Of a stretch of DNA of 64,000 nucleotides, positions 1 to 64,000 are shown piece after piece. The position numbers were made by a program, and so were the translations under genes. Where the stretch lies: NCBI GenBank assembly GCA_948434855.1, contig CAOJFR010000003.1, forward strand, positions 977 through 64,976. The letters run 5' to 3'. This stretch comes from an uncultured Clostridia bacterium. Its GTDB lineage: Bacteria; Bacillota; Clostridia; Christensenellales; UBA1242. Under the pieces are notes generated by a model. That model had not been told where the DNA came from. It saw only the letters and a list, made by a program, of their open reading frames with translations, and did not search any database. How positions within the stretch are numbered: the stretch's first letter is position 1; every line of letters starts with the position of its first letter.

Positions 1-1
1 T

Positions 2-1420
2 CAAAGTGTAAGTGGAGACATAACATTAAATTTAACCAGCAGTTCAGAGAAGAGCTGGGAGAAAGGCAACAGAATAGAATACTCAGTAGGAAACATTCCA
101 AGTGGAGTAATGGTAAGACGTGGAAATGAAACCCTAAACAGCGATTCAGTAATCTATTGGGGCGATGAACTAACCTTTACTTACACAGAAACTTCAACAA
201 GACTCACAGGAAACACAAAACAAGAGAGTGGCTATAACTGGTCAGAGAGGGAAACAATAAAAAGCACGTTATCTGTAAACGGAACAAACATGGCAAGTGG
301 TTATAGTATAAGTGTAACGGAAAATATAACATTAAATTTAAGCAGTTCTTCCACAAAGACATGGGAACAAGGAACAAAGATAGAGTATAGGTTAGGAGCA
401 GTTCCAAGTGGAGTAACAGTAAAAAGAAATGGAACAACACTATCTAGCAATAGCATAATTTATTGGGGAGATGAATTAACATTCACCTATTCAGAAAGCA
501 CAACAAGGTACACTGGCAACACAAAACAAGAAGCGGGTTATAATTATTCTGAAAAAGAGACAATAGCTAGAAGCTTAATTGTTAACGGAACAACAATGTC
601 TAATGGTTCAAAATACACAGCCTATGGCGATGTAACTTTAACATTAAATACCAACACAAATACCAGTTGGGAAAAGGGCACAAGAATAGAATATAGGTTA
701 GGAGCAATCCCAAGCGGAGTAACAGTAAAAAGAAATGGAACAACACTATCTAGCAACAGCACGATTTACTGGGGAGATAACTTAACATTCACCTACACAG
801 AATCATCAACTAGGCTCACAGGCAACACAAAACAAGAGTTAGGATATAACTACTTGGAGAGAGAAAATATCACAAACACACTTTCTGTTAATGATACAAT
901 ACAAAGAAGTGGTGGGAATATAATCGTTACAGAAAACATATCGTTAAGGCTAAATTCAGACTCAATCAAAACTTGGGAAAAGGGTTCAATAATAGAATAT
1001 AGCATTGGAATAATTCCAAGTGGAGTAACAGTAAAGAGAAGTGGAGCAACTCTTTCAAACCATGCAACAATATATTATGGAGATAGTTTAACTTTCACTT
1101 ACACGGATCCACAAACAAGTTACACGGGAAAAACAAAAGTAGAAGAAGGTTATAATTACAAAGAAAAACAAACAATAACCTATTCTTTAACTGCAAATCA
1201 GTCAAGTGTGTCATCTGGCGGAAGTTTCAGTGTAACGGGAGATGTAACATTAAACTTAACTTCATCAACAACCTCAGAATGGGAAAGGGGAAGTAGAGTT
1301 TCATATAGTGTAGGTAAAATCCCATCAGGCATAATTGTTTATAGAAATGGCGTAGCTTTAAGCGACTATGCAACAATATACTATGGAGAAGAATTATCTA
1401 TAGAATTTAAGTCAATGATT
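2..1420 (+). repeat. In-frame tandem coding repeat with an exact 306-bp (102-aa) period, 5 or more copies, continuing upstream of the window
   Basis: The anchor CCAAG(T/C)GGAGTAA recurs at 98, 404, 710 and 1016, and a diverged anchor CCATCAGGC sits at 1322. Every spacing is exactly 306 nt. Copies at ~404-470 and ~710-776 are almost identical at the nucleotide level. Confidence 0.9.
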
Positions 1421-1645
1421 TTGATAACTATTCAAAATCAAGAAGGTAGCAGCACTAGTTTTGCAACTCTAAAAATTAATGGTAAAGATGTAAATATTTT
1501 TTCAGCAGAACTAAATAGAACAGAAGAATCACGATATCCTGTAGATGGAAATGCAGCTACTAAGGTGAATTATTATGCTAACTATAAATTCACGGTAACT
1601 GAAAGCGTTTCAATTTCATATTCAATTGAAGATATTTGGCGTTAA
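2..1645 (+). CDS. Repeat-rich probable secreted/surface protein; N-terminus cut off by the window start
   Basis: The frame of the listed 110..1645 ORF stays open back to base 2 (QSVSGDITLNLTSSSEKSWEKGNRIEYSVGNIPSGVMVRRGNE...), so the listed Met is internal. At least 5 tandem 102-aa units share the blocks W(E)KG..IEY..G.IPSGV.VKR.G and IYWGD.LTFTY. A strong terminator follows the stop. Confidence 0.8.
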   Translation, partial: QSVSGDITLNLTSSSEKSWEKGNRIEYSVGNIPSGVMVRRGNETLNSDSVIYWGDELTFTYTETSTRLTGNTKQESGYNWSERETIKSTLSVNGTNMASGYSISVTENITLNLSSSSTKTWEQGTKIEYRLGAVPSGVTVKRNGTTLSSNSIIYWGDELTFTYSESTTRYTGNTKQEAGYNYSEKETIARSLIVNGTTMSNGSKYTAYGDVTLTLNTNTNTSWEKGTRIEYRLGAIPSGVTVKRNGTTLSSNSTIYWGDNLTFTYTESSTRLTGNTKQELGYNYLERENITNTLSVNDTIQRSGGNIIVTENISLRLNSDSIKTWEKGSIIEYSIGIIPSGVTVKRSGATLSNHATIYYGDSLTFTYTDPQTSYTGKTKVEEGYNYKEKQTITYSLTANQSSVSSGGSFSVTGDVTLNLTSSTTSEWERGSRVSYSVGKIPSGIIVYRNGVALSDYATIYYGEELSIEFKSMILITIQNQEGSSTSFATLKINGKDVNIFSAELNRTEESRYPVDGNAATKVNYYANYKFTVTESVSISYSIEDIWR

Positions 1646-1653
1646 TTTTATAC

Positions 1654-1686
1654 AAAAAAACACTGCTATTAGAGCAGTGTTTTTTA
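1654..1686. terminator. Bidirectional rho-independent terminator between convergent genes
   Basis: 9-bp perfect stem AACACTGCT / AGCAGTGTT (1659-1667 / 1673-1681) with a 5-nt loop. An A-run lies upstream and a T-run downstream. Confidence 0.85.
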
Positions 1687-1690
1687 ATTA

Positions 1691-1951
1691 TTAATGCTTT
1701 TCTTTATATTCTTTAAGTGCCTTTGCAAGCTGGTCTGGACAAGACGTGCCATTTCTACACTGAATGCCTTCAAGAATAGAAATCACTTCATCGACACTTC
1801 TGCCAATGCAAAGTTTTGCAACGCCCTGAGTGTTTCCCATGCAGCCCCCATTAAAGTTTACTGCAGTAACAATGTTGTTCTTAACTTCAAAGTCAATGCT
1901 TCTTGAGCAGGTTCCAAAAGTTTTATAAGTTTCCATATTATTCTCCTTCAA
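1691..1951 (-). CDS. TSCPD-domain small protein (TIGR03905-like)
   Basis: 86 aa with the literal TSCPD motif (NGTSCPDQLAKAL) and a GGCMGN block, typical of this small clostridial family. Confidence 0.75.
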   Translation of the reverse strand: MKENNMETYKTFGTCSRSIDFEVKNNIVTAVNFNGGCMGNTQGVAKLCIGRSVDEVISILEGIQCRNGTSCPDQLAKALKEYKEKH

Positions 1952-2456
1952 TTAAAATTTTATAAATTGCCGAATAAACAGAACTTGCTTCACTGTTCCA
2001 TTTGTTAAAAACAGTTTTAGCCTCTGCACGATTCGCAACATTTAACTTAAGTTCAAGTTTAGATCCAGTTGGATCAATAATTTTCAGATTCACAGTATAT
2101 GTTTCATCTTTGTTTTTATAATAATCTCTAAAATATTCTTGATTTCTCTTATATGATTGGCGATTTTTCTTAATATAGCTGCTAATATCATTTCTGGTTG
2201 ACACAGGCACTTTTGTAAAAAAATAGTTTAAACAATCTCTGCCTTCTTGAGTAATTTTATAATATCCAGTTCCTGAACCGCTGCACAGCACAATAAACCC
2301 CGCATCAACAAGCTCTGGCAAAATCTGTGTTAAGGTCATATAAGAAAGCCAGTTGTTTTGACTGCAACACATTTCAATCAAAGTGTCGCTTGTCACGGGG
2401 ATTTCCATTTGGTCAAAAACATATAACAGAATAAGTTTGCTTACTGTTGTATCCAT
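1938..2456 (-). CDS. DUF4364-like putative transcriptional regulator
   Basis: The N-terminus (KLILLYVFDQMEIPVTSDTLIEM...ILPELVDAGFI...YYKITQEGRDCL) resembles the winged-helix DUF4364 family of Clostridia. The first ATG is at 2456; the ORF-track start at 2465 is TTG. The gene overlaps the downstream TSCPD gene by 14 nt. Confidence 0.55.
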   Translation of the reverse strand: MDTTVSKLILLYVFDQMEIPVTSDTLIEMCCSQNNWLSYMTLTQILPELVDAGFIVLCSGSGTGYYKITQEGRDCLNYFFTKVPVSTRNDISSYIKKNRQSYKRNQEYFRDYYKNKDETYTVNLKIIDPTGSKLELKLNVANRAEAKTVFNKWNSEASSVYSAIYKILIEGE

Positions 2457-2597
2457 AATAAGCAAAGTATATCATAAACTAAAAAAAAAATAAATAGTTT
2501 ATACTGATTTTTGGCAAATTTTAAATTTTTAGCGAATAAACCCTAAACAAGTTGAAAACTAAACTTAATTTTGATATATTAATAATAGGTAAGTATT

Positions 2598-3323
2598 ATG
2601 GAAAAAGATTTAAATAATAATTTAAATGAATTTATATATAGCATTGACAATCTTTGCTCGTCAAAGTTTTTAATGCTAAACTCGTCTGTTTCAGCTTTGC
2701 TTCAGGCTATTGCAAACACAGAATGTGTTTATAATGTTATAGCAGAGAGCATGGTTAATTTTGATTTTGAAAATGAATGGAAAACCGCTGCAACCGAAAA
2801 TTCACTTATTCTCCCTCAAGAAAGTTTAAAAAAAATAGCTTTCATATTTTGCATATTGTCTAATATTGATGATAAAAATTTAGACATAGTTGCATTGCTT
2901 AAGCACTATTTTTCAGACGATGAAGTCATAACGCCTTATGAGCGTTTTTGCAAGAAAATTATTTTAGAGTTTAAAGATGAAATTTTAAATCAACTTGGAA
3001 TGTCATATAACAGCGAACAAGCTGAAGATATTGCAGAGAAGAGTGAACAGGATATTACAGAAGTTTATCAACTCTTATATAATGCTGTTAGACTATTAAA
3101 TGATAAAGTGATGAATGCAAATAAAATTAGGCTTGTGGGGCTTTCAAGAGAAGACCTTGTTGCAATAATTTCAAGCTATGAACTTGCAATCAGAAATAAT
3201 CACTCAGAATATTTTTATGCTTTTGCCACCACAATAAAAAGTGCAACACGCAAGGCGAGAGATTTAAAAAAGATTGTAGGTGATATAAATATGTATTCAA
3301 CAATAATCATTAAAAGAGGTTAA
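2598..3323 (+). CDS. Hypothetical protein (241 aa)
   Basis: Long ORF in AT-rich DNA with no recognisable motif. It is followed 2 nt later by the next ORF. Confidence 0.6.
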   Translation: MEKDLNNNLNEFIYSIDNLCSSKFLMLNSSVSALLQAIANTECVYNVIAESMVNFDFENEWKTAATENSLILPQESLKKIAFIFCILSNIDDKNLDIVALLKHYFSDDEVITPYERFCKKIILEFKDEILNQLGMSYNSEQAEDIAEKSEQDITEVYQLLYNAVRLLNDKVMNANKIRLVGLSREDLVAIISSYELAIRNNHSEYFYAFATTIKSATRKARDLKKIVGDINMYSTIIIKRG

Positions 3324-3325
3324 TT

Positions 3326-3721
3326 ATGATTGATTTAGAGCAATTTAAAGAGCTTGATCCGATTGAAGTTTCAGATGAGAAAATGAAATATTTTTCTGAA
3401 GAGCTTTTAAAAATGCATGATGAGTTAACAGATGCTTGGGCAGAAGAGCTTAAAACACTTGAAACGGAAGAATTTGACCCATACTCTTTTTTTGGTGAAA
3501 GAAAAATAAAAAAGCTTGCAAAAAAGCATGCTCCAAAAATTGCGGAAGTTGATATGCTTTTGGATGTTATTGATGATGAAATGCAAAAAAGAGAAAAGTT
3601 TAAGGATGAACAGCGATATGTTGATGGCGGAAATATAACCACATCTGAGCTTAGCGGAGAAGAGTTTTTGAAGGAAGAACAGAAAAAAACTGAAAGAATC
3701 CGCCGCAAATATGAAGATTAA
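3326..3721 (+). CDS. Hypothetical acidic, helical protein (131 aa)
   Basis: ORF immediately after 2598..3323, E/K/D-rich, with no recognisable motif. Confidence 0.55.
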   Translation: MIDLEQFKELDPIEVSDEKMKYFSEELLKMHDELTDAWAEELKTLETEEFDPYSFFGERKIKKLAKKHAPKIAEVDMLLDVIDDEMQKREKFKDEQRYVDGGNITTSELSGEEFLKEEQKKTERIRRKYED

Positions 3722-3748
3722 AAAACTGAAATAAATTTTAATTAAGTA

Positions 3749-3777
3749 GTTGCAAAATGGTGTTAGCTATGATATAA
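3749..3777 (+). promoter_or_regulatory. Near-consensus sigma-70/SigA promoter for the tRNA gene
   Basis: TTGCAA (3749-3754), 17-nt spacer, TATAAT (3772-3777), with an extended -10 TG (TGATATAAT). It lies ~19 nt upstream of the mature tRNA 5' end. Confidence 0.7.
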
Positions 3778-3795
3778 TCATTATGTTAAAAATAT

Positions 3796-3870
3796 GGCAT
3801 CATAGTCTAGCGGTTAGGACGCCCGCCTCTCACGCGGGAAACCGGAGTTCGATTCTCCGTGGTGCTACCA
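3796..3870 (+). tRNA. tRNA-Glu (anticodon CUC), CCA encoded
   Basis: Manual cloverleaf fold. Acceptor GGCATCA/TGGTGCT (two G-U pairs), D arm GTCT-AGCGGTTA-GGAC, anticodon stem CCCGC/GCGGG with loop CT-CTC-AC, variable loop AAAC, T arm CGGAG-TTCGATT-CTCCG, discriminator A, then CCA. Total 75 nt. Confidence 0.9.
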
Positions 3871-3934
3871 AAAAAAAGCTCGTAAAGGAGTCGCAAAATA
3901 AAACCAGCAATCTTCGCTGGTTTTTTATTTTTCT
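3850..3934 (+). repeat. Direct repeat copy A (tRNA-Glu 3' end plus downstream terminator)
   Basis: CGATTCTCCGTGGTGCTACCA (3850-3870) plus the next ~64 nt recur at 4033-4115 with only a few mismatches. Confidence 0.9.
3901..3932 (+). terminator. Rho-independent terminator after tRNA-Glu
   Basis: Stem AAACCAGC / GCTGGTTT with the 7-nt loop AATCTTC, followed by TTTTATTTTT. Confidence 0.8.
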
Positions 3935-4032
3935 CCTCAATGCCTCGCTTTTAAAATAGCATCAACTGCGAAGAGAAACATTTGTGACGCTCGCAAAAAT
4001 TTGTGCTCGCTATTCCGTCGCAAAGCTCCTTA

Positions 4033-4115
4033 CGATTCTCCGTGGTGCTACCAGAAAAAGCTCATAAAAAAGTCGCAAAATAAAACCAGCAATCTTCGCT
4101 GGTTTTTTATTTTTA
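4033..4115 (+). repeat. Direct repeat copy B: orphan tRNA 3'-end fragment (21 nt) plus a second copy of the terminator
   Basis: CGATTCTCCGTGGTGCTACCA at 4033-4053, then GAAAAAGCTCATAAAAAAGTCGCAAAATAAAACCAGCAATCTTCGCTGGTTTTTTATTTTT. No tRNA body precedes this copy. Confidence 0.9.
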
Positions 4116-4259
4116 CTAAAAACCAAAGCTAAAATGTTATCATTTTCAAATTATAAAAAGTTAAATCTAATAAATAATTTTATTATGAAATCAATTTTGC
4201 CTATGCTATAATTAGATTATAATAAAACTTTAGGCAAATAATTAAAATGAGAGAGAAAT

Positions 4260-4928
4260 ATGGTTGAGTCAAAAGAATGGAATTGGAAAATTGTTAGAGG
4301 AAAAGAGAAAAAGAAATGGTTGTCTCCATCAGTTGAGTCATATTATTTAATTGACAGGTGGAAATCTCAGGGCAAGAAAATATACTTAGACCTTGGTTGT
4401 GGACTCGGCAGACACACAATTATGTTTGCTAAGCATGGATTTAAAACTCTTGCGTTTGACCTGAGCGAAGTTTCAATAGAAAAGACAAAAGCCTATGCAG
4501 CAGAAGAGAGGGTTAAGGTTGAGTTTGCCCTTGGAGATATGCTTGCATTGCCTTATAAAGATGAAAGTATTGACTGCATCTATGCAAAAGATGTTGTTTC
4601 TCACACAGACACAGAAGGCGTGAAAAAAATTATCAGTGAGCTTTTTAGAATACTCAAAAAGGGCGGAGAATTATATCTCACATTGTGTTCAAGGGAAACT
4701 TGGTGTTTTGCTCAAACAGACTGGCCTCTTATAGACGAAAACACAAAACTAAAAATGCAAGAAGGTCCAGAATATCAGGTTCCACATTTTTATGTTGATT
4801 ATGAATTAATAAAGCGACTATTTTCTGAGTTTGAAATCATTGAAGTTAGTCAAATTGAAGAGTTTACAGAAAATAATAAGAGCTTATACACTTCAAAAAA
4901 ATATCATGTTTTGGTTAAAAAAACTTAG
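4260..4928 (+). CDS. Class I SAM-dependent methyltransferase
   Basis: SAM-binding motif I YLDLGCGLGRH, an acidic post-I residue (AFDLS) and the GDM...LPY block. RBS GAGAGAG upstream. Confidence 0.8.
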   Translation: MVESKEWNWKIVRGKEKKKWLSPSVESYYLIDRWKSQGKKIYLDLGCGLGRHTIMFAKHGFKTLAFDLSEVSIEKTKAYAAEERVKVEFALGDMLALPYKDESIDCIYAKDVVSHTDTEGVKKIISELFRILKKGGELYLTLCSRETWCFAQTDWPLIDENTKLKMQEGPEYQVPHFYVDYELIKRLFSEFEIIEVSQIEEFTENNKSLYTSKKYHVLVKKT

Positions 4929-4937
4929 GAGAAAAAA

Positions 4938-5438
4938 ATGGAAGGCATTTATAAAGAAAGCTTAAAAAAACAAGATACTAAGGGCAAATATATATTTTGG
5001 GATATAGATGGAACACTTGCTGCATATAGATATAATGGTCATGTTGGAGATCCTGATGGAACCAATAATGGTATGAGTTTATCTGAAATAAATCAGGGCA
5101 TATTTTTAAATAGAAAACCATCTCGCTTTATGCAAAATGTTGTTAAAACTGCGGGTGCAAAACAAAACATTATCATGAGCCATGCTCAAAACGATAGAGA
5201 AATTAAAGATAAAACGCTGTGGGTTGAAAGGCATTATCCAATGATGTCAGAAAAATTAATAACTTATGAAAATATTCCAAAATATGAAACTATTATAAAA
5301 TTCTGCAATGAAAATAAAATAGATTTAAAAGATGTTATTTTTGTTGATGATGTGCTTCGCATCTTAAGAGAGACCGAAAGACATGGCATTCCGTCATATC
5401 ATATTTCAAGTTTTCTAGATTGGGAATATGAAGATTAA
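4938..5438 (+). CDS. HAD-superfamily hydrolase (small 5'-nucleotidase-like)
   Basis: HAD motif I FWDIDGTLA near the N-terminus and a late FVDD motif. RBS AGGAGAAAAAA-ATG. Substrate unknown. Confidence 0.55.
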   Translation: MEGIYKESLKKQDTKGKYIFWDIDGTLAAYRYNGHVGDPDGTNNGMSLSEINQGIFLNRKPSRFMQNVVKTAGAKQNIIMSHAQNDREIKDKTLWVERHYPMMSEKLITYENIPKYETIIKFCNENKIDLKDVIFVDDVLRILRETERHGIPSYHISSFLDWEYED

Positions 5439-5467
5439 ACTAAAATAAAACTAAATTTATGCAATTT

Positions 5468-5496
5468 AAAACACCACTAAATTAGTGGTGTTTTTT
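5468..5496. terminator. Bidirectional terminator between convergent genes
   Basis: 10-bp perfect stem AACACCACTA / TAGTGGTGTT with a 3-nt loop, flanked by an A-run and a T-run. It overlaps the stop codon of the minus-strand gene. Confidence 0.8.
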
Positions 5497-5926
5497 AAAT
5501 AAGCGTAAATGCCCAGCCAATTATTGGGCCAACAAATATTGCAATATAAATAAAGGTTAACCAAGGTTGATAATCAACATAAAATTCTTTAAAACTAAGG
5601 CTCCAAGGATGCTTAATTAAAACCCAGCCAACAAGGTCAAACACAATGCAAATGCCTGCCCAGATTCCACCAGTGATAAGTGCTTCAGAGATAGTTGGGT
5701 TTGCCAAACCTCTCATATAAAGCCAACCAAAAAGAGAGAATAAAATAATGTTATATAGTGGGTGCCAAGGCTTTGTTTTTTCATATCCTTCGCCCATACC
5801 AGGACCTTCTTTCATAGATTTCATGTGCAAAGCAACAATGTTAAAAATAGTGTGCAGCATTCCAATTAGCGTAACAATAATATAGCTCACCCAAAACCAA
5901 AGCATACTCATTCCAAAATTTTGCAT
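5495..5926 (-). CDS. Small integral membrane protein (143 aa, ~4 TM)
   Basis: I place the start at the ATG at 5926, which is preceded by TAAGGAGAATTTTT. The longer ORF-track version (to 6049) has no RBS and runs into the start of the divergent gene. The sequence is hydrophobic throughout. Confidence 0.65.
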   Translation of the reverse strand: MQNFGMSMLWFWVSYIIVTLIGMLHTIFNIVALHMKSMKEGPGMGEGYEKTKPWHPLYNIILFSLFGWLYMRGLANPTISEALITGGIWAGICIVFDLVGWVLIKHPWSLSFKEFYVDYQPWLTFIYIAIFVGPIIGWAFTLI

Positions 5927-6029
5927 AAAAATTCTCCTTACAAAACAATTATATTTTGTTAAAAATGCTAAGTCAACTATAAGATATAAAATTATTTTTA
6001 TTTTCAAAACTTTGTGATATAATTGGCTT

Positions 6030-7289
6030 ATGAAAAAATTAAAAGTCATATCTTACTTTTTTGGTTCACTCATAATTTCTTATGGTCTTGGTATAATCTT
6101 TCATGATAAATATTTAATTGGTTCAACAACTTTGTTTTTGGGTTTTATTCAAACAGGACTAATGACAAAGGGAAAGTGGTATGAAGAGTTTGCTGGGCTA
6201 TTAGAAACAATTTCAAGTGCAATAGTTTGTATTTTGGCAGGGCTTTATGGAAGTGCAATTTTCTCTGGATTAATTCTAGTTCCTGCAGCAATATTTAGCA
6301 TGATTAACTGGAAAAAACATGATGCAGATAAAGATGGCATTGTAGACCTTAACAAAATGACATTAAAAAAATCGGTGCTTATTGTAATTTCAATTTTAGC
6401 TTCATCGGCACTTGTTTCATTTTTAATCTCACTCATTCCAGGGCAAAATCTTCCAGTGCTAGATAGTGTAACAAACATCTTAAATGTTGCAGGAATAGTT
6501 TTGATTGGTCTAAGATATAAAGAGGGCTGGATATTTTGGCTAATTTGCAATTTGGTTGAACTATCCATGTGGATAACCTTGCTTTCAAAAGGATATTTTG
6601 GAAACACAATAATGATGATAATAACCTCAGTAATATATTTTGCATTAAACCTTTGGGGCTTTGTTTCATTCATAAAAATGAGAAAACAGCAGGAGAATAA
6701 AATGATAAAATTAAGGCATAGCAAAAATCAAAAAATTGAAACTGAAAGGCTAATTTTAAGAGAATGGAAAATGTCAGACCTAACTGACCTTGTTGAAGGC
6801 TTAAATAATTTTGAAACTGCAAAAAATTTAACTGTTCCATTTCCTTATTCAAAAAAGGATGGCAAAGATTTTTTAAAAAAGCATAAGGCTAATGGAGGGG
6901 GAAAATACTATTTTGCAATAGTTTTAAAAGAAACTGGAAAGGTAATTGGCGGAACAAATATATCTGTTTGTGCAGAAGATTCAACAGTTGCTGGTGGCGG
7001 AATTTGGTTAAATGAAAAAAATACTGGCAAAGGGCTTGGAACGGAGGCATGGGTTGCAAGGGCAAATTTTGGTTTTACAGATTTAAATTTATCAGTGCTT
7101 AGCCAAGGCTTTTATGAATTTAATGAAAGATCAAAACATATGCAGCTTAAAGTTGGTGGAAAAATTACTGGAGAAAAAATGCTATATTGTCCAGCACTAA
7201 AGTGTGAAGTTAAGGAAATCTTGTGTGATTTAAAAAAAGAAGATTTTTATAAATATTTAAAAATGCATAAAACAAAAGCAAATAATTAA
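6030..7289 (+). CDS. pnuC: PnuC-type nicotinamide riboside transporter fused in frame to a GNAT (RimJ/RimL-like) N-acetyltransferase
   Basis: Residues ~1-220 are polytopic, with PnuC-like blocks (GFIQTGLMTKGKWY, MINWKK, RYKEGWIFWLICNLVELSMWI). Residues ~230-419 start with ETERLILREW and look like a GNAT. No stop codon separates the two parts. Confidence 0.65.
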   Translation: MKKLKVISYFFGSLIISYGLGIIFHDKYLIGSTTLFLGFIQTGLMTKGKWYEEFAGLLETISSAIVCILAGLYGSAIFSGLILVPAAIFSMINWKKHDADKDGIVDLNKMTLKKSVLIVISILASSALVSFLISLIPGQNLPVLDSVTNILNVAGIVLIGLRYKEGWIFWLICNLVELSMWITLLSKGYFGNTIMMIITSVIYFALNLWGFVSFIKMRKQQENKMIKLRHSKNQKIETERLILREWKMSDLTDLVEGLNNFETAKNLTVPFPYSKKDGKDFLKKHKANGGGKYYFAIVLKETGKVIGGTNISVCAEDSTVAGGGIWLNEKNTGKGLGTEAWVARANFGFTDLNLSVLSQGFYEFNERSKHMQLKVGGKITGEKMLYCPALKCEVKEILCDLKKEDFYKYLKMHKTKANN

Positions 7290-7386
7290 AAAATTGCAAT
7301 TTATATAAAGTTATTTTAAAAAAATAATGAAAAACATTTTTTAATATGCTATAATATTATTATAGTAATAAAATTAGGAGAAAAAG

Positions 7387-8325
7387 ATGACAGTTAAGTG
7401 GCCTTTTATTTTAACTTTTGGATCATGTGGTTGGGACAGGATATTTTACAAAAATAGTGATGGAACAAAAGAGTTTGTTTATGAAGAAGAGGGAAGAAAG
7501 AATAGTCATCAGGCACTTGCCGCAAAGCGTGCTGGTGCAAAGTCTATTCTTGTAAGCTTTGTGGGTGATGACGAAATTGGAAGCAAGTGTTTAGAAAGTT
7601 TAAAATCCTGTGGAATAGAAACACAATATGTTAATGTTGTAAGAGGAAAAGAAACAGAAATTAATATTCAATATATTGATAGAGAAACAAAAGATTATAC
7701 TCTGGAAAGGGGCCCAGCTGAGCTTTCTCAAAACTATGATGCAAGCATGGTTCAAGAATATAAGGACTTAATTTTAAAGGCAGACTTTGTTATTCTGGTT
7801 TCAAAGCAGCCAAAAGACTTTTTAACTGAAATGATAAATTTTTGCTATAATCATAAAATTCCAACATCGCTTACAATTTCACATAAAAAATTTGATATTA
7901 AAAATTCTGAAGATTTTGATACCCTAAAAAAGTGCACTGTCATTGCAGGAAATACAGAAGAAGGCGAACTTTTAACGGGTTTATGCGAACCGGATGAAAT
8001 GCTAAAAATCTTGCCAAACCTAGTCATCACAAAAGGTGCAGAGGGCGTTTGGTTTTCAGATGAAACAGGAAAGGTTTGCCATGAGATGGCTGTAAAAACA
8101 GATAATGTTGTTGAAACAAATGGTGCAGGAGACACATTTATTGGAAATTTAGTTGTGTTTATGTCAGAGAAGCAAAATTCAGTTAAAGAAAATATCAAAA
8201 AAGCCATGTGTGCTTCTTCGCTTGAAATTCAGAAGATGGGAGTACTAAGTGCAATTCCAGAAAGAGAGCAAACAGAAGCGCTTTATGAAAGTTATTATAA
8301 TTTAAATAATTTTAAACAGTCATAA
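7387..8325 (+). CDS. PfkB-family sugar/nucleoside kinase (ribokinase-like)
   Basis: C-terminal signature ETNGAGDTFIGNL and the N-terminal GS.G.D block. RBS AGGAGAAAAAG. Confidence 0.8.
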   Translation: MTVKWPFILTFGSCGWDRIFYKNSDGTKEFVYEEEGRKNSHQALAAKRAGAKSILVSFVGDDEIGSKCLESLKSCGIETQYVNVVRGKETEINIQYIDRETKDYTLERGPAELSQNYDASMVQEYKDLILKADFVILVSKQPKDFLTEMINFCYNHKIPTSLTISHKKFDIKNSEDFDTLKKCTVIAGNTEEGELLTGLCEPDEMLKILPNLVITKGAEGVWFSDETGKVCHEMAVKTDNVVETNGAGDTFIGNLVVFMSEKQNSVKENIKKAMCASSLEIQKMGVLSAIPEREQTEALYESYYNLNNFKQS

Positions 8326-8389
8326 CATGGCTGTTTTTAATTTATTTGTTATGAATTTTAAGCTCACTATGCTATACTAAAGTTGTATT

Positions 8390-9943
8390 ATGAAGTTTCA
8401 CAAAAGAAAATTAATAAACTTTAGATTTGCATTTGTTTTGCTGCTTGCAATTTTGGTTATAACAGCACTGCTAATTGGTGTGTTTTCTTCCATGCTTTCA
8501 AAGATAATTTTGTTGGCAGTTGTTGCGGCGGCTTTTGTGATATTTTTAATATTGTCAATAATTTTAAAGAAGAAGGCATTAATTGTTGTTGCCATAATTT
8601 TAGCTTTTGCTTTAGTTCCAACAACAAATATAATTATAAGGCAAAACAGCAATAGCAAAAATTTAGCTTTTAATAATTCAGAGGTATTAATTTCTGGCAG
8701 AATTTGTGAAAATTATTCATACACATCCAGTGGCAATATAAGAATAACGCTAGATAGTTTAAGTCTAAGCAGTTCAGAAGAGCATAAAGAGGTTGGCGGA
8801 AAAATATTAATATATGTGCGCCCACATAACCTAGAAGTTCAAAAAATTGTGGTAGGGAAACATATAGATGTTTTGTGTGAGCCAGAGTTCTTTTCCTATG
8901 ATGGAGACAATGCTTCATATCTTTCAAATGGCATAATTGGCAGAAGCTATGCAAATTTTTATAATATAGATTTTTCAGAAAATGAGAGTTTGTCATTAAA
9001 AGAAAAGCTAAAGTTTGGCACATATAACAAACTAAAGTCTTGGAATGTGAAATATGCAGATGTTGCCTATGCAATGCTTTTTGGAGATTCAGATTTTATT
9101 AATAAAGACACGTTAAACATTTTCAGAAACACAGGCGTAGCACACTTGCTTGCAGTAAGTGGACTTCATGTTTCATTAATAGCAATGTTAATCAGCTTTA
9201 TTTTGAAAAAATTAAAAGTTTCGCCTTACGCAAATTTAGTAACCATTTCATTGTTACTTTTGCTATATGCTTATTTATGCGATTTTTCTGTTTCTGTGGT
9301 CAGAGCCAGTTTAATGACATCTTTTGCGCTACTTTGCAAGGCTAGGGGAAAGCCCTATGACAGACTTTCAGTTTTGTGTTTGGTTGCAACTTTCATAATA
9401 TTAATCAATCCATTAAAATTAATTAACATATCATTTATATTAAGTTTCTCAGCAGTGCTTTCAATAATACTAACAGTTTTGCCACTCAAAAGGTTCTTTA
9501 GCAAATTTTTATATGAAAAACTTGCAAATTCACTTGCATTGATTGTTGGTGTTCAGATTGGCTTAATTGCAGTTCAGCTTGTTAGCTTTGGAACATATCC
9601 GGTGCTGTCAATATTTTCAAATTTAATTTCTGTTCCACTTGAATCTTTTGCTTTCATGTTGCTTGTTCCGGGCACAATAATTTCTTTAGTTTTTCCGTTC
9701 ATGAGTTTTATTCCAAAACTATTTGGTTTAATCACAAGTATTGTTGTAAGGTTTAATGGTTTTATTGCTGGCTTAGGGTTAATAATAAATTTTGAATCAC
9801 TTGGTTTTGTGTCCGTAATTTTTATCTTTCTCATTCTGTTTATAATAAGCGACTTTGTTTTTATAAAGAAAAATCATAAGCTAATCTGTGCAGCAAGTTT
9901 GCTTGCACTTGGCGCTTTAACTCAGGTTTTGTTACTACTATAA
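8390..9943 (+). CDS. comEC: ComEC/Rec2-family DNA internalisation channel protein lacking the C-terminal metallo-beta-lactamase domain
   Basis: N-terminal TM helices and an OB-like region, then the competence-domain hallmark RNTGVAHLLAVSGLHVSLI and many TM helices. The protein ends at 517 aa, directly after the membrane domain. Confidence 0.8.
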   Translation: MKFHKRKLINFRFAFVLLLAILVITALLIGVFSSMLSKIILLAVVAAAFVIFLILSIILKKKALIVVAIILAFALVPTTNIIIRQNSNSKNLAFNNSEVLISGRICENYSYTSSGNIRITLDSLSLSSSEEHKEVGGKILIYVRPHNLEVQKIVVGKHIDVLCEPEFFSYDGDNASYLSNGIIGRSYANFYNIDFSENESLSLKEKLKFGTYNKLKSWNVKYADVAYAMLFGDSDFINKDTLNIFRNTGVAHLLAVSGLHVSLIAMLISFILKKLKVSPYANLVTISLLLLLYAYLCDFSVSVVRASLMTSFALLCKARGKPYDRLSVLCLVATFIILINPLKLINISFILSFSAVLSIILTVLPLKRFFSKFLYEKLANSLALIVGVQIGLIAVQLVSFGTYPVLSIFSNLISVPLESFAFMLLVPGTIISLVFPFMSFIPKLFGLITSIVVRFNGFIAGLGLIINFESLGFVSVIFIFLILFIISDFVFIKKNHKLICAASLLALGALTQVLLLL

Positions 9944-9991
9944 ATGCACTAGACAAAATTTTTAGATTTTGTTATAATATTTTTAGGATTT

Positions 9992-10975
9992 ATGAAATAT
10001 ATTGAATTAAAAAGTAGTTTAAAGGAAGGGCTAAGAAGTGTATATGTAATATCTGGTGATGACAGATATTTGTGTTTTGATGCATTAAAAAAAATAACAG
10101 ATAAAGCAGATATTATGATAAAGGACATGAACTCAATAACTCTTTCAGGAGAGGGAGTTTCTGCAAAAGAAATTGTAGATTCTGCAAATGTATATCCGTT
10201 TGGTGATGCATATAGGCTTGTTGTTGTCAAAAACTACGCTGGCACCACAAAAGATGAGTTAGAGGTGTTAAAAGAATATTTTGCTTCACCGCTTTCTTCC
10301 ACCATTCTTGTGCTGTTTTGCCCTGAAAAGCCTGAAAATTACAGAGCTATGTCAGACATAACACTAGTAGATTGTTCAAAAATAGACCCCAAAATGATTG
10401 CAGCCTTCATAAAAAACAGGTTGGCAAAAGAAGAGATAAATTCTAGTGATGAGGCAATAGAAAAGTTAATTATGTTTTGCAATAGTGACATGGCAAGAAT
10501 TAATAGTGAACTTGAAAAACTTGTTGCATATACAGCCGAAACAAAGTCTCTCACGCCAGAGCTTGTAACAGAATTTGTTATAGAAGATAAAGAGTATCAA
10601 GTTTTTGAGCTTGCTGGGTTTATTGCAAAAGGCGATAGCAAAAGTGCAATAAACTTGGTTGATAGTTTTATGATAAAGGCTGGAGGTGGGCTTCAAGTGC
10701 TGGGACCATTATATAGTAATTACAGAAGGGCACTATATGTTTCAATCAACAAAGATAAAACCACTGCCGAGCTTGCTGCTGCAATGGGCGTAAAAGAGTT
10801 TGCAATAAAAATGCTAAAACCGCAGGTCTCAATTTTTTCTGCAAAAAAGCTAAAACAGATAACGGACATGGTTTCAAAATATGAAAGAAAAATAAAACTT
10901 GGACAAATTAAAGAAAATGTGGCAATAAAAACAATCGTTTTTAGTATACTAAATTTAAGAGGGGATAATGGCTAA
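9992..10975 (+). CDS. holA: DNA polymerase III delta subunit
   Basis: N-terminus YVISGDDRYL, length 327 aa, and the position right after comEC, as in Bacillota. Confidence 0.8.
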   Translation: MKYIELKSSLKEGLRSVYVISGDDRYLCFDALKKITDKADIMIKDMNSITLSGEGVSAKEIVDSANVYPFGDAYRLVVVKNYAGTTKDELEVLKEYFASPLSSTILVLFCPEKPENYRAMSDITLVDCSKIDPKMIAAFIKNRLAKEEINSSDEAIEKLIMFCNSDMARINSELEKLVAYTAETKSLTPELVTEFVIEDKEYQVFELAGFIAKGDSKSAINLVDSFMIKAGGGLQVLGPLYSNYRRALYVSINKDKTTAELAAAMGVKEFAIKMLKPQVSIFSAKKLKQITDMVSKYERKIKLGQIKENVAIKTIVFSILNLRGDNG

Positions 10976-11543
10976 TTCATTAGAATACTATAGCGTAACA
11001 AAAAAGAAAACACTTGGTGGCTGGTTCTACTGCCTCATTTTGTTTGTGTCATTTTTGTGCATAGACTTTTACATAACTGTTTCATCAGAAACTGTTTTTA
11101 TTTCATTTTCTGGAAACAACATTTTTGCTTCATCGCAAGATATTGCATACATTTTGGGCTTAACAGTAATTGAGGCATTAATAGATTGGTTAGTTCTAGA
11201 AGTTATAATGTGGTTATATAGAACAATTTTATCACTCAAAATTTATTCCTTCGTTGTTCCAGCTCAAAAACTTAAAAATGAGTGTCGTTTGTTTTTTGCA
11301 ATAAAAAACTTCTTGCTTGCAATAATTGTAAATCTTTGCTTTGCATATCCATATCTTTATAGATTTGTTGAAGCATTCAATGTTTTGTTCTTAGTTTTAA
11401 CACTAGTTGCATTCGCATGGCACATTCAAAGAAGATATTCCGAGCCAATAATAGCTCACTTTGTGTTTAAGTGTTTTTGTTATCCAATTTTCTTTTATGA
11501 GTGCGTGGTGCTCTTAGTTTCATATTTGGGGGTGCTAATATAA
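10968..11543 (+). CDS. Hypothetical polytopic membrane protein (191 aa)
   Basis: RBS AGAGGGG before the ATG at 10968. It overlaps the holA stop by 8 nt and shares TAATG with the next gene. Several hydrophobic helices. Confidence 0.6.
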   Translation: MANSLEYYSVTKKKTLGGWFYCLILFVSFLCIDFYITVSSETVFISFSGNNIFASSQDIAYILGLTVIEALIDWLVLEVIMWLYRTILSLKIYSFVVPAQKLKNECRLFFAIKNFLLAIIVNLCFAYPYLYRFVEAFNVLFLVLTLVAFAWHIQRRYSEPIIAHFVFKCFCYPIFFYECVVLLVSYLGVLI

Positions 11544-12940
11544 TGAAAAAGACAATAAAATATTTTGTGCTAATAATAATGGCATTCACAATTTCACTTT
11601 GTGGCATAACAACCATAGGTTCAACAGCAAATGCAGAGTTGTTGCAAACCACTGCATTAAATGAAACAGAAATCTCAGAAAAAATAAACACATATCTTGC
11701 AGAATTTTCTCAATTTTCTTCAAGGGCTCCTGGCACAGAAGGAGAAAAACAGGCAAGTGAATATATCTTTAATAAACTTAGTGGTTTTTCGGGCTTGTCA
11801 CCAAAAAAGCTAAACGGCATTAAAGATGAAGATGGAATTCAAAACTTTACATTCACATCACGCTTTGACGGCAAATTAAAGCATTCTCAAAATATTATAT
11901 TTGAATATAAAACTAACAAAAAAGATGCAAAAAAAATTATTCTAGCTTGCAGCTATGATGGCTATGCGCTTGATGATGAGGGCAAAATAATAAACACTGA
12001 AGCAATAAACGGAAGTGCAGGAAGTGTTGCAGTGCTTTTGGCACTTGCAGAAAATATTGCTAGCCTAAATAAAGATATAAATTATGAATTTATATTTTTT
12101 GGTGCAGGCAGTTCATCAAATGCTGGTGCAACACATTATTCTAATGGACTTTCAGAAAAAGATAGCAAAAACATTTTGCTCATGATGAATATAGAAAATA
12201 TTGCGCTAGGCAAAAATTTATATTTTTATGTTGATGAAACAAAAACAGAGCTTTCAGATTTTGCTAAAGATTTGTCTGGTTCAAAAAAGCTTGGTGCAAG
12301 TGAAGTTAATGTGTCTCATCTTGGCAAAATTTTATTATCAAATCCAAGTGACCTTGGCTTAAATTATAAGCACATAGCAAACAGCTCTGCCAATGAAAAG
12401 TTTATGAAAGCAAATGTGCTTTCAATGAATGTTTTTGCGGGTGATTATTCTGAGGGAATTGTTTCTGGTAAGTGTGAATATGCAAATAAAGATAGGGTTT
12501 TAAATACAAAAAATGATAATTTAGAATATATTTCAAAAAATTATGGAGAGAATGTAATATCTCAAAATTTAAGCAAAGCGTTCAGTTTCATTAATGAACT
12601 TTTAATTAGCAAAGACCTAGCTATGGTGTGTGAAAACTCTGTTAAGCAGGTTTCCGATTTTTATGCGATTGCAGCAAATCAAAAGCTGCCGCTATACTTA
12701 ACAATTTGTGCTTTGTTTGTCGGAATAATTGTTGCACTTCTTATTCATTACAGGCTTTCAGTTAAAGCATTTCATGCAAATATAGAAACAGAGTTTGCAT
12801 CTTCTGTTATTTCAATTTCAGAAAATTTTGATTTTGGTGCAGATAAAAACGAAGTTTCAAAAATTGTAGGTCAAGTTGTTGCTCATGACATAAAAAAAGA
12901 TAAGCGAATAAAACGTAAAAAAAATAAGAAACAAAAATAA
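11543..12940 (+). CDS. Secreted, C-terminally anchored M28-peptidase-like protein with substituted metal ligands (probable pseudo-enzyme)
   Basis: Start at the ATG at 11543 (MKKTIKYFVLIIMAF signal peptide; GGGGG RBS). The block SRAPGTEGEKQASEYI is typical of family M28. The expected H-x-D, D-N-x-S-G and E-E blocks read CSYDG, INGSAGS and GAGSSS. There is a C-terminal TM helix and a basic tail. Confidence 0.5.
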   Translation: MKKTIKYFVLIIMAFTISLCGITTIGSTANAELLQTTALNETEISEKINTYLAEFSQFSSRAPGTEGEKQASEYIFNKLSGFSGLSPKKLNGIKDEDGIQNFTFTSRFDGKLKHSQNIIFEYKTNKKDAKKIILACSYDGYALDDEGKIINTEAINGSAGSVAVLLALAENIASLNKDINYEFIFFGAGSSSNAGATHYSNGLSEKDSKNILLMMNIENIALGKNLYFYVDETKTELSDFAKDLSGSKKLGASEVNVSHLGKILLSNPSDLGLNYKHIANSSANEKFMKANVLSMNVFAGDYSEGIVSGKCEYANKDRVLNTKNDNLEYISKNYGENVISQNLSKAFSFINELLISKDLAMVCENSVKQVSDFYAIAANQKLPLYLTICALFVGIIVALLIHYRLSVKAFHANIETEFASSVISISENFDFGADKNEVSKIVGQVVAHDIKKDKRIKRKKNKKQK

Positions 12941-12967
12941 AACGGCTAAAATTTTAGCCGTTTTTTT
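12941..12967 (+). terminator. Rho-independent terminator
   Basis: AACGGCTAAA-AT-TTTAGCCGTT followed by TTTTT, immediately after the stop at 12940. Confidence 0.85.
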
Positions 12968-13192
12968 GTAAGTTAAACCCTATTTGGTTTTTGCAAAAAT
13001 TGTAGAATTTTGCCTGAAGGAATTTGTTGAAAATTTAAAGAAAAGTTTGGTTTGCAAAATTTGTCTTTTTTGGACATAAAAATTTTTGACGAAATTTAAA
13101 AGAAAAAGCCATATACAATTTTGTCAAATAATAGCGAAATTTATATGACAAATTTTGTCAAAATTTTCATAAAAAAAATAGAGCCCTCGTCC

Positions 13193-13471
13193 CTATTTTT
13201 TTGCTGTGTTTTTAAGTTTGTCAAGTTCTTTAGCAAGTGCAGATTTTTTGTTGTTAGCTTTGTTTTTATGAATGATTCCATTTGTAGCTTTTTCATCAAT
13301 TATTGAAAATGTTTCTGGAAGCAATTTTTCTGCAAGCTCAACATCACCGCTAGAAATTGCTACGTTATATTTTTTAATAGCTGTAGCAAGTTCACTGCGT
13401 TCTGCTTTGTTGCGTTCATTATTTCTAATAGCAACTTCTTGTCTTTTCTTTGCTGATTTAATAATTGGCAT
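13193..13471 (-). CDS. rpsT: 30S ribosomal protein S20
   Basis: MPIIKSAKKRQEVAIRNNERNKAERSELATAIKK..., the classic S20 N-terminus. 92 aa. Confidence 0.95.
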   Translation of the reverse strand: MPIIKSAKKRQEVAIRNNERNKAERSELATAIKKYNVAISSGDVELAEKLLPETFSIIDEKATNGIIHKNKANNKKSALAKELDKLKNTAKK

Positions 13472-13511
13472 AGTGTTTTACTGCTCCTTTAAGGTATTAC
13501 TGCCTACAATT

Positions 13512-14282
13512 TTAGCACAGTTTTGTCTGTTTTGCAAGTATTTGACTTAATATTTTTCTATATTTTTGAGTTAAGCCCTTTTCTTTTTTAGAAAATTTAA
13601 ACAAAACATTTGAATTTTGTGCATCACAATTCATAAATCTAGAAATTTGCTTTGCCACGCCAAAATTCCCATCATAAATGGGCAAGTGAAGAAAATTGAT
13701 TAATTCATCCTTAATCAGGCAATAGTGTGTGCACCCCAAAACCACTCCGTCATAAGACGCAGCATTTGCACAAATTTTATGAATGTCTTTTAAATAGTTA
13801 AGCAAAACAACAGGATTTTTATCCAGCAAAAAATTTTCTATGCTCATGGCGAGTGAAGGAATAGAAAGCGTCCCAACTTTTCCCTCAGCCATGTTTTTGA
13901 GCCTGTCAAAACGCACTTGTTTAAGCGTTGTTGGTGTTGCCAAACAAAGAACATTTTTACAGCCCATGTCACTTGCAAGCTTCACGGCTGGTTCGGTGCC
14001 AATAAACTGAATATCTTTAAAAGTGTTTCTTAAGTTTTCTATAGAGCTTGTTGTTGCGGTATTGCAAGCCAGCACAACAATTTTGATGTTAAAATTTTTT
14101 AAAAGGCCTTTAATAATTTCACTTAAATAGTTAAAGATTTCAGTTTTTGTGTGACAGCCATAAGGCGAGTGCAAGTTATCAGCAAAATAAATAAAATTGG
14201 CTTGCATCAATTTCATAGTTTCTGCCATTGTAGACAGCCCACCAACACCGCTGTCTATAAATAAAATATACTCTTTTTTCAT
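13512..14282 (-). CDS. murI: Glutamate racemase
   Basis: FIDSGVGGLS, VLACNTATT (catalytic Cys) and LGCTHY (second catalytic Cys). 256 aa. Confidence 0.93.
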   Translation of the reverse strand: MKKEYILFIDSGVGGLSTMAETMKLMQANFIYFADNLHSPYGCHTKTEIFNYLSEIIKGLLKNFNIKIVVLACNTATTSSIENLRNTFKDIQFIGTEPAVKLASDMGCKNVLCLATPTTLKQVRFDRLKNMAEGKVGTLSIPSLAMSIENFLLDKNPVVLLNYLKDIHKICANAASYDGVVLGCTHYCLIKDELINFLHLPIYDGNFGVAKQISRFMNCDAQNSNVLFKFSKKEKGLTQKYRKILSQILAKQTKLC

Positions 14283-14347
14283 AGCATAGTATATGCGAAA
14301 AACTTTTCTTTTGTAATTTTAAAGGAAAATTTTAACATTTTTTGCTG

Positions 14348-14380
14348 AAAAAAAGGTAACGCATTTGGTTACCTTTTTTT
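14348..14380 (-). terminator. Terminator closing the leftward T4SS-like operon (bidirectional-looking hairpin)
   Basis: 9-bp stem AAAGGTAAC / GTTACCTTT with a 7-nt loop, and A/T runs on both sides. It sits 3 nt beyond the stop of the 736-aa gene and separates that gene from murI. Confidence 0.8.
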
Positions 14381-14382
14381 AG

Positions 14383-16593
14383 TTATCGTGTCTTAGGTTT
14401 TGCTCTAGAAATAATAACAAATGTAGCAACGGCAACAAGGATTATTCCAGCAACAACAATAAGAATAATTGCAGAAGCATTAAGCTTTTTAGTGAGAGAG
14501 AAGGTGAGGGTATCTGTGGTTCCCATAGAGTCAGTAATTTTAACTGTATAGGTTCCATAGTCGTGGTAGGTAACACTTGAGTTGCCCTTCTCAGAATTAA
14601 GCTCATAAGGCACGGTTTCGCCGTTAAACGTAATTTCAACAATCAGGTCTCCAACGCCTTGGCAATTAAATGTAATATAGTCTTTTCCAATATCCGCTGA
14701 AACATTAACAAGTTGTTTGCCAAGAAGAACGGTATAGGTGTTAATATAAGTTTTGTCTAATGTGGTAGACTTTAAGGTGCTAGGATTGCTGCTAAAAGCC
14801 AAATCAAAATTAATTTTATCATTATTTTCAATTCTTTTAGTGTGAGTGCTTGGCTGGGTTTTATAAGGTTCGCTAGCCTCTAAGGTTTTGCCATCAACAG
14901 TAAAAGTAGATTTTGCCTGTGTAACAATGGTAAAGTTATATTCTTTTTTCTGATTTGTTGAATTTGCTTTGTGAACGGCAATTTGATAATAGCCATCGGC
15001 ATCAGAGATAAATGAAAAGTCGCCATTTTGATTCAAAAAGCCTTTTTCTTCACTGTCAAAGTTTTCATAAATTGTTATATCCCAGTCTGGATGGCTAGCT
15101 TTAAGGTTAACAACCTCGTCAGCATAGGTGCTGCCTGTCGGAATATAATATTCATATTTTGTAATGTTGTCGCTAGAGCCATAAAGGGTTTTACTGATTT
15201 CAATATATTTTATTGCATCCTTAATTCCAACATCGCCATATTTTTGGTTAAGATTTTTGATAGTAGACTTAATAGAATTGTTTTGAATAGAAGTGTTAAC
15301 AATATATTCGCTTGAACCATTTTGTTTGTTAAGTTCAGAAATAATATAAATATTTTCAAAAACAGATTCAGTTGTACCAGAGTCGTCACTAATATAAAAA
15401 CTTGTGCTATAATAGTTTGGGCTTGCACTTCCAAGAAGGTAAGTGTTGTCATAAAATTCTAAAGAGTATCTTCCACGCTTTTCAAAAGTCATTGAAAAGT
15501 TGTCAGACGATTTAATAGATTGACTTGGGTCTGGTGCATAAATTGCATTTCCGTTAGAGTTTACTCCCTGATAAATAAGTGCAGTTGCAAGGCGAGTTAG
15601 TCTTTTGCTTTCGTCAGAGTTTGCGTCATCCCTATAGTCAACAAACAAATAGTTTTCGCTGCCATAAGTTTTAGAAAAAACCTTAAAAGTATAAACAAAG
15701 CCATTAAAGTTAAGGTTAAAATAAAGTGGATTGTCTTCAGAATAATTAAATTTACTGCTTAACATATTGAGTGAAAGTTTGTTATAACTTTGCTCTGGTT
15801 TAAGCCAGTCATCAACTTCATGGTAGCTGCCACTTCTAAAGCTTTCAAAACTAGCAATAGCTTCTTCGTTGTTTGCAAACATAATAGCAGGTTTAGTAAT
15901 GTTTAGTGTATATTTTTGAGCTGTTGTGCTAGTTGGTGTTGTATAAATTTCAATATCAATAGGGTATTCAAATTTTCCATTAAAAGCTGAAGCATTAGAA
16001 CTTAGTGTAATAGAATTGGTTATAATAATTTCATTTCTGTCAGTAAACTTATTAAATTTAATTAGTTCATTAGGCGCATTTTCACTAAAAACGGTTGGAA
16101 TAGCACTTGATGAAGCAGGGTCAACATTATAGATATTTAATCTTTTATCATAAAATCTAAAATAATAAGTTTTGTCACCATATTCAAATGAAGTTGCATT
16201 TGGCTCAGTGGTTATTGTTGAGGTTTTCACTGAAAAATCAGAAGTGTGAGTATAGGTTAAACGATATCTATATTCAAGGGGCATAAAGTTTACTGAAAAT
16301 GCGTCGTTTACGCAAACTATATATTTAACATTAGATCTTTCAACTCTGTTGTTATATCTAACTTCGTCATAGGTTGCCTTCATGTTTTTATAATCAAATC
16401 TGGTGCCTCTCATAGAGAGTGAAAGATAGTTCAAAATAGGGTAGTCCGGCACACTTTGCCCAGTAACAGAAATGCTCTCAGCGTTAGCGTTGCTGATAGC
16501 ATTTTTTGAGCCATTTGGATTAATAGTGTTATAAATTCCAAATGCAAGCACAAAGCATAAAACCAAAAACAATAAACTTTTAAATTTTTTCAT
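14383..16593 (-). CDS. 736-aa surface protein: Sec signal peptide, large N/S/T/Y-rich ectodomain, single C-terminal TM anchor
   Basis: MKKFKSLLFLVLCFVLAFG signal. C-terminus ASAIILIVVAGIILVAVATFVIISRAKPKTR with no LPXTG motif. An Ig-like beta-rich C-proximal region (TFNGETVPYELNS...YTVKITDSMG). RBS AAGGA. The start lies 17 nt after the VirD4 stop, so the two are probably co-transcribed. Confidence 0.75.
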   Translation of the reverse strand: MKKFKSLLFLVLCFVLAFGIYNTINPNGSKNAISNANAESISVTGQSVPDYPILNYLSLSMRGTRFDYKNMKATYDEVRYNNRVERSNVKYIVCVNDAFSVNFMPLEYRYRLTYTHTSDFSVKTSTITTEPNATSFEYGDKTYYFRFYDKRLNIYNVDPASSSAIPTVFSENAPNELIKFNKFTDRNEIIITNSITLSSNASAFNGKFEYPIDIEIYTTPTSTTAQKYTLNITKPAIMFANNEEAIASFESFRSGSYHEVDDWLKPEQSYNKLSLNMLSSKFNYSEDNPLYFNLNFNGFVYTFKVFSKTYGSENYLFVDYRDDANSDESKRLTRLATALIYQGVNSNGNAIYAPDPSQSIKSSDNFSMTFEKRGRYSLEFYDNTYLLGSASPNYYSTSFYISDDSGTTESVFENIYIISELNKQNGSSEYIVNTSIQNNSIKSTIKNLNQKYGDVGIKDAIKYIEISKTLYGSSDNITKYEYYIPTGSTYADEVVNLKASHPDWDITIYENFDSEEKGFLNQNGDFSFISDADGYYQIAVHKANSTNQKKEYNFTIVTQAKSTFTVDGKTLEASEPYKTQPSTHTKRIENNDKINFDLAFSSNPSTLKSTTLDKTYINTYTVLLGKQLVNVSADIGKDYITFNCQGVGDLIVEITFNGETVPYELNSEKGNSSVTYHDYGTYTVKITDSMGTTDTLTFSLTKKLNASAIILIVVAGIILVAVATFVIISRAKPKTR

Positions 16594-16610
16594 AATTTTT
16601 CCTTAAAATA

Positions 16611-18566
16611 TTAATCATCGTCACCAGAAAGCACAATGCTGTTACGTTTTCTAATATCATAAAAAACATCGCTTTCTTTAAATGTTCTTCCAGGAATAAA
16701 CTCTGGTGGAACACTTCCGATTTTGTAAAGATTTGGTGTTTTAAAGTAAGGTGTAACAATAGATTTGCAAGGATATTGCTGGAAGTTGTTAGTAATATTT
16801 TGTCCCAGCGGAATTTTGTCGAGTTCTGAAGGATATATAAGTGGAACCTGTTGAAGAGAAGTTGAGGTTGAAGTTGAACCAGGGTCTTTTCCCTTGGCTT
16901 CACTCTTGCTGCGGCTGTCAACTTCAATAGTGTGCTGACCAAGCTCCTTTGAAAATTCTTCACGAGTTTTAAGGTCAGGGGTGCCATAAAATAGGGTAGA
17001 ACGGCACTGACCACGCACAATTTCAGCAACTTCTTTGCCATAAACATCATCAAGCTGCGAATATGACTGAATTGCCATATTAAGGAAAATCCAACGAGAT
17101 CTTGCAACGGTAATAATTCTGTTTAAGCCCTCAATTTTAGGCATATTGGCAAACTCATCCAAAATATAAAATAATGGGCGTTTAAGGTGAGCCATCTTGT
17201 CGTCAGTCACAGACTCATTTTCACGAGCTTTTTGAACAAATTCCTTATAAGCCTGAGAAATACATACACTGGCAAGTTTATATCTAGTTGCTCTTTCGTC
17301 AGGAATTTTAATAAAGAAAGCAGTTGGTCTGTCGTCAAACTCAGTAAACTTAATATCATTAGAAGAAGTTAAAAAACAGATGCCGTTATCTGAAAAAATT
17401 GATAGGTTTGTTGTAAGTGAAGACATATAGCCGTCACGAGTAACCTGAGCTTTTGTCTGAGTGATGTTTGTTGAAAGTTCTCTAGACTTAGAGAGTGGGT
17501 CACGACCACTAAAATAGTCTTTAACAACTTCATATTCGTCGTCTTTGTTCATGGCAATTTTATAGGCGTTAAAGAAGCAATATTTTTCCTTTGTCATGCC
17601 AAGAGCTTCGTTTTCGCTGTCTTCAAGCATAGCAATAAGACAAGCCTGAAAATAGTCTCTTGCACCGTCTGTCCATTGTTTGTTTTTTGGGTCTGGGTCA
17701 GATGGAACAATAGCACTTGCAATATCATTAAGGCTTTCCATACAGTCGTCTTTAATTTTTTGTTTTTCAACATCAACTTCAACAAGGGTTTCACGAAGAG
17801 TCTGAAAAGCTTTGCCCATAAATTCATACCATTCGTTACTTTTAATGTCGCCAGATTTTAGTAAATTAGGATAATTTTTTATTGGGTCATTAGTGTGTTT
17901 TAAAATTTCCTCTTCAAGATGAAGTCTTTTTTGCCATTGAAGGTAAATATTTTCAAGAGGGTTCCATCTCTTGCTTGCATAAGGCTGAGTAAGGTCAAGT
18001 TGAAGCACGGTATAGCCTTGGTTTTTCATTTTAAGAGAGTGGTGTGAATAAATTTCACCTTTAGGGTCAGTAATAAAAAGAGAAGGCTTGTTTTTAAGTT
18101 CTGTCAAAATCTGCATAGTAGGTTCAACCCAGCAGGCAGTTTTACCAGTTCCAGATGCACCCACAATGAGAACGTGGCAGGCAGGAGTAAAGTGAATGTT
18201 TAAATTCCCGTGCTTATATTCAAACCTAAAAGGAACACCAGTAATGTTTTGATACTTTAGTTCAGTAAACTTGCAGTGCTTAAAGTTTTTATCAAGTTCT
18301 TTAAGGGTTGCAAAGTGTTGGTTTTCCATAGAGCTTTTGCCTTTAAGTTTAAGATCCTTGTCTTTGCCCTTAGAAAGTATAACAAAAAGTCCCATCATCA
18401 AAAATGCGATGAGTGCAATAGAAAGGGTGTTTGCAGAGGTTAAAGAAAACCCACCCTTAAAAATATAGAAATTGGCAAGCACGCCAAGCACGATAGATAA
18501 AACAAAAATAAAAGCAAAAATTATTAGATAAGTCACAAGCTTAGACTTTTTATCACTACTAGACAT
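16611..18566 (-). CDS. virD4: Type IV coupling protein (VirD4/TraG family ATPase)
   Basis: Two N-terminal TM helices, Walker A LIVGASGTGKT, FITDPKGEIY, Walker B-like YILDEFANMP, and the block NMAIQSYSQLDDVYG...RGQC typical of T4CPs. RBS AGGAGA. Confidence 0.85.
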   Translation of the reverse strand: MSSSDKKSKLVTYLIIFAFIFVLSIVLGVLANFYIFKGGFSLTSANTLSIALIAFLMMGLFVILSKGKDKDLKLKGKSSMENQHFATLKELDKNFKHCKFTELKYQNITGVPFRFEYKHGNLNIHFTPACHVLIVGASGTGKTACWVEPTMQILTELKNKPSLFITDPKGEIYSHHSLKMKNQGYTVLQLDLTQPYASKRWNPLENIYLQWQKRLHLEEEILKHTNDPIKNYPNLLKSGDIKSNEWYEFMGKAFQTLRETLVEVDVEKQKIKDDCMESLNDIASAIVPSDPDPKNKQWTDGARDYFQACLIAMLEDSENEALGMTKEKYCFFNAYKIAMNKDDEYEVVKDYFSGRDPLSKSRELSTNITQTKAQVTRDGYMSSLTTNLSIFSDNGICFLTSSNDIKFTEFDDRPTAFFIKIPDERATRYKLASVCISQAYKEFVQKARENESVTDDKMAHLKRPLFYILDEFANMPKIEGLNRIITVARSRWIFLNMAIQSYSQLDDVYGKEVAEIVRGQCRSTLFYGTPDLKTREEFSKELGQHTIEVDSRSKSEAKGKDPGSTSTSTSLQQVPLIYPSELDKIPLGQNITNNFQQYPCKSIVTPYFKTPNLYKIGSVPPEFIPGRTFKESDVFYDIRKRNSIVLSGDDD

Positions 18567-18685
18567 AAGGTTCTCCTAATAATAAATAATATATCAATTA
18601 TGAGTATATCATAATAAATAATTTAATTGCAAATAAAAAAGAATTAATAAAAATAAAAATAAATAAAATTATTTCAAAAAAATTG

Positions 18686-18714
18686 TTGCTATAAAAATTT
18701 AGTTTTGCTAAAAT
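18686..18714 (+). promoter_or_regulatory. Candidate promoter for the pilin-like genes
   Basis: TTGCTA (18686-18691), 17 nt, TAAAAT (18709-18714), in the very AT-rich 172-bp divergent spacer. Pattern match only. Confidence 0.3.
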
Positions 18715-18738
18715 AAAAGAGTAAAGGACGAAAAAATC

Positions 18739-19038
18739 ATGTTAATAAATAGCATTTTATCGTTAATATCGGCAGGTTCTGGTGATGGGGTATTAAATCC
18801 AATCTATGGGGGTTTGTCAACTGTTGGTCCATATGCACTTGGCATTGTAGTTACGCTAAGTTTGTTTTATGGTGTTTTTCTTGGTGTAAAATATGCAAAG
18901 GCCAAGGATGAAACTGAAAAAGCAGGTGCACAAAAAACATTAATCAACTTCATTATTGGTGCGGGTATTGTCATAGTGCTCATTTCCGTGCTCTATGCAA
19001 TCAGAGGGCCACTTGCCGCAATTATTGATGGAAGATAG
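18739..19038 (+). CDS. Small two-helix membrane protein; candidate T4SS pilin (TrbC/VirB2-like), paralog a
   Basis: 99 aa with two hydrophobic helices joined by the charged loop KYAKAKDETEKAGAQK. It is paralogous to the next gene and lies next to virD4. Confidence 0.55.
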   Translation: MLINSILSLISAGSGDGVLNPIYGGLSTVGPYALGIVVTLSLFYGVFLGVKYAKAKDETEKAGAQKTLINFIIGAGIVIVLISVLYAIRGPLAAIIDGR

Positions 19039-19165
19039 GCAATAATAGCTGCATAAAAGCATAAATATTAGCAAAAATATAAAATAATAGCAAAAATTAT
19101 TTGCGAAAAAAAAATCACTATGTTATTATTGAATTAGTTAATTAAAATTTAAAAAGGAGAAGGAT

Positions 19166-19552
19166 ATGCAAAATATTTTAAGTTTACTTGCTGCTGGAGG
19201 CTCAACAACAAACACTGAAATTGGCAATGCGGCAGAACAGGCATTTAAAACATTTAAAGGAATTATTAACACAATTTTCCCAATTTTTATTGGTGTAATC
19301 TTAGTTGTTGGATTGTTTTATGGAGTTCAACTTGGCATAAAATATGCAAAAGCTGAAGAAGAGGAAGAAAAGAAGAAGGCAAAAAATCAATTAATCAACG
19401 TTATTGTTGGTTGTTTAATTGCAGTTGTGTTCGTTGCAATTATTGAAATACTTCTACAACAAAACTTTGTTAAAAAGCTTTTCAGCAATGTTGCTCCAGA
19501 TGGCGCTGAAGAGGGTGCAGCATTCATTGGTTTGCTTAGAAATATGCATTAA
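19166..19552 (+). CDS. Small two-helix membrane protein; candidate T4SS pilin (TrbC/VirB2-like), paralog b
   Basis: 128 aa. The core LFYGVQLGIKYAKAEEEEEKKKAKNQLINVIVG aligns with LFYGVFLGVKYAKAKDETEKAGAQKTLINFIIG of paralog a. Strong RBS AAGGAGAAGG. Confidence 0.55.
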   Translation: MQNILSLLAAGGSTTNTEIGNAAEQAFKTFKGIINTIFPIFIGVILVVGLFYGVQLGIKYAKAEEEEEKKKAKNQLINVIVGCLIAVVFVAIIEILLQQNFVKKLFSNVAPDGAEEGAAFIGLLRNMH

Positions 19553-19573
19553 TTTTAAGTGATTTAAATCATT

Positions 19574-19604
19574 AAACACACGCTATTTTTGCGTGTGTTT
19601 TTTA
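19574..19604 (+). terminator. Strong rho-independent terminator after the pilin-like gene pair
   Basis: 10-bp perfect stem AAACACACGC / GCGTGTGTTT with a 7-nt loop, then TTT. A second weaker hairpin, AAATACCC...GGGTATTT plus a T-run, lies at ~19630-19670. Confidence 0.85.
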
Positions 19605-19678
19605 TGATTTTTTAATAATTTTTTATGAAAAATACCCTTAAATTTTTTCAATTTTTCGGGTATTTTTTTTGTATTTAT

Positions 19679-19708
19679 TTGTCTTATTATAAATATATAT
19701 GTTATAAT
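19679..19708 (+). promoter_or_regulatory. Candidate promoter for the giant-gene operon
   Basis: TTGTCT (19679-19684), 18 nt, TATAAT (19703-19708). Pattern match only. Confidence 0.3.
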
Positions 19709-19818
19709 ATATTTGTTATATATATACGGAGTTAAAGTTTGACTAAAATTTTAAATTTTTATAGTTTATTTTATGATTTTTGCAAACACTATTTTTAGCC
19801 AAACTCATGGGGGAAATT

Positions 19819-22800
19819 ATGAAATTCAAATTTCTAACATCACTAATTAGCGCAACGGGTCAAGGGATTGATCCATCATACACCAGAGATGTGTTTATGA
19901 ACAGTTGGGCTAGTCTTGGTGCACTTTTTGGTGTATTATGGAATTTTATTTGTGAAGGGTTTTACATGATTGTGAAATGGCTTTTAGCCTTCACAGATTT
20001 TTTGCAATATTTCATTCAAAAACTCATTGGGTTAGATTATTGGCTAAACAATAATGTTTATTCAATAGAGGGTGCAACCAAAAGTGACTTATTATTTTCA
20101 TTTCTTTATAACGACACCGTTCAAAAAGTTTTCAATACAATGCTTGCAGTTTTTGCAGTGCTTCTCATAATTTTCACAGTATATGCAATAATCAGGTCTG
20201 AGTGGCAATATGTTACTGGTAAAAATTTTGGTGATGGAACAAACTCAAAGGCACAAATCATCACAAACTCAATAAAAGCAATTGCAATGGTTCTTGTTTT
20301 CCCATTGGCACTCACTCTAGGAATAATCTCATCAAATGCAATACTTGCCTCAATAGTCAAGGCGCTAAACATTGACATGGCGTCTACCTTTGGCGGAACA
20401 CTATTTTTAATAGGAAGCAAAAACGCCAATAAATACAGAATATACGCCAAATCGGGGCAGAGGGCTGCAATTTCAGACCAAATAAGTTTTTATGTTAAAG
20501 ATGGCGTAGTCATAAGGTTTGGACCAACAGATTATAACGATGGCTATGTTCATCAAATTTCAGACTACGGAAGATTCTTAGCAGAGCTTAGAAGTGGAAA
20601 TGGTGCAACGCTATACAAAGTTAACACAATGTTTGATTCAATAGACATTGATGATGGCAATTTTTCAGGCTATTGTGTTGGTATGGATATTGGAGATAGC
20701 AGACAATACTACATGGTAAGATGTGGAAGCTCTAATGAAGAGAAAAAGGGAATGTATTATTATCTTAAAAACATTCTCAGAGTAGACATTATGGGCGACG
20801 ATGAAGTTGGCGATGCAGGAAATAGAACAATTTACAATGAAATTGGCAGAGGCAGCTTTGGAAATAGCGTTGGAATGAAAGGCTTCATAAACAACAAATA
20901 TTTTGGCAGTTCAAGTTGTGAGCAGTTGTGGTATGCATTCTGGAATACTTGGGGATATTCTTCAATTTACGATTCAAGATATGATTTTGAAACCAGCTTA
21001 AATTATTCTGTGCTCTCTAGTGCAAATGATGATAACGCAATTTTAGGTCAAAATATTTCACTGCTTAGCTATATGGGCTTAGGAAATTCATTTTCAACAG
21101 TCAAAATGCTATACAATTCAAATCTAATTTCATCATATTTTGATGGTGGACAATTCAATTTAGTTCAACTTCAAAATGAATATAATGTTATGGCAGATGT
21201 TGTAGACTTTATGAATAACAATGGCGTAACACTTTATATGCTAGATATGACTTCAGACATGATTGACTGGAAATATGGCGATTATACCGTTGATAGCAAA
21301 TGGATTTCTTTAGAAAATGATTCTAATAAATTGCATATTCTTCCATCAGGTCCAGTATCAAACGCTGAGGATAGTGCAGATCATCCATTAACAAACACAC
21401 CGCTTGCAAACTCAACAGCATTTGTTGTTGCATATTCCGATATGGCAAATGATATAGAGTCAGGAAACATTCTATACACTGCAAAGGCAGGGGTTTCAAA
21501 TGAGCTTAAGGGTTCAAAATTCATTATGTGTTATAAGGTGGTAGACAAAAATGGAACTTCAACAAGATATGTTCCGCTTGTTAACCGTAAAGAGTTTAAA
21601 GATCCAGTAACTGGAAACACATATACTTTCTCATCAGACTATTATGCTTCAAACTATAGGGGAGTAGTTCTAGCAAAAGGCGTTTTTGCAAACAAAAATT
21701 TATTTGGAAAATCAGGCAATGTTGATGGCTTAAATGGTTCACCAACCTACATCACTGCTGGTTCAGAAATGCAAGATGGCACATCAATAGATGCAACAAA
21801 GCCATATTATTATCACATGGATGTCAGCGGAACTGTATCTCAATATGCTGGTTATGCAGACACTAAAAAAGAGTATGTTTCAACTTATCTTGCAAGCTTA
21901 GGTGGTTTAGTGTTAGATTCAACAGAAGATGCTGATCTTGCAGATCTTGTTATAAGAAACAACGGCTCAAACGAAATTTTCCCAGATAAAGGTTTCAACT
22001 TTAGCAATCTTGAAGAAAATGATCCAAATTTAAATTCAACAAACTCTTTCGCAATTCAAAGACGACTAGAATCTGGTGCTTATGAAAATGTTGAACTCAC
22101 CAAAGATTTGCTGAAAAATTTAAATATAGAGGTAAATTACTTTACAAATGGCGACGCAAATAACACAGCAAAAGCGACAGCAGAGTTTTCTGGAGTGGTT
22201 TCAGGACAATCATTAGAGTTTGAATTTTTAGTAAATGGAAGCAAAAATTATTTCTATATTGGATATTCTGGTTCAGAGTTTTATATAATGACTTTTGATA
22301 AATCAAGTCAAACTTATATAAAATATGACAATGTGGATGAAAATACAGGAATATTAACAAATTTTGCAACGCTAGATAGTTCAATAATAAATGGAGAAGT
22401 TCCAGGTGATGAAAGACTTGGAGTTGACGGAAATAGCCTAGAGATTAGGGAAGGAATTTCAGTTGACACAGCTGTATATCCAAGTTATAGCGTTGTAAAT
22501 GACACAGCTGAAGATGGAAAAATTCTAGTAAATAGGTTTAAAATTTCAGGAGCTGATGTGTTAACTTCTGAGGTTATTCAAACCTTAGTAATTCCATTAG
22601 AGTATAAAATAACCGGAATTGGTTCAGTTTTCTGCTCAGCAACCTATGCTGGACAATCAGTAACAATAAATGATGGAACAGAAAATATAACTTATTCATT
22701 ATTTTCGTTTGTTTATGGTGGAGCAAACTATTATCTCACCGTAAAAAACACAACACAAACATTCTCAATATGTTCATATTCATCTGAAGACGGCAATTTT

Positions 22801-25800
22801 GTGGCTAATGAAACAACCAAAAGTGTAGTTGCAAAAACCAGAAGATATAAACTTATGTATGACTATGTTTCACAATTAAACAATTCTGTGTTCAATCAAA
22901 CCATTGCAACCCTAACACCAGCAGACTTTAAGTTTGAAGACAATGTTAGTGGAAACAGCAATCTTCACCTATTTTCAACTTCAGAAAAGCAGATTGTAAT
23001 GGGTGGAAAATATCAATATGTAAATATTTATTTTGACACAAAGGGAACAGGCAGGCTTGTAACTGTAAATTCAGAAAACAACATTGTGTTTGCAGAACCA
23101 GTGTTAAAGAGTGATGAAAACACAAATTATATTTATCATTCAGATGAATATACATTCAGCTTATATAATTATTACACGGCAGAAACTGGAGATCCAAAAG
23201 TTGTTGAAACCTTTGCAGAAAACATAACAAAAGATAATCAATATGAAAGTGGTTTCCAAATTGATAAAATTAAAATCAATTCAAATTGTTGGTATTTAAA
23301 TTTCCTTTGGAGCAACTGGGATCTTTTCCCAAATGACGGAATTTATAAAGCACAAAGTTCATTATTAAATTCATTCTCTCCAGCTTATAATCAGTTAAAC
23401 AAAAAGGCTTTTGATGAAAAGGTTGATGGTTTTTCAATCACTTTAAATCTAACAAAAGATAATGCGCAATATACAGTAACAGCAACAAATACAGGAATGA
23501 TGGATAGTCATGGTCAGAACAGAATTTATTGCTTTAACTTAGATGGCAAAGATTATTATTTAACCATGCAAATTCATGAAGATGCTTCAGTATCAGTTTT
23601 GGATGCAAATGGCAACAAAATTCAAAATAAATCGCAAAATGCAACATTCATGATTGCACCAACTTATAAGCTTAAAGTTGAAGATAAAGAAATAAATTTT
23701 AATGCTTCAGACTTTGGAAAACCATTCATTCAAAATAATGAAATTATGGTTGAAACTCTTGAAAGTGTAAGTGCTGGCAGTTTAGGAACAAGAACTCTTT
23801 TCATGAAACTTAAAGGTGGAAGTTTAATTTCTTATCAAGAGTCAACAAATGGCAATCCAACAATAATAGCAACTGAAATTGCTGAAAAAAGCACAAAGCT
23901 TGTTGGATTAGGCTTAAAAGAATTTGATCCAACCAAACCAACAGTAGATGGCTTAAAGGGAACCAAGCCAAGCAATGAAGATGGTTGGCAGTTCACAATT
24001 TGGGTTAGCCCAGAGTTTTCATGGAATACTCAAAGCAACTCATATGGTCTTTATAATGGTCGCAACTATGTTGCAACAATATATAAAAATTTAGGGACTG
24101 AGGTTTCTTCAGCTTCAGAAATTGCAAGCAAATCAATCCGCATTCTATATGATGGAAACACATATTACAACATTTCAACACAAAACAAATATGATGGCGA
24201 TGCAGCAATGGTTGCATATTACAACAAAATAAAGGGCTCATTTATAACCAGCTTCCATAGAACAAGTTCAGTTGTAGAAACATTCAGGTCACCAAGTTTT
24301 GCAATATTGCCATTATTAAAATTCAGAATACACTTTGGATTTGGAACCTATTCTATGTCCAGAGATTATGAAATAGGAAATAGCTTCAAGTTGTCTGATG
24401 GCATTCAGTTTGACTATTTCTTTGAAAATGATGATGTAAAACTTTCAACATTCTATGTTCAGTCAAAAATCAGCTATTGGATATTAGTTATAGCATCAGT
24501 GCTAATAATCAAAACATTAATGACGGCACTATGGGGAATTATAAAGAGATTCTATGAAATCACGCTATATTTCCTTGCAATGCCAGCGGTTGCGTCAACA
24601 ATTCCGTTAGACGAGGGCAATAAGTTTAAGAGCGGAATACAAGAGCCTCTCATTAAAAAGGTGCTCAGCACCTATGGTGTAATACTGGGCATAAATGTGT
24701 TCTTCATATTGCTTGCTCCAGTAAGGTCATTATCACAGGTGTTCACAGAGCAAGACATAGCCGAGTCTGGCACATATTTCCTTAAATATCTGCCAATAAC
24801 CGCAGGAATGTTAAATGACTATGTATATATTTTGTTTGTGCTTGTTGCATTCACAATGATAGAGACACTCCCAGGTGTAATTTCAGGGCTTGTTGGTGGT
24901 GATGATGTTCATGCAAAGGGCAAAGAAACCAGAAAGCAAGTTGGAGAAAGTGTGTCATCTGCAGCAAATTTTGTTTCAGGAAAAGATGCGGTTGAAGGCG
25001 TAAAAAAGCTTGGCTCAACAGCTTCAAACTTCATTCCAGGCAAAAACTTATTAACGGCACCTGCAAGGTGGGTAGGAACTAAGGTAGATCGTGGATTAGA
25101 GGCAATTGGACGTGGTTTTGGTGAAGGCTATAGAAACAAACAAGAATCACCAACCAGTTCAGATGGTTCAAAATCAGATAAAGGTGATGCAGGCAGCGGT
25201 GGCGGCGGAAGTGGTGCAGCAAGAGCCAATAACGATCTAGAAGCAGAAAATTCAGAAACAACATCAGCAGAATCAAGTGGTGCTAGTGGTGGTGGTTCAG
25301 AAGCTGGCGAATTTGCAAAAGATGTTGCAGAATTTTCAGGTGAAAATGTTCCAACATCGTCAGTTCCAGCTAAACGAAGCTTAGGAAATAGCTATGCCAA
25401 CAGAATAAAAAATGGTGGATTAGATCTTGCTTACAGATTCAAAAAAGCAGGACTTAGTGCATTAGATATTGTTGGACTTAAGGGTGCATTTAGCAGAGTA
25501 AGAGAAGATGGAACAAAGAGAAATCTTGCATCACACATTTTGGGTATGCCACTCAGAATGGTTGGAGGAGTTCTAAAGAATGTTGTAAATCCTGGTGAAA
25601 CAATCAAAAAAATTGGCACACTTGCGAAGAATACAGCTGGTATTGCTGCTGGACTAGATTTTATGCATATAGCAGCAGGATATAGCAAAGAAACACTAGA
25701 AAATTTAGCACTTCAGGGCGAAAATGTTCCAGAAAGTTTCTTGGTAATGGGCGGAAAGGCTGCCGGAAGAAAAGTTTCAGCTGGTGTTCATGCAATAGGC

Positions 25801-26691
25801 AAAGGCATAGATGGTCAAGTTAAACGCTACAGAAAGTGGTCAGACAACCGTAAGGCAGCAAAAGCCATTGCACACGATATTAAGCATTCAGTAAGTTATA
25901 GGGAAGAAAATAGACACAACGCTGCTGTTTCTGATGAAGAATATGCAGCAACAATCTATAACATGAGACACAAAGGTGAAGGCTTTGACAAACTTTCAGC
26001 CAAGAAGAAACAAAAGTTAATCAACAAGGCTATTGCAGAGAGAACATTGTCAGACAATTCGCTTCTAAGTGGTGCTTCAAAGAGAGATACCAACAGAATC
26101 TTAGCAAACACTGCAAGAAATATAATGGCATCAGGTTCAAATGGACCACTTGCACAAGCACTCAGAAAACTCAATGTAACAGACACATCTGGTTTAGCGA
26201 GTGCAATTCGTTCAAACAAGAGCTTGCTTTCAGCAATTTCAAGCATTGCTTCAAAAAACGGTAAGTTTGCACTTTCACCAAAACAGATGAAAGATGAAAA
26301 ATTGCTCAGACATCTTCAACGTCAAATGAAAGGTGATGTAAAGGCAATGGTAGACAAGATGTTCAGAGATCAATTCAAGAACAATTCAAGTCTCAAAACT
26401 GCAACAAGAAATCAATTGTTATATTTCTTAAGATATAATTCAGAGGCAAGAAACATAATTTGCTCATCGTTAGCAAATAGCAATTATAAACCAAAGGTTC
26501 CAAAGAGTGAAATTGAAAAAGTTGTAGACAAAAAGATTTCAAAAATGAAAATTAAAGAGCAAAAAGCTAATATGTTTAAAGGCGCAATGAATGGTGCTGG
26601 AAAAATTAGTGAAAGAGATATGCAAGCAATTATAGACAAAACTTGCAAAGAAGTTTTGAAAAAACTAGAAGGCCAAAAACAAGGGGGCTAA
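19819..26691 (+). CDS. Giant membrane protein P1 (2290 aa), one of three paralogs; candidate VirB6/TrbL-like channel/surface component with a ~600-aa basic C-terminal tail
   Basis: Start moved to the ATG at 19819 (GGGGGA RBS; the ORF-track start is TTG). The 6.9-kb ORF is open in AT-rich DNA. The N-terminal TM module and the C-terminal polytopic module (24473-24900) align with P2 and P3. The VirB6-like role is inferred from architecture and context only. Confidence 0.8.
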   Translation: MKFKFLTSLISATGQGIDPSYTRDVFMNSWASLGALFGVLWNFICEGFYMIVKWLLAFTDFLQYFIQKLIGLDYWLNNNVYSIEGATKSDLLFSFLYNDTVQKVFNTMLAVFAVLLIIFTVYAIIRSEWQYVTGKNFGDGTNSKAQIITNSIKAIAMVLVFPLALTLGIISSNAILASIVKALNIDMASTFGGTLFLIGSKNANKYRIYAKSGQRAAISDQISFYVKDGVVIRFGPTDYNDGYVHQISDYGRFLAELRSGNGATLYKVNTMFDSIDIDDGNFSGYCVGMDIGDSRQYYMVRCGSSNEEKKGMYYYLKNILRVDIMGDDEVGDAGNRTIYNEIGRGSFGNSVGMKGFINNKYFGSSSCEQLWYAFWNTWGYSSIYDSRYDFETSLNYSVLSSANDDNAILGQNISLLSYMGLGNSFSTVKMLYNSNLISSYFDGGQFNLVQLQNEYNVMADVVDFMNNNGVTLYMLDMTSDMIDWKYGDYTVDSKWISLENDSNKLHILPSGPVSNAEDSADHPLTNTPLANSTAFVVAYSDMANDIESGNILYTAKAGVSNELKGSKFIMCYKVVDKNGTSTRYVPLVNRKEFKDPVTGNTYTFSSDYYASNYRGVVLAKGVFANKNLFGKSGNVDGLNGSPTYITAGSEMQDGTSIDATKPYYYHMDVSGTVSQYAGYADTKKEYVSTYLASLGGLVLDSTEDADLADLVIRNNGSNEIFPDKGFNFSNLEENDPNLNSTNSFAIQRRLESGAYENVELTKDLLKNLNIEVNYFTNGDANNTAKATAEFSGVVSGQSLEFEFLVNGSKNYFYIGYSGSEFYIMTFDKSSQTYIKYDNVDENTGILTNFATLDSSIINGEVPGDERLGVDGNSLEIREGISVDTAVYPSYSVVNDTAEDGKILVNRFKISGADVLTSEVIQTLVIPLEYKITGIGSVFCSATYAGQSVTINDGTENITYSLFSFVYGGANYYLTVKNTTQTFSICSYSSEDGNFVANETTKSVVAKTRRYKLMYDYVSQLNNSVFNQTIATLTPADFKFEDNVSGNSNLHLFSTSEKQIVMGGKYQYVNIYFDTKGTGRLVTVNSENNIVFAEPVLKSDENTNYIYHSDEYTFSLYNYYTAETGDPKVVETFAENITKDNQYESGFQIDKIKINSNCWYLNFLWSNWDLFPNDGIYKAQSSLLNSFSPAYNQLNKKAFDEKVDGFSITLNLTKDNAQYTVTATNTGMMDSHGQNRIYCFNLDGKDYYLTMQIHEDASVSVLDANGNKIQNKSQNATFMIAPTYKLKVEDKEINFNASDFGKPFIQNNEIMVETLESVSAGSLGTRTLFMKLKGGSLISYQESTNGNPTIIATEIAEKSTKLVGLGLKEFDPTKPTVDGLKGTKPSNEDGWQFTIWVSPEFSWNTQSNSYGLYNGRNYVATIYKNLGTEVSSASEIASKSIRILYDGNTYYNISTQNKYDGDAAMVAYYNKIKGSFITSFHRTSSVVETFRSPSFAILPLLKFRIHFGFGTYSMSRDYEIGNSFKLSDGIQFDYFFENDDVKLSTFYVQSKISYWILVIASVLIIKTLMTALWGIIKRFYEITLYFLAMPAVASTIPLDEGNKFKSGIQEPLIKKVLSTYGVILGINVFFILLAPVRSLSQVFTEQDIAESGTYFLKYLPITAGMLNDYVYILFVLVAFTMIETLPGVISGLVGGDDVHAKGKETRKQVGESVSSAANFVSGKDAVEGVKKLGSTASNFIPGKNLLTAPARWVGTKVDRGLEAIGRGFGEGYRNKQESPTSSDGSKSDKGDAGSGGGGSGAARANNDLEAENSETTSAESSGASGGGSEAGEFAKDVAEFSGENVPTSSVPAKRSLGNSYANRIKNGGLDLAYRFKKAGLSALDIVGLKGAFSRVREDGTKRNLASHILGMPLRMVGGVLKNVVNPGETIKKIGTLAKNTAGIAAGLDFMHIAAGYSKETLENLALQGENVPESFLVMGGKAAGRKVSAGVHAIGKGIDGQVKRYRKWSDNRKAAKAIAHDIKHSVSYREENRHNAAVSDEEYAATIYNMRHKGEGFDKLSAKKKQKLINKAIAERTLSDNSLLSGASKRDTNRILANTARNIMASGSNGPLAQALRKLNVTDTSGLASAIRSNKSLLSAISSIASKNGKFALSPKQMKDEKLLRHLQRQMKGDVKAMVDKMFRDQFKNNSSLKTATRNQLLYFLRYNSEARNIICSSLANSNYKPKVPKSEIEKVVDKKISKMKIKEQKANMFKGAMNGAGKISERDMQAIIDKTCKEVLKKLEGQKQGG

Positions 26692-26694
26692 TAA

Positions 26695-29600
26695 ATGAAT
26701 CAGAGTATTCTAGATGAAATTAAGTCTTATTTAAATTCAGAAGTCAAAGATCCAAATATGGCTATTTCTCTCATGCAAAAAATTGAACAAGCTGGTGGAG
26801 AGATATATAAAATTGCTTCTGAATCATTTGCCGAACTTTTAACAGCAAAAGAATCAGAAAAAATCACAGAAGAAACTGCAAAATGTGGTTATCTTGCGTT
26901 GTCCCAAAAAGACCAACAAAAACTTGTTGGTCTTATGGGCAGCGAAGAAGCTGCAAAAGAGCTTTCATACTATGAAGTTATGGAAAGGCTAAATGGCAAA
27001 GACATTGTTGAAATTTCAGATTCACTTGAAAAGATGGCAGATGAAGAAGATGACATAAATTATGTTTATGCATTAGAAAAAGATTTAATAGAAATAGAAG
27101 ACTTAAAAAAGGCAATTTCAGCGGGCACAGATGAAGAGGTAAATGCGTTTTTAGCAAGATACTTTGATGGTGCCGGATATGAAGGAACAGAAAAACAAAA
27201 ACAGATGATAGTTATGGGGCTAGGAAATAGAGATATCATTGTTTCAAACCTAGTTAGGCTTAATGAAAAATCAGTTGAAAATGCGATAAAAAAGTTTGAA
27301 AGAACAACTCCAAACACAAAATTTGCAACGCTTGATCTTTCAGCACAAAACCGCATTTTGGCTGAATTTTATGATAATTCTTCAGAAGAAACGCATGAAA
27401 ATGCAGATTTCACTTACATAACCTCTCTCATAAAAGGCAAAACAAATGCAAAAGAAAAACAACAAATTGCAGAAAAAGTCATGGACTCTGCAAGTGTTCA
27501 TGGAGTCAGTGTAAATGAAGAAATATTCAATTCTTCGTCACTTAGGCAGCTTGTTGGAATTGAAAATATAGACTTTAAAAAAATAGACCTAAACAGAAAG
27601 GTAATAGAGTGCATCGACAACAAAGTTTTTGAAAATTTAATTTCAGCAATAATAAAGGATAGATTTGATGAAACAAAAGAGATTGTAGAGCAGGCAAAAA
27701 AACGAGTAATTGAAAAAAATATAGAAAAGCGAAAGACTAATGATTTTAGTTATCCAACTGATCTTCCAAATCCAATAAAGATGTCAATGGATAGAAAGAG
27801 AGATTTCAATTATAGGGTGTCGCTTTTAAATAGACATTTAAGAGAGAATCCAGATTCAGATATTTTAAAAAATATTTTTGTCAATGCAAACCTAGTCAAT
27901 GAGCAGTCAATGTTAAATGACATGGTAAGTAGGCAAGAAGAACTATTAAAAAAATCTAGCAAGCTTTTACCAGAAGAAGTTAAGCAATTTTTAACTACAA
28001 AAACAGTCAATGAATATTTCAGTGAAAACCAAGAATTAAAAACCTTAATGCTTCAAATTGGTGCAAACAATTTATTCTTAACCTTCACAGAAAATCAATT
28101 AAAGCCAAAAATTTTACGTGCAATAAGCAAGAATGGAAAATTAAAGTTTGCTGCAATTTCTCATGCATATGAAATGGGTAAATCAGAAGAAGCGTTAGAA
28201 AAATCCTTAAGGTCATTATTGTCATTAGATAAAGATTATTTAATTACATTTGGAAACAGAGCAAAACTTGTTACCAAAGCAGCAATTTTAACTTATCTAG
28301 ACAAAGGCAAAATCATAAAAGATAAAGAAAAAGAGGTTTATGAAGCTGCCAAGTCACTTCAGTCTAAAGACGATGATTTTGCCAGAGAGCTATATGATTA
28401 CATCACAGAGGTAGTAAGTTATTCAAGCACTGCTTCAGATGAAGAGCAATCAAGATTCTTTGGAGATGTAAAACCATTTGTTAGGGCAAAAAACATTTCT
28501 GAGGCACTAAACACAAAACAAAATGTGGTGTTAAATAAAGCCAAAAGATTTATTAGGACAATAGGAAATGTCTCACAAATAATTGGCAATCCAAAGGCAC
28601 AAATCAGCAGTCCTGCAAAAATTCGTGAAAATCAAGAATTTAAAAGAAATGTGATGATAATAACAGACAAAATCAACCATCTCAGCACAAAGCAGAGTGG
28701 GGCAAGTTATGCAGAGTCTGCAAAAGAAATTCTTGGTCAATATTATAATCGCATATATAATTCCAAAAACCTAATCACCAGACTCATTGGTGGAGAGGTC
28801 TCAAGTGAAAGTGCAGTAATTCAGCAGAGAGATATTTTCAGGGGCTTGCAAATTATGCAAACTCAGGCGATGAAAAAGAGTGAATCGTTATCACGTTATA
28901 TTTCAGCTCCTTATGATATCAGCAATGACCCACGTTTCATTGGAAAACTTACGCATAAAAGTGGCGGAAAGTTAACCTCAAAAGAATTTAACATAGCAAT
29001 GCTTTCAGAGCTCTCAACAACCAAAAAAGGAAAGCAAATTGTTGCCACAACAAAAATGCAACAAGATTTCATGAATAAGGATGAAAAATATAAGGCAATA
29101 GTTGAAGAGTTTAATGAAAGATACATGAGGTTCAAAGATGCCAGTGAAGAGCTTGAACAATTAAGAGAAAACTTAAGGGCATTAGACACTCAGGTTACCA
29201 AGTCAGCAGACTTAAGAAGAAAGGTTAAAGACTTAAAAACTCGCATATCAGATGCAGAAAAGAAGCTTGCAGTGCTTGAACCATATATGCAAGATGCAAA
29301 AGATACAAAAGAAAATTATGAAAAGAAGTTTGCAACAAAACTAGATAAAGAGGCAAAGAAACAAAAAGTTGAGCCAGACTTCAGCATTTCAGACATTTTC
29401 TCATATCAAAACATATTCCTTAAGGGAAGCACTGCTCCAGTAAATCCAGAAACAGATGCAAAACTTGCAATGCAAATCAGAAAGGTAACAAGCCAGTTCA
29501 TTTCAAACATGATTGGCAACATAGAAAAAGTAAATTCAACCCTTAAGTTAATTGATGCAAAGCCAGTTGTGCTCAAAAACACAAGGCTTGGCGGGGTAGT

Positions 29601-29814
29601 AAAGCAATCTGGCATAATCATTAAAACCTTAACTGACGAAATTAAAAAGCTTAGCACTGATTCAGAAAAACTAAACAAAACAAGCGAAGAATATAAGTCT
29701 AAAAAAGCTGTTTTGGATAGATTAAATAACGACCTTGCTAGAGTAAAAAATGATACAAAAATGCTTGAAGATGCCTTTAACAAGCTTGGCATTGGCGAGC
29801 TAAAAAATAAGTAA
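26695..29814 (+). CDS. 1039-aa K/E-rich coiled-coil protein, no TM helix or signal peptide
   Basis: The start is 3 nt after the P1 stop, with the RBS AAGGGGG inside the end of P1. Long heptad-like stretches, e.g. EELEQLRENLRALDTQVTKSADLRRKVKDLKTRISDAEKKLAVLE. No catalytic motif recognised. Confidence 0.75.
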   Translation: MNQSILDEIKSYLNSEVKDPNMAISLMQKIEQAGGEIYKIASESFAELLTAKESEKITEETAKCGYLALSQKDQQKLVGLMGSEEAAKELSYYEVMERLNGKDIVEISDSLEKMADEEDDINYVYALEKDLIEIEDLKKAISAGTDEEVNAFLARYFDGAGYEGTEKQKQMIVMGLGNRDIIVSNLVRLNEKSVENAIKKFERTTPNTKFATLDLSAQNRILAEFYDNSSEETHENADFTYITSLIKGKTNAKEKQQIAEKVMDSASVHGVSVNEEIFNSSSLRQLVGIENIDFKKIDLNRKVIECIDNKVFENLISAIIKDRFDETKEIVEQAKKRVIEKNIEKRKTNDFSYPTDLPNPIKMSMDRKRDFNYRVSLLNRHLRENPDSDILKNIFVNANLVNEQSMLNDMVSRQEELLKKSSKLLPEEVKQFLTTKTVNEYFSENQELKTLMLQIGANNLFLTFTENQLKPKILRAISKNGKLKFAAISHAYEMGKSEEALEKSLRSLLSLDKDYLITFGNRAKLVTKAAILTYLDKGKIIKDKEKEVYEAAKSLQSKDDDFARELYDYITEVVSYSSTASDEEQSRFFGDVKPFVRAKNISEALNTKQNVVLNKAKRFIRTIGNVSQIIGNPKAQISSPAKIRENQEFKRNVMIITDKINHLSTKQSGASYAESAKEILGQYYNRIYNSKNLITRLIGGEVSSESAVIQQRDIFRGLQIMQTQAMKKSESLSRYISAPYDISNDPRFIGKLTHKSGGKLTSKEFNIAMLSELSTTKKGKQIVATTKMQQDFMNKDEKYKAIVEEFNERYMRFKDASEELEQLRENLRALDTQVTKSADLRRKVKDLKTRISDAEKKLAVLEPYMQDAKDTKENYEKKFATKLDKEAKKQKVEPDFSISDIFSYQNIFLKGSTAPVNPETDAKLAMQIRKVTSQFISNMIGNIEKVNSTLKLIDAKPVVLKNTRLGGVVKQSGIIIKTLTDEIKKLSTDSEKLNKTSEEYKSKKAVLDRLNNDLARVKNDTKMLEDAFNKLGIGELKNK

Positions 29815-29863
29815 AATTTTTGCTAAAATTAATATAAAAAAGTGACAAAAAAAGACTAAATAT

Positions 29864-29892
29864 TTGCTTGAAATTCATAAAAGTTATATACT
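29864..29892 (+). promoter_or_regulatory. Candidate internal promoter upstream of the VirB4 gene
   Basis: TTGCTT (29864-29869), 17 nt, TATACT (29887-29892), in the only sizeable gap (97 nt) of the operon. Pattern match only. Confidence 0.25.
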
Positions 29893-29911
29893 TAAAATAA
29901 GGAGAAATCAT

Positions 29912-32599
29912 ATGGCTGCAAGAATGATTCCAAAGGCTACAAAGGTCAAAACCCAGTTTTTTAAGGGGCTAAATTTTTCTGACATATTTGTCATATTGTT
30001 TGCGTTAGTGCTTGTTGCACTTGCCATGACAAGTATGTTTAGTTTAACAGTCAGATTAATAATTTCAGCGGTGATCGTGTTTATAACGGTCATTATGTTC
30101 ATGAGTTTTGAGCCAGGCGTAAAACTATATAAACAAATAGGAGATTTGTTTAAACATATTTTTGGAATCAACACCTATAAAAAGATGAAAAAAACTTCCA
30201 GAAAAAATGTTATCAATCTTTTACCATATGCAGGAATATTAGAGCAAGATTATGATGAAAAAAGACAAATTGGTATAATTGATTATAAGGAATATTTTGG
30301 TGCAGCGATAGAAATTAATTGTATTCAGTTTTATATGCTTTCAGAGTCAAGACAAAACACATATATAGACACATTAGAGAGTGCTTTAAAAACCATTTCT
30401 CCAGACGACCTTGGTGCAATATACAAGTTTGCAAGACCAATGGTGTTTGATAACTATATTGATAATGAGTGCAAAAAAAGGGAAGAGATTTTAGAGTCCG
30501 TAAGAAATGGAACAACCAACATAAACGAGGCAAGACCAAGACTAGAGATTGCAGAATCAAGAATTGCAAACTTAGAGTCAATGAATGTAGATAGCGAGTT
30601 TCCAGTATATAAAGACCATATGTATCTTGCCTTCTATTGTTCAACAATCAAAAGTTTGCTTCAGGTAGTAAACTTTGTTTCAAGCACAATAGAAAGTGGT
30701 TCTGGCGGTGCAATGGAATGTAAAATTCTAGACCGCAAACAAACCGCAGTGTTTTTAAAGAGTTACTACACAACCAACTTTGATGAAAGAGAAGTAAAAA
30801 ATATTGATCCAAAAGAGCTCATGAACTGGATTTGTCCAGATAAAATTTCTTTTGGTTTAAACAAAGTTAATATTGATGGAAGAAATCTTTCATTCTTTGA
30901 ACTTTCAGAATATCCTCTCACCGTTCCAAACGCATGGGGAAGAACATTCTTTTCAGTGCCAGGAGCAAGAATTTGTGTCAAGTTCAAGCCAGTTGAACAA
31001 GCACAGTCTGAAAAAAGACTAGATAAAGCAATCATGGATGTCCGCATTCAGGCATCAGAGGGCAGTGGAAAGGCTTCATCACAGTTAGAGGTTCAAACCC
31101 ACCTTCAAACGCTCACAGAACTTATGCAATATATAAAGCAAGGTTCAGAAGTGCTTCTTGATACAAACATATACATGATGGTTGAGCAGGAGCAAAAGAA
31201 GGCGTTCAGAACACAGGTTATGAGGGCAGGCTTTAGAGCTTATGATCTTTTCGGAAAGCAAAAAGAAGCTTTCATTAACTGTAATGTTTCAAGAAGAATG
31301 ACTATAAAAAGATTTGAAAGAGGCATCAACTCATCATCACTTGCAGCAATTTTCCCATTCGTGTCTGATGCAATTCAAGACCCTAAAGGTTTCTATGTGG
31401 GCATGAACTCAGAGCCAGTGTTTGTAGACTTTTTCCAAAGAGATAAAGAGAGAATCAACTCAAACATGGTAATCATGGGAAAATCTGGTTGCGGAAAGTC
31501 ATTCTGCACCAAATCATTACTTGCAAACCTTGCTGCAGATAACAGCAAAATATTCATTCTAGACCCAGAAAAAGAGTATGACATTATTGCAAAAAATATG
31601 TATGGAAAGGTTATAGATGTAGGTTCTGCAAGAGAGGGAAGAATCAACCCGCTTCAAGTTAATGCTTCACAGGATGATGAAGAGAGTGCAAGTGGCAATG
31701 TTTCGCTTGCCATGCATATGCAGTTCCTTGAAACTTTCTTTGGAATGATTCTTGAAGGAATCACAATGGATGGTATGGAGCTTTTAACTCAAGCCTTAAA
31801 AGACCTATACACCAAGTTTGGAATTACAAATTCAACACAAATTGAAACAGTAAAGCCAGAGCAGTTCCCAATCATGCAAGACTTATATGATTATATTTGC
31901 GAGCTATATGAAACTGCTACTGATGAATATAACAGAAACAATTATAAGATATTAAAAATATATCTAAACAAATTTGCAGAGGGTGGAAGAAATGCCGTTC
32001 TATGGAATGGACCATCAACCATATCATCTGCTGAAAACTTTATTGTGTTCAACTTCCAGTCGCTTCTTGCAAACAACGCTGGTGCAGTTGCAAATGCGCA
32101 AATGCTACTCGTCATGAGATGGCTCAATAACGAAGTTATAAACAATAAAGACTATAACGCAAAATATCACACAAAGAGAAAAATTATTGTTGTTATTGAT
32201 GAGGCCCACGTATTCATAGACCCAAAACAAACAATAGCACTTGATTTCATGCAACAAATGGCAAAACGTATCAGAAAATACGAAGGATCACAAATAGTTA
32301 TCACCCAAAACATAAAAGACTTCACAGGATCTCCTGAAATTGCAAGAAAATCAACTGCAATTATAAATGCTTGTCAATATTCAATGATATTCTCACTTGC
32401 TCCACAAGACATATCAGACCTTGTTCTTCTATATGAAAAAGCAGGAAAGATTAATGAAAAAGAGCAAGATACAATCGTAACCAACCCAAGAGGAAGAGCA
32501 TTCTTTATGACAAGCCCATATTCAAGAACAAATATAGACGTGCTTGTTAATGATAGAGTTCGTAACTTGTTTGAAAAACTTCGTGAAGATGCCAAGTAA
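29912..32599 (+). CDS. virB4: VirB4-family T4SS ATPase with an N-terminal PrgI/VirB3-like membrane domain (fusion)
   Basis: Start at the ATG at 29912 after AAGGAG. N-terminus MAARMIPKATKVKTQFFKGLNFSDIFVILFAL plus 2 TM helices resembles PrgI-family proteins. Walker A MGKSGCGKSF, ILDPEKEY, Walker B IIVVIDEAHVF, and RKYEGSQIVITQN. Confidence 0.85.
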   Translation: MAARMIPKATKVKTQFFKGLNFSDIFVILFALVLVALAMTSMFSLTVRLIISAVIVFITVIMFMSFEPGVKLYKQIGDLFKHIFGINTYKKMKKTSRKNVINLLPYAGILEQDYDEKRQIGIIDYKEYFGAAIEINCIQFYMLSESRQNTYIDTLESALKTISPDDLGAIYKFARPMVFDNYIDNECKKREEILESVRNGTTNINEARPRLEIAESRIANLESMNVDSEFPVYKDHMYLAFYCSTIKSLLQVVNFVSSTIESGSGGAMECKILDRKQTAVFLKSYYTTNFDEREVKNIDPKELMNWICPDKISFGLNKVNIDGRNLSFFELSEYPLTVPNAWGRTFFSVPGARICVKFKPVEQAQSEKRLDKAIMDVRIQASEGSGKASSQLEVQTHLQTLTELMQYIKQGSEVLLDTNIYMMVEQEQKKAFRTQVMRAGFRAYDLFGKQKEAFINCNVSRRMTIKRFERGINSSSLAAIFPFVSDAIQDPKGFYVGMNSEPVFVDFFQRDKERINSNMVIMGKSGCGKSFCTKSLLANLAADNSKIFILDPEKEYDIIAKNMYGKVIDVGSAREGRINPLQVNASQDDEESASGNVSLAMHMQFLETFFGMILEGITMDGMELLTQALKDLYTKFGITNSTQIETVKPEQFPIMQDLYDYICELYETATDEYNRNNYKILKIYLNKFAEGGRNAVLWNGPSTISSAENFIVFNFQSLLANNAGAVANAQMLLVMRWLNNEVINNKDYNAKYHTKRKIIVVIDEAHVFIDPKQTIALDFMQQMAKRIRKYEGSQIVITQNIKDFTGSPEIARKSTAIINACQYSMIFSLAPQDISDLVLLYEKAGKINEKEQDTIVTNPRGRAFFMTSPYSRTNIDVLVNDRVRNLFEKLREDAK

Positions 32600-32619
32600 A
32601 ACTAATTAGGAGAAACCCC

Positions 32620-35600
32620 ATGTTAAATATGTTAAAAAGTTTAATATGTTTAATAGCGGCAGAACCATGTTCTGTCGTTTCTCATGGGCAAACTCTGTCA
32701 GCGCTCACAACATCCTTTGCCTTTATTTTCCTAAAAAACATTTTCATGGCAGTTTGGAACTTTATTTTATCCATGATTTGGGCAATAGAGAAATTTGTGC
32801 TAGGAATAATGGATGCCTTGCAAACAATTGTTTATCAGTTTTTAGGCATAGGAACCACAGTAGATGACTACTTAAATTTTGCTAATAATAATGAAATGAC
32901 CAAAACCTTGGTAACAACATTTAGGGCAATCCTTGTTGTTTCAATAGTTTTAATGATAATATTCACAATAATTGCAATCATAAGACAAGAGGTAGAGGTT
33001 GCAACAAATGCAAAAAACAAAAGCAGTGAAGAGAGCAACAAAAAAGGCCCAATAGTAATGAAGCTGTTTAAGGGCATAATGTCAGCAATTTTGCTTCCAT
33101 TTGCAATGATAGCCATAATTGGGGCAGTCAACTCAGTTCTCACAGCATTCAATAATGCGCTTCAAGGCGAAAATCAAACCACAATAGCAGGTCAGGTTCT
33201 AGCCACATCAACTTATGACACAAACAAATATAGGCAATATGCAAACAACAATAAGCGTGTTCCAATAATCATCAATGCATATAATGTTGATGACTATGGT
33301 GCAGATGAAAAAGAAAAATTATTCTATAAAATAAAGTCATTGTCAGTTCAAAAGAAGTTAATAAACACAGCAACAGACATAGACAAAAACTTGCTTTTGG
33401 CGTTCAATGATTCATTAATTTACGAAAACAACAAACTTTCAAACAGTTCAGCTTATGCTGACTATTATGAAAATTTTGTGTGCACAGCAGAGCAATATCA
33501 AGTCATGGCAGACTTCATTGATTATTGTGAGCTTACAAACACAAACTTTTATATCAAGGCAATAGATGATAACGATATTGAGTGGAAATATGTAGACTCA
33601 ACCATTTTTGATGCAAAAAACATGGCGCTTAATATAACCTATAGAGATGCCAATGACCTAGATGGTGACGGAAAAACAAATGACACATACACAGTTTCAT
33701 TCTCAATGGGCTTTGATGTTACATCACCAATATCAAATGCACTCAAGTCAATCAGTGCGCTACTTGGCTTAAATGAGTTTGGCGATATGACATTTAACGA
33801 GATGGATAGAGATAAAAATTCTATCAATCTTGTTCAATGGGCAAACGAAAAAGTATCACTTCATTTCTCATATGGTTTTAACATAAATGATATGAAAACT
33901 TGGACACCTGCCGATGAAATTTTGATGTATGAATATTATCATTATGCTTCAAACAACACTCTAGCAGAGTTTGACTTTTCAGATTTAAGTTATGAAAATC
34001 GTGGAAATGCAACTCTAGATGCCTACAAAATTGTTTATAGAGATTATTATCCAGAAGCCGGAGCTTTTTCAAAAGAAAAGGTAATATATTGCGTATATAT
34101 CAATGGCTCATACTACAAAATTAAAAAGTCAGAAAAAGAGACCGATAGCTATGGCAACAAATATTATGTTTTAGATGAAAATGATGATGTAAGATTTTTA
34201 GAAAAAGGCTACACAATTTTGTCTGAAGAAACAGAAAAAGCCATGCTTAAATTTGTAGGAAAAAACAATAACTTTAGTTTAAACAATCCTTCATCTTGGA
34301 GTTACACAGACCAAATTTTAATTTATGAATTTTATAAAGATTTGTCATACAACAACACACTTTCAGAATATAACATTTCAGATCTTGGCAAGGGAATAGA
34401 AGTTCCAACTTATTTAATCAGAGATTACGATGCAGATGGCAACGAAACTTCAAAAAGGTTTGTATATTTAAATGGAACATATTATGCGGTTTCATCACCT
34501 TCAAGCGGAAGTCATTATGTGCTCACAGGTTCAACTAGTGGAACAAACTTTTTAGAGAGCATAGATGATAAATATCTCACAACCTACTATAATTTTTCTG
34601 GTGCAAACGGAGCCATAAAGTTAGAAGACCCAAAAAATGAATTTGGAATTTCAACCAACTCAACCACAAATAAAACACCAAACGACTTTATTATAGATTC
34701 AGATGATGGCTTAATTTTCACAAATCTTGAAAATGGCATAAATTATGTTTTTGATAAAGATGTAGATTTTAAGCTTAGTTTCTCTGCGGGCTTTGACTTT
34801 AGAGATGTAGACACTTGGAGCTATAAAGATTATTTCTTGTTCTATTTATATGCAAAATATTTAAACAACTCAAGTGCAACAATAGACTCATTAAAATACA
34901 CTCCGCTTCCAGGTTTAATAGGTGAATATAACGGAAAGTATTATTATAAAATTCAAAGCACTTTAACAGAAAACAACACAAAATTTAAAACAGTATATTT
35001 AAGCATAGATGACATAGACAACATTTCTTTGCAAAACATTAAAAATGTAATAAATGTAGAAATAACGTTAGAAAACAACAGATTTAGCACAAATGATGAG
35101 CTTGCATTCACTCAAGTTTCAAATCCATCAACAATTTTCTCAAAAACAGAAACAGAAACAAAAGTGTTCACATTCTCATCAGATGTCAGCTTTGAAAATG
35201 TAAACTTATGGAAAATGAGAGATTATATTCTCTTCCTTTTAGAGAGCAGAGGAATCATCAGCATCACATCAAATTTTGAAGATTTTTCATATAATTCAGT
35301 TTGCTACAAAGGCGTAAATATTGGAACAAATTTAACAACAAATCTATATAGTTTTGGAAGTGAAAATAATAGAATTTATTTAAATGAAAAATATTTACTT
35401 GGTCTTGGCTATAATTCACTTGATGAATTTTTAGACACAAACCTAATAACTTTCATTGCAAAAAAATTAAGCACTTCTTCAAATGGAGAAATCAAAAAAC
35501 TATTGCTTGAAAAAGATGAAGTCATTTCAAGCATTGCAAATAGTGATGCATATAGTGGAAACACACATATGCTTTCAAGCTTAGCAGCCATGCTAGTAAA

Positions 35601-38600
35601 CTTATATGGCTTAAAAATTAATAGTGCTGAAAACATATTTGAAATCTATAGCGATATAACCAAATATTCATATTCAAACCCAAGCTTTGTTGCAGACAAT
35701 CTTTCAACCTACACAGTTTTAGACCTTGCAATATATTTCTTAACTGGTTCAGCAGTAGGCAGTTATGAAGGCTATGTTGCAAATGTAAATGGTGATTTAA
35801 AATATATAATTGGCGACTATGCAATCAGCATAACAAGTGGAAGCCTGTTTGAATCAACCATAGTTCAAAGAGGAAGTCTCACATCAGGCTTAATAAATCT
35901 TGGCTCAATGTCACTTAGCGAATATTACACCAGCATGGGACTAGATTCTAAAGTCACAACAATTTCAGATTCAGAGATAAGCTTTAGGCGTGCAGATAAT
36001 ATAAATTATATTTATGTTAACGATATCACAAATGGAAATTATTCAGCTCTAGACTCTATCCTTGCAGGGCTTGGATTAGCACAGCAAACAGCCTATAATA
36101 TTTATACTAACGGAACATCAAATTTTGTTTTCCTTGGCAGCAAAAATGGCAAGTCATATTTTATTGAAACAAATAGTTTCAATTTAGTTAACACTGCAAT
36201 GCTCACAAAAGAGACAACAATAACATTAAATTCAACAACAAAACCATTCACACAAAACGGCACATACACAGCAAACTTCAATGGAACAACCACATCTGGC
36301 TTCTCGTTTATGGATGCGGCAATTTATGAGCTCACAAACGACACAAGCATAAAGTCATTTAATGTATATACTTCAGCGCTTCTTGGTGGAAAAAGCTACA
36401 TTTTTGTTAATGGCAATTTCATAGAATATAACAATGTGGCCATAAACTTCGGTTCACTTGCAGCAGGCTATGATGATTATACAAATTTAATAGATATTTT
36501 GGTTAACAATTATTATGGCTCATATGTTGTTGGAAACATAGGCACAACCACAAACAGCAAAGAATTTAGCTATTCTTTTGCAGATTTTGATGTAGAAGAT
36601 ATCAGTTCATACACACCAATTAGGTTAATTCTTCATAGGCTTGGCTTAACGGAAGGGGCAGAAAAACAAGTTTCAGGAACGCTCACCAAATCAGCTGATG
36701 GATCTAGAACATATTTTGTCATAAAAATCACTGACGAAAATGGAAAAGAGCAAACCTATAATATTAATGTAACAGAACTTTTAACAGAAGCTGGTCAAGA
36801 AAAAACTGATAAAATTAACGAGCTTTACTATAGAGCGGCACTATGCTATGGCCAAACAACTGGTGGCTTCATCGCTCCAAGTGAAGCGATTGAAAATTTA
36901 ACAAACTTAAACACAAGCATAGAAAATGCAATAAGCAGCTATGTTGTTTCATCATACACAACAAACATATTAAATTTCACAGACACAATGTCAGAAGAGG
37001 ACATTTCAACATGGAACTGGCTAGACATAATTCATTACAGCATCTATGCGTCATACAGAAATACCGATAGCTTTGTGTTATATTCAGGCGTAAACTATAG
37101 CGGAGACAAAGAAGGCTTATATGTTGGCTTAAGCTTTGGCGGAACAACAAGGTTTGTTAAGTTTTCAGAAAGTCTGCTTTCAGAAAACGGCACAATCAAG
37201 TTACAAAAATTTAGTGCAGGCGTTGAGTCTGTAGAGTTTTCGCTAGACACAAACTCTTCACTCATTGATTTGTTATATTATAAATATACAGGTCTTCAAA
37301 GAGGCAATGTAAATTATGTAACAATAGGCAGTGGAGAAGATGCAAGAAAAATATATTCAATTCAAGACCAAACAACTGGAGAATATATTTATTACGCAGG
37401 CTATGCTGATCTAGATAAAGAATCAAGCATAAATTCAGTGGTTTCAGAACATGAATATTCATATTTAGTAAAAGCCACAACACAAAATCTTCAAACTTGG
37501 AATCTTCTAGACTTGCTAATTAAAGCAGCAGAAGGAAACACATCAGACAGACAATATCAGTTCAGCAGTCGCATATACACAATAGATAGCAAAAAATACA
37601 TTTTGGTTAATGGCTATTATATAAATTTAGATTTAGTTGGTGCAAGACTTTCAGAAAAACTTGCGGATGGTTCCACCACAGAATATGTTAGAACAATAGA
37701 AACAACACTTGTTCCAACAGCAGAAAGTTTTGTTGGCTATTCAGCTCGCTTAATCAGCAATGTAAATATAAGTTCAGCGTTTAACTATGGCTTCATAAAA
37801 CTTAGTGCAAATAATGTCTCAAAGGAAAATAAGCCATTAGTAACAGACCCAGAAACAGGAAATGTAATTTCTTCAAATGAAGTAAAATTATATTTTTCAG
37901 AGGGCTTTAGTTTCAGTGATTATTCAACTTGGAAAAATTCAGACTTCATGCTATATTATTTGTTTAAAACAAATCATATGGATGCAAATATTAAGTCTTT
38001 CCAACATTACGTAAACTTAGGCTATGTTCCTGCAACTCTATATAACTTAGAAACCTATGACGAGTTTGGAAATTTAACAGTAAATAAGGTATATAAGGTT
38101 GGAGAGGGTGAGTGCAATTTTGGAAGCTTTGCAAACTTAAATTCTTCTACGGTTGAGGCATATAAAGCCACAGGAAAATTCTCTGAATTTATAAGAGCAA
38201 TTTCAGAATATAAGTTCATAAATGCAAATATCTGGCAAATCCAATATCAAAGAGAACTAAACAACATTTCAGTTTCAGCAAACACAAATGCAGATTTAAT
38301 AGTTTCAATCACAGACAAGCCAATCACAGACCCAGGCATTGGTTCATTTGGATACTCAGTTACAAATGAAATAAATGCAAAAGATTTCCTGTTTGAAAAC
38401 TATTATTATTTCAATTTAAATAGCGATAATGAAGAAATCAAAAACCTGTTTGTAGACACATCAATCACAGACAAGTTTGATGAAAACACAGACACAGAAA
38501 TTATCAATTTCAAGCTTTCATCAGGCTTTAATATTGAAGATGTTTCAACTTGGACAATTTTAGACTATATTATTGTTCGTGAATATGCAAGAGACCACTC

Positions 38601-41600
38601 AGCAAGTTCAATTTTTGCAAACTGCAGTTTTGAAGAGCTAAGAGAAGACTTTTTAATGAAAGTTTATGTATTAAAGTCGGTTGATGGCAACAGCAAATAT
38701 CTAAAAATAAATGGACAATATTATAACATAACAAATGCGCTTGGTGGTGAAACTGGCAAACTTACAGGGGCAGTCAGCAGTGCAGATGTTGTTGGTGATG
38801 ACTATAGCTATAGCTTTAGGGTAAATGCTGGAGAAATGCTATTTAACCTCAGCAGGTCAAAAGAAGAAATCTCAAGAGAGCTTGTTTCAGGAAACAATAG
38901 CTTGGTATACAACCTAAAAGTTGCAGACAAAACTTACACATATTATAGAAAGGTAGACAAAAATTTAGAGAGAGTATATAGAGTTAGCCTAACAGATTTA
39001 GACACCTACACAATTTCGGTTATGGTTCTAGAAGTAAACTGGGTTCAAAAGCTCATGAATGATATGCAGGTTTTATATCCAGACTTAAACTGGTCAAACC
39101 TCATTGCAACAAATGGCTGGTTAGATACTCTTGGTGACTATCACTCATCATATGCATCAGGTCAGTTCATATCAAGTGGCAACACAGCAAACATAACAGC
39201 AGCCGGCATGGTATTATCAGAATTTTTGTTAACAATTGCAGAAACAAGCTATGATGGCTTTGCAGATTATGAATATAGTTCAGTGTTTGATGAAGACGTA
39301 ATTGATTCATTAATGCTTGCAATGCTTGGCGAAAAGGCTTATCAAAACGTAAAAACACAGGCAAAAGTTTTTGTAGAAATGTTCAATGTAGGCTTTGCAA
39401 AAATCTTAGACGATGTTGCAGACGAAAGGGGCTTAAACATAAAAGATGGCGAAGTAAGCAATCTCACAATGAGCGTATACAAATCATACCTTGCATCAAT
39501 ATTGCTTTCATCAGATCTTGGAGAATATCTCTATACGGTTGCAACAAGAGTATATGCTCAATATGCAATTTATGAATCATTGGCATTTGCAAGTGGAGAC
39601 TATTCAAGTTATTTTGCTTATATCAATGGGCTTGCCGATGAAAATGGCGACACTATAAATGCGTTTAAATATGCAAGTTTCAGAGAACTCATTCAGTTTG
39701 AAAACACAAGTTTAAAAGACGATGCAGTTCCAGTTTACACATTCAATTATTATGCAGTATATAAGTCACTAGCTAATAAAAATGCCACAAAGGCAGAAGC
39801 AAATCTCAGTTTAAATATGGGCAAGTTTGATGCACTTGTTGCATGGGTTGCCCAAGTTGGCGGAATGAACGAGATGGGTGCAAAAGTATGGCTCACTTCT
39901 CGTGGATACAAAGAAAATTACACAGAAGACCAAGTTTCATCCATTGCAAATCATTTTTCAGTTGATGCCCCAACAAGCTATAAGTCAGTGCTCGCTGCAT
40001 TAAAATCATCATATAAAAGCAAATATATGGGTTATCGTGGTTCAACCGAGCGTTTTGATGATAATGATGAAACAAGATTTAGCTATATGCTTCATGTATA
40101 CTATTCAATTCGTCAAGACTTAAACAACCGCATGATGATAACTCTTCCAACATATGTCAGAATTTATGAAGACTATATTGATGGAAATATTGACAGATGG
40201 GGCATTGAGTGCGACATTTCAATTGATGCATCATCAAACTACATTCAAAATTACGACTTATACAAAATTTTGCTATTAACAAACAAAATGTCATATATAG
40301 GCTCATATATTCTTGCATTCTTCCCAGACATTGTTGTAACAATAGAAAATGATGAGGATTTAGAAGATTTTGTTGAAGACTTCAAGGTAGGCAAATATTC
40401 AGTAGACGCAAATTCATTAGTATACAGATTAAAGAGCATTTTCCCAAAATCAACAACCTATGGCAAAATACTAAATAGTGTTTTTGCTACAGATTCGCTT
40501 AGTGTAAGTGATATAATTAAAAAGTTTGAATTATATAGCAATTCAGAAGATGGTTCAGCTAGTTCTTGGAACACTATATTAAAAACAAGAGATAATATAG
40601 AAGCACTGCTTGATGAGCTTTCAGAAGTTATGGATCTTGAGGTTGGTGAAAAAACTCCAAATGGTTCAGTTCACGTAAACTTCACTCATGAAGTTTATAA
40701 TCAAATCTATAATTCGCTTTCAGGCTTGTCAGAAAAACTTAATGATTATATAGGAACACAAAATATATTAGATAAGATTGAAAAGGGAAGCATAACTTTC
40801 ACCTTAGCACAATTTAGCAGCAACTATGTTGAGAGTGGATTTGAGTTCACAATAAAAAATAAGGTATATAAGTTAGACACAGCCATTTCAACTCAAAGAC
40901 TTGCAGAATATGTTTATGGTGGAGCATATTTAACTCAGTTCGGAATTTATCCACAATACACAAGTTCGTCATTCACGGGCATCATTCACCCAACAAAGGC
41001 GGTTGACCCTAATGATGGAACCGTAAAAACCAAACTAAATTGCTTCACAGAGCTAAGAACTTTCGCAGGAAACGTTGCAGATTACACTGCAAAACTATAT
41101 TTCTTAACAAATCTTAAAGACCTTTCAAACAATGTTAGTGATTCAGTGCTTCTAACAGAAGAGTTATACACATCAAGTGGCTATATCGGAAGTTTCTTTG
41201 GAAACACAGGTTCAAGCTACAAAACATCGCTAGAATATTTAATTTTAGACCATATCGTTGCAGAAGAAGAACTCTCTCCAGAAACAATGCTAAGGTTATT
41301 GTTTGGAGATACAGAAGATTCTCTAAATCGCATGGGTTGCACAGATGTATACATAACATTGCTTGCAAAATATTTAAGTAGAAGCAAAACATTCACGGCT
41401 GAAGAAATCAGTTATATTAGTCTAAATCCAAACTTAATAAAAATTGCAGAAAATGGAGCAATCTCTTCTCTGTCAGAAGACTTTATGAGGGCAGGACTTA
41501 GAAGGTATCTTGTTTATATTCAAACAACTGATAGCACAATAAAAACCATAAGCCCAGAAACAGGCTATACATATTTAACCGGCTCAGATATAGAGGGATA

Positions 41601-43620
41601 CTATGGCTTATATATGCCAAATGGCTATAATTCGCATGGCTATTATTCAGATGGAACAAACACCTCAAGCGAAAGAACACACAAAGCCTTCAAAAATGTA
41701 ATGAGCTATTTAACAATAAGTGACGAGCAGGCAGAAGGCGATATAGATCTTGGAATAGAGGGCAAATACGAAAGCTTTGACGGAATGACATTCAAAGACT
41801 TCAAGGCATATTTAACTAAGTCATTAGTAGACTATGAGCAAAATGAATCAGAGACAGGTGCAGAAAACGCATCAAGATATTTAACTTTGTTCAATTTAAT
41901 AAGTGGTCAATTTAATTATCACATAAGTGATGGTGCAAATGGCACAAAATTCATTGGAACAACACTTTCTGTAATCAACAAAGATAAGGAAGAAGGTTCA
42001 AATGTGGTTGGCTATAAAGATGAGGTTATTTATCAGGGCAATGATTATGGAACCAAGTCAGTTTTATATGCAAACTTTAATATAGATAGGTCAACTAGAG
42101 GCACAATATTAAAGCTTTGTGGAATAGAAAATAGACCAATAGAAGAGCTTGTTAACCTAGAATATGATGAGCTTTATGAAAGAAACGGATCATATGATGA
42201 GGCAGATGGCGATGTGTTCATTGTTTGCTCTTATGATGAAGATACCGGAAAATATGTTCCATTCCTTGCAAGCAACAGAAAATATTCAGGCACATTTAAT
42301 GGAACAAATTATATGGACTATTTAAATGATTATGGCTATCGTATTTTCACAGACTATTATGATTCAGAAGAGGGCACAAGGTTTGCTTATCCAATCATTG
42401 CAAAAGGTATAGTAACTCCAGACCTCAAACCAACTGCAATCAAAATACAAGATAATGTTGCAAAATTTTATAGAACAGACATAACAGCAACAGGTGCGGT
42501 AGAAGATACAGCACTTCAAACAATAAATGCTTCAGTTGAAACCACAACTGTTGGCTATGTAAAATATGTCAATGTTTCGTCATTCAATCACATTCAAGCA
42601 GAGGGCGAAAGCAAAACAATGTTTATCGGTTCGTCCGATGTAATGAGCTTCATAAAATCCGATGCAAGCGTATACTATGTTCAATATACAAATGTATATA
42701 ATCTTGCAAAAGCGGATGGATTTGATGCCATATCAGTGCTAGATTCATTCTCAGCATTCTTCAATATGTCAGTTCAAATGCACATCATGATGCTGCTTGG
42801 GTTCATAACCCTTGTTCCATTACTGTTCAAGGCATCCGGAGCAGTGCTAAAGAGAATTTTAGACTTAATTTTCTTAGTGCTTGCAGGACCACTTTGCATT
42901 TCAATGAACTCATTAAAGCATACCGATGAAGAACAACAGGCATATAGTTCTTGGAAGAAATATATGTTCAGCACACTGCTTAGTGTGTTTGGCTTAATAA
43001 TCTCATTCAATCTATACTTTATTATGGTTTCAACAGCCATGAATATGACATTTGTGCAAGCGGGCGATTCAACCATGCAAAAACTCAGCATGATAGGTGG
43101 CTTAGGCTTTGTCACCGCACCAGTATTAAATGCATTCCTCAGAATAATATTTGTAGTAATTGCAACCAACATGATAGAAACAACTGCAGATATGCTTCTA
43201 AACATGATAACTGGCGGAAAGGCAAGCAGTTCACTTGGTTCACCACTTGCAGGTGGCAAAAATGCAATAGATTCAATAGTTGACTTAAAGAACAACATGG
43301 TTGGAGACATTAAAAAAGTCACACATGGAGCAAGAGATATAATTAGCGGAAAGATTTTAATTGAGGCAAAAAATGCGATAATAGACTCGCTCCCAGGCAG
43401 TCAAATAGTAAGAGGAGCTGCAGAGACAGTTGGCAGTGCAAAAAATTACTTAAAATCAAGAGAGCTCTATAAAAAGGCAAGGCAAAAAGGCGTAGGAAAA
43501 CTTGCTGCTCATGCTGCTGCAAAAGAGTTCAGAAATAACTATAAAAAGCAAAGGAAGCAAATTAAAGACAGAAGAACTGGCTACACACAAAGCTTCTATG
43601 GCAGAATGGGCTTAAAATAA
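32620..43620 (+). CDS. Giant membrane protein P2 (3666 aa), paralog of P1/P3 with a ~2,800-residue central insertion
   Basis: RBS AGGAGA before the ATG at 32620. The 11.0-kb ORF is uninterrupted. The N-terminal module (32620-~33540) and the C-terminal core with its TM module (42388-43220) align with P1/P3. The centre contains 8 or more copies of an FS.GF...D..TW...D...Y motif. Confidence 0.8.
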   Translation: MLNMLKSLICLIAAEPCSVVSHGQTLSALTTSFAFIFLKNIFMAVWNFILSMIWAIEKFVLGIMDALQTIVYQFLGIGTTVDDYLNFANNNEMTKTLVTTFRAILVVSIVLMIIFTIIAIIRQEVEVATNAKNKSSEESNKKGPIVMKLFKGIMSAILLPFAMIAIIGAVNSVLTAFNNALQGENQTTIAGQVLATSTYDTNKYRQYANNNKRVPIIINAYNVDDYGADEKEKLFYKIKSLSVQKKLINTATDIDKNLLLAFNDSLIYENNKLSNSSAYADYYENFVCTAEQYQVMADFIDYCELTNTNFYIKAIDDNDIEWKYVDSTIFDAKNMALNITYRDANDLDGDGKTNDTYTVSFSMGFDVTSPISNALKSISALLGLNEFGDMTFNEMDRDKNSINLVQWANEKVSLHFSYGFNINDMKTWTPADEILMYEYYHYASNNTLAEFDFSDLSYENRGNATLDAYKIVYRDYYPEAGAFSKEKVIYCVYINGSYYKIKKSEKETDSYGNKYYVLDENDDVRFLEKGYTILSEETEKAMLKFVGKNNNFSLNNPSSWSYTDQILIYEFYKDLSYNNTLSEYNISDLGKGIEVPTYLIRDYDADGNETSKRFVYLNGTYYAVSSPSSGSHYVLTGSTSGTNFLESIDDKYLTTYYNFSGANGAIKLEDPKNEFGISTNSTTNKTPNDFIIDSDDGLIFTNLENGINYVFDKDVDFKLSFSAGFDFRDVDTWSYKDYFLFYLYAKYLNNSSATIDSLKYTPLPGLIGEYNGKYYYKIQSTLTENNTKFKTVYLSIDDIDNISLQNIKNVINVEITLENNRFSTNDELAFTQVSNPSTIFSKTETETKVFTFSSDVSFENVNLWKMRDYILFLLESRGIISITSNFEDFSYNSVCYKGVNIGTNLTTNLYSFGSENNRIYLNEKYLLGLGYNSLDEFLDTNLITFIAKKLSTSSNGEIKKLLLEKDEVISSIANSDAYSGNTHMLSSLAAMLVNLYGLKINSAENIFEIYSDITKYSYSNPSFVADNLSTYTVLDLAIYFLTGSAVGSYEGYVANVNGDLKYIIGDYAISITSGSLFESTIVQRGSLTSGLINLGSMSLSEYYTSMGLDSKVTTISDSEISFRRADNINYIYVNDITNGNYSALDSILAGLGLAQQTAYNIYTNGTSNFVFLGSKNGKSYFIETNSFNLVNTAMLTKETTITLNSTTKPFTQNGTYTANFNGTTTSGFSFMDAAIYELTNDTSIKSFNVYTSALLGGKSYIFVNGNFIEYNNVAINFGSLAAGYDDYTNLIDILVNNYYGSYVVGNIGTTTNSKEFSYSFADFDVEDISSYTPIRLILHRLGLTEGAEKQVSGTLTKSADGSRTYFVIKITDENGKEQTYNINVTELLTEAGQEKTDKINELYYRAALCYGQTTGGFIAPSEAIENLTNLNTSIENAISSYVVSSYTTNILNFTDTMSEEDISTWNWLDIIHYSIYASYRNTDSFVLYSGVNYSGDKEGLYVGLSFGGTTRFVKFSESLLSENGTIKLQKFSAGVESVEFSLDTNSSLIDLLYYKYTGLQRGNVNYVTIGSGEDARKIYSIQDQTTGEYIYYAGYADLDKESSINSVVSEHEYSYLVKATTQNLQTWNLLDLLIKAAEGNTSDRQYQFSSRIYTIDSKKYILVNGYYINLDLVGARLSEKLADGSTTEYVRTIETTLVPTAESFVGYSARLISNVNISSAFNYGFIKLSANNVSKENKPLVTDPETGNVISSNEVKLYFSEGFSFSDYSTWKNSDFMLYYLFKTNHMDANIKSFQHYVNLGYVPATLYNLETYDEFGNLTVNKVYKVGEGECNFGSFANLNSSTVEAYKATGKFSEFIRAISEYKFINANIWQIQYQRELNNISVSANTNADLIVSITDKPITDPGIGSFGYSVTNEINAKDFLFENYYYFNLNSDNEEIKNLFVDTSITDKFDENTDTEIINFKLSSGFNIEDVSTWTILDYIIVREYARDHSASSIFANCSFEELREDFLMKVYVLKSVDGNSKYLKINGQYYNITNALGGETGKLTGAVSSADVVGDDYSYSFRVNAGEMLFNLSRSKEEISRELVSGNNSLVYNLKVADKTYTYYRKVDKNLERVYRVSLTDLDTYTISVMVLEVNWVQKLMNDMQVLYPDLNWSNLIATNGWLDTLGDYHSSYASGQFISSGNTANITAAGMVLSEFLLTIAETSYDGFADYEYSSVFDEDVIDSLMLAMLGEKAYQNVKTQAKVFVEMFNVGFAKILDDVADERGLNIKDGEVSNLTMSVYKSYLASILLSSDLGEYLYTVATRVYAQYAIYESLAFASGDYSSYFAYINGLADENGDTINAFKYASFRELIQFENTSLKDDAVPVYTFNYYAVYKSLANKNATKAEANLSLNMGKFDALVAWVAQVGGMNEMGAKVWLTSRGYKENYTEDQVSSIANHFSVDAPTSYKSVLAALKSSYKSKYMGYRGSTERFDDNDETRFSYMLHVYYSIRQDLNNRMMITLPTYVRIYEDYIDGNIDRWGIECDISIDASSNYIQNYDLYKILLLTNKMSYIGSYILAFFPDIVVTIENDEDLEDFVEDFKVGKYSVDANSLVYRLKSIFPKSTTYGKILNSVFATDSLSVSDIIKKFELYSNSEDGSASSWNTILKTRDNIEALLDELSEVMDLEVGEKTPNGSVHVNFTHEVYNQIYNSLSGLSEKLNDYIGTQNILDKIEKGSITFTLAQFSSNYVESGFEFTIKNKVYKLDTAISTQRLAEYVYGGAYLTQFGIYPQYTSSSFTGIIHPTKAVDPNDGTVKTKLNCFTELRTFAGNVADYTAKLYFLTNLKDLSNNVSDSVLLTEELYTSSGYIGSFFGNTGSSYKTSLEYLILDHIVAEEELSPETMLRLLFGDTEDSLNRMGCTDVYITLLAKYLSRSKTFTAEEISYISLNPNLIKIAENGAISSLSEDFMRAGLRRYLVYIQTTDSTIKTISPETGYTYLTGSDIEGYYGLYMPNGYNSHGYYSDGTNTSSERTHKAFKNVMSYLTISDEQAEGDIDLGIEGKYESFDGMTFKDFKAYLTKSLVDYEQNESETGAENASRYLTLFNLISGQFNYHISDGANGTKFIGTTLSVINKDKEEGSNVVGYKDEVIYQGNDYGTKSVLYANFNIDRSTRGTILKLCGIENRPIEELVNLEYDELYERNGSYDEADGDVFIVCSYDEDTGKYVPFLASNRKYSGTFNGTNYMDYLNDYGYRIFTDYYDSEEGTRFAYPIIAKGIVTPDLKPTAIKIQDNVAKFYRTDITATGAVEDTALQTINASVETTTVGYVKYVNVSSFNHIQAEGESKTMFIGSSDVMSFIKSDASVYYVQYTNVYNLAKADGFDAISVLDSFSAFFNMSVQMHIMMLLGFITLVPLLFKASGAVLKRILDLIFLVLAGPLCISMNSLKHTDEEQQAYSSWKKYMFSTLLSVFGLIISFNLYFIMVSTAMNMTFVQAGDSTMQKLSMIGGLGFVTAPVLNAFLRIIFVVIATNMIETTADMLLNMITGGKASSSLGSPLAGGKNAIDSIVDLKNNMVGDIKKVTHGARDIISGKILIEAKNAIIDSLPGSQIVRGAAETVGSAKNYLKSRELYKKARQKGVGKLAAHAAAKEFRNNYKKQRKQIKDRRTGYTQSFYGRMGLK

Positions 43621-43650
43621 AAAATAAACAAAAACAAAAGGAGAAAATAG

Positions 43651-46644
43651 ATGTTTGCTAGTGGAGTAACAAGTTTTATTAGCAGTTTGGTGAATGCCGG
43701 TTCATCTGTTTTCTCACGCTTTGTTTGTGCACAAAGTGGCTATGCGTTAGTGCAAACCATATTAAATTTCATTTTTGGCTTGTTATATAATGTGGCAAAA
43801 TATTTGCTTTATATGGTAGACTTAATATTCTCATACATTCAAAAGCTTGCTGGTCTAGACATGGCAATGGATTCGCTAGAGGGTATGCTGTCGCCAGATA
43901 GTGACATTGTGTTCAATTTCCTAGTTTCTGGAAGCGACCTTGTAACAGCAATCCTCAGAAACTTAATTGTGTTAGCGATTGTAGTAATCATCATTTTTGC
44001 AATAGTTGGCATAATAAAAGGTCAATATGATGCAATGAAAAAAAATAGTGCAGCAAGTCCGTTTGACACATTAAAAAGTATGTTCAAGGCGTTCATATTG
44101 TTGTTAGTCACTCCATTCATGACGCTTGGCGGCATCATAGTGTCAGACTTATTGTTGCAAACATTATATAAAGCCACAAATGTCAGTGGAGCAATGTCGT
44201 TAGGCACGCAAGTTTTTGTAACTTCTGCGTCGTCGGCAAATGCCTATAGGGTATATGCGCAAAAAGGAAAGCGTATTCCAATAACGTTTGATGGAACAAA
44301 AAGTTCAGAAATAAATGCATATTTCAGTGAAAATTCTGTTTCAGAGGGCTTCATAAAATATTTGCAAGATAGCAAAAATTCAGGCAACGAAGTCAATCCA
44401 ATATATGCAACCTACATGACATTCATGGCAGCAGATTTCACACCATATCTTTCAATGAACGATGTGCTAAGTGAAAATGAGTCAGTCATAAACACCAAGC
44501 AGCTCTATGACAAATATTATGATTATTACATTCCAAGTGATGATGATGTTTTGTTATATCCCGAGCTCATGAAACTCAGTTCTTATGCAGAGCAATACTA
44601 TGCCATGGCAGATGTCATTGATTTCTGTGTAAGGTCAGGCTCAGAAGTTTATATGAGAACAATAGAGCAGGTATTAAAGAGCGTTTGCAATTTAAGTGAT
44701 GATGTTGCAGATAAAGAAAAGATATTCCAAACAATAATTCGTCATTATGAAATTAAGTTTCATAATGGCTATGACGCAGAAAGTGGTCAGCCAGTAGATG
44801 AAATTTCAATAAAAACAACCAATGACTATTTAATGCAAATAGACAAAAATAGAAATGCGTTAATAAGCTTTAATAGCACATATTTCGCAACAAGCGACAG
44901 TGGCGAACCAGATGTAAAAATGCAAATCAGGTCAATTCACTTGGTTGGAGAAACTGATGAGCTTAGGGGTGCAAAGTTTATTGTTGCCACAAAAAATCAA
45001 GCTTCAGCAAACAACGGAGTCACTCAAGAATATTATCAGCCCCTAGTAAATGGCTATGCAGGAGGCTTCCAAACAGAATTCCAGTCAGATTATATAATGG
45101 ATGGCAACATAATAGTTGCAAAAGGAATTTTCAAAGAAGCAACCTATCCAACAGCAATAAAAATTGCAAGTGGAAGCGTAAATGATACCAATATAATTTT
45201 CTATAGAGAAGACATAGAGTCACAGGCAGTTGGTGAGCTTGGAGATTATTTCTCGTTAAAGGTAGATGCTCCAAAAGGCGGTTTCTTTGGAAGACTTATA
45301 AAAATGATAAAGGCACTCTTTGATCCATCAGAGCTCATTCCAGAAATAAATGTAAACTTTGATGCCTTGGCGCTCACTTACGATAAGTCTAGTGGACCAT
45401 CAGAAGTAGACACACTTCTTAGTGGAAAAATAAGGCTGGGCTATTTCATGAAGTTTTCGCCGACCTATCCAACGGTAGATGGTGTAAGCAATTTCTGCTT
45501 GGCGTTCAATGATTTATATGCTGCACCAAAAATGAACTATTTGCTCTTGGTAATAGGTTCATTCTTACTAGTAAGGGTGTGCTTAAGTGCAATTTCTTCA
45601 TTAATAGAAAGGTCATATGAGTTATTTTTAATATTCTTAACATATCCAGCGGCGTGTGCAACCATACCAATAGATGATGGTGGGGCATACAAAACATGGC
45701 TAAAGGGCTATTTTGAAAGAATATTCAGGGCATATGGCTTCATTCTTGGCATAAATTTTGTATTAATGTTGTTCCCAATAATAGAGAAGATACAGTTTTT
45801 CAGCCAAGATGACATAGGAACATCAAAAATAGTAAGACGAGTGGGCACACTATTTTTCAGTGTAATGTCGGTTCGTCAAATCACAGAAATGCTAAACTTA
45901 TTTGTAGCAATCATGTGTCAGCTTGTTGCCTTCACATTAATAGAGACAATTCCAGAAACCATTTCAACAATAATTGGTGGAAAGGATGCCGCATTAAAGG
46001 TAAAAGACAACAATGTATTCACCAAATTAAAAGACAAGGCGGTCAAAGCAACCACAGCTGTAGCAAAAGTTGCAGTGCCACCGCTTAAAGGCTTAGAATA
46101 TGTGTTTGGTGGAAAGGTTAATAGAAAGAGATTAAGACAAGACTTAAGAAATAAAATTTTAAACAGCACAGGACTTGATGCTTTCTCAGAAATGGGTAAG
46201 TTTATTCCAGGCAGTCAGCTTGTGGCAGAAGCAAAATATAAACTAAATCTAAAAAAGCAAACTGATGAACAAAAGGCTGTTCAAAAAACTCTGTTTGACA
46301 CGCTTAATGATCCACTTGCAAACAAAACTGCAGTTCAAGATGCAATGGCAGAATATCAATCAGCTTCAGTTGCTGCGACTCAAGCTTCAGGTAAAAAATC
46401 ATATGTATGTAAGCTTAACTCAGCACATAAATATACAGATGGTATGATTAGAAGTGAAAATGGCAGAATCAGAAGATATATTATTTCACATGGTGGAACA
46501 AAAGAGTTTAACAATTTCCACGACCTAAGCTATGGAGGCGGATGGCTTTGTCCAAAATGTTTTGAAGATTATAGAGGACAAAATCCAGAGAGCTACAAAC
46601 TTGAAGATATGTCTAAGAAAAAATCAGATTCTGGTGATGCATAA
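43651..46644 (+). CDS. Membrane protein P3 (997 aa), the minimal-core paralog of P1/P2, with a Cys/His cluster in its C-terminal tail
   Basis: RBS AAGGAGA. It contains all the blocks shared with P1/P2, nearly contiguous. TM module 45532-45985. The tail contains C-x5-H ... C-P-K-C. Confidence 0.8.
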   Translation: MFASGVTSFISSLVNAGSSVFSRFVCAQSGYALVQTILNFIFGLLYNVAKYLLYMVDLIFSYIQKLAGLDMAMDSLEGMLSPDSDIVFNFLVSGSDLVTAILRNLIVLAIVVIIIFAIVGIIKGQYDAMKKNSAASPFDTLKSMFKAFILLLVTPFMTLGGIIVSDLLLQTLYKATNVSGAMSLGTQVFVTSASSANAYRVYAQKGKRIPITFDGTKSSEINAYFSENSVSEGFIKYLQDSKNSGNEVNPIYATYMTFMAADFTPYLSMNDVLSENESVINTKQLYDKYYDYYIPSDDDVLLYPELMKLSSYAEQYYAMADVIDFCVRSGSEVYMRTIEQVLKSVCNLSDDVADKEKIFQTIIRHYEIKFHNGYDAESGQPVDEISIKTTNDYLMQIDKNRNALISFNSTYFATSDSGEPDVKMQIRSIHLVGETDELRGAKFIVATKNQASANNGVTQEYYQPLVNGYAGGFQTEFQSDYIMDGNIIVAKGIFKEATYPTAIKIASGSVNDTNIIFYREDIESQAVGELGDYFSLKVDAPKGGFFGRLIKMIKALFDPSELIPEINVNFDALALTYDKSSGPSEVDTLLSGKIRLGYFMKFSPTYPTVDGVSNFCLAFNDLYAAPKMNYLLLVIGSFLLVRVCLSAISSLIERSYELFLIFLTYPAACATIPIDDGGAYKTWLKGYFERIFRAYGFILGINFVLMLFPIIEKIQFFSQDDIGTSKIVRRVGTLFFSVMSVRQITEMLNLFVAIMCQLVAFTLIETIPETISTIIGGKDAALKVKDNNVFTKLKDKAVKATTAVAKVAVPPLKGLEYVFGGKVNRKRLRQDLRNKILNSTGLDAFSEMGKFIPGSQLVAEAKYKLNLKKQTDEQKAVQKTLFDTLNDPLANKTAVQDAMAEYQSASVAATQASGKKSYVCKLNSAHKYTDGMIRSENGRIRRYIISHGGTKEFNNFHDLSYGGGWLCPKCFEDYRGQNPESYKLEDMSKKKSDSGDA

Positions 46645-46662
46645 AACCAAAATTAAAAATAA

Positions 46663-46691
46663 AGACAGGCAGTCATGCTTGTCTTTTTTTT
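46663..46691 (+). terminator. Rho-independent terminator closing the giant-gene operon
   Basis: Stem AGACAGGC / GCTTGTCT (one G-U pair), loop AGTCAT, then TTTTTTT. Confidence 0.8.
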
Positions 46692-46708
46692 GCAAAATGT
46701 GATATAAT
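46679..46708 (+). promoter_or_regulatory. Candidate promoter for lspA; possibly a leaderless transcript
   Basis: TTGTCT, 18 nt, then extended -10 TGATATAAT (46700-46708). The lspA ATG at 46715 is only 6 nt downstream and has no Shine-Dalgarno sequence. Confidence 0.35.
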
Positions 46709-46714
46709 AATAAT

Positions 46715-47203
46715 ATGATAATAGGATTCATTGTTGCCATAGTCAGCATTGTGCTAGACCAGCTCACCAAGTTTTTCATATATGGCACAGCGGCAAAATC
46801 AATAATAGGAAACTTTTTGTGGTTTGAAAGCACTCTCAATACGGGTGTTGCTTTTAGTTTGTTTGAAGGTTTTCCAGTAATATTCATAATCATTTCCAGC
46901 ATAGCATCAGTGCTAATTGGCTGTTTAATAATAAGCAAAAAATATTGCAAGGGCAAAGTCACAAAAATAAGCTTAGGCTTAATTTTGGGTGGAACATTCT
47001 CAAATTTATTAGATAGAATAATGTTTGGTGGCGTGCGTGACTTTATATATTTGAAGTCCATAAATTATGCAATTTTTAATGTGGCAGACATGGCTGTGGT
47101 GTGCGGAGTAATACTGCTTTGCATTTCGCTCATAATATCAATCATAAGAGAAACAAAAACAAATAAAAAGGAAAGTGAAAAAAGTTCAAATGATGAAGCT
47201 TAA
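46715..47203 (+). CDS. lspA: Lipoprotein signal peptidase II
   Basis: NTGVAFS block, FNVADMAV block, 4 TM helices, 162 aa. Confidence 0.92.
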   Translation: MIIGFIVAIVSIVLDQLTKFFIYGTAAKSIIGNFLWFESTLNTGVAFSLFEGFPVIFIIISSIASVLIGCLIISKKYCKGKVTKISLGLILGGTFSNLLDRIMFGGVRDFIYLKSINYAIFNVADMAVVCGVILLCISLIISIIRETKTNKKESEKSSNDEA

Positions 47204-48113
47204 TTCAACAATAATCGTCAAAGACCTGCCAGAAAAGACAAGGCTAGACATTTTTCTTGCCACAGAAACAGATTGGACAAGGTCAGGAATAAAGCAACAA
47301 ATAGATGGTGGCAATGCACTTGTCAACGGAAAAAAGCAAAAGGCAGGTTATCTGGTTAAAGATGGAGATGAAATTACGCTTAGCTTTGAAAAGCCAGAGA
47401 TGAGTGCTGAGCCAGAAGCCATTCCATTAAATATTGTTTATGAAGATGAAGATTATGCAATAATAAATAAGCCTCAGGGAATGGTTGTTCATCCAGCACC
47501 GGGGGCATATAATCACACATTAGTTAATGCACTTTTGTATCATTTTGATAAATTAAGCAGTGGCTCAGATAATATTCGCCCAGGCATAGTGCATAGAATA
47601 GACAAGGACACCTCAGGGCTTTTGGTTGTTGCAAAAAACGATGTTTCTCATGCAAGCCTAGCAGCACAAATAGAAAAACACACATGTTTCAGACACTATT
47701 TAGCACTTTTAGAGGGCAACTTAAAAGAAGATTCAGGAACTGTTGAAACACATATAAGCAGAAATGAAAAAGACAGAAAAATAATGCAGGTTTCAGACTC
47801 TGGCAAACTTGCCATAACGCATTATAAGGTTGTTTGCAGATATAAAGATTATTGCTTGGTAGAGTTTAAGTTAGAAACCGGCAGAACGCATCAAATAAGA
47901 GTTCACGCAAAATATTTGGGACATCCAATAGTTGGTGATAAAACTTACGGAATAAAAAACCAAAAATTTAATTTAGAAGGGCAGTTGCTTCATGCATATA
48001 AGCTAGAGCTAACTCATCCAACCTCAAAGGAAAGAAAAGTTTATGAGTGTGAACTTCCTGCATACTTTAAAAATATTTTAAAAAAACAAGAAAATAACAA
48101 AATAAGCGATTGA
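47190..48113 (+). CDS. rluD: RluA/RluD-family 23S rRNA pseudouridine synthase
   Basis: S4-like N-terminus (RLDIFL), catalytic HRIDKDTSGLLVVAK, and GRTHQIRVH. I prefer the ATG at 47190 over the ORF-track GTG at 47175. It overlaps the end of lspA. Confidence 0.9.
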   Translation: MMKLNSTIIVKDLPEKTRLDIFLATETDWTRSGIKQQIDGGNALVNGKKQKAGYLVKDGDEITLSFEKPEMSAEPEAIPLNIVYEDEDYAIINKPQGMVVHPAPGAYNHTLVNALLYHFDKLSSGSDNIRPGIVHRIDKDTSGLLVVAKNDVSHASLAAQIEKHTCFRHYLALLEGNLKEDSGTVETHISRNEKDRKIMQVSDSGKLAITHYKVVCRYKDYCLVEFKLETGRTHQIRVHAKYLGHPIVGDKTYGIKNQKFNLEGQLLHAYKLELTHPTSKERKVYECELPAYFKNILKKQENNKISD

Positions 48114-48167
48114 CATAAAATTTTACACATTTTATAATAAACATAGAATTAGTTAGGGGGGAATAAA

Positions 48168-48482
48168 ATGGCAGAAAAGAAAACAACAAGCACCACCACA
48201 ACAACCAAAAGGTCAACAGGCTTTAGTTTTAGCTACATATTAAACATTTTGGCATTTGCAGCGGTGTGCATAGGTGGCATTGCGCTTTTTGTTGCAATGA
48301 TCCTAAACAAATGTGGCATAGATGCAAAAATCATAGGAACACTCCAAACCATTGCAAATTCAATAGGCTGGCTTGTTTTGGCACTTCTTTCATTCAAATA
48401 TATTAAAAATAGAAGAAAGATTTGGCTATGGGTAGTTTGGGCAGTTGCAGTTGTAATGATTGTTATCGGAATAATCTTATAG
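48168..48482 (+). CDS. Small membrane protein (104 aa), hypothetical
   Basis: RBS AGGGGGG. T-rich N-terminus followed by 3 hydrophobic helices. Confidence 0.6.
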   Translation: MAEKKTTSTTTTTKRSTGFSFSYILNILAFAAVCIGGIALFVAMILNKCGIDAKIIGTLQTIANSIGWLVLALLSFKYIKNRRKIWLWVVWAVAVVMIVIGIIL

Positions 48483-48491
48483 CTTAAATAG

Positions 48492-48524
48492 TTCAGCCAA
48501 AAATTCGGCTGAATTATTTTTATT
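48492..48524 (+). terminator. Rho-independent terminator
   Basis: Stem TTCAGCC / GGCTGAA with the loop AAAAATTC, then TTATTTTTATT. Confidence 0.65.
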
Positions 48525-48537
48525 AAAAGGAAGAAAT

Positions 48538-48855
48538 ATGAGAAGAGAAATATTAAAATACTTAGATTATGCGAGCTATATTGCGCTGTTAATTGCAACA
48601 GTGCTCATCGTGGTTTTTGAAGTTTCAGCAAATATGCTGTTTTACAAGCTTGGGCTATATATGTATGAAGTTTGTTTTCTGTTGCTTATTGTTTTCACAT
48701 TTTTAAGAATATATAGCGTATATAAAAAGAATGCAGCAGAAGAAGATGCAACATTTTCGCTATCTGCAAGGCAAAAAGTGTTTTTGTTCATAAAACTTGC
48801 ATTAATACTTTTAGGATTCTGCTTAACCACAGTAATGTTAATAAAGTTTAACTAA
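48538..48855 (+). CDS. Small membrane protein (105 aa), hypothetical
   Basis: RBS AAAGGAAG. Three hydrophobic helices. Confidence 0.55.
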   Translation: MRREILKYLDYASYIALLIATVLIVVFEVSANMLFYKLGLYMYEVCFLLLIVFTFLRIYSVYKKNAAEEDATFSLSARQKVFLFIKLALILLGFCLTTVMLIKFN

Positions 48856-48952
48856 GCCTGCTTTGTTTGTGCACATAGAAGTGGTTAAAATCTTGACAAA
48901 AGACAAAAAAGTATATAAAATGATAATGTTAAATTTTTTAAGGAGTAATATA

Positions 48953-50239
48953 ATGACATACAAAATTGGAGAAAAGAAAGACGGCAAACTTATAGTAAAT
49001 TTTGAGCTTAATGCCGCAGAATGGGAAACAGAGGTAGAAAAAGCATACCAAAAAAATAAGGGAAAATATAAATTAGATGGTTTCAGACAAGGCAAAATTC
49101 CAAGAAAAGTGTTAGAAAAAACTTATGGTGAATTTTTGTTTTATGAAGATGCATTAAATATAGTTTGTGACAACAGTTTTTTTGATTTTATTGAAAAAGA
49201 AAAAGATGTTCAAGCTGTTGCATACCCAGACATTTCAGTTAAAAAGTTAGACAAAACTGGCGTAGAGTTTGTTGCAACAATCACACTTCTTCCAGAAGTT
49301 GAGCTTGGTGCATACACAGGTCTAGACATTGAAAAAACAAAAGTTTCAGTAACTGAAAAAGAAGTAACAGAAAAGCTTAAAAACCTTCAAGAAAAGCAGG
49401 CAAGATTTGTAGATGTAACTGGCAGAGCAGCAAAAAATGGTGACCTTATAAACTTAGACTTTGCAGGCAGCGTAAATGGTACAGCGTTTGAAGGTGGCAC
49501 AGCAAAAGATTATGAACTAGAGCTTGGCTCACATTCATTCATTGCAGGGTTTGAAGAGCAACTTGTTGGCATGAAAATTGATGAGGAAAAAGATGTAAAT
49601 GTAACATTCCCAGAAACATATCATGTTAAAGAGCTTGCAGGAAAGCCAGCAGTTTTCGCTTGCAAACTTCTTAGCATTCGTGAAAAACAGATGCCAGAAA
49701 TTGATGATAAATTTGCAGCTGACGTATCAGAGTTTTCAACCTTAGAAGAGCTCAAAAAAGACACAAAGGCAAAACTTACAGAAGAAAAACAGGCTGCTGC
49801 AGATAGAGAGCTAGAAAACAAACTTGTTGAAAAAGTTTGCGAAAATGCCAAGGTAGAAGTTCCAGAAGTCATGGTAACAACACAAATAAGTAGAGCAGTA
49901 GAAGACATGAAAAGAAGTCTTGCAGCACAGGGAATGAGTTATGAAATGTATCTAGCATACATGGGCATGACAGATGAAAAGTTCCGTGAGTCAAGAAAAG
50001 CAGACACAGAAAAACAAATCAAAACAAGTCTTGTGCTTGGTGAACTCGTAAAAAAAGAAGGAATCAAGGCTGAAGAAGCAGATATTGCTGCAAAAATTTC
50101 AGAACTTGCAGAAAAGATGAAAAAATCTGAAAAAGAGCTAAAAAAATCTATGAGCGAGTCACAAAAAGAAGTAATTGAAAATAATATTATTTCAGATAAG
50201 GTTATAAAACTTTTAAAAGAGAAGAATAATATAAAGTAG
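48953..50239 (+). CDS. tig: Trigger factor
   Basis: Start at the ATG at 48953 after AAGGAG, giving 428 aa. Contains [17 protein letters not shown] (ribosome-binding signature GFRxGxxP) and an FKBP-type middle domain. Confidence 0.95.
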
Positions 50240-50252
50240 TTTAGGAGATTAT

Positions 50253-50849
50253 ATGAACGAGAAAGATATGCTAATCCCAATGGTAATAGAGCAAACAAAT
50301 AGAGGAGAAAGGTCTTATGACATCTATTCAAGGCTTTTAGAGGATAGAATAATTTTTCTTGATGGAGAAATCACAGACCAAACTGCAAATGTAATAATAG
50401 CGCAGCTAATATATTTAGAGGGCAAAGACCCAGACAAAGATATCATGATGTATATCAATAGTCCGGGTGGAAGCGTAGTTGCAGGCATGGCAATTTATGA
50501 CACCATGAATTATATTAGGTGTGATGTAAGCACAATTTGTGTTGGGCTAGCTGCAAGCATGGCAGCAATACTGCTCTCTAGCGGTGCAAAAGGAAAAAGG
50601 TTTGCATTGCCAAACTCAGAAGTAATGATACATCAGCCACTTGGAGGGTTCCAAGGTCAGGCAAGTGACATAAAAATTCATGCAGAGCACATGATGCGAA
50701 CAAAAAAACTGATAAATAAAATTTTGTCAGACAACACAGGAGTTTCAATAGAAACCATAGAAAAAGATACAGATAGAGACAACTATATGTCAGCAGAAGA
50801 AGCGAAAAAATATGGTTTAATTGACAAAATTTTTGCAAAAAGAGGTTAA
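50253..50849 (+). CDS. clpP: ATP-dependent Clp protease proteolytic subunit
   Basis: [26 protein letters not shown], active-site region GLAASMAA, and MIHQP. Confidence 0.97.
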
Positions 50850-50912
50850 TTAAAAACAAGATATACAAAAGATAATATCTTTTTGCATATCTTTGTTTTT
50901 TTAAGGAGAATT

Positions 50913-52241
50913 ATGGAAGACAACCAAAACATAGGAATGCCACCAAGGGGAAGTTGTTCATTTTGTGGCAGGCCAAGAGGCGCATTTAAAGAAATAGTAG
51001 AAAATCCAACTGGCACTGTTGGCATTTGCAGTGATTGTATAAAAATCTGCAGAGAAATTCTGCAAACAGAAGAGCGAAAACGTCAAAAAGAGCATCTTCT
51101 TGCTTTGCCAAGCCCAGAAAAAATCAAAAAAGAGTTAGATGAATACATAATCGACCAAGACAAAGCAAAAGAAGTTTTGTCTGTTGCGGTATACAATCAT
51201 TATAAGCGAATAAACTATATAATTGCCAAAAAGCAAAATCAAGAGCAAGAGTCAGATGGCAAAACAAAAACAAGACAGTTTGAAGATGTAGACCTAGAAA
51301 AGAGCAATGTGCTCATGCTTGGTCCAACTGGTTCAGGAAAAACATTAATTGCAAAAACACTAGCAAAAATATTGGATGTTCCATTTGCTTCAGCCGATGC
51401 CACAACCCTAACCGAGGCTGGCTATGTTGGTGATGATGTAGAAAACATATTGTTAAAGCTAATTCAAGCTGCAGATTTCGACATAAAAAAGGCAGAAAAG
51501 GGCATAATTTATATTGATGAGATAGACAAAATTGCCAGAAAAGGTGAAAATGTGTCAATAACCAGAGATGTTTCTGGTGAAGGCGTTCAGCAATCGCTGT
51601 TAAAAATCTTAGAGAGCACTGTTGCAAATGTCCCACCACAGGGTGGCAGAAAGCATCCAAATCAAGAGTGCATTCAAATAGATACCACAAACATTTTGTT
51701 CATTTTGGGTGGTGCATTCGTTGGGCTAGAAGACATAATCAGAAAAAGAACAGAAAACACCACACTTGGCTTTGGTGGAAATGTAAAAGCAAAAGACCAA
51801 ATAAAACCAAGCGAGCTTTTAGAGAAAGTTGAACCACATGACCTTATAAAATTTGGCTTAATTCCAGAATTTATAGGAAGGGTTCCAATCACAGTAAACC
51901 TTAATGAGCTAGATGAAAAGGCGTTAAAGAAAATCCTAACTGAGCCAAAAAATGCGTTAGTTAAGCAATATAAAAAGCTTTTTGACATGGATGGAATCAA
52001 ATTAGAGTTCACAAATGAGTCAATTTCATGCTTTGCCAAAAAGGCAATAGAGCTCAAAACTGGTGCAAGGGGACTCAGAACAATAATTGAATCAGCAATG
52101 CTCCCAGTAATGTATACTGCTCCAAGCAAAAAAGAAAGCATCAAAAAAATCATTATGGACATAGACAGTTCTAATGACACGCTTGTTGTTCCAACAATAA
52201 TAGAAAAAGAGACAGTAGAAGAAGCTTCAGATATCGCATAG
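50913..52241 (+). CDS. clpX: ATP-dependent Clp protease ATP-binding subunit ClpX
   Basis: Start at the ATG at 50913 after AAGGAGA. Zinc finger CSFCGR...CSDC, Walker A GPTGSGKT, Walker [10 protein letters not shown], and IPEFIGR. Confidence 0.97.
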
Positions 52242-52287
52242 CCTGTTATTTTTGGAAATAAAGAATACTAGGTGTGGGCAAAATCCA

Positions 52288-52390
52288 CTTGTCATTCTGA
52301 GCAGCCACTTTTGGTGTCGCCTGAAAAAACTTAACCAAAAGTCTTTGTCATTCTGAGCAGGGCACTTGTGCCCGTCGCCGAAGAATCTCT
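52288..52390. repeat. Two tandem copies of a short repeat-like element (TTGTCATTCTGAGCAG + small hairpin + TCGCC + GAA.AA)
   Basis: TTGTCATTCTGAGCAG occurs at 52289-52304 and 52345-52360. The second copy is followed by the palindrome GGGCACTTGTGCCC and GTCGCCGAAGAATCTC. Confidence 0.6.
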
Positions 52391-52412
52391 TAAAATCTAA
52401 ATGCCATACAAA

Positions 52413-52465
52413 AAATCAATACGAGTTGTTTTTCATATTTAGTTAATTCGTATTGATTTTTTTTT
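52413..52465 (+). terminator. Long-stem hairpin plus T-run, probable clpX terminator
   Basis: 12-bp perfect stem AAATCAATACGA / TCGTATTGATTT with a 23-nt loop, followed by a run of T. Confidence 0.55.
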
Positions 52466-52503
52466 GCACGAATGATATTATATTTTTATAAGGTAAATAG
52501 AGT

Positions 52504-53085
52504 ATGAATATAATAAAAACCGCCACCTTTTTAAAATCAGTGAGTGATTTTACGGGCTATAAAGGGTTTAATGTTCCAGAAATCATAATTGTTGGCAGAA
52601 GCAATGTTGGAAAATCCAGCATAATCAATATGCTTGCAAACAATAAAAAGCTTGCAAAAGTGTCAGCAACACAGGGCAAAACCAAACTTGCCAATTTTTT
52701 CATGTTCAACAATGAGTTTGTTTTGGTGGATCTCCCAGGTTATGGCTATGCAGAGGCGGGAAAGTCAGAGCAAAATAGGTGGAAAAACATGATGGATGGC
52801 TATTTTAAGGTCAGCAAAAACCTAAAAATGGCAATACTTCTCGTAGACATTCGTCATAAGCCAACAGAGCAAGACATAGAAATGTTAGAATACTTTGTTT
52901 TTAATGGAATTGCGGTAACAGTTGTTGCAACAAAATATGACAAAATAAAGCGAAGTGAAAAGATGCAAAAACTCAGTTGTATTGCAAATACGTTTAATAT
53001 GGGAACGGGCAACATAGTTTTAACGAGTTCAGAGAGTAGTTTTGGCAAACAAGAATTAATAGATAGAATATATCAGTTTATATAG
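52504..53085 (+). CDS. engB: Ribosome biogenesis GTPase EngB/YsxC
   Basis: G1 motif GRSNVGKSS, G3 motif DLPGYGYA, G4 motif TKYDK. 193 aa. Confidence 0.93.
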   Translation: MNIIKTATFLKSVSDFTGYKGFNVPEIIIVGRSNVGKSSIINMLANNKKLAKVSATQGKTKLANFFMFNNEFVLVDLPGYGYAEAGKSEQNRWKNMMDGYFKVSKNLKMAILLVDIRHKPTEQDIEMLEYFVFNGIAVTVVATKYDKIKRSEKMQKLSCIANTFNMGTGNIVLTSSESSFGKQELIDRIYQFI

Positions 53086-53094
53086 GGAGAAATC

Positions 53095-53793
53095 ATGAAA
53101 ATTTATGCAATAAGCGATTTGCATTTAAGCTTTGCGTGCAATAAGCCAATGGACATTTTTGGTGGAAATTGGGAGGGTTACACAGACAAAATCAAGGCAA
53201 ATTGGCAGGCAAAGGTAAAGGAAGAAGATATAGTGCTAATTGCTGGTGATATCAGCTGGGCAATGAAGTTAGATGAGGTCCATGAAGATTTAGCATGGAT
53301 AGACAAGCTTAACGGCACAAAAATAATAATTAAGGGCAACCATGAATATTGGTGGAATTCCATTTCAGCAGTAAGAAGCATACTTCCGCCAAGCATAAAA
53401 GCCATACAAAATGACGCAATAAAAATAGGAAACTTTGTGTTTTGTGGCACAAGAGGCTGGGTGGTTCCAGAGCCAAATAAAATGCTATCAGAAGAAGATG
53501 AAAAAATTTATAAAAGAGAGCTAGAAAGGCTAAAATTAACCTTAACTTATGCCGATAGCTTAAGGGAAGAGGGCGATAAGCTCATATTAATGATGCATTT
53601 TCCACCATATAACTTGCAAAAGCAAGACAATGAAATCACAAGCCTAATAGAAAGCTATGGCGTAAATAAAGTAGTTTTTGGACACCTTCATGGCTACACA
53701 AAGTGTGACAAGCTCACAGAAAAAAATGGAGTAAAATATTATTTTACGTCATGCGACCACATAAACAACGACCCCGTGCTGTTATATGAGTAA
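53095..53793 (+). CDS. Calcineurin-like metallophosphoesterase
   Basis: MKIYAISDLHL, GDISW, GNHEYWW, and GHLHG metal-ligand blocks. Confidence 0.8.
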   Translation: MKIYAISDLHLSFACNKPMDIFGGNWEGYTDKIKANWQAKVKEEDIVLIAGDISWAMKLDEVHEDLAWIDKLNGTKIIIKGNHEYWWNSISAVRSILPPSIKAIQNDAIKIGNFVFCGTRGWVVPEPNKMLSEEDEKIYKRELERLKLTLTYADSLREEGDKLILMMHFPPYNLQKQDNEITSLIESYGVNKVVFGHLHGYTKCDKLTEKNGVKYYFTSCDHINNDPVLLYE

Positions 53794-53813
53794 AATTCTA
53801 ACAAAATATATAA

Positions 53814-53845
53814 AAAAGCAGGTATAATGCCTGTTTTTCTTTTTG
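53814..53845 (+). terminator. Probable rho-independent terminator
   Basis: AAGCAGG-TATAAT-GCCTGTT imperfect stem followed by TTTCTTTTT. Confidence 0.45.
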
Positions 53846-53940
53846 CAATAAAATAAATGTAAGCCTAAAAAATCAGGCAAAATTCGTTAAAACCCCTCAA
53901 AAAGGGCAGTTATTAACAAAAATGTTAATAACTTTGTTAA

Positions 53941-53960
53941 AAAAGTGGTCAAAAGTGGTT
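53941..53960 (+). promoter_or_regulatory. Candidate MraZ operator: direct repeats AAAAGTGGT with 10-bp phasing
   Basis: AAAAGTGGTC (53941-53950) and AAAAGTGGTT (53951-53960), with degenerate 10-mers on both sides. They lie immediately upstream of the -35 box of the mraZ promoter. Confidence 0.5.
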
Positions 53961-53968
53961 AAAATCTA

Positions 53969-53997
53969 TTGCAATTTGCCATTCATTTCAATATAAT
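53969..53997 (+). promoter_or_regulatory. dcw-cluster promoter (Pmra)
   Basis: TTGCAA (53969-53974), 17 nt, TATAAT (53992-53997), ~30 nt upstream of the mraZ RBS AAGGAGGAG. Confidence 0.6.
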
Positions 53998-54028
53998 ATA
54001 TTTATAAACTTATAAAGGAGGAGTACCT

Positions 54029-54448
54029 ATGCTCATTGGAACCTATCGTCATAGTTTAGATGCAAAGAAGCGTATGCGTATGCCTTCAAAGTTTAAAACA
54101 GTGCTCGGAAATGATTTTATAATCACAAAGGGCACGGCAAACAATTTGTTTGTTTTTGCAAAATCAGAATTTGACATTTTGTATAACAAACTAACAAGTT
54201 TGCCACTTTTTGATGAAGAGGCACAAAAACCAATCAGAAAGTTTCTTGCATCAGCCTATGACACAGAGGAAGATCCTCAGGGAAGGGTTTTGCTTCCAAA
54301 AGAGCTCGTAGCCTATGCAGAAATAACAAAAAACATTGTGCTAATTGGCGTTGGAAATCGTGTAGAGATATGGGCAGAAGAGGTTTGGGATAAAACAAAC
54401 GCAGAAACAAAAACAGATTTCAGTGTTCTAGGAAAGCTTGGAGTATAA
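54029..54448 (+). CDS. mraZ: Transcriptional regulator MraZ
   Basis: MLIGTYRHSLDAKKRMRMPSKF and a second SpoVT/AbrB-like half with DPQGRVLLPKEL. 139 aa. Confidence 0.95.
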   Translation: MLIGTYRHSLDAKKRMRMPSKFKTVLGNDFIITKGTANNLFVFAKSEFDILYNKLTSLPLFDEEAQKPIRKFLASAYDTEEDPQGRVLLPKELVAYAEITKNIVLIGVGNRVEIWAEEVWDKTNAETKTDFSVLGKLGV

Positions 54449-54449
54449 A

Positions 54450-55382
54450 ATGACAGAATTTTTGCATATTCCAGTGTTAAAAGAGCAAACAATTAGCCTG
54501 TTAAATGTCAGAGACGGAAAAACATACATAGATTGCACACTCGGAGCGGGTGGGCATTCATCAGAAATATTAAAAAGTGCAAAAATTAAGCAGTTAATAG
54601 GAATAGACCAAGATGAAGAAGCACTTGCCGCCGCAAAAATAAATTTAGCAGAGCATAAAAATGTAACGTTTGTCCATGGAAATTTCAGAGACATAGACCA
54701 AATCTTAAATAATCAAAAAATAAGTTTGGTTGACGGAATTTTGGCTGATATCGGCGTCAGTTCCTATCAAATAGATAATGCTGAAAGAGGTTTTTCGTTC
54801 AGACAAAACGCAAGGCTAGACATGAGAATGGACGTTTCTCAAAATTTCTCAGCCTATGAACTGGTAAATGAATATTCAGAGGAAGACTTAACACGAATAA
54901 TCCGTGATTATGGCGAAGAAAAGTTTGCAAAAAGCATAGCAAGACACATAGTTAAGGCAAGGGAAGTTAAAAGTGTAGAAACCACAAATGAATTAGCAGA
55001 CATAATACTAAGCTCAGTCCCACGCTATCGTGGTCAAGATGGCAGAAGCAATGTTCAAAGAACATTCCAAGCCATAAGAATAGAAGTAAATCACGAACTA
55101 GATGCACTTTCAGAGTTCATAGACAGTGCGGTTAAAAGGCTACATGTTGGTGGAAGGCTAGCAATAATATCGTTCCATTCGCTAGAAGATAGAATAGTAA
55201 AGCAAAAATTCAAAGAATATTCCACAGGTTGCATTTGTCCACCAGATTTTCCAATCTGTGTGTGTGGACACAAAGCACAAACAAAACTCATCACCAAACA
55301 CCCCGTTGTTGCCGAAGAAAATGAATTAAAGCAAAATTCAAGGTCAGCAAGTGCAAAACTAAGGGTGCTAGAAAAAATATAA
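54450..55382 (+). CDS. rsmH: 16S rRNA (cytosine1402-N4)-methyltransferase RsmH (MraW)
   Basis: HIPVLKEQ, DCTLGAGGHS, DIGVSSYQ(I)D, and SFHSLEDR. I chose the ATG at 54450 after GGAG; the ORF-track start at 54438 is TTG. Confidence 0.93.
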   Translation: MTEFLHIPVLKEQTISLLNVRDGKTYIDCTLGAGGHSSEILKSAKIKQLIGIDQDEEALAAAKINLAEHKNVTFVHGNFRDIDQILNNQKISLVDGILADIGVSSYQIDNAERGFSFRQNARLDMRMDVSQNFSAYELVNEYSEEDLTRIIRDYGEEKFAKSIARHIVKAREVKSVETTNELADIILSSVPRYRGQDGRSNVQRTFQAIRIEVNHELDALSEFIDSAVKRLHVGGRLAIISFHSLEDRIVKQKFKEYSTGCICPPDFPICVCGHKAQTKLITKHPVVAEENELKQNSRSASAKLRVLEKI

Positions 55383-55405
55383 AGAATCACTAAGGAGAAA
55401 GTTGT

Positions 55406-56086
55406 ATGACAAATGAAAACCAGTTTTCAAGGTCAGGTTCAACCATAGAAACGCAGAGAGAAACTGCTGGTCAAAACTATAGTGCGCCAAGCACCTATAT
55501 TTCTCCTGAGCAGAAAATCAATCAAACCTATGATTATTCAGATGATTATTCTGTTGCACAAAATTTCACTGAAGAAACAGGCTATCAGGCAAATAGTGGC
55601 ACACAAATGGTGCAAGAGCAAGAAGCCCAAACAGATTATAACAGAATATATGCTCCAGTAATCACCAAAAGAGTAGAAGAAAAGCCAATAGAAACAGTAA
55701 CGCTCACAAAAACAAGGCAAGTCATTCACTTAACAGGCAGGTTAAAAATGGCAATGGCAATGTTCATGGTAATCATGGCATCACTAATTGCAATAATCGC
55801 ATTCAATTTTTCAGCTGCCGGCAGAATAAACGGCTCACTTTCAGCAAAACAAGCAAGAATAAATGAGCTTCAGCTAAGCATAACCGAGCTAACAGACAAA
55901 TATAATTTAGTAAGCAGTGATGGTTATCTTCAAGACTTTGCAGAAAATGCAAACTTTGTAGTGGCAGACGAATCAAACACAGTTGTAATTACATTAAATG
56001 AAATGTATGAAAGAGAAACAGTCCAAGAAGTTCCATCAAACTGGTTTAATGATGTTTGTGAATTCTTTTCTAAGCTTTTTGGTTAG
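55406..56086 (+). CDS. ftsL: FtsL-like bitopic cell-division protein with an extended N-terminal Q/T/E-rich region
   Basis: It occupies the ftsL slot between rsmH and the class B PBP. Single TM helix (MAMAMFMVIMASLIAIIAF) followed by a short coiled coil (QARINELQLSITELTDKYN). Confidence 0.6.
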   Translation: MTNENQFSRSGSTIETQRETAGQNYSAPSTYISPEQKINQTYDYSDDYSVAQNFTEETGYQANSGTQMVQEQEAQTDYNRIYAPVITKRVEEKPIETVTLTKTRQVIHLTGRLKMAMAMFMVIMASLIAIIAFNFSAAGRINGSLSAKQARINELQLSITELTDKYNLVSSDGYLQDFAENANFVVADESNTVVITLNEMYERETVQEVPSNWFNDVCEFFSKLFG

Positions 56087-56143
56087 GTTCTAGTCTAGGC
56101 TTCCAAACAAATACAAAAGATTTTGTAGATGTTTGGAGCGGAA

Positions 56144-58042
56144 ATGGCAATAAAATATAGTTCATATTCATTAACAAAAAGGTTACTTGCACTCACAGTG
56201 CTTGTAGCCTTTTTTGCGTGCATGATAATTTTTCGTCTTTTTTATTTGCAAATAATTGGTGGCTACAGCCTTGTAAAAGAGGGTCTAACAGAGTGGCTTC
56301 GTGACTTGCCGCTAATTGCAAATAGGGGTGAAATAACTGACAGGAATGGCGTTGTGCTCGCTTCAAGCCACACAACCTATGATGTGTATATTCGTCCTGC
56401 AGACATAGAGGATAGCGAGGCAGTAGCAAAGCTTTTGTCAGATGTGTTAAAGCTAGATTATGAAGAAACATTAGAAAAAGTAAGCAAAAAGGGCTTAAGC
56501 GAAATCAAAATAGCCACCGACATAGAAAAATCAGATGTTCAAGAAATTTTAAAAGACTTCAAGTCAGGAATATTCTTCACAACCGACACTGTAAGAAATT
56601 ATAGCTATGATTCGTTGCTGTGCCAAATCTTAGGTTTTGTAAGCTCAGATAATTCAGGACAATCTGGACTAGAGGCGTTCTATAACACATATCTTGCGGG
56701 CACAGACGGCGTAAGCTTGGTAGAAGCAGACCTAAAGGGTTCAACCCTAAACAGTTCGCTCACATACTATGAAAATCCAATTAACGGCTTAAATTTAAAG
56801 CTTACAATAGATTTCAAAATTCAATATGAGGTTGAAAAAATACTTGCCAGAGCCATGTCAGAAACCGGTGCAAAATCAGTTTCAGCATTAGTAACAGACC
56901 CTAAAACGGGTGAAATTTTGGCAATATCAACCTTGCCATCCTATGATCTTAACAACATTCCAAGAGATGATATGTCGCTACTAAACAAACTTTCAAGGGC
57001 ATCCACAATAGTTGATACCTACGAGCCAGGTTCAACATTTAAGGCAATAGTAACCGCAATAGCCCTAGAAGAGGGCTTAACAAGTGAGCATAACTATTTC
57101 TATTGCCCAGGCTATCGTATAATAAATGGTGTTCAAATAAATTGTGCAAGACGCAGCGGTCATGGAAGCCAGTCGCTAGAGCAAGGTTTAATGAACAGTT
57201 GCAACTGTGTGTTTATGGATCTAATTGCAAGAATTGGCACAAAAAAGTTTTATAGTTATTTAGATGAAATGGGATTCACAAGTTCACTTGGCATAGATTT
57301 CCCAGGTGAAACCTCAGCGGTGTTAATGCCAATAAACTCAGTCACAGCACCAGACCTTGCCAGAATGGGTTTTGGACAAACCATAGCAATAACTGCGCTT
57401 CAAATGACGGCGGGCTTCAATGCAGTAATCAATGGTGGAAACATGCTGCAACCATATTTGCTTAAAACCATTTCAACAGAAACTGGAAAACAGGTATATA
57501 ACAGGGGAACAACAACCATATCAAAATTATTTAGTGAAAACACAAGCAAATCAATGAGAAAGATGCTTTTTTCAGTAGTAGATAAAGGTGGCGGAAAATA
57601 CGCAAAATTAGATGGCTATCAAATTGGCGGAAAAACAGGAACAGCACAAAAATATGAAAATGGAGCAATAGCCAAAGGAAAATATGTTGCATCATTCATA
57701 GGTTTTGCACCATATGATGATCCACAATATTCAGTTTATGTTGTAATTGATGAGCCACAGGGTGCATATTATGGAGGCGTCGTTGCGGCACCAATCGCAA
57801 AAGATATTTTTGCAAAAATATTCAGCATAAGAGAGCAGCAAAAAGATGATAGCTACTTAGAAGAAGAAAAGACAATAGAGCTTCCAACATTCATTGGAAT
57901 GACACTTTCAGAGGCAGGCTCAGAAATAGCCAAGCTTGGTTTGCAATATTTGGTTCAAGGTGATGGAGATTATGTCACTGGACAAATAGCCGCCCCAGGA
58001 ACAATGGTTGGCAAAAATGACATTGTCTTGCTTATATTTTAG
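56144..58042 (+). CDS. Class B penicillin-binding protein (FtsI/PBP2B-like) with a C-terminal PASTA domain
   Basis: N-terminal TM helix, SxxK motif GSTFK, SxN motif NSCN, KTGT motif GGKTGTAQ, and a C-terminal ~60-aa PASTA-like unit (LPTFIGMTLSEAGSEIAKLGL...). Start at the ATG at 56144 after GGAGCGG. Confidence 0.9.
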   Translation: MAIKYSSYSLTKRLLALTVLVAFFACMIIFRLFYLQIIGGYSLVKEGLTEWLRDLPLIANRGEITDRNGVVLASSHTTYDVYIRPADIEDSEAVAKLLSDVLKLDYEETLEKVSKKGLSEIKIATDIEKSDVQEILKDFKSGIFFTTDTVRNYSYDSLLCQILGFVSSDNSGQSGLEAFYNTYLAGTDGVSLVEADLKGSTLNSSLTYYENPINGLNLKLTIDFKIQYEVEKILARAMSETGAKSVSALVTDPKTGEILAISTLPSYDLNNIPRDDMSLLNKLSRASTIVDTYEPGSTFKAIVTAIALEEGLTSEHNYFYCPGYRIINGVQINCARRSGHGSQSLEQGLMNSCNCVFMDLIARIGTKKFYSYLDEMGFTSSLGIDFPGETSAVLMPINSVTAPDLARMGFGQTIAITALQMTAGFNAVINGGNMLQPYLLKTISTETGKQVYNRGTTTISKLFSENTSKSMRKMLFSVVDKGGGKYAKLDGYQIGGKTGTAQKYENGAIAKGKYVASFIGFAPYDDPQYSVYVVIDEPQGAYYGGVVAAPIAKDIFAKIFSIREQQKDDSYLEEEKTIELPTFIGMTLSEAGSEIAKLGLQYLVQGDGDYVTGQIAAPGTMVGKNDIVLLIF

Positions 58043-58053
58043 TGGAGTAAAAA

Positions 58054-59478
58054 ATGAAATTATATTCTTTAATCAAAAACTTAAATTGCAGAGTTCTAGG
58101 CAACACAGTGCTTGAAATCAGTGGGCTATATCATCAAGACACCGAGGTCAAAGAGGGTGGACTATTCTTCTGTTTAAGGGGAACAAAGGTAGACGGAACA
58201 AATTTTGTAAAGAGTGCAATAGCCAATGGAGCGGTTGCGGTAGTGAGTGAAACAGAGCTTTCGCTTTCGCTTGGGGTCACGCAAATAATAGTAAAAAATG
58301 CCAGAGAGTTCATGAGCATTCTCTCTTGCAGATTTTTTGGAAACCCTGCCGACAAACTCAAAATCATTGGCGTAACAGGCACCAATGGAAAAACAACAAT
58401 CACAAACTTAATTGCAAATTCATTAGAGTTTTTGGGTCAAAGGTGTGCCATCATTGGCACAAGTGGCGTCATAATAAACGGAAAAATATATGATAGCGGA
58501 ATGACCACTCCAGACCCAATAGAGCTTCAAAAATACTTCAGCAAAATTGTCAAAAGCAAAATAGAATATGTTTGCATGGAGGTCTCAGCACACGCAATAG
58601 ACCTTTCAAAAATTGCAGGATTCAGGTTCAGTCAGGTCATCTTCACAAACCTAACAGAAGACCATTTAGATTATTTTAAAACCATGGAAAAATACTATTT
58701 GGCAAAGGCAAAACTTTTCACAAAAAAATATACAGATTTTGCAATAATAAACACTGATGATGAATATGGAAAAAGACTCTATAATAGTATAAATTTAACA
58801 AAACTTTCATACGCTATAAATAACAGCTCAGACCTCACAGCAAAAAATATTAATAGCTCAAACAATGGTCAAAACTTTGTTGCTGGCGAAAATGAATATA
58901 ACATTTCGCTTCTTGGCAGGTTCAATATATACAATTCGCTTGCGGCAATATTGTCATTAAAGTCACTTGGCTTTAGTGATGAAGAAGTTACAAGAGCAAT
59001 AAAAAATTTGCAGCCAGTCAGTGGCAGGTTCAACACATACATAATAAATGATGTCATAGTGGTCATAGATTATGCCCACACTCCAGATGGCTTAAAGAAC
59101 GTGCTTTTGTCATGCAGAGAGCTTGCGGGAAGCAAAAAGGTAATATCAGTGTTTGGGTGTGGAGGAAACCGAGAAACGCAAAAACGACAAATTATGGGTG
59201 AAATTTCATCAAAAAACGCTGATTTAACGATAATTACGAGTGATAATCCAAGATATGAGTCAAGAGAAAAAATCGCAAAAGACATAGAAAAGGGCATAGA
59301 TGGTGGAAGTTATCAAATTGTCTTAGAGCGAAGTGAAGCCATAAAAAGTGCATTAATGTTTGCAAGAAGTGGCGATGTAGTGCTTATTGCGGGCAAAGGT
59401 TCAGAACCATATATAGATGAAAACGGAATCAAAATTCCATATAGTGATAAAGCAGAAATTGAAAAATATAGGAGATAA
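58054..59478 (+). CDS. murE: UDP-MurNAc-L-Ala-D-Glu:meso-diaminopimelate ligase
   Basis: GVTGTNGKTT P-loop. The DNPR motif (ITSDNPRYES) is associated with meso-DAP specificity. Confidence 0.9.
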   Translation: MKLYSLIKNLNCRVLGNTVLEISGLYHQDTEVKEGGLFFCLRGTKVDGTNFVKSAIANGAVAVVSETELSLSLGVTQIIVKNAREFMSILSCRFFGNPADKLKIIGVTGTNGKTTITNLIANSLEFLGQRCAIIGTSGVIINGKIYDSGMTTPDPIELQKYFSKIVKSKIEYVCMEVSAHAIDLSKIAGFRFSQVIFTNLTEDHLDYFKTMEKYYLAKAKLFTKKYTDFAIINTDDEYGKRLYNSINLTKLSYAINNSSDLTAKNINSSNNGQNFVAGENEYNISLLGRFNIYNSLAAILSLKSLGFSDEEVTRAIKNLQPVSGRFNTYIINDVIVVIDYAHTPDGLKNVLLSCRELAGSKKVISVFGCGGNRETQKRQIMGEISSKNADLTIITSDNPRYESREKIAKDIEKGIDGGSYQIVLERSEAIKSALMFARSGDVVLIAGKGSEPYIDENGIKIPYSDKAEIEKYRR

Positions 59479-59480
59479 AA

Positions 59481-60491
59481 ATGAACGAATATGTATATTT
59501 AGTTGAGTGTTTTGTTTGGGGATTTTTAGTAACATTAATAGTATCTCCATTTGTCATTTCGCTAATAAAAAGAGAAAAGGTAAAACAGGTCATACTAACA
59601 TATGTAGAGGAGCATAAGGGAAAAGCCGGAACCCCAACCATGGGAGGAATAATATTTTTAATTTCCATTTCGCTAGTTTCCTTAATTGTTTTAAGAGATT
59701 CATCAAGCCTTGCAAAAATGACAATATACATATTCATAGCATACGGAATCGTAGGATTTTTAGATGACTTTTTAAAGTTTAAGTTCAACAGAAACTTAGG
59801 GCTCAGGGCATATCAAAAAATAATTTTCCAGCTTGCAATTTCGCTACTTATAGGTTTTTATGTTTATTACAACACATCGCTTGGTGGAGAGCTCGTGTTG
59901 CCGTTCTCTAAAAAGATAATAAACATTGGTTGGGGAATAATCCCGCTAGTAAGTTTAATCTATCTTGCAACAACAAACTCAGTCAATCTCACAGATGGCT
60001 TAGATGGGCTTGCAGGATCAACCACATTTGGCTATATGCTTTCACTAATAAGCTTAATTTTGGTGCTAATGGGAACAGCTCTTGGTGGAAGCAATGAAAC
60101 CTATATTTCAGAGATCCAAAATCTCAGCACAGTCGGTGCAGTAACAATGGGAGCAATGTTGTGCTTTTTGGCATTTAACTGTTTTCCAGCAAAAATATTT
60201 ATGGGAGACACTGGTTCGCTTGCGTTAGGTAGTCTTGTTGCAAGCATTGCAGTATTTTCAAAAACAAGCCTATATATTCCAATTTTAGGAATCATGTTTG
60301 TGCTCAGCAGCGTGTCAGTAATCATGCAAGTTGCATACTATAAACTAACAAAAAAGAGGATATTTTTAATGGCGCCACTTCATCATCACTTTCAAAAAAA
60401 AGGTGTTCATGAAGTCAGAATCACAATGTGTTACACACTTGCCACAGTGCTTATTGGTGCCGCAGTAATAATCATAAATATCCTGTTTTAA
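59481..60491 (+). CDS. mraY: Phospho-N-acetylmuramoyl-pentapeptide transferase
   Basis: KAGTPTMGG, NLTDGLDGLA, FMGDTGSLALG, and PLHHHF motifs. 10 TM helices. Confidence 0.96.
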   Translation: MNEYVYLVECFVWGFLVTLIVSPFVISLIKREKVKQVILTYVEEHKGKAGTPTMGGIIFLISISLVSLIVLRDSSSLAKMTIYIFIAYGIVGFLDDFLKFKFNRNLGLRAYQKIIFQLAISLLIGFYVYYNTSLGGELVLPFSKKIINIGWGIIPLVSLIYLATTNSVNLTDGLDGLAGSTTFGYMLSLISLILVLMGTALGGSNETYISEIQNLSTVGAVTMGAMLCFLAFNCFPAKIFMGDTGSLALGSLVASIAVFSKTSLYIPILGIMFVLSSVSVIMQVAYYKLTKKRIFLMAPLHHHFQKKGVHEVRITMCYTLATVLIGAAVIIINILF

Positions 60492-60499
60492 GGAGGTTT

Positions 60500-61840
60500 A
60501 TGAAAGCATTAATACTTGGAAGTGGACTTAGTGGAAAGAGTGCATATCAGTTTTTAAAGAGTGCTGGCTATGAGGTCAGCTTTGCAACGGAAGAAGATAT
60601 AAATGATGGCAGCAAAATTGGAAAAAACCAATATACGGACAGACTGTTAAATGGTCTGTCCTTTATTGTGAATAGTCCAGGAATAAATCCAGAGTGCAAA
60701 CTTTGTGAAGAGGCACAAAGCCGAAAAATAAAAATAATAGGAGAGCTAGAGCTTGGGTTAGGCAAAACTCAAGGAGACATTATTGCGGTCACAGGAACAA
60801 ACGGAAAGACCACAACTGTGTCGCTCATAAACTTTTTACTTCTTGGCGAAAACCGCAGAACATATCTTGGAGGAAACATTGGCACGCCAGTCACAAGCTT
60901 TGCAAGTTGCACAAAAAAAGAAGATATTGTGGTGCTAGAATGTTCAAGTTATCAGCTAGAAAACATATCAAAAATTCATGCACATATTGCCATGATTTTA
61001 AACATAACTCCAGATCATTTAACAAGGCATAAAACCATGGATAACTATATGTTATCAAAATATAACATATGTAAAAATCAAACAAAAGACGACTATTTGT
61101 TAATCAATGCAGACAGTGAGTTGTTAATGAAATATCCGCCAAAAACAGACGCAAAAATATATTACTTCAGCACAAAACGCAAGGTTACAGGTTGTTATAT
61201 AAAAAGTGGTTGCATATACTTTAATGACAATCAAAAACAAAAAAAGCTGATCTCGCTAAGTGGCATAAAACTTCTTGGTGAACACAATTTGTCCAACATA
61301 CTTGCAAGCTGTTTGGCGGTATATTTAGAAACAGGCAACACAAACATATTAAAGCGAGTTTCAAATTTTCAGGGTGTTGAACATAGAAATGAATATGTTC
61401 AAACAATAAGGGGTGTTGCGTTTTATAACGACAGCAAGGCAACAAACATTGCAAGCACACTAGTCGCCTTAAAAAGCTTTAAATGCAAAATAAATTTAAT
61501 TTTGGGTGGAAGCGAAAAAGGCTACGATTTTGATGAATTATACGCAAATTTAACCCCAAATGTAGCAAATATTGCAGTTTTTGGACAAACGAAACCCAAA
61601 ATATTATATGCTGCAAAAAAGTATAACTATGAAAATATTTATTCATGTGACACATTAAAAGCCTGCACAAAGTTGTTATTTAATTTGGCAAAGAGTGGTG
61701 AAATAATTTTGCTTTCGCCAGCCTGTGCAAGTTTTGACCACTTTAAAAATTATGAAGAAAGGGGATCAGTTTTCAAAAAGATTGTCGGGGAGATAGCACA
61801 AAATGAAACTGATAGCTCTGAGACAAACAAAGAAACATAA
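60500..61840 (+). CDS. murD: UDP-N-acetylmuramoylalanine-D-glutamate ligase
   Basis: Start at the ATG at 60500 after AAGGAGG. LGSGLSGKS, VTGTNGKTT, and NDSKATN. Confidence 0.93.
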   Translation: MKALILGSGLSGKSAYQFLKSAGYEVSFATEEDINDGSKIGKNQYTDRLLNGLSFIVNSPGINPECKLCEEAQSRKIKIIGELELGLGKTQGDIIAVTGTNGKTTTVSLINFLLLGENRRTYLGGNIGTPVTSFASCTKKEDIVVLECSSYQLENISKIHAHIAMILNITPDHLTRHKTMDNYMLSKYNICKNQTKDDYLLINADSELLMKYPPKTDAKIYYFSTKRKVTGCYIKSGCIYFNDNQKQKKLISLSGIKLLGEHNLSNILASCLAVYLETGNTNILKRVSNFQGVEHRNEYVQTIRGVAFYNDSKATNIASTLVALKSFKCKINLILGGSEKGYDFDELYANLTPNVANIAVFGQTKPKILYAAKKYNYENIYSCDTLKACTKLLFNLAKSGEIILLSPACASFDHFKNYEERGSVFKKIVGEIAQNETDSSETNKET

Positions 61841-62939
61841 ATTTAATTTAGCACTATTTTTGCTAATGATATTTTTGTCTGCAATAGGTTGTTTATTTGT
61901 TTATAGTGCAAGCAGCTATGGTGCAAAAATCACATATGGTGATGAATGTTTTTTCTTAAAAAAGCAACTAATGGGAGTTGCAGTTGGGCTTGTGTGCTAT
62001 GTATTTTTTTCGCTGCTAAATTATCACTTTTTAAAAAAAGTTGGTTGGTATCTTTTTGCAATTTCAGTAGTTTTGCTCGCACTAGTTTTTGTTCCAGGAA
62101 TAGGTCTCACAAACTATGGTGCAACAAGGTGGATAAACTTAAGATTCATAACTTTTCAGCCTTCAGAAATTGCAAAGTTTTCATTCATAATTTTGTCTGC
62201 AAATTTGCTTGCAAAGTCAGCAGAAAAGGTCAAGTCGTTTAAGGGAATTTTGCCAATACTTTTAATTGGAGCAACATATTGCGTGCTAATAATTTTAGAG
62301 CCAAACATGTCAATAACAATTTGCATGGCGCTATTGGTTGTGGTAATGCTTTTAATGGGCGGAGCAAAATTCAAACACTTTGCAATGCTCTCTGTGCCTG
62401 CAGCAATAATGGTTGTGGTGCTAATATTAATTGAGCCCTACAGGTTAAAAAGGCTCATAGCATTCATAGATCCTTTTGCAGCAAAACAAGATGAGGGCTT
62501 TCAGCTTGTGCAATCGCTCTTAGGCATATCGCTTGGCGGAATGTTCGGTTCAGGAATATTTAACTCACGTCAAAAATATTTATTTTTGCCATTTTCAGAA
62601 TCAGATTTTATCTTTTCCATAATTGCAGAAGAAACTGGTTTTGCAGGTGCAATGTTTTTAATAATTGTGTTTGTTCTTTTGTTTTTGTGCATCATGAAAG
62701 TTGCAAGGCATTCGCCAGACAAATTTGGATTTTTGCTGGCAGCAGGCATAGGCTCTTTAATAATCATTCAGGTCATGCTAAATATTGCGGTGGTCACTGG
62801 GCTTGTGCCTCCAACAGGCTTGCCTTTGCCATTCATTAGCAGTGGAAGCACATCGCTAATGGTTTTCATGGGTGCACTTGGCATAGTTCAAAACATTCAT
62901 AAAAATTCAATAAATAGTGTTACATTTTCTGAAAAATGA
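61803..62939 (+). CDS. ftsW: SEDS-family peptidoglycan polymerase FtsW/SpoVE
   Basis: VYSASSY, FQPSEIAKF, and LPFISSGSTS (SEDS signature), ~10 TM helices. RBS GGGGAG. It overlaps the end of murD by 38 nt. Confidence 0.92.
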   Translation: MKLIALRQTKKHKFNLALFLLMIFLSAIGCLFVYSASSYGAKITYGDECFFLKKQLMGVAVGLVCYVFFSLLNYHFLKKVGWYLFAISVVLLALVFVPGIGLTNYGATRWINLRFITFQPSEIAKFSFIILSANLLAKSAEKVKSFKGILPILLIGATYCVLIILEPNMSITICMALLVVVMLLMGGAKFKHFAMLSVPAAIMVVVLILIEPYRLKRLIAFIDPFAAKQDEGFQLVQSLLGISLGGMFGSGIFNSRQKYLFLPFSESDFIFSIIAEETGFAGAMFLIIVFVLLFLCIMKVARHSPDKFGFLLAAGIGSLIIIQVMLNIAVVTGLVPPTGLPLPFISSGSTSLMVFMGALGIVQNIHKNSINSVTFSEK

Positions 62940-62962
62940 ATATTTTGTAATAGTAGGTGTTT

Positions 62963-64000
62963 ATGAAATATATAGTAAATGGTGGTAATAAATTATTTGG
63001 AAGAATCTCAGTAGATGCAGCAAAAAATTCAATACTTCCAGTTATTGCAGCAACAATAATGTGTGATGAAGAGTGTGTAATAAAAGACATCCCGCTATAT
63101 TTAGATGTAATAGAAATGTCTGCAATTCTGGAAAAGCTTGGAAAAAAGGTAGAGGTGCAAAATGGAAATTTAGTAATTTCCGGAGAAATCAGAAGCACAT
63201 CCGTCATCATGGCAGAAACCAAAACACTCAGGTCAAGCATTTTCATGATGGGTTCAATTCTGTCAAAATATAGAAAGGCAATTTTCACATATCCAGGTGG
63301 CTGTGACATTGGCAAAAGGCCAATAGACATTCACCTAGAGGGTCTCAGCAAACTTGGAGTAAAGTTCACTTATGCCAATGACCTAATTTATTGTGATGCA
63401 GATAAAATGAAAGGCAATGAAATAGAACTTAACTTTCCAAGTGTTGGGGCAACAGAAAATTTAATGATGGCAAGCACATTAATTGATGGTGAAATCACAG
63501 TCATAAAAAATTGTGCAAGAGAGCCCGAGATAGTGGATCTAGCGAACTTCATAAATTCCATGGGCGGAAAGGTATATGGCGCAGGCTATGAAACCATCGT
63601 AATTTTTGGTGTAAAAAAACTTCATGGAACAGAATATAAGTGCATAATGGACAGAATCGCAACAGGAACCTATTTAATTGCGGGTGCAATGTGTGGTGGA
63701 AGAATAGAGCTCACGGGCACAAATCCAAACTATTTGTTGCCATTAATTGTATTTTTGCGAAATTCTGGTTGCAAGATAGATTTGTTTAGTGATAAAATAA
63801 TATTAGAAAATTTTACAAGGCAAAAATCAATAGGCAAAATAGAAACCGAGACCTATCCAGGTTTTCCAACAGACTTGCAGTCGCCAGTGCTAGTAATGCA
63901 AACCATATCAAAGGGAACCTCAATTGTGCATGAAACGGTTTTTGAAGCAAGGTTTAAGGTTGTTTCAGAGCTTTTAAAGATGGGTGCAAAAATCAATGTT
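62963..64000 (+). CDS. murA: UDP-N-acetylglucosamine 1-carboxyvinyltransferase; 3' end beyond the window
   Basis: Not in the ORF track because no stop is reached. Translation from the ATG at 62963 reads MKYIVNGGNKLFGRISVDAAKNSILPVIAATIMC...YPGGCDIGKRPIDIHLEGL (active-site Cys). The frame stays open to base 64000. Confidence 0.9.
   Translation, partial: MKYIVNGGNKLFGRISVDAAKNSILPVIAATIMCDEECVIKDIPLYLDVIEMSAILEKLGKKVEVQNGNLVISGEIRSTSVIMAETKTLRSSIFMMGSILSKYRKAIFTYPGGCDIGKRPIDIHLEGLSKLGVKFTYANDLIYCDADKMKGNEIELNFPSVGATENLMMASTLIDGEITVIKNCAREPEIVDLANFINSMGGKVYGAGYETIVIFGVKKLHGTEYKCIMDRIATGTYLIAGAMCGGRIELTGTNPNYLLPLIVFLRNSGCKIDLFSDKIILENFTRQKSIGKIETETYPGFPTDLQSPVLVMQTISKGTSIVHETVFEARFKVVSELLKMGAKINV

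What the first reader, a model, noticed from the sequence alone, without database searches (positions are those of the whole stretch)
14383..46691. 32-kb chromosomal T4SS-derived locus dominated by three giant paralogous membrane proteins, with no mobility genes
Nine genes in two divergent units lie between murI and lspA. Each housekeeping gene is insulated from the locus by a strong hairpin terminator (14348-14380 and 46663-46691).

Leftward unit: a VirD4/TraG coupling ATPase (2 TM helices, GASGTGKT, YILDEFANMP, QSYSQL..YG), then 17 nt later a 736-aa surface protein with a signal peptide and a C-terminal anchor.

Rightward unit: two paralogous two-helix pilin-like proteins come first. After a terminator and a fresh promoter comes a tightly packed 26.8-kb block. 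It holds P1 (2290 aa), a 1039-aa coiled-coil protein, an 895-aa PrgI/VirB3-VirB4 fusion ATPase, P2 (3666 aa) and P3 (997 aa). The gaps between these genes are 3, 97, 20 and 30 nt.

The only parts I recognise as T4SS are VirD4, VirB4 (with its VirB3-like domain) and the pilin-like pair. I see none of the following:
- relaxase
- integrase or recombinase
- flanking direct repeats
- VirB1/CHAP/NlpC-type wall hydrolase
- VirB8-like protein
- replication or partition genes

About 21 kb (6953 codons) encode three paralogs that probably display very large ectodomains. This does not fit a standard Gram-positive conjugation module. It looks like a domesticated T4SS-type machine for cell-cell contact, effector or DNA exchange, or attachment.
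Basis: partly seen in the sequence, partly recalled or inferred. Interest (0 to 1): 0.92.

Follow-up and report, generated by a model that had tools for sequence, protein, structure and literature searches.

The report
Chromosomal secretion machine with giant channel proteins
An uncultured gut Clostridia lineage carries, at one fixed chromosomal site, a conjugation-type (type IV) secretion machine that has lost its mobility genes, is conserved as tightly as core housekeeping genes, and has turned its channel protein into three giant copies, so it probably serves cell-to-cell exchange rather than plasmid spread.

Summary
Nine genes lie between murI and lspA:
- a 736-aa surface protein (S736) and VirD4, transcribed leftward;
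- two pilin-like genes, P1, a 1039-aa protein (CC1039), VirB3-VirB4, P2 and P3, transcribed rightward.

No relaxase, integrase or transposase domain occurs anywhere in the 64-kb window, and no repeats bracket the locus.

New findings:
1. P1, P2 and P3 are T4SS parts. Each is a Mycoplasma-ICE CDS16-type (VirB6-like) membrane protein with a 400-3150-aa insert between its two transmembrane blocks. VirB4 passes NCBI's Mollicutes-ICE VirB4 model, and the gene order pilin, VirB6-like, VirB4 matches those ICEs.
2. CC1039 is a detached part of P1's C-terminal tail. In most relatives it is fused to P1 in one ORF of 4100-4900 aa.
3. At least 16 species-level relatives have the left junction and three have the right junction. 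Neighbouring genes are much more diverged than the ATPases.
4. Against the closest genome, dS of VirB4 and VirD4 equals that of clpP and clpX. Their dN/dS (0.02-0.04) is equally low. The giant ORFs give 0.13-0.25.
5. A distant relative (L093) keeps a MobL relaxase beside VirD4.

Verdict: a domesticated, functional T4SS. I found no description of it in the papers searched. Its substrate is unknown.

The parts
14348..14380 (-). Hairpin terminator after the S736 gene, separating the leftward unit from murI
   Evidence: Read directly from the sequence: AAAAAAAGGTAAC-GCATTTG-GTTACCTTTTTTT. The automatic scan did not list it.
14383..16593 (-). S736: a 736-aa membrane-anchored surface protein built from a chain of Ig-like beta-sandwich domains. 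It has an N-terminal hydrophobic helix and a C-terminal TM anchor.
   Evidence: Hydropathy shows helices at aa 6-24 and 709-727. It has no Pfam, NCBIfam or PDB sequence hit. The AF2 model has pLDDT 82.6 and pTM 0.70 and is all-beta. Foldseek matches multi-Ig ectodomains and adhesins (SiiE, alpha-2-macroglobulin, SspB, cadherin) and no enzyme or VirB8-like fold. It sits next to VirD4 in groups 1 and 2. dN/dS is 0.158.
16611..18566 (-). VirD4/TraG-type coupling ATPase (T4CP) with two N-terminal TM helices
   Evidence: Pfam T4SS-DNA_transf 2.6e-44, TraG-D_C 2e-29 and TrwB_AAD_bind 2.2e-28. NCBIfam conju_CD1115 scores 256.3 against a cutoff of 250. TM helices lie at aa 13-31 and 48-66. It is 76-94% identical in the 23 close species-level relatives fetched. 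dN/dS is 0.041.
18567..18738 (.). AT-rich divergent intergenic region between VirD4 and pil1, holding promoter-like sites on both strands
   Evidence: Sequence read directly. Promoter-like matches on both strands. These are consensus matches only.
18739..19038 (+). pil1: 99-aa two-helix VirB2/TrbC-like pilin-like protein
   Evidence: TM helices at aa 32-50 and 67-85. T4SS_pilin scores 22.7 bits, below the 26.6 cutoff. Mbov_0395 family scores 25.5, below 40. It is a paralog of pil2 (repeat family D5). dN/dS is 0.044.
19166..19552 (+). pil2: 128-aa two-helix pilin-like protein
   Evidence: Pfam T4SS_pilin 30.9 against cutoff 26.6. NCBIfam ICE_MMCAP2_0565 (Mbov_0395 pilin-like conjugal transfer protein) 48.6 against cutoff 40.
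19574..19600 (+). Terminator-like hairpin after pil2
   Evidence: 10-bp stem followed by a T-run.
19679..19708 (+). Promoter-like site before P1 (TTGTCT, 18 nt, TG-TATAAT)
   Evidence: 10 of 12 matches with an extended -10. Consensus match only.
19819..26691 (+). P1: 2290-aa VirB6-like (CDS16-family) polytopic membrane protein. It has an N-terminal TM block, an ectodomain of about 1300 aa, a C-terminal TM block (aa ~1540-1715) and a tail of about 580 aa.
   Evidence: NCBIfam MMCAP2_0566_fam 2e-21 and Mbov_0396 TM 1.1e-10, both below cutoff. TM map. Paralogy to P2 and P3. Orthologues of 4106-4923 aa carry the CC1039 region as their C-terminus. dN/dS is 0.245.
26695..29814 (+). CC1039: 1039-aa soluble helical protein, the detached C-terminal module of P1's tail (a gene fission)
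   Evidence: No TM helix or signal peptide. The junction reads GGC TAA TAA ATG with an AAGGGGG ribosome-binding site. The same split occurs in at least 5 independent samples. jackhmmer shows aa 20-1039 collinear with the end of the fused giant orthologues. No Pfam, NCBIfam, PHROG or PDB match. dN/dS is 0.25.
29912..32599 (+). VirB4 ATPase with an N-terminal VirB3-like two-helix hairpin (895 aa)
   Evidence: NCBIfam VirB4_plasma (Mbov_0397 ICE ATPase) 596.5 against cutoff 590, covering aa 22-903. Pfam P-loop_TraG, AAA_10 and DUF87. N-terminal hairpin. It is 81-98% identical in 19 species. dN/dS is 0.020.
32620..43620 (+). P2: 3666-aa VirB6-like paralog. It has an N-terminal TM block, a non-repetitive N/Y/S/T-rich ectodomain of about 3150 aa, a C-terminal TM block (aa ~3377-3530) and a K-rich tail.
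   Evidence: NCBIfam Mbov_0396 3.2e-16 and MMCAP2_0566 1.4e-15 on aa 46-220. The C block aligns to P1 and P3. No internal repeats. Orthologues of 3607-3886 aa are intact. dN/dS is 0.149.
43651..46644 (+). P3: 997-aa VirB6-like paralog with the smallest ectodomain (about 400 aa)
   Evidence: NCBIfam MMCAP2_0566 1.4e-24 and Mbov_0396 2.1e-15. In the AF2 model the ectodomain (aa ~200-520) has pLDDT 80-92, and Foldseek finds no PDB match at E <= 0.001. A representatives search finds 1463 clusters in the family. dN/dS is 0.126.
46663..46691 (+). Hairpin terminator after P3, before lspA
   Evidence: Read directly from the sequence: GACAGGCA-GTCA-TGCTTGTC followed by T9.

Best explanation
This is a vertically inherited, chromosomally fixed type IV secretion system. 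It derives from the monoderm conjugation lineage whose best-known members are the Mycoplasma/Spiroplasma ICE and plasmid T4SSs. It lacks the relaxase and recombinase functions of a mobile element and is maintained as a cellular organelle.

Shown:
- The part list is VirD4, a VirB3-VirB4 fusion, two VirB2-like pilin-like proteins, three CDS16-type (VirB6-like) channel paralogs and an Ig-domain surface protein.
- The locus sits at the same site in many species.
- Its age equals that of the flanking core genes.
- The two ATPases are constrained as strongly as ClpP and ClpX, and the giant ORFs are under purifying selection.

Inferred mechanism:
- The VirB6-like paralogs form the membrane translocon, energised by VirB4 and VirD4.
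- Their 400-3150-aa extracytoplasmic inserts, with the pilin-like proteins and S736, extend through and beyond the peptidoglycan. This would replace the missing VirB8-like and VirB1-like wall components and make contact with another cell.
- The long, fast-evolving tails of P1 and CC1039 lie in the cytoplasm as a docking or scaffold region.
- The machine then moves a macromolecular substrate (DNA or protein, unresolved) between cells.

My preferred reading is a lifestyle-critical cell-to-cell exchange apparatus, comparable to the chromosomal, relaxase-less T4SS of Patescibacteria, rather than a device for spreading a mobile element.
For: Components:
- Profile matches.
- Both halves of the 306-position Mbov_0396 model match the N and C TM blocks of P1, P2 and P3.
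- Compact relatives have the two blocks adjacent, with a loop under 100 aa, so the giant inserts are derived.

Fixed position:
- The order comEC-holA-x-M28-rpsT-murI | S736-VirD4 | pil1-pil2-P1 is kept at the left junction (murI next to S736-VirD4) in at least 16 species-level genomes; the full order back to comEC is seen in 13 of them.
- P2-P3 | lspA-rluD-tig-clpP-clpX is kept in three more and in L103.
- A farther group (VirD4 54-60% identical) also has VirD4 beside murI, rpsT or both.

No mobility:
- No Pfam mobility domain in 64 kb.
- No bracketing repeats.
- No close plasmid or viral relatives.
- A distant relative, L093, has a MobL relaxase and a primase-polymerase-like protein directly upstream of VirD4. 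This shows what has been lost.

Selection:
- dS: VirB4 0.90, VirD4 1.07, clpP 1.07, clpX 1.13.
- dN/dS: VirB4 0.020, VirD4 0.041, clpP 0.027, clpX 0.054.
- dN/dS of the large proteins: P1 0.245, CC1039 0.25, P2 0.149, P3 0.126, S736 0.158.
- In relatives where clpX is 82-83% identical, VirB4 is 81-89% and murI 42-50%.

S736 is a chain of Ig-like domains.

Precedent:
- MICE module functions are described in PMC6030558 and PMC12857230.
- The chromosomal relaxase-less Patescibacteria T4SS with VirB2-like pilins is described in PMC12102498.
Against: - No substrate, partner cell or expression data exist. The function is inferred from anatomy and selection only.
- A relaxase could be encoded elsewhere in the genome, which I could not scan.
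- The VirB6-like assignment rests on sub-threshold NCBIfam hits and on the literature's 'likely VirB6-like' label for CDS16. The AF2 model of the TM parts was of low confidence, so the fold was not verified.
- Topology (ectodomain outside, tails inside) is inferred from hydropathy and composition only.
- The fastest-evolving parts are the presumed cytoplasmic tails, not the ectodomains. A simple 'surface arms race' reading does not predict this.
- dS is near saturation, so the dN/dS values are approximate.
Confidence: 0.62

Rival explanations
1. This is a chromosome-borne conjugation machine for DNA exchange between conspecific cells. It would be comparable to ICE-driven mycoplasma chromosomal transfer or to mycobacterial distributive conjugal transfer. 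The T4SS has become a host gene set that mediates 'sex'. The variable surface parts would set mating specificity.
For: - The closest characterised relatives (Mbov_0395, Mbov_0396 and Mbov_0397 families) belong to mycoplasma ICEs. These also move chromosomal DNA, and no relaxase has been identified in them (PMC6030558; PMC12857230).
- VirD4 is of the conjugative DNA-transfer type, with TraG-D_C and TrwB_AAD_bind domains and a pass of the conju_CD1115 equivalog.
- A surface protein next to the channel genes parallels the essential CDS14 lipoprotein of ICEA (PMC6030558).
Against: - ATPase constraint equal to ClpP and ClpX, and retention at one site in every relative fetched that spans the site, is stronger than I would expect for a facultative mating function.
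- dS of VirB4 and VirD4 equals that of the flanking genes, so there is no sign that the locus itself is being exchanged between species.
- Coupling proteins also serve protein-translocating T4SSs, so VirD4 does not discriminate between the readings.
Confidence: 0.25
2. This is an ordinary integrative conjugative element, or the decaying remnant of one, that happens to sit between murI and lspA.
For: - The gene set is conjugation-derived.
- A distant relative, L093, is an ICE-like element with a MobL relaxase.
- Mycoplasma ICEs also lack a recognisable relaxase (PMC6030558).
Against: - The insertion site and gene order are the same at the left junction in at least 16 species-level genomes whose neighbours have diverged to 42-50% (murI).
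- No integrase, DDE transposase, repeats or partition genes were found.
- dS matches that of the flanks.
- ORFs of 3600-4900 aa are intact, with dN/dS of 0.13-0.25.
- Nothing similar is found on plasmids or viral contigs.
Confidence: 0.04
3. This is mainly an adhesion or surface-display apparatus. The ATPases and channel would serve only to export and anchor the giant ectodomains and pilin-like filaments, and nothing would be transferred to another cell.
For: - About 21 kb encode ectodomain-rich proteins.
- S736 is a chain of Ig-like domains like known adhesins.
- Pilin-like proteins are present.
Against: - A highly constrained coupling protein (VirD4, dN/dS 0.041) is the substrate receptor of T4SSs and is dispensable for pilus or surface-structure biogenesis in the well-studied Gram-negative systems. 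That last point is established knowledge, not tested here.
- The ectodomains are integral loops of polytopic proteins. Such loops are inserted by the general membrane machinery and do not need a T4SS.
Confidence: 0.09

Closest known systems
Conjugative module of Mollicutes ICEs (MICE: ICEA of M. agalactiae, ICEB of M. bovis; genes CDS5, CDS13/15, CDS16, CDS17, CDS14) and the related Spiroplasma plasmid T4SSs
   Same: - VirB4 belongs to the Mbov_0397 family and passes the NCBIfam equivalog cutoff.
- Only Mollicutes records align over the full length of VirB4, including the N-terminal domain.
- A pilin-like Mbov_0395-family protein is present.
- The polytopic membrane protein is of the CDS16/Mbov_0396 type.
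- Gene order is the same: pilin, VirB6-like, VirB4.
- No VirB1-like or VirB8-like part and no recognisable relaxase are present.
- A dedicated surface protein is present.
   Different: - The locus is not mobile: it has no DDE transposase or terminal repeats and sits at one fixed site.
- The host has a peptidoglycan wall, shown by murI, a PBP, Mur ligases and FtsW in the window.
- The CDS16-type protein is triplicated and carries inserts of 400-3150 aa and long tails.
- VirB4 identity is only 25-33%.
- S736 is not homologous to CDS14.
- VirD4 matches the Clostridioides CD1115 family rather than a mycoplasma model.
Chromosomal, relaxase-less T4SS of Patescibacteria/Saccharibacteria (essential for epibiotic growth of Southlakia epibionticum; PMC12102498, PMC12857230)
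   Same: - The host is monoderm.
- The core derives from the MPF-FATA class.
- The locus is chromosomal and conserved across the lineage.
- No relaxase lies nearby.
- VirB2-like (T4SS_pilin, PF18895) paralogs lie beside the locus.
- A coupling protein is retained.
   Different: - The host phylum differs (Clostridia).
[quoted passage not shown]
- Giant VirB6-like paralogs are not described there.
- No VirB3-VirB4 fusions were found there, whereas one is likely here.
- Phylogenetic placement of this VirB4 relative to the Patescibacteria clade was not tested.
Rickettsiales vir homolog (rvh) T4SS with tandem 'extended VirB6' paralogs
   Same: - A domesticated chromosomal T4SS without conjugation functions.
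- Several tandem VirB6 paralogs enlarged by big hydrophilic domains of unknown role (PMC12857230 on extended VirB6 proteins).
   Different: - It is a Gram-negative P-type system with VirB7-11 and an outer-membrane core.
- It has no sequence relation beyond the ATPases.
- Its paralogs are far smaller than P2.
Gram-positive conjugative T4SSs of ICEs and plasmids (Clostridioides CTn CD1110/CD1115 families, pCF10 Prg/Pcf, Tn916 type)
   Same: - VirD4 passes the conju_CD1115 equivalog.
- VirB4 hits conju_CD1110 at 1.3e-43.
- A distant relative, L093, has MobL, VirD4, a large surface protein, a CDS16-like protein and VirB4 on an ICE-like element.
   Different: No relaxase, VirB1-type hydrolase, VirB8-like protein, integrase or mobile context was found here.

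Membership tests
Type IV secretion system (superfamily) | VirB4-family ATPase | tested here: met
   NCBIfam VirB4_plasma scores 596.5 against a cutoff of 590. Pfam P-loop_TraG 3.8e-20 and AAA_10.
Type IV secretion system (superfamily) | VirD4-type coupling protein | tested here: met
   Pfam T4SS-DNA_transf 2.6e-44. NCBIfam conju_CD1115 scores 256.3 against a cutoff of 250.
Type IV secretion system (superfamily) | Polytopic VirB6-like channel protein | tested here: inconclusive
   P1, P2 and P3 hit the Mbov_0396 and MMCAP2_0566 models at E 1e-10 to 1e-24, but below the curated cutoffs. The literature calls CDS16 only 'likely' VirB6-like (PMC12857230). The AF2 TM region was of low confidence.
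Mollicutes ICE (MICE) | Mbov_0397-type VirB4, Mbov_0395 pilin-like protein and CDS16-type membrane protein in that order | tested here: met
   The window order is pil1-pil2-P1-(CC1039)-VirB4.
Mollicutes ICE (MICE) | DDE (Mutator-like) transposase CDS22, terminal inverted repeats, and variable or multiple insertion sites (mobility) | tested here: not met
   No transposase domain in 64 kb. No bracketing repeats. The left junction is the same in at least 16 species.
Mollicutes ICE (MICE) | CDS14 surface lipoprotein | tested here: not met
   S736 has no NCBIfam or Pfam hit. It has an N-terminal helix and a C-terminal TM anchor but no typical lipobox (sequence). It is a functional analogue at most.
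Conjugative element (ICE or plasmid) of Firmicutes, MPF-FATA class | Relaxase next to the T4CP or T4SS | tested here: not met
   None in the window. The CC1039 Helitron_like_N hint was rejected. L093 shows MobL in that position. The rest of the genome was not scanned.
Conjugative element (ICE or plasmid) of Firmicutes, MPF-FATA class | VirB1-like wall hydrolase and VirB8-like protein | tested here: not met
   No Pfam or NCBIfam hit at E <= 5 in any locus protein. The S736 fold is Ig-like, not NTF2-like. The P3 ectodomain has no PDB match. The ectodomains of P1 and P2 were not modelled.
Conjugative element (ICE or plasmid) of Firmicutes, MPF-FATA class | Integrase or recombinase, att repeats, patchy distribution | tested here: not met
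   dS equals that of the flanks.
Patescibacteria-type chromosomal T4SS | Chromosomal, lineage-wide and relaxase-less, with VirB2-like T4SS_pilin genes | tested here: met
   This is a likeness in kind only.
Patescibacteria-type chromosomal T4SS | VirB4 inside the monophyletic Patescibacteria clade | not tested
   No VirB4 phylogeny was built. The host is a Clostridia MAG according to the record titles.

The most novel reading that the evidence does not exclude
A walled Firmicute lineage has converted a conjugation machine into an indispensable, lineage-defining conduit to other cells. Triplicated VirB6-type channel proteins, enlarged up to about ten-fold or more, would themselves build the wall-spanning and extracellular part of the apparatus in place of VirB8-like and VirB1-like components. 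The machine would import or exchange macromolecules or metabolites with partner bacteria. This would be a Gram-positive counterpart of the epibiont T4SS of Patescibacteria, and the first dedicated non-conjugative T4SS organelle in Clostridia.
Probability: 0.25. Interest if true: 0.9.

Novelty: new variant of a known kind. Interest (0 to 1): 0.78.

Why it matters
A recent T4SS review calls it a long-standing open question whether Gram-positive T4SSs have evolved beyond conjugation (PMC12857230).

This locus is a candidate for testing that question:
- It is conserved across at least 16-19 species-level gut genomes.
- Its ATPases are constrained like ClpP and ClpX.
- It has no mobility genes.

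The family behind it is large and lacks any Pfam match in the members examined (P1-P3 scanned directly; '-' precomputed for P0001-P0017). The P3 family has 1463 clusters at 50% identity, with members up to 7309 aa.

It also links the 'minimal' Mycoplasma ICE T4SS to walled Clostridia. It offers an evolutionary series that can be used to study what extended VirB6 domains do:
- an ICE with a MobL relaxase (L093);
- compact chromosomal loci;
- loci with giant paralogs.

If the host lineage is partner-dependent, the locus would be the prime candidate for the interaction machinery.

Tried and rejected
1. Hidden relaxase in CC1039. A weak Pfam Helitron_like_N (HUH Rep) hit at aa 406-481 (E 0.012, 16 bits against a cutoff of 28.9) falls in the region conserved among relatives. 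An 8-sequence alignment shows no conserved His, Tyr, Asp or Glu; the invariant residues are M, L, N, N, K, F, F. A profile search of the PDB found nothing relevant. Rejected as a chance hit.

2. Recent horizontal transfer as the cause of the high VirB4 and VirD4 identity. Rejected because their dS equals that of clpP, clpX and tig.

3. Assigning the host to the reduced-genome family UBA1242 (PMC12306168), which would have supported a partner-dependent lifestyle. ClpX is only 59-60% identical to UBA1242 members (Caccovivens, KG228-83), the same as to unrelated Clostridia. The host lineage and genome size therefore remain unknown, and I use that paper as context only.

4. A structural test of VirB6 likeness. 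The TM parts of the AF2 P3 model had pLDDT below 60, and Foldseek gave no hit at E <= 0.001. Uninformative.

The right flank was obtained instead through P3 homologues.

6. PDB sequence searches for S736, P1, P2 and CC1039 found nothing. PHROGs, viral contigs and a plasmid search with P3 also found nothing.

7. Internal repeats in P1, P2, S736 and CC1039: none.

8. The proximity of comEC as a functional link. Discounted, because comEC-holA-rpsT is, from my own knowledge of Bacillus gene order and not tested here, a common housekeeping arrangement.

Full report
**What is there**

The window is low-GC DNA (about 33%) from an uncultured gut 'Clostridia bacterium'. The closest public genome is CATLBG01, with VirB4 98% identical. 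The exact locus recurs in at least five independent samples.

- S736, 14383-16593 (-)
- VirD4, 16611-18566 (-)
- pil1, 18739-19038, and pil2, 19166-19552
- P1, 19819-26691
- CC1039, 26695-29814
- VirB4, 29912-32599
- P2, 32620-43620
- P3, 43651-46644

The gaps are 17, 3, 97, 20 and 30 nt. Hairpin terminators are visible at 14348-14380, 19574-19600 and 46663-46691.

The flanks are ordinary core genes:
- Left: comEC, holA, an M28 peptidase, rpsT, murI.
- Right: lspA, rluD, tig, clpP, clpX, engB, mraZ, mraW, a PBP, murE, mraY, murD, ftsW.

The organism therefore makes peptidoglycan. None of the 43 window ORFs scanned (every non-nested ORF of 100 aa or more) has a relaxase, integrase, transposase, replication or partition domain. 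No repeat pair brackets the locus.

**The T4SS parts**

VirD4 and VirB4 give strong profile matches. With NCBI's curated models:
- VirB4 passes the equivalog 'Mbov_0397 family ICE element conjugal transfer ATPase' over its whole length (596.5 bits, cutoff 590).
- pil2 passes 'Mbov_0395 family pilin-like conjugal transfer protein' (48.6, cutoff 40).
- VirD4 passes the Clostridioides 'CD1115' VirD4-like equivalog.

P1, P2 and P3 hit the next gene family of the same mycoplasma ICEs, Mbov_0396/MMCAP2_0566. This is CDS16, the eight-helix protein regarded as the VirB6-like channel component (PMC12857230). The hits range from E 1e-10 to 1e-24 and fall below the curated cutoffs.

- The N-half of that 306-position model matches the N-terminal TM block of each protein.
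- The C-half of the model matches a C-terminal TM block.
- These blocks are also what the three proteins share with each other.

The 'three giant paralogous membrane proteins' are therefore T4SS channel proteins split by an insert of about 400 aa (P3), 1300 aa (P1) or 3150 aa (P2).

Other structural points:
- The inserts are non-repetitive and rich in N, Y, S and T. The tails are K-rich.
- Gene order (pilin, VirB6-like, VirB4) is collinear with Mbov_0395, Mbov_0396 and Mbov_0397.
- The VirB4 N-terminus carries a two-helix hairpin, as expected for a VirB3 fusion.
- In the plasmid collection, only Spiroplasma plasmids and a Mesomycoplasma record align to VirB4 over its full length, at 25-27% identity. 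Nothing exceeds 33%, and P3 has no match.

**CC1039 is a piece of P1**

I merged overlapping loci from six relatives.
- In five of them the P1 orthologue is one ORF of 4106-4923 aa. Its order is N TM block, an ectodomain of about 900 aa, C TM block, then a tail of 2800-3500 aa.
- An iterated profile search shows that CC1039 aa 20-1039 is collinear with the end of that tail.
- A 780-aa ORF seen before VirB4 in some genomes equals CC1039 aa 540-1039. The tail has therefore been split at different points in different lineages.
- In the window the junction is GGC TAA TAA ATG, preceded by AAGGGGG. This is a clean two-gene arrangement, found unchanged in several samples.

A weak Helitron_like_N hit in CC1039 was examined and rejected.

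**Surface protein**

S736 has an N-terminal hydrophobic helix and a C-terminal anchor. It folds with confidence (pLDDT 82.6) into a chain of beta-sandwich domains. These resemble multi-Ig ectodomains and bacterial adhesins. There is no VirB8-like or enzymatic fold.

The P3 ectodomain is also predicted with confidence (pLDDT 80-92 for aa 200-520) but has no solved structural relative.

**Fixed chromosomal position**

- VirB4 relatives at 81-98% identity occur in 19 species-level genomes. Relatives at 40-46% occur in eight more.
- At least 16 of the VirD4-anchored loci keep murI next to S736-VirD4; 13 show the full order comEC-holA-x-M28-rpsT-murI-S736-VirD4-pil1-pil2-P1.
- A farther group, with VirD4 at 54-60%, still has VirD4 beside murI, rpsT or both.
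- On the right, P2 (3607-3886 aa) and P3 (926-1314 aa) are followed by lspA-rluD-tig-clpP-clpX in three relatives whose P3 is only 36-58% identical, and the closest genome (L103, P3 67% identical) shows the same junction.
- Compact loci from MAGs labelled Christensenella sp. (VirD4 35-41%) have the same divergent layout: VirD4 followed by a 2772-2903-aa surface protein, and divergently pilin(s), a VirB6-like protein of about 900 aa, then VirB4. The scanned flanks hold housekeeping genes or ORFs without a Pfam match, and none holds a mobility gene.
- In these compact proteins the two TM blocks are adjacent, so the giant inserts are derived.
- A still more distant termite-gut Bacillota locus, L093, has ruvAB-queA-tgt, then a primase-polymerase-like protein, a MobL relaxase, VirD4, a 1784-aa surface protein, a CDS16-like protein and VirB4. 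This is a bona fide ICE-like relative and shows what the window locus lacks.

**Selection**

I compared the window with the closest genome by the Nei-Gojobori method.

| Gene | dS | dN/dS |
|---|---|---|
| VirB4 | 0.90 | 0.020 |
| VirD4 | 1.07 | 0.041 |
| pil1 | 1.34 | 0.044 |
| clpP | 1.07 | 0.027 |
| clpX | 1.13 | 0.054 |
| tig | 1.02 | 0.107 |
| lspA | 1.22 | 0.115 |
| P3 | 1.80 | 0.126 |
| P2 | 1.30 | 0.149 |
| S736 | 1.33 | 0.158 |
| P1 | 1.23 | 0.245 |
| CC1039 | 1.64 | 0.25 |
| murI | 0.63 | 0.29 |

- The T4SS genes are as old as their neighbours in this comparison. Their high identity is not due to recent transfer.
- The ATPases are as constrained as ClpP and ClpX.
- The large proteins are in the range of lspA and murI, so they are functional and not decaying.
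- dS is close to saturation, so the ratios are approximate.
- Along the proteins, the TM blocks and membrane-proximal ectodomain are most conserved. The middle of the P2 insert is more variable. The tails are the most variable.

**Interpretation**

The locus is a domesticated T4SS of the Mollicutes-ICE/MPF-FATA lineage.

Shown: composition, fixed position, shared age with the chromosome, purifying selection, and the absence of mobility genes from the window.

Inferred:
- The three VirB6-like paralogs form the translocon.
- Their inserts, the pilin-like proteins and S736 reach across the wall to another cell.
- VirD4 recruits a substrate.

I favour a lifestyle-critical cell-to-cell exchange apparatus, by analogy with the relaxase-less chromosomal T4SS of Patescibacteria (PMC12102498, PMC12857230). 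The reason is that the ATPase constraint and universal retention look more like a core function than facultative mating. DNA exchange of the mycoplasma chromosomal-transfer type is the main rival. An ordinary or decaying ICE is effectively excluded.

**Limits**

- I could not scan whole genomes for a relaxase encoded elsewhere.
- I could not place the host in GTDB.
- I could not link the host to the reduced-genome family UBA1242. ClpX identity to its members is no higher than to other Clostridia.

**Novelty**

My paper searches found descriptions of MICE, the Patescibacteria T4SS and extended VirB6 proteins. They found none of this Clostridia system or of the giant CDS16-type family. That family has 1463 clusters at 50% identity, with members up to 7309 aa. 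I class the finding as a new variant of a known kind.

Noticed in passing
L093:6772-21743: A termite-gut Bacillota MAG carries an ICE-like relative next to ruvAB-queA-tgt. It encodes an NrS-1 primase-polymerase-like protein, a MobL relaxase, VirD4 (33% identical), a 1784-aa surface protein, a 512-aa CDS16-like protein and VirB4. It may represent the mobile ancestor type of the domesticated loci.
   Followed up: partly
L058, L074, L080, L092 (about 11900-21700 in each): In the compact loci from MAGs labelled Christensenella sp., the gene after VirD4 encodes a protein of 2772-2903 aa. The two scanned (L080, L092) have no Pfam domain. Two (L058, L080) share only a ~100-aa stretch with S736. An unknown protein of 620-730 aa lies between the pilin and the VirB6-like gene in L058, L080 and L092, and a protein of about 940 aa follows VirB4 in L066 and L074.
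   Followed up: partly
P0108, P0138, P0139, P0129, P0122: The P3/CDS16-like family includes predicted proteins of 7309, 6969, 4833, 4794 and 4763 aa in public metagenomes. On contig CALWNC010000001.1 the P1 orthologue could reach about 6800 aa if the 2.4 kb I did not fetch between L030 and L002 is open.
   Followed up: no
L061:7317-8663: An AAA_14/DUF4143 ATPase gene is inserted between the two pilin-like genes of one compact locus. It is absent from the sister locus L066.
   Followed up: no
window:48168-48855: Two small ORFs (104 and 105 aa) between rluD and tig have no Pfam match. ORFs of the same size and position occur in all three relatives examined (104-111 aa).
   Followed up: no
window:6030-7289: A single ORF combines a PnuC-type nicotinamide mononucleotide transporter domain with a GNAT acetyltransferase domain.
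   Followed up: no
L186:22339-22781 (gene runs off the locus): In one relative the called gene after ftsL is 1123 aa long. It carries both PBP transpeptidase/PASTA and Mur-ligase domains. This is an apparent PBP-MurE fusion or a gene-calling merge.
   Followed up: no
L105:1-4700: A more distant relative (ClpX 68%) keeps lspA-rluD-tig-clpP-clpX. It has only small ORFs, and no T4SS genes, in the 4.7 kb upstream of lspA. The insertion at this site therefore appears restricted to the window's clade.
   Followed up: partly
window:3796-3870: A single tRNA-Glu(CTC) gene is the only Rfam or ARAGORN hit in the window. No tRNA lies next to the locus that could have served as an integration site.
   Followed up: yes

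What the first reader, a model, noticed from the sequence alone, without database searches (positions are those of the whole stretch)
19819..46644. P1/P2/P3: one conserved core, giant insertions at different points
The three proteins share ordered blocks.

N-terminal module (P1 / P2 / P3):
- FLQYFIQKLIGLDYW / LQTIVYQFLGIGTTVDDY / IFSYIQKLAGLDMAMD
- AVLLIIFTVYAIIRSEW / IVLMIIFTIIAIIRQEV / IVVIIIFAIVGIIKGQY
- KAIAMVLVFPLALTLGIISSNAILASIVKALN / KGIMSAILLPFAMIAIIGAVNSVLTAFNNALQ / KAFILLLVTPFMTLGGIIVSDLLLQTLYKATN
- NANKYRIYAKSGQR / DTNKYRQYANNNKR / SANAYRVYAQKGKR
- EYNVMADVVDF / EQYQVMADFIDY / EQYYAMADVIDF

Later blocks (P1 / P2 / P3):
- VVLAKGVF..SPTYITAGS / PIIAKGIV..KPTAIKIQDN / NIIVAKGIF..YPTAIKIASGS
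- a polytopic TM module at 24473-24900 / 42778-43220 / 45532-45985, ending in MIETLPGVISGLVGG / MIETTADMLLNMITGG / LIETIPETISTIIGG

In P3 the blocks are almost contiguous. MAD to AKG is ~165 aa, and AKG to the TM module is ~130 aa. P2 has roughly 2,800 extra residues between MAD (~33520) and AKG (~42400). P1 has ~800 extra residues between AKG (~21690) and the TM module, plus a ~600-aa tail.

With TM helices at both ends, the inserts should lie outside the cell. Tandem, greatly expanded polytopic paralogs next to VirB4 recall the multiplied, enlarged VirB6-like proteins of Rickettsiales. Any homology to VirB6/TrbL is only my inference.
Basis: partly seen in the sequence, partly recalled or inferred. 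Interest (0 to 1): 0.85.

Follow-up and report, generated by a model that had tools for sequence, protein, structure and literature searches.

The report
Three giant VirB6-like secretion-channel paralogs
Three neighbouring genes in an uncultured gut Clostridia bacterium encode the same small conjugation-channel membrane protein, each enlarged by a different giant predicted outward-facing insert (up to about 2,800 residues), inside a type IV secretion gene cluster that sits in the chromosome and has an ATPase conserved like a housekeeping gene.

Summary
P1 (19819-26691), P2 (32620-43620) and P3 (43651-46644) share an N-terminal membrane module, a middle domain and a C-terminal membrane module. 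BLASTP E-values run from 1e-9 to 1e-29, and scores lie 10-48 SD above shuffles.

The N and C modules are the two halves of one compact protein of about 310 residues. This is the mycoplasma-ICE CDS16 family (NCBIfam NF045848/NF045889; Pfam DUF8208), which the literature calls "likely VirB6-like". A consensus with the middle removed matches those profiles end to end.

The loop between the modules is 28 aa in a compact relative from a conjugative-element-like contig. It is about 400 aa in P3, 1,320 aa in P1 and 3,156 aa in P2.

Charge and hydropathy place the inserts outside the cell and the basic tails inside.

The genes form one operon with a VirB4 ATPase. Two VirB2-like pilin genes and a divergent VirD4 gene sit next to it. 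The locus is syntenic in about 20 species-level gut Clostridia MAGs. VirB4 is 82-98% identical across nine of them (ClpX 76-90%), while P3 is 30-67%.

A direct link to canonical TrbL/VirB6 is weak, and the substrate is unknown. I rate this a new variant of a known kind (extended VirB6).

The parts
16611..18566 (-). VirD4-type coupling protein (T4CP), transcribed divergently from the pilin/P1 side
   Evidence: Pfam T4SS-DNA_transf 2.6e-44 and TraG-D_C 2e-29. NCBIfam NF045973 CD1115 family, 256 bits against a cut-off of 250. Orthologs 61-64% identical in L021 and L022.
14383..16593 (-). 736-aa predicted surface protein (N-terminal signal-like helix, C-terminal membrane anchor), downstream of VirD4
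   Evidence: Sequence read directly. No Pfam or NCBIfam family. Weakly conserved next to VirD4 in L021 and L022. Its role is inferred only.
18739..19038 (+). VirB2-like T4SS pilin-like gene 1 (99 aa, two-helix hairpin)
   Evidence: Pfam PF18895 T4SS_pilin 1e-4. NF045849 Mbov_0395 pilin-like 7.6e-6, below cut-off. Homologous to the 96-aa gene that precedes the compact relative P0240, 1.4e-8.
19166..19552 (+). VirB2-like T4SS pilin-like gene 2 (128 aa)
   Evidence: PF18895 2.9e-7, 30.9 bits against a cut-off of 26.6. NF045849 48.6 bits against a cut-off of 40.
19574..19600 (+). Terminator-like hairpin after the pilin genes; a promoter-like site at 19679-19708 follows
   Evidence: 10-bp stem plus T run. 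The promoter-like site matches 10 of 12 positions with an extended -10. These are consensus matches only.
19819..26691 (+). P1: extended VirB6-like paralog (2290 aa from the ATG; the ORF opens at TTG 19780)
19921..20475 (+). P1 N module (TM1-3 of the core)
   Evidence: BLASTP to P3 2e-16 and to P2 9e-13. HMM coordinates.
21151..21699 (+). P1 middle domain, intact (NEYNVMADVVDF ... VVLAKGVF)
   Evidence: BLASTP P1 467-636 against P3 315-494, 5e-4. Alignment. HMM coordinates.
21700..24435 (+). P1-specific region of about 910 aa (about 820 aa more than P3) between the middle domain and the C module; predicted extracellular
   Evidence: acidic, no hydrophobic segment, no BLASTP-detectable self-repeats. 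It varies more than the core among orthologs: 48-70% against 93-98% in the closest relative.
24436..24927 (+). P1 C module (TM4-6 of the core, ending MIETLPGVISGLVGG)
   Evidence: BLASTP to P3 1e-29. NF045848 2e-21, profile positions 182-314 of 322.
24928..26691 (+). P1 basic C-terminal tail (586 aa), predicted cytoplasmic; the fastest-evolving part
   Evidence: K+R fraction 0.12-0.21. 21-41% identity to the closest relative.
26695..29814 (+). X1039: 1039-aa soluble K/E-rich protein. It is a detached continuation of the P1 tail, after TAA TAA then ATG in the same frame.
   Evidence: junction. Fused with P1 into single ORFs of more than 3,289 aa in L025, L027, L028, L029, L035, L037 and L042. 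Absent in L040. No Pfam or NCBIfam family.
29864..32599 (+). VirB4-type ATPase with an N-terminal hydrophobic hairpin
   Evidence: NF045975 VirB4_plasma / Mbov_0397 family, 596.5 bits against a cut-off of 590, E 7e-179. Pfam P-loop_TraG 4e-20. 82-98% identical across nine species.
32620..43620 (+). P2: extended VirB6-like paralog, 3666 aa
   Evidence: 82 relatives of 2,000-4,700 aa, none with a Pfam domain.
32734..33276 (+). P2 N module
   Evidence: NF045889 profile positions 2-166 of 306, and NF045848 positions 2-162 of 322. The N-module fragment alone gives E 1.9e-11 and 1.7e-11. The whole protein gives 3.2e-16 and 1.4e-15. NF045890 pLS20_p028 2.6e-5.
33463..33681 (+). P2 middle domain, first part (EQYQVMADFIDY ...)
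   Evidence: HMM positions 6-82, i-E 7e-13. BLASTP to P1 1.6e-4.
33682..42180 (+). P2 giant insert (about 2,833 aa) inside the middle domain; predicted extracellular
   Evidence: split of the middle domain. (acidic, rich in N/S/T/Q and aromatics, no hydrophobic segment). (aa 600-2100 variable, 16-32% identity; islands at 2100-2400 and 2700-2900 at 41-55%).
33817..38868 (+). Array of at least 8 divergent repeats of about 130 aa within the P2 insert (motif F.LS.GF...D.STW..D.I..YEYY...INGxYY)
   Evidence: Motif scan. HMM iteration: the copy at aa 842-966, not used to build the model, was found at i-E 9e-5. The motif recurs in the ortholog consensus.
42181..42489 (+). P2 middle domain, second part (YPIIAKGIV..KPTAIKIQDN)
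   Evidence: HMM positions 126-215, i-E 3e-4. BLASTP P2 3259-3623 against P3 488-879, 3e-11.
42745..43236 (+). P2 C module (ending MIETTADMLLNMITGG); a short basic tail runs to 43620
   Evidence: Tail K+R fraction 0.29.
43651..46644 (+). P3: the most compact paralog (997 aa)
   Evidence: AF2 model with pLDDT 80-90 over aa 190-520.
43744..44292 (+). P3 N module
   Evidence: NF045848 profile positions 1-161 of 322, E 2.9e-9. HMM coordinates.
44557..45222 (+). P3 middle domain, contiguous, mixed alpha/beta
   Evidence: No PDB fold match at E<=0.001.
45493..46020 (+). P3 C module (ending LIETIPETISTIIGG)
   Evidence: NF045848 1.4e-24, profile positions 184-312 of 322. NF045889 2.1e-15.
46408..46560 (+). 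Cys/His zinc-ribbon-like motif in the P3 tail (C920, H926 ... C967-P-K-C970)
   Evidence: Read from the sequence. Kept in the closest orthologs. Only a faint Pfam Zn_Ribbon_Prim hit, E 0.45.
46661..46686 (+). Terminator-like hairpin that closes the P1-P3 operon, before lspA
   Evidence: 11-bp stem plus T run. Consensus match only.

Best explanation
P1, P2 and P3 are three paralogous, greatly enlarged versions of one small polytopic membrane subunit of a Gram-positive or mollicute-type type IV secretion system. That subunit is the family known from mycoplasma ICEs as CDS16 (NCBIfam Mbov_0396 / MMCAP2_0566; Pfam DUF8208), the presumed VirB6 equivalent.

Shown here:
- The N and C modules are the two halves of that core of about 310 aa.
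- All the extra sequence sits in the single loop between its third and fourth membrane helices, apart from the C-terminal tails.
- The genes lie in one operon with a VirB4 ATPase, next to two VirB2-like pilin genes and a divergent VirD4 gene.
- The locus is a fixed chromosomal feature of a gut Clostridia lineage. Its ATPase is conserved like a housekeeping protein, while the three paralogs evolve fast.

Inferred:
- Topology is N-in, loop-out, tail-in.
- The six-helix cores assemble with VirB4 into the membrane translocon, as VirB6 does at the centre of the R388 machine.
- The shared middle domain forms the base of an extracellular stalk.
- The P1 and P2 inserts (about 820 aa and about 2,830 aa; the latter holds at least 8 tandem domains of about 130 aa and a conserved helical region) extend it through the peptidoglycan wall to the cell surface. 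There they serve as conduit and/or contact structure. This would stand in for the VirB1 and VirB8 wall-spanning components, which were not found in the cluster.
- The basic cytoplasmic tails (the P1 tail plus X1039) dock the ATPases or substrates.

The substrate (DNA or protein) is unknown.
For: Paralogy:
- BLASTP 1e-9 to 1e-29 and z = 10-48 against shuffles.

Core identity:
- The two modules hit collinear halves of NF045848 and NF045889.
- The excised-middle consensus hits both end to end above cut-off, 139.2 and 106.4 bits.
- The compact relative P0240 (507 aa, DUF8208) scores 171 and 120 bits on the same models. Its N module is at aa 6-160 and its C module at 189-290.
- P0240 sits in the order pilin-like, P0240, VirB4, with VirD4 upstream.

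Secretion-system context:
- VirB4 matches NF045975 above cut-off.
- One of the two pilin-like genes (19166-19552) matches NF045849 and PF18895 above cut-off. The other (18739-19038) is below both.
- VirD4 matches NF045973 above cut-off.

Links to VirB6:
- P0240 against NF045890 (pLS20 gene 49, 'putative extended-VirB6'), 2.3e-15.
- P2 N module against the same model, 2.6e-5.
- TrbL_4 is the top Pfam family among 42 relatives.
- The review PMC12857230 calls CDS16 likely VirB6-like.

Topology:
- Six family-averaged hydrophobic peaks.
- Loop K/R versus D/E counts: 123-145 4.3/2.3, ectodomain 39/62, basic tail.

Chromosomal fixation:
- The same flanks (racemase, X736, VirD4 | ... | lspA, rluD, tig, clpP, clpX) in about 20 species-level MAGs.
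- No compositional anomaly.
- No relaxase or integrase family among the window ORFs scanned.
- VirB4 82-98% identical against ClpX 76-90%, tig 72-82% and P3 30-67%.
- The four-gene unit P1-VirB4-P2-P3 is also kept in a more distant lineage, at another chromosomal site.
Against: - No direct significant similarity to canonical TrbL/VirB6 (PF04610) or to PrgH. Pfam gives nothing for P1-P3 at E<0.1. hhalign against PrgH has probability below 1%. hhalign against pLS20 gene 49 gives only E 0.03. The C-module consensus against TrbL_4 gives E 0.2.
- The native proteins fall just under the NCBIfam naming cut-offs (87 against 90 bits at best).
- The AF2 model of the membrane parts is poor (pLDDT 50-60).
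- Neither model found a fold relative in PDB or BFVD. The stalk or conduit role of the inserts is therefore pure inference.
- Topology rests on the positive-inside rule and composition, not on a trained predictor or an experiment. A hydrophobic stretch at P3 655-673 could be a seventh helix, which would flip the tail to the outside.
- The tails are the fastest-evolving parts, which is unusual for a docking platform.
- All data come from MAGs, and nothing shows that the genes are expressed.
Confidence: 0.75

Rival explanations
1. The cluster is simply the mating-pair-formation module of a still-mobile integrative conjugative element. P1-P3 are its channel proteins and the function is ordinary self-transfer by conjugation.
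For: The closest named families are all from ICEs or conjugative plasmids: mycoplasma ICE, the CD1115 and CD1110 families, and pLS20. A coupling protein is present. The compact relative P0240 lies in a conjugative-element-like contig with methylases and YodL- and DUF3846-type cargo.
Against: - The insertion point and gene order are the same in about 20 species-level genomes, and identities track those of the flanking housekeeping genes.
- No integrase, relaxase or transposase family was found among the window ORFs scanned.
- GC content is the same as in the flanks.
- VirB4 is conserved more strongly than ClpX, which is not expected of a selfish element.
- A relaxase elsewhere in the genome cannot be excluded. 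Chromosomal DNA transfer therefore remains a possible function of a domesticated machine.
Confidence: 0.1
2. P1-P3 are giant surface adhesins or wall proteins that only use a borrowed membrane anchor. They work independently of the secretion ATPases, and their position in the cluster is incidental.
For: The inserts resemble Gram-positive surface proteins in composition. P2 holds a tandem array of fast-evolving domains, as adhesins do. No Pfam domain ties the inserts to secretion.
Against: - The anchor is not a generic helix. It is the complete, collinear six-helix core of a conjugation-specific family.
- VirB4 is embedded between the paralogs in one operon with gaps of 3-49 nt, bounded by terminator-like hairpins.
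- The P1-VirB4-P2-P3 unit is kept even where the flanks differ.
- The core modules are the most conserved parts of P1.
Confidence: 0.08
3. The shared blocks are chance or compositional similarity between hydrophobic segments of unrelated large proteins.
For: The modules are rich in membrane helices, which can inflate similarity scores.
Against: - Composition-corrected BLASTP gives E-values down to 1e-29.
- All nine module pairs lie 10-48 SD above composition-preserving shuffles.
- The soluble middle domain is shared too.
- Independent curated profiles match both modules in the right order.
Confidence: 0.01

Closest known systems
Mycoplasma ICE CDS16-type membrane protein (NCBIfam NF045889 Mbov_0396 / NF045848 MMCAP2_0566; Pfam DUF8208), next to CDS15/Mbov_0395 (pilin-like) and CDS17/Mbov_0397 (VirB4)
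   Same: - Both core halves match these profiles collinearly.
- The gene order is the same: pilin-like, membrane protein, VirB4.
- VirB4 passes the mycoplasma-type VirB4 model cut-off.
- cds16 is among the ICEA loci whose transposon disruption abrogated or strongly reduced ICE transfer (PMC6030558). It is regarded as the likely VirB6 equivalent (PMC12857230).
   Different: - That family is compact (profiles of about 310 positions). Here the central loop holds 400-3,156 aa, and tails add 140-1,600 aa.
- There are three paralogs instead of one.
- The host has a peptidoglycan wall; mycoplasmas do not.
- The locus is chromosomal and syntenic across species, not a transposase-driven mobile ICE.
pLS20 gene 49 (NCBIfam NF045890 pLS20_p028 family), 'putative extended-VirB6' of a Bacillus conjugative plasmid
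   Same: A polytopic N-terminal part with added hydrophilic sequence, sitting beside VirD4. There is sequence linkage: P2 N module 2.6e-5, and the compact relative P0240 2.3e-15.
   Different: The direct profile-to-sequence comparison is marginal, E 0.03. pLS20 gene 49 is about 900-970 aa with its extension at the C-terminus, it is plasmid-borne, and it is a single copy.
Extended VirB6 paralogs of Rickettsiales (Rvh/VirB6-1 to -4; Bao et al. 2009, as cited in PMC12857230)
   Same: Several tandem VirB6-like paralogs, enlarged by big hydrophilic domains, in a chromosomally fixed secretion system of host-associated bacteria. The role of the extensions is unknown there too.
   Different: No sequence homology was tested or found here. 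Those are diderm alphaproteobacterial P-type systems. This is an analogy from the literature and my own knowledge, not a membership claim.
[quoted passage not shown] 2023; PMC12102498)
   Same: A monoderm system with PF18895 VirB2-like pilin genes, VirB4, a VirB6-like protein and VirD4. It is chromosomal, has no relaxase nearby, and appears co-opted from conjugation.
   Different: A different phylum. Patescibacterial loci also have VirB1-, VirB3- and VirB8-like genes, and an array of six pilin genes in the studied strain. Giant VirB6-like paralogs are not described there. Essentiality is shown there and not here.
VirB6-like proteins of MPF_FA elements (Tn916 Orf15, ICEBs1 ConG, pCW3 TcpH; 700-900 aa)
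   Same: Gram-positive polytopic channel proteins that are larger than the classical VirB6 of about 300 aa (PMC12857230).
   Different: No Pfam or NCBIfam match from P1-P3 to these families at E<0.1. They are 4-5 times smaller than P2 and occur as single copies.

Membership tests
Mbov_0396 / MMCAP2_0566 conjugation membrane protein family (NF045889, NF045848; DUF8208) | Collinear match to the whole profile of about 310 positions | tested here: met
   P2 N module matches positions 2-166. The P1 and P3 C modules match positions 143-314. The consensus with the middle removed matches 9-313 of 322 at 139.2 bits and 1-302 of 306 at 106.4 bits, in one stretch each.
Mbov_0396 / MMCAP2_0566 conjugation membrane protein family (NF045889, NF045848; DUF8208) | Whole-protein score above the curated cut-off (90 and 70 bits) | tested here: not met
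   Native proteins on NF045848: P3 87.0, P1 76.6, P2 57.4 bits. On NF045889: 57.0, 41.5, 59.7 bits. E-values of 1e-10 to 1e-24 show homology, but NCBI's rule would not name them.
Mbov_0396 / MMCAP2_0566 conjugation membrane protein family (NF045889, NF045848; DUF8208) | Gene neighbourhood: pilin-like (Mbov_0395), membrane protein, VirB4 (Mbov_0397) | tested here: met
   NF045849 48.6 bits (cut-off 40) for 19166-19552. NF045975 596.5 bits (cut-off 590) for 29864-32599. The same order occurs around the compact relative P0240.
Mbov_0396 / MMCAP2_0566 conjugation membrane protein family (NF045889, NF045848; DUF8208) | Compact protein carried on a mobile conjugative element | tested here: not met
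   997-3666 aa. The chromosomal position is the same in about 20 species.
TrbL/VirB6 superfamily (Pfam PF04610 and relatives such as TrbL_4 PF19597) | Significant sequence or profile match to a TrbL/VirB6 model | tested here: inconclusive
   P1-P3 have no Pfam hit at E<0.1. 5 of 42 family members hit TrbL_4, best E 4.8e-5. The C-module consensus hits TrbL_4 at only E 0.2. hhalign against pCF10 PrgH is not significant.
TrbL/VirB6 superfamily (Pfam PF04610 and relatives such as TrbL_4 PF19597) | Polytopic protein (5 or more helices) with a large extracytoplasmic loop, encoded beside VirB4 and pilin genes | tested here: met
   Six family-averaged hydrophobic peaks, with the loop between helices 3 and 4. 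Gene order.
TrbL/VirB6 superfamily (Pfam PF04610 and relatives such as TrbL_4 PF19597) | VirB6 fold and central pentameric assembly, as in the R388 TrwI structure | not testable with these tools
   The monomer AF2 model of the membrane parts has pLDDT 50-60. There is no Foldseek hit at E<=0.001. No multimer prediction was available.
Extended VirB6 (pLS20 gene 49 type; NF045890) | Sequence relationship to the pLS20_p028 family | tested here: inconclusive
   P2 N module 2.6e-5, profile positions 17-154. C consensus 0.069, positions 233-325. Compact relative P0240 2.3e-15, positions 228-375. Direct hhalign E 0.031. All are far below the 150-bit cut-off.
Extended VirB6 (general architecture, Rickettsiales type) | VirB6-like helices plus large hydrophilic central or C-terminal domains; tandem paralogs | tested here: met
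   Architecture. There are three paralogs in one operon. Homology to the Rickettsiales proteins was not tested.
Integrative conjugative element (mobile) | Integrase or transposase, relaxase, variable insertion site | tested here: not met
   No such Pfam family among the window ORFs scanned at E<1e-3. Two ORFs at 60428-62939 were not scanned. Flanks are conserved across species.
Domesticated chromosomal monoderm T4SS (Patescibacteria type) | Chromosomal, PF18895 pilin genes, VirB4/VirB6/VirD4, no adjacent relaxase | tested here: met
Domesticated chromosomal monoderm T4SS (Patescibacteria type) | Required for growth or for an epibiotic lifestyle | not testable with these tools
   The only indirect hint is that VirB4 is more conserved than ClpX across nine species.

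The most novel reading that the evidence does not exclude
A lineage of uncultured gut Clostridia has turned a mycoplasma-ICE-like conjugation machine into a core-genome organelle. Its ATPase is under housekeeping-grade constraint. Its presumed VirB6 subunit has triplicated and grown into wall-spanning surface structures of 1-3.7 thousand residues (up to 7.3 thousand in the wider family). The machine would serve an obligatory cell-to-cell interaction, such as uptake from or delivery into neighbouring cells. That would make it a Firmicutes counterpart of the essential secretion system of Patescibacteria.
Probability: 0.3. Interest if true: 0.85.

Novelty: new variant of a known kind. Interest (0 to 1): 0.7.

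Why it matters
Enlarged VirB6 proteins are known, but their function is an admitted open question in the field (PMC12857230). This family gives a clean natural series of one six-helix core with a loop of 28, 400, 1,320 or 3,156 residues. That shows exactly where the machine tolerates expansion.

The family is large. An exhaustive search found 2,174 clusters at 50% identity, with lengths up to 7,309 aa. None of the family members scanned here has a curated Pfam domain above threshold, so it is invisible to standard annotation of gut metagenomes.

The cluster is also a second candidate, after Patescibacteria, for a secretion system of conjugative origin that became a fixed, strongly constrained part of a monoderm chromosome and carries pilin-like genes. 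If the giant loops really span the wall, they could explain how such systems do without the VirB1- and VirB8-like wall components.

Tried and rejected
- Pfam on P1-P3 found nothing at E<0.1. Pfam on two relatives of about 4,500-4,800 aa and on the compact relative found nothing meaningful.
- The AF2 model of P3 has overall pLDDT 59, with a good middle domain only. The AF2 model of P2 aa 2050-3249 has pLDDT 70 and is mostly helical.
- Foldseek against PDB and BFVD gave no hit at E<=0.001 for either model.
- A profile search and a phmmer search of PDB sequences found only coiled-coil noise.
- hhalign of the family profiles against pCF10 PrgH was not significant. Against pLS20 gene 49 it was marginal.
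- BLASTP self-comparison found no repeats in P1, P2 or X1039. The P2 repeats only appeared through the ortholog consensus, a motif scan and an HMM.
- A scan of viral contigs with the family profile found nothing.
- The exhaustive representative search lists only its best 150 hits, all strong. The weak, compact or VirB6-annotated relatives it must contain could not be inspected.
- The taxonomic order, genome size and lifestyle of the host lineage could not be established. The records say only 'uncultured Clostridia', 'Eubacteriales' or 'Lachnospiraceae'.
- The idea that the inserts are uniformly hypervariable was rejected. P2 has conserved islands inside the insert.
- A weak Helitron_like_N hit in X1039 (E 0.012) was not pursued. 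I treat it as noise.

Full report
**1.

The window carries three large same-strand ORFs at the stated positions: P1 19780/19819-26691, P2 32620-43620 (3666 aa) and P3 43651-46644 (997 aa). A 1039-aa ORF (26695-29814) and a 911-aa ORF (29864-32599) lie between P1 and P2.

Composition-corrected BLASTP links all three proteins:
- N module: E 1e-9 to 2e-16.
- C-terminal membrane module: E 3e-11 to 1e-29.
- The block between 'MAD' and 'AKG': E 2e-4 to 5e-4.

Against 300 residue shuffles, the nine module pairs score 10 to 48 standard deviations above the mean. Membrane-helix composition is therefore not the cause.

**2. The N and C modules are the two halves of one known compact protein**

NCBIfam gave the key result.
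- The N module of P2 (aa 46-220) matches positions 2-166 of NF045889, the 'Mbov_0396 family ICE element transmembrane protein' (306 positions). It also matches positions 2-162 of NF045848, the 'MMCAP2_0566 family conjugal transfer protein' (322 positions).
- The C modules of P1 and P3 match positions about 143-314 of the same two models.
- I built a consensus of 42 diverse family members, cut out everything between the modules, and scanned the 330-aa result. It matched NF045848 over positions 9-313 in one stretch (139.2 bits, cut-off 90, E 2e-40). It matched NF045889 over positions 1-302 (106.4 bits, cut-off 70).
- A natural compact relative exists. P0240 is 507 aa and is pre-annotated as Pfam DUF8208. 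It scores 171 and 120 bits on the two models. Its N module is at aa 6-160 and its C module at aa 189-290.

The distance from the end of the N module to the start of the C module is therefore 28 aa in P0240, about 400 aa in P3, about 1,320 aa in P1 and about 3,156 aa in P2.

**3. Anatomy of the inserts**

All three window proteins share a middle domain of about 220 aa (P3 aa 303-524). AlphaFold2 models it with pLDDT 80-90 as a mixed alpha/beta fold.
- In P1 the middle domain is intact. It is followed by about 910 aa before the C module, about 820 aa more than in P3.
- In P2 the middle domain is split. HMM positions 6-82 fall at ORF aa 293-365, and positions 126-215 fall at aa 3199-3301. The P2 insert of about 2,830 aa is therefore inside the domain.
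- A more distant P2 ortholog (L015, 1983 aa) is split at the same place but has a smaller insert.

The P2 insert is not featureless.
- aa 400-2085 hold at least eight divergent copies of a unit of about 130 aa (F.LS.GF...D.STW..D.I..YEYY...INGxYY). One copy that was not used to build the model was found at i-E 9e-5.
- This array is the most variable part among 24 orthologs, at 16-32% identity.
- aa 2100-2400, 2700-2900 and 3000-3500 are as conserved as the core, at 36-55%.
- In P1, the core modules are the best-conserved parts (93-98% in the closest relative). The insert is intermediate at 48-70%, and the tail is fastest at 21-41%.

The prediction 'inserts hypervariable, core conserved' is therefore right for P1 and only partly right for P2.

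**4. Topology**

No topology predictor was available, so I used hydropathy and the positive-inside rule.
- No hydrophobic segment lies inside any insert or tail.
- Hydropathy averaged over 42 family members gives six clear peaks, at P3 aa 44-62, 104-122, 147-165, 631-649, 693-711 and 747-765.
- Family-averaged K+R against D+E is 4.3/2.3 for loop 123-145, 2.3/5.1 for loop 61-99, 39/62 for the central region, and basic for the segment after helix 4 and for the tail.
- This fits N-in, central region out, tail in.
- The inserts are acidic, rich in N/S/T/Q and aromatic residues, and hold 0-2 cysteines per 200 aa. The tails have K+R fractions of 0.2-0.29.
- The P3 tail ends in a Cys/His zinc-ribbon-like motif that the closest orthologs keep.
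- One caveat: a moderately hydrophobic stretch (P3 aa 655-673, the conserved YP..A.AT.P.D motif) could be a seventh helix or a re-entrant loop.

**5. Context: a type IV secretion operon fixed in the chromosome**

The genes around the paralogs are as follows.
- The 911-aa ORF is a VirB4 ATPase of the mycoplasma-ICE type (NF045975, 596.5 bits, cut-off 590), with an N-terminal hydrophobic hairpin.
- Upstream lie two VirB2-like pilin-like genes (PF18895; NF045849).
- A VirD4 coupling protein is transcribed divergently, followed by a 736-aa predicted surface protein.
- Terminator-like hairpins lie after the pilin genes (19574-19600) and after P3 (46661-46686). A promoter-like site lies at 19679-19708. 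Gaps inside the P1-to-P3 unit are 3-49 nt.
- P1 ends in TAA TAA, followed directly by the ATG of the 1039-aa ORF in the same frame. In seven other species the two are one ORF of more than 3,289 aa, and in one species the second part is missing. X1039 is therefore a detached piece of the P1 tail.

The rest of the window is housekeeping: comEC, holA, lspA, rluD, tig, clpP, clpX, engB, mraW, a PBP, murE and mraY. There is no compositional break. No relaxase, integrase or transposase family turned up among the ORFs scanned.

The same arrangement, with the same flanks, occurs in about 20 species-level MAGs of uncultured gut Clostridia from humans, mice, rabbits and ruminants. Identities across nine of them:

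| Protein | Identity |
|---|---|
| VirB4 | 82-98% |
| ClpP | 85-96% |
| ClpX | 76-90% |
| Trigger factor | 72-82% |
| P3 | 30-67% |

A more distant lineage keeps the unit P1-VirB4-P2(2031 aa)-P3(851 aa) at a different chromosomal site. This looks like a domesticated machine, not a mobile element. By contrast, the compact relative P0240 sits in the order pilin-like, P0240, VirB4, with VirD4 upstream, in a contig with typical conjugative-element cargo.

**6. Size of the family**

The word-indexed search found only 17 P3-like and 82 P2-like proteins, none with a Pfam domain. The exhaustive profile search found 2,174 clusters at 50% identity with E<=1e-3, and 761 with E<=1e-30. Lengths reach 7,309 aa. 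Most of the giants are P1-like, with tails of thousands of residues after the C module.

**7. Is it VirB6?**

- The matched mycoplasma family corresponds to CDS16. cds16 is among the ICEA loci whose transposon disruption abrogated or strongly reduced ICE transfer (PMC6030558). A 2025 review calls it 'likely the VirB6-like component' (PMC12857230).
- The P2 N module (2.6e-5) and P0240 (2.3e-15) also match NF045890. In the pLS20 record this is the 974-aa gene right after virD4, that is gene 49, the 'putative extended-VirB6' of Val-Calvo et al..
- Among 42 relatives, the most frequent Pfam match is TrbL_4, in 5 members with best E 4.8e-5.
- Direct tests are negative or marginal. There is no Pfam hit for P1-P3. 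hhalign against PrgH is not significant. hhalign against pLS20 gene 49 gives E 0.03. No PDB relative was found by sequence or fold.

I therefore file the proteins as homologs of the CDS16/DUF8208 family. That homology is shown, although the native proteins fall below NCBI's naming cut-offs. I file them as VirB6-like by position, architecture and transitive links, which is inferred.

**8. How it most likely works**

Shown: three paralogs of one six-helix conjugation-channel subunit, co-transcribed with VirB4, each carrying a different expansion of the same loop.

Inferred:
- The cores join VirB4 and VirD4 in the membrane translocon, as VirB6 does in the R388 structure summarised in PMC12857230.
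- The shared middle domain forms the base of an extracellular stalk.
- The P1 and P2 expansions carry it through the peptidoglycan and to the surface, as conduit and/or contact device. This would compensate for the missing VirB1- and VirB8-like genes. The cells make peptidoglycan, since the window encodes a PBP, MurE and MraY.
- The fast-evolving repeat array is the exposed, target- or phage-facing part.
- The basic tails and X1039 face the cytoplasm.

The substrate is unknown. The strong constraint on VirB4 argues for a function important to the host cell. That function could be chromosomal DNA exchange, protein delivery, or uptake from neighbouring cells as proposed for Patescibacteria.

**9. 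Rivals**

- An ordinary mobile ICE is disfavoured by the synteny, the lack of mobility genes and the conservation pattern.
- Stand-alone adhesins with a borrowed anchor are disfavoured by the complete conjugation-specific core and by the conserved interleaving with VirB4.
- Chance similarity is refuted.

**10. Novelty and limits**

- Extended and multiplied VirB6 proteins are known, in Rickettsiales, pLS20 and MPF_FA elements of 700-900 aa. This is therefore a new variant of a known kind.
- The new elements are the scale (3.7 thousand aa here, 7.3 thousand in the family), the location of the expansion inside one loop of a CDS16-type core, the three-paralog operon, and the chromosomal fixation in a walled Firmicute.
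- I found no paper in the held library that describes the family.
- Everything rests on MAG sequence. Expression, topology, assembly and substrate are all untested.

Noticed in passing
window 18739-19038 and 19166-19552; hairpin 19574-19600: Two VirB2-like pilin-like genes (PF18895 / NF045849) in a walled Firmicute. A terminator-like hairpin follows them, and then a separate promoter-like site before P1. A 2025 review says pilin genes are otherwise unknown in Gram-positive T4SSs, apart from Patescibacteria.
   Followed up: partly
window 26689-26697; loci L025, L027, L028, L029, L035, L037, L042, L040: P1 ends in TAA TAA, followed at once by the ATG of the 1039-aa ORF in the same frame. The two are one ORF of more than 3,289 aa in seven other species, and the second part is absent in L040. 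The P1 tail is thus split, fused or lost between species.
   Followed up: yes
window 29864-32599 versus L024-L042: The VirB4 ATPase is 82-98% identical across nine species in which ClpX is 76-90% and trigger factor 72-82%. This is an unusually tight constraint for a secretion ATPase.
   Followed up: yes
window 33817-38868 (P2 aa 400-2085): At least eight divergent tandem copies of a unit of about 130 aa with an STW..D..YEYY...INGxYY signature. BLASTP self-comparison does not see them. The stretch aa 966-1435 may hide further copies.
   Followed up: partly
window 38767-42366 (P2 aa 2050-3249): A conserved, mostly helical region inside the P2 insert, with many invariant W, G, N, Y and E positions (for example VREVNWPQKLMNDMQVIYPDLNW...). 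The AF2 model has pLDDT 70, and there is no fold match in PDB or BFVD. Its function is unknown.
   Followed up: partly
window 46408-46560 (P3 aa 920-970): A Cys/His zinc-ribbon-like motif at the end of the P3 tail, kept in the closest orthologs only.
   Followed up: no
window 14383-16593 (- strand): A 736-aa protein with a signal-like N-terminus and a C-terminal membrane anchor, directly downstream of VirD4. It has no family match. It might be a counterpart of the surface lipoprotein CDS14, which mycoplasma ICE transfer needs.
   Followed up: no
loci L043-L050: A second clade of VirB4 genes (40-46% identical) in other Clostridia MAGs, with different neighbours and no detectable N or C core. 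L044 has an ORF of more than 3,333 aa right after VirB4.
   Followed up: partly
protein P0197 (representative search): One family member is 7,309 aa, with the N module at aa 39-227 and the C module at aa 1664-1827. That is exactly the lower length quoted for the 'giant uncharacterized protein (7309-7704 aa)' of the Hodor gut megaplasmids (bioRxiv 10.64898/2026.02.21.707213), which is interpreted there as a Sec-secreted surface protein. I did not verify that the two are the same protein.
   Followed up: no
locus L053 9697-14097: A conjugative-element-like contig with the compact ancestor-type arrangement: a 96-aa pilin-like gene, the 507-aa DUF8208 protein P0240, and VirB4 (39% identical to the window's). 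VirD4 and a 1425-aa protein lie upstream.
   Followed up: yes
locus L052 (GCA_964310915.1, 917-kb contig): A more distant lineage keeps P1-VirB4-P2(2031 aa)-P3(851 aa) but between other housekeeping genes (fba, gap, tRNA synthetases). The four-gene unit has therefore moved, or was acquired separately.
   Followed up: partly
window 42774-43322 (- strand): A 182-aa antisense ORF that overlaps the P2 C module. It is probably a chance ORF.
   Followed up: no
window 6030-7289: A fusion of a nicotinamide mononucleotide transporter (PnuC-like) with a GNAT acetyltransferase domain in one 419-aa ORF.
   Followed up: no
window 26695-29814 (aa 406-481): A faint Pfam hit of X1039 to Helitron_like_N, an HUH Rep-type domain (E 0.012, far below cut-off). 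It is probably noise, but worth a profile-profile check because no relaxase was found in the cluster.
   Followed up: no
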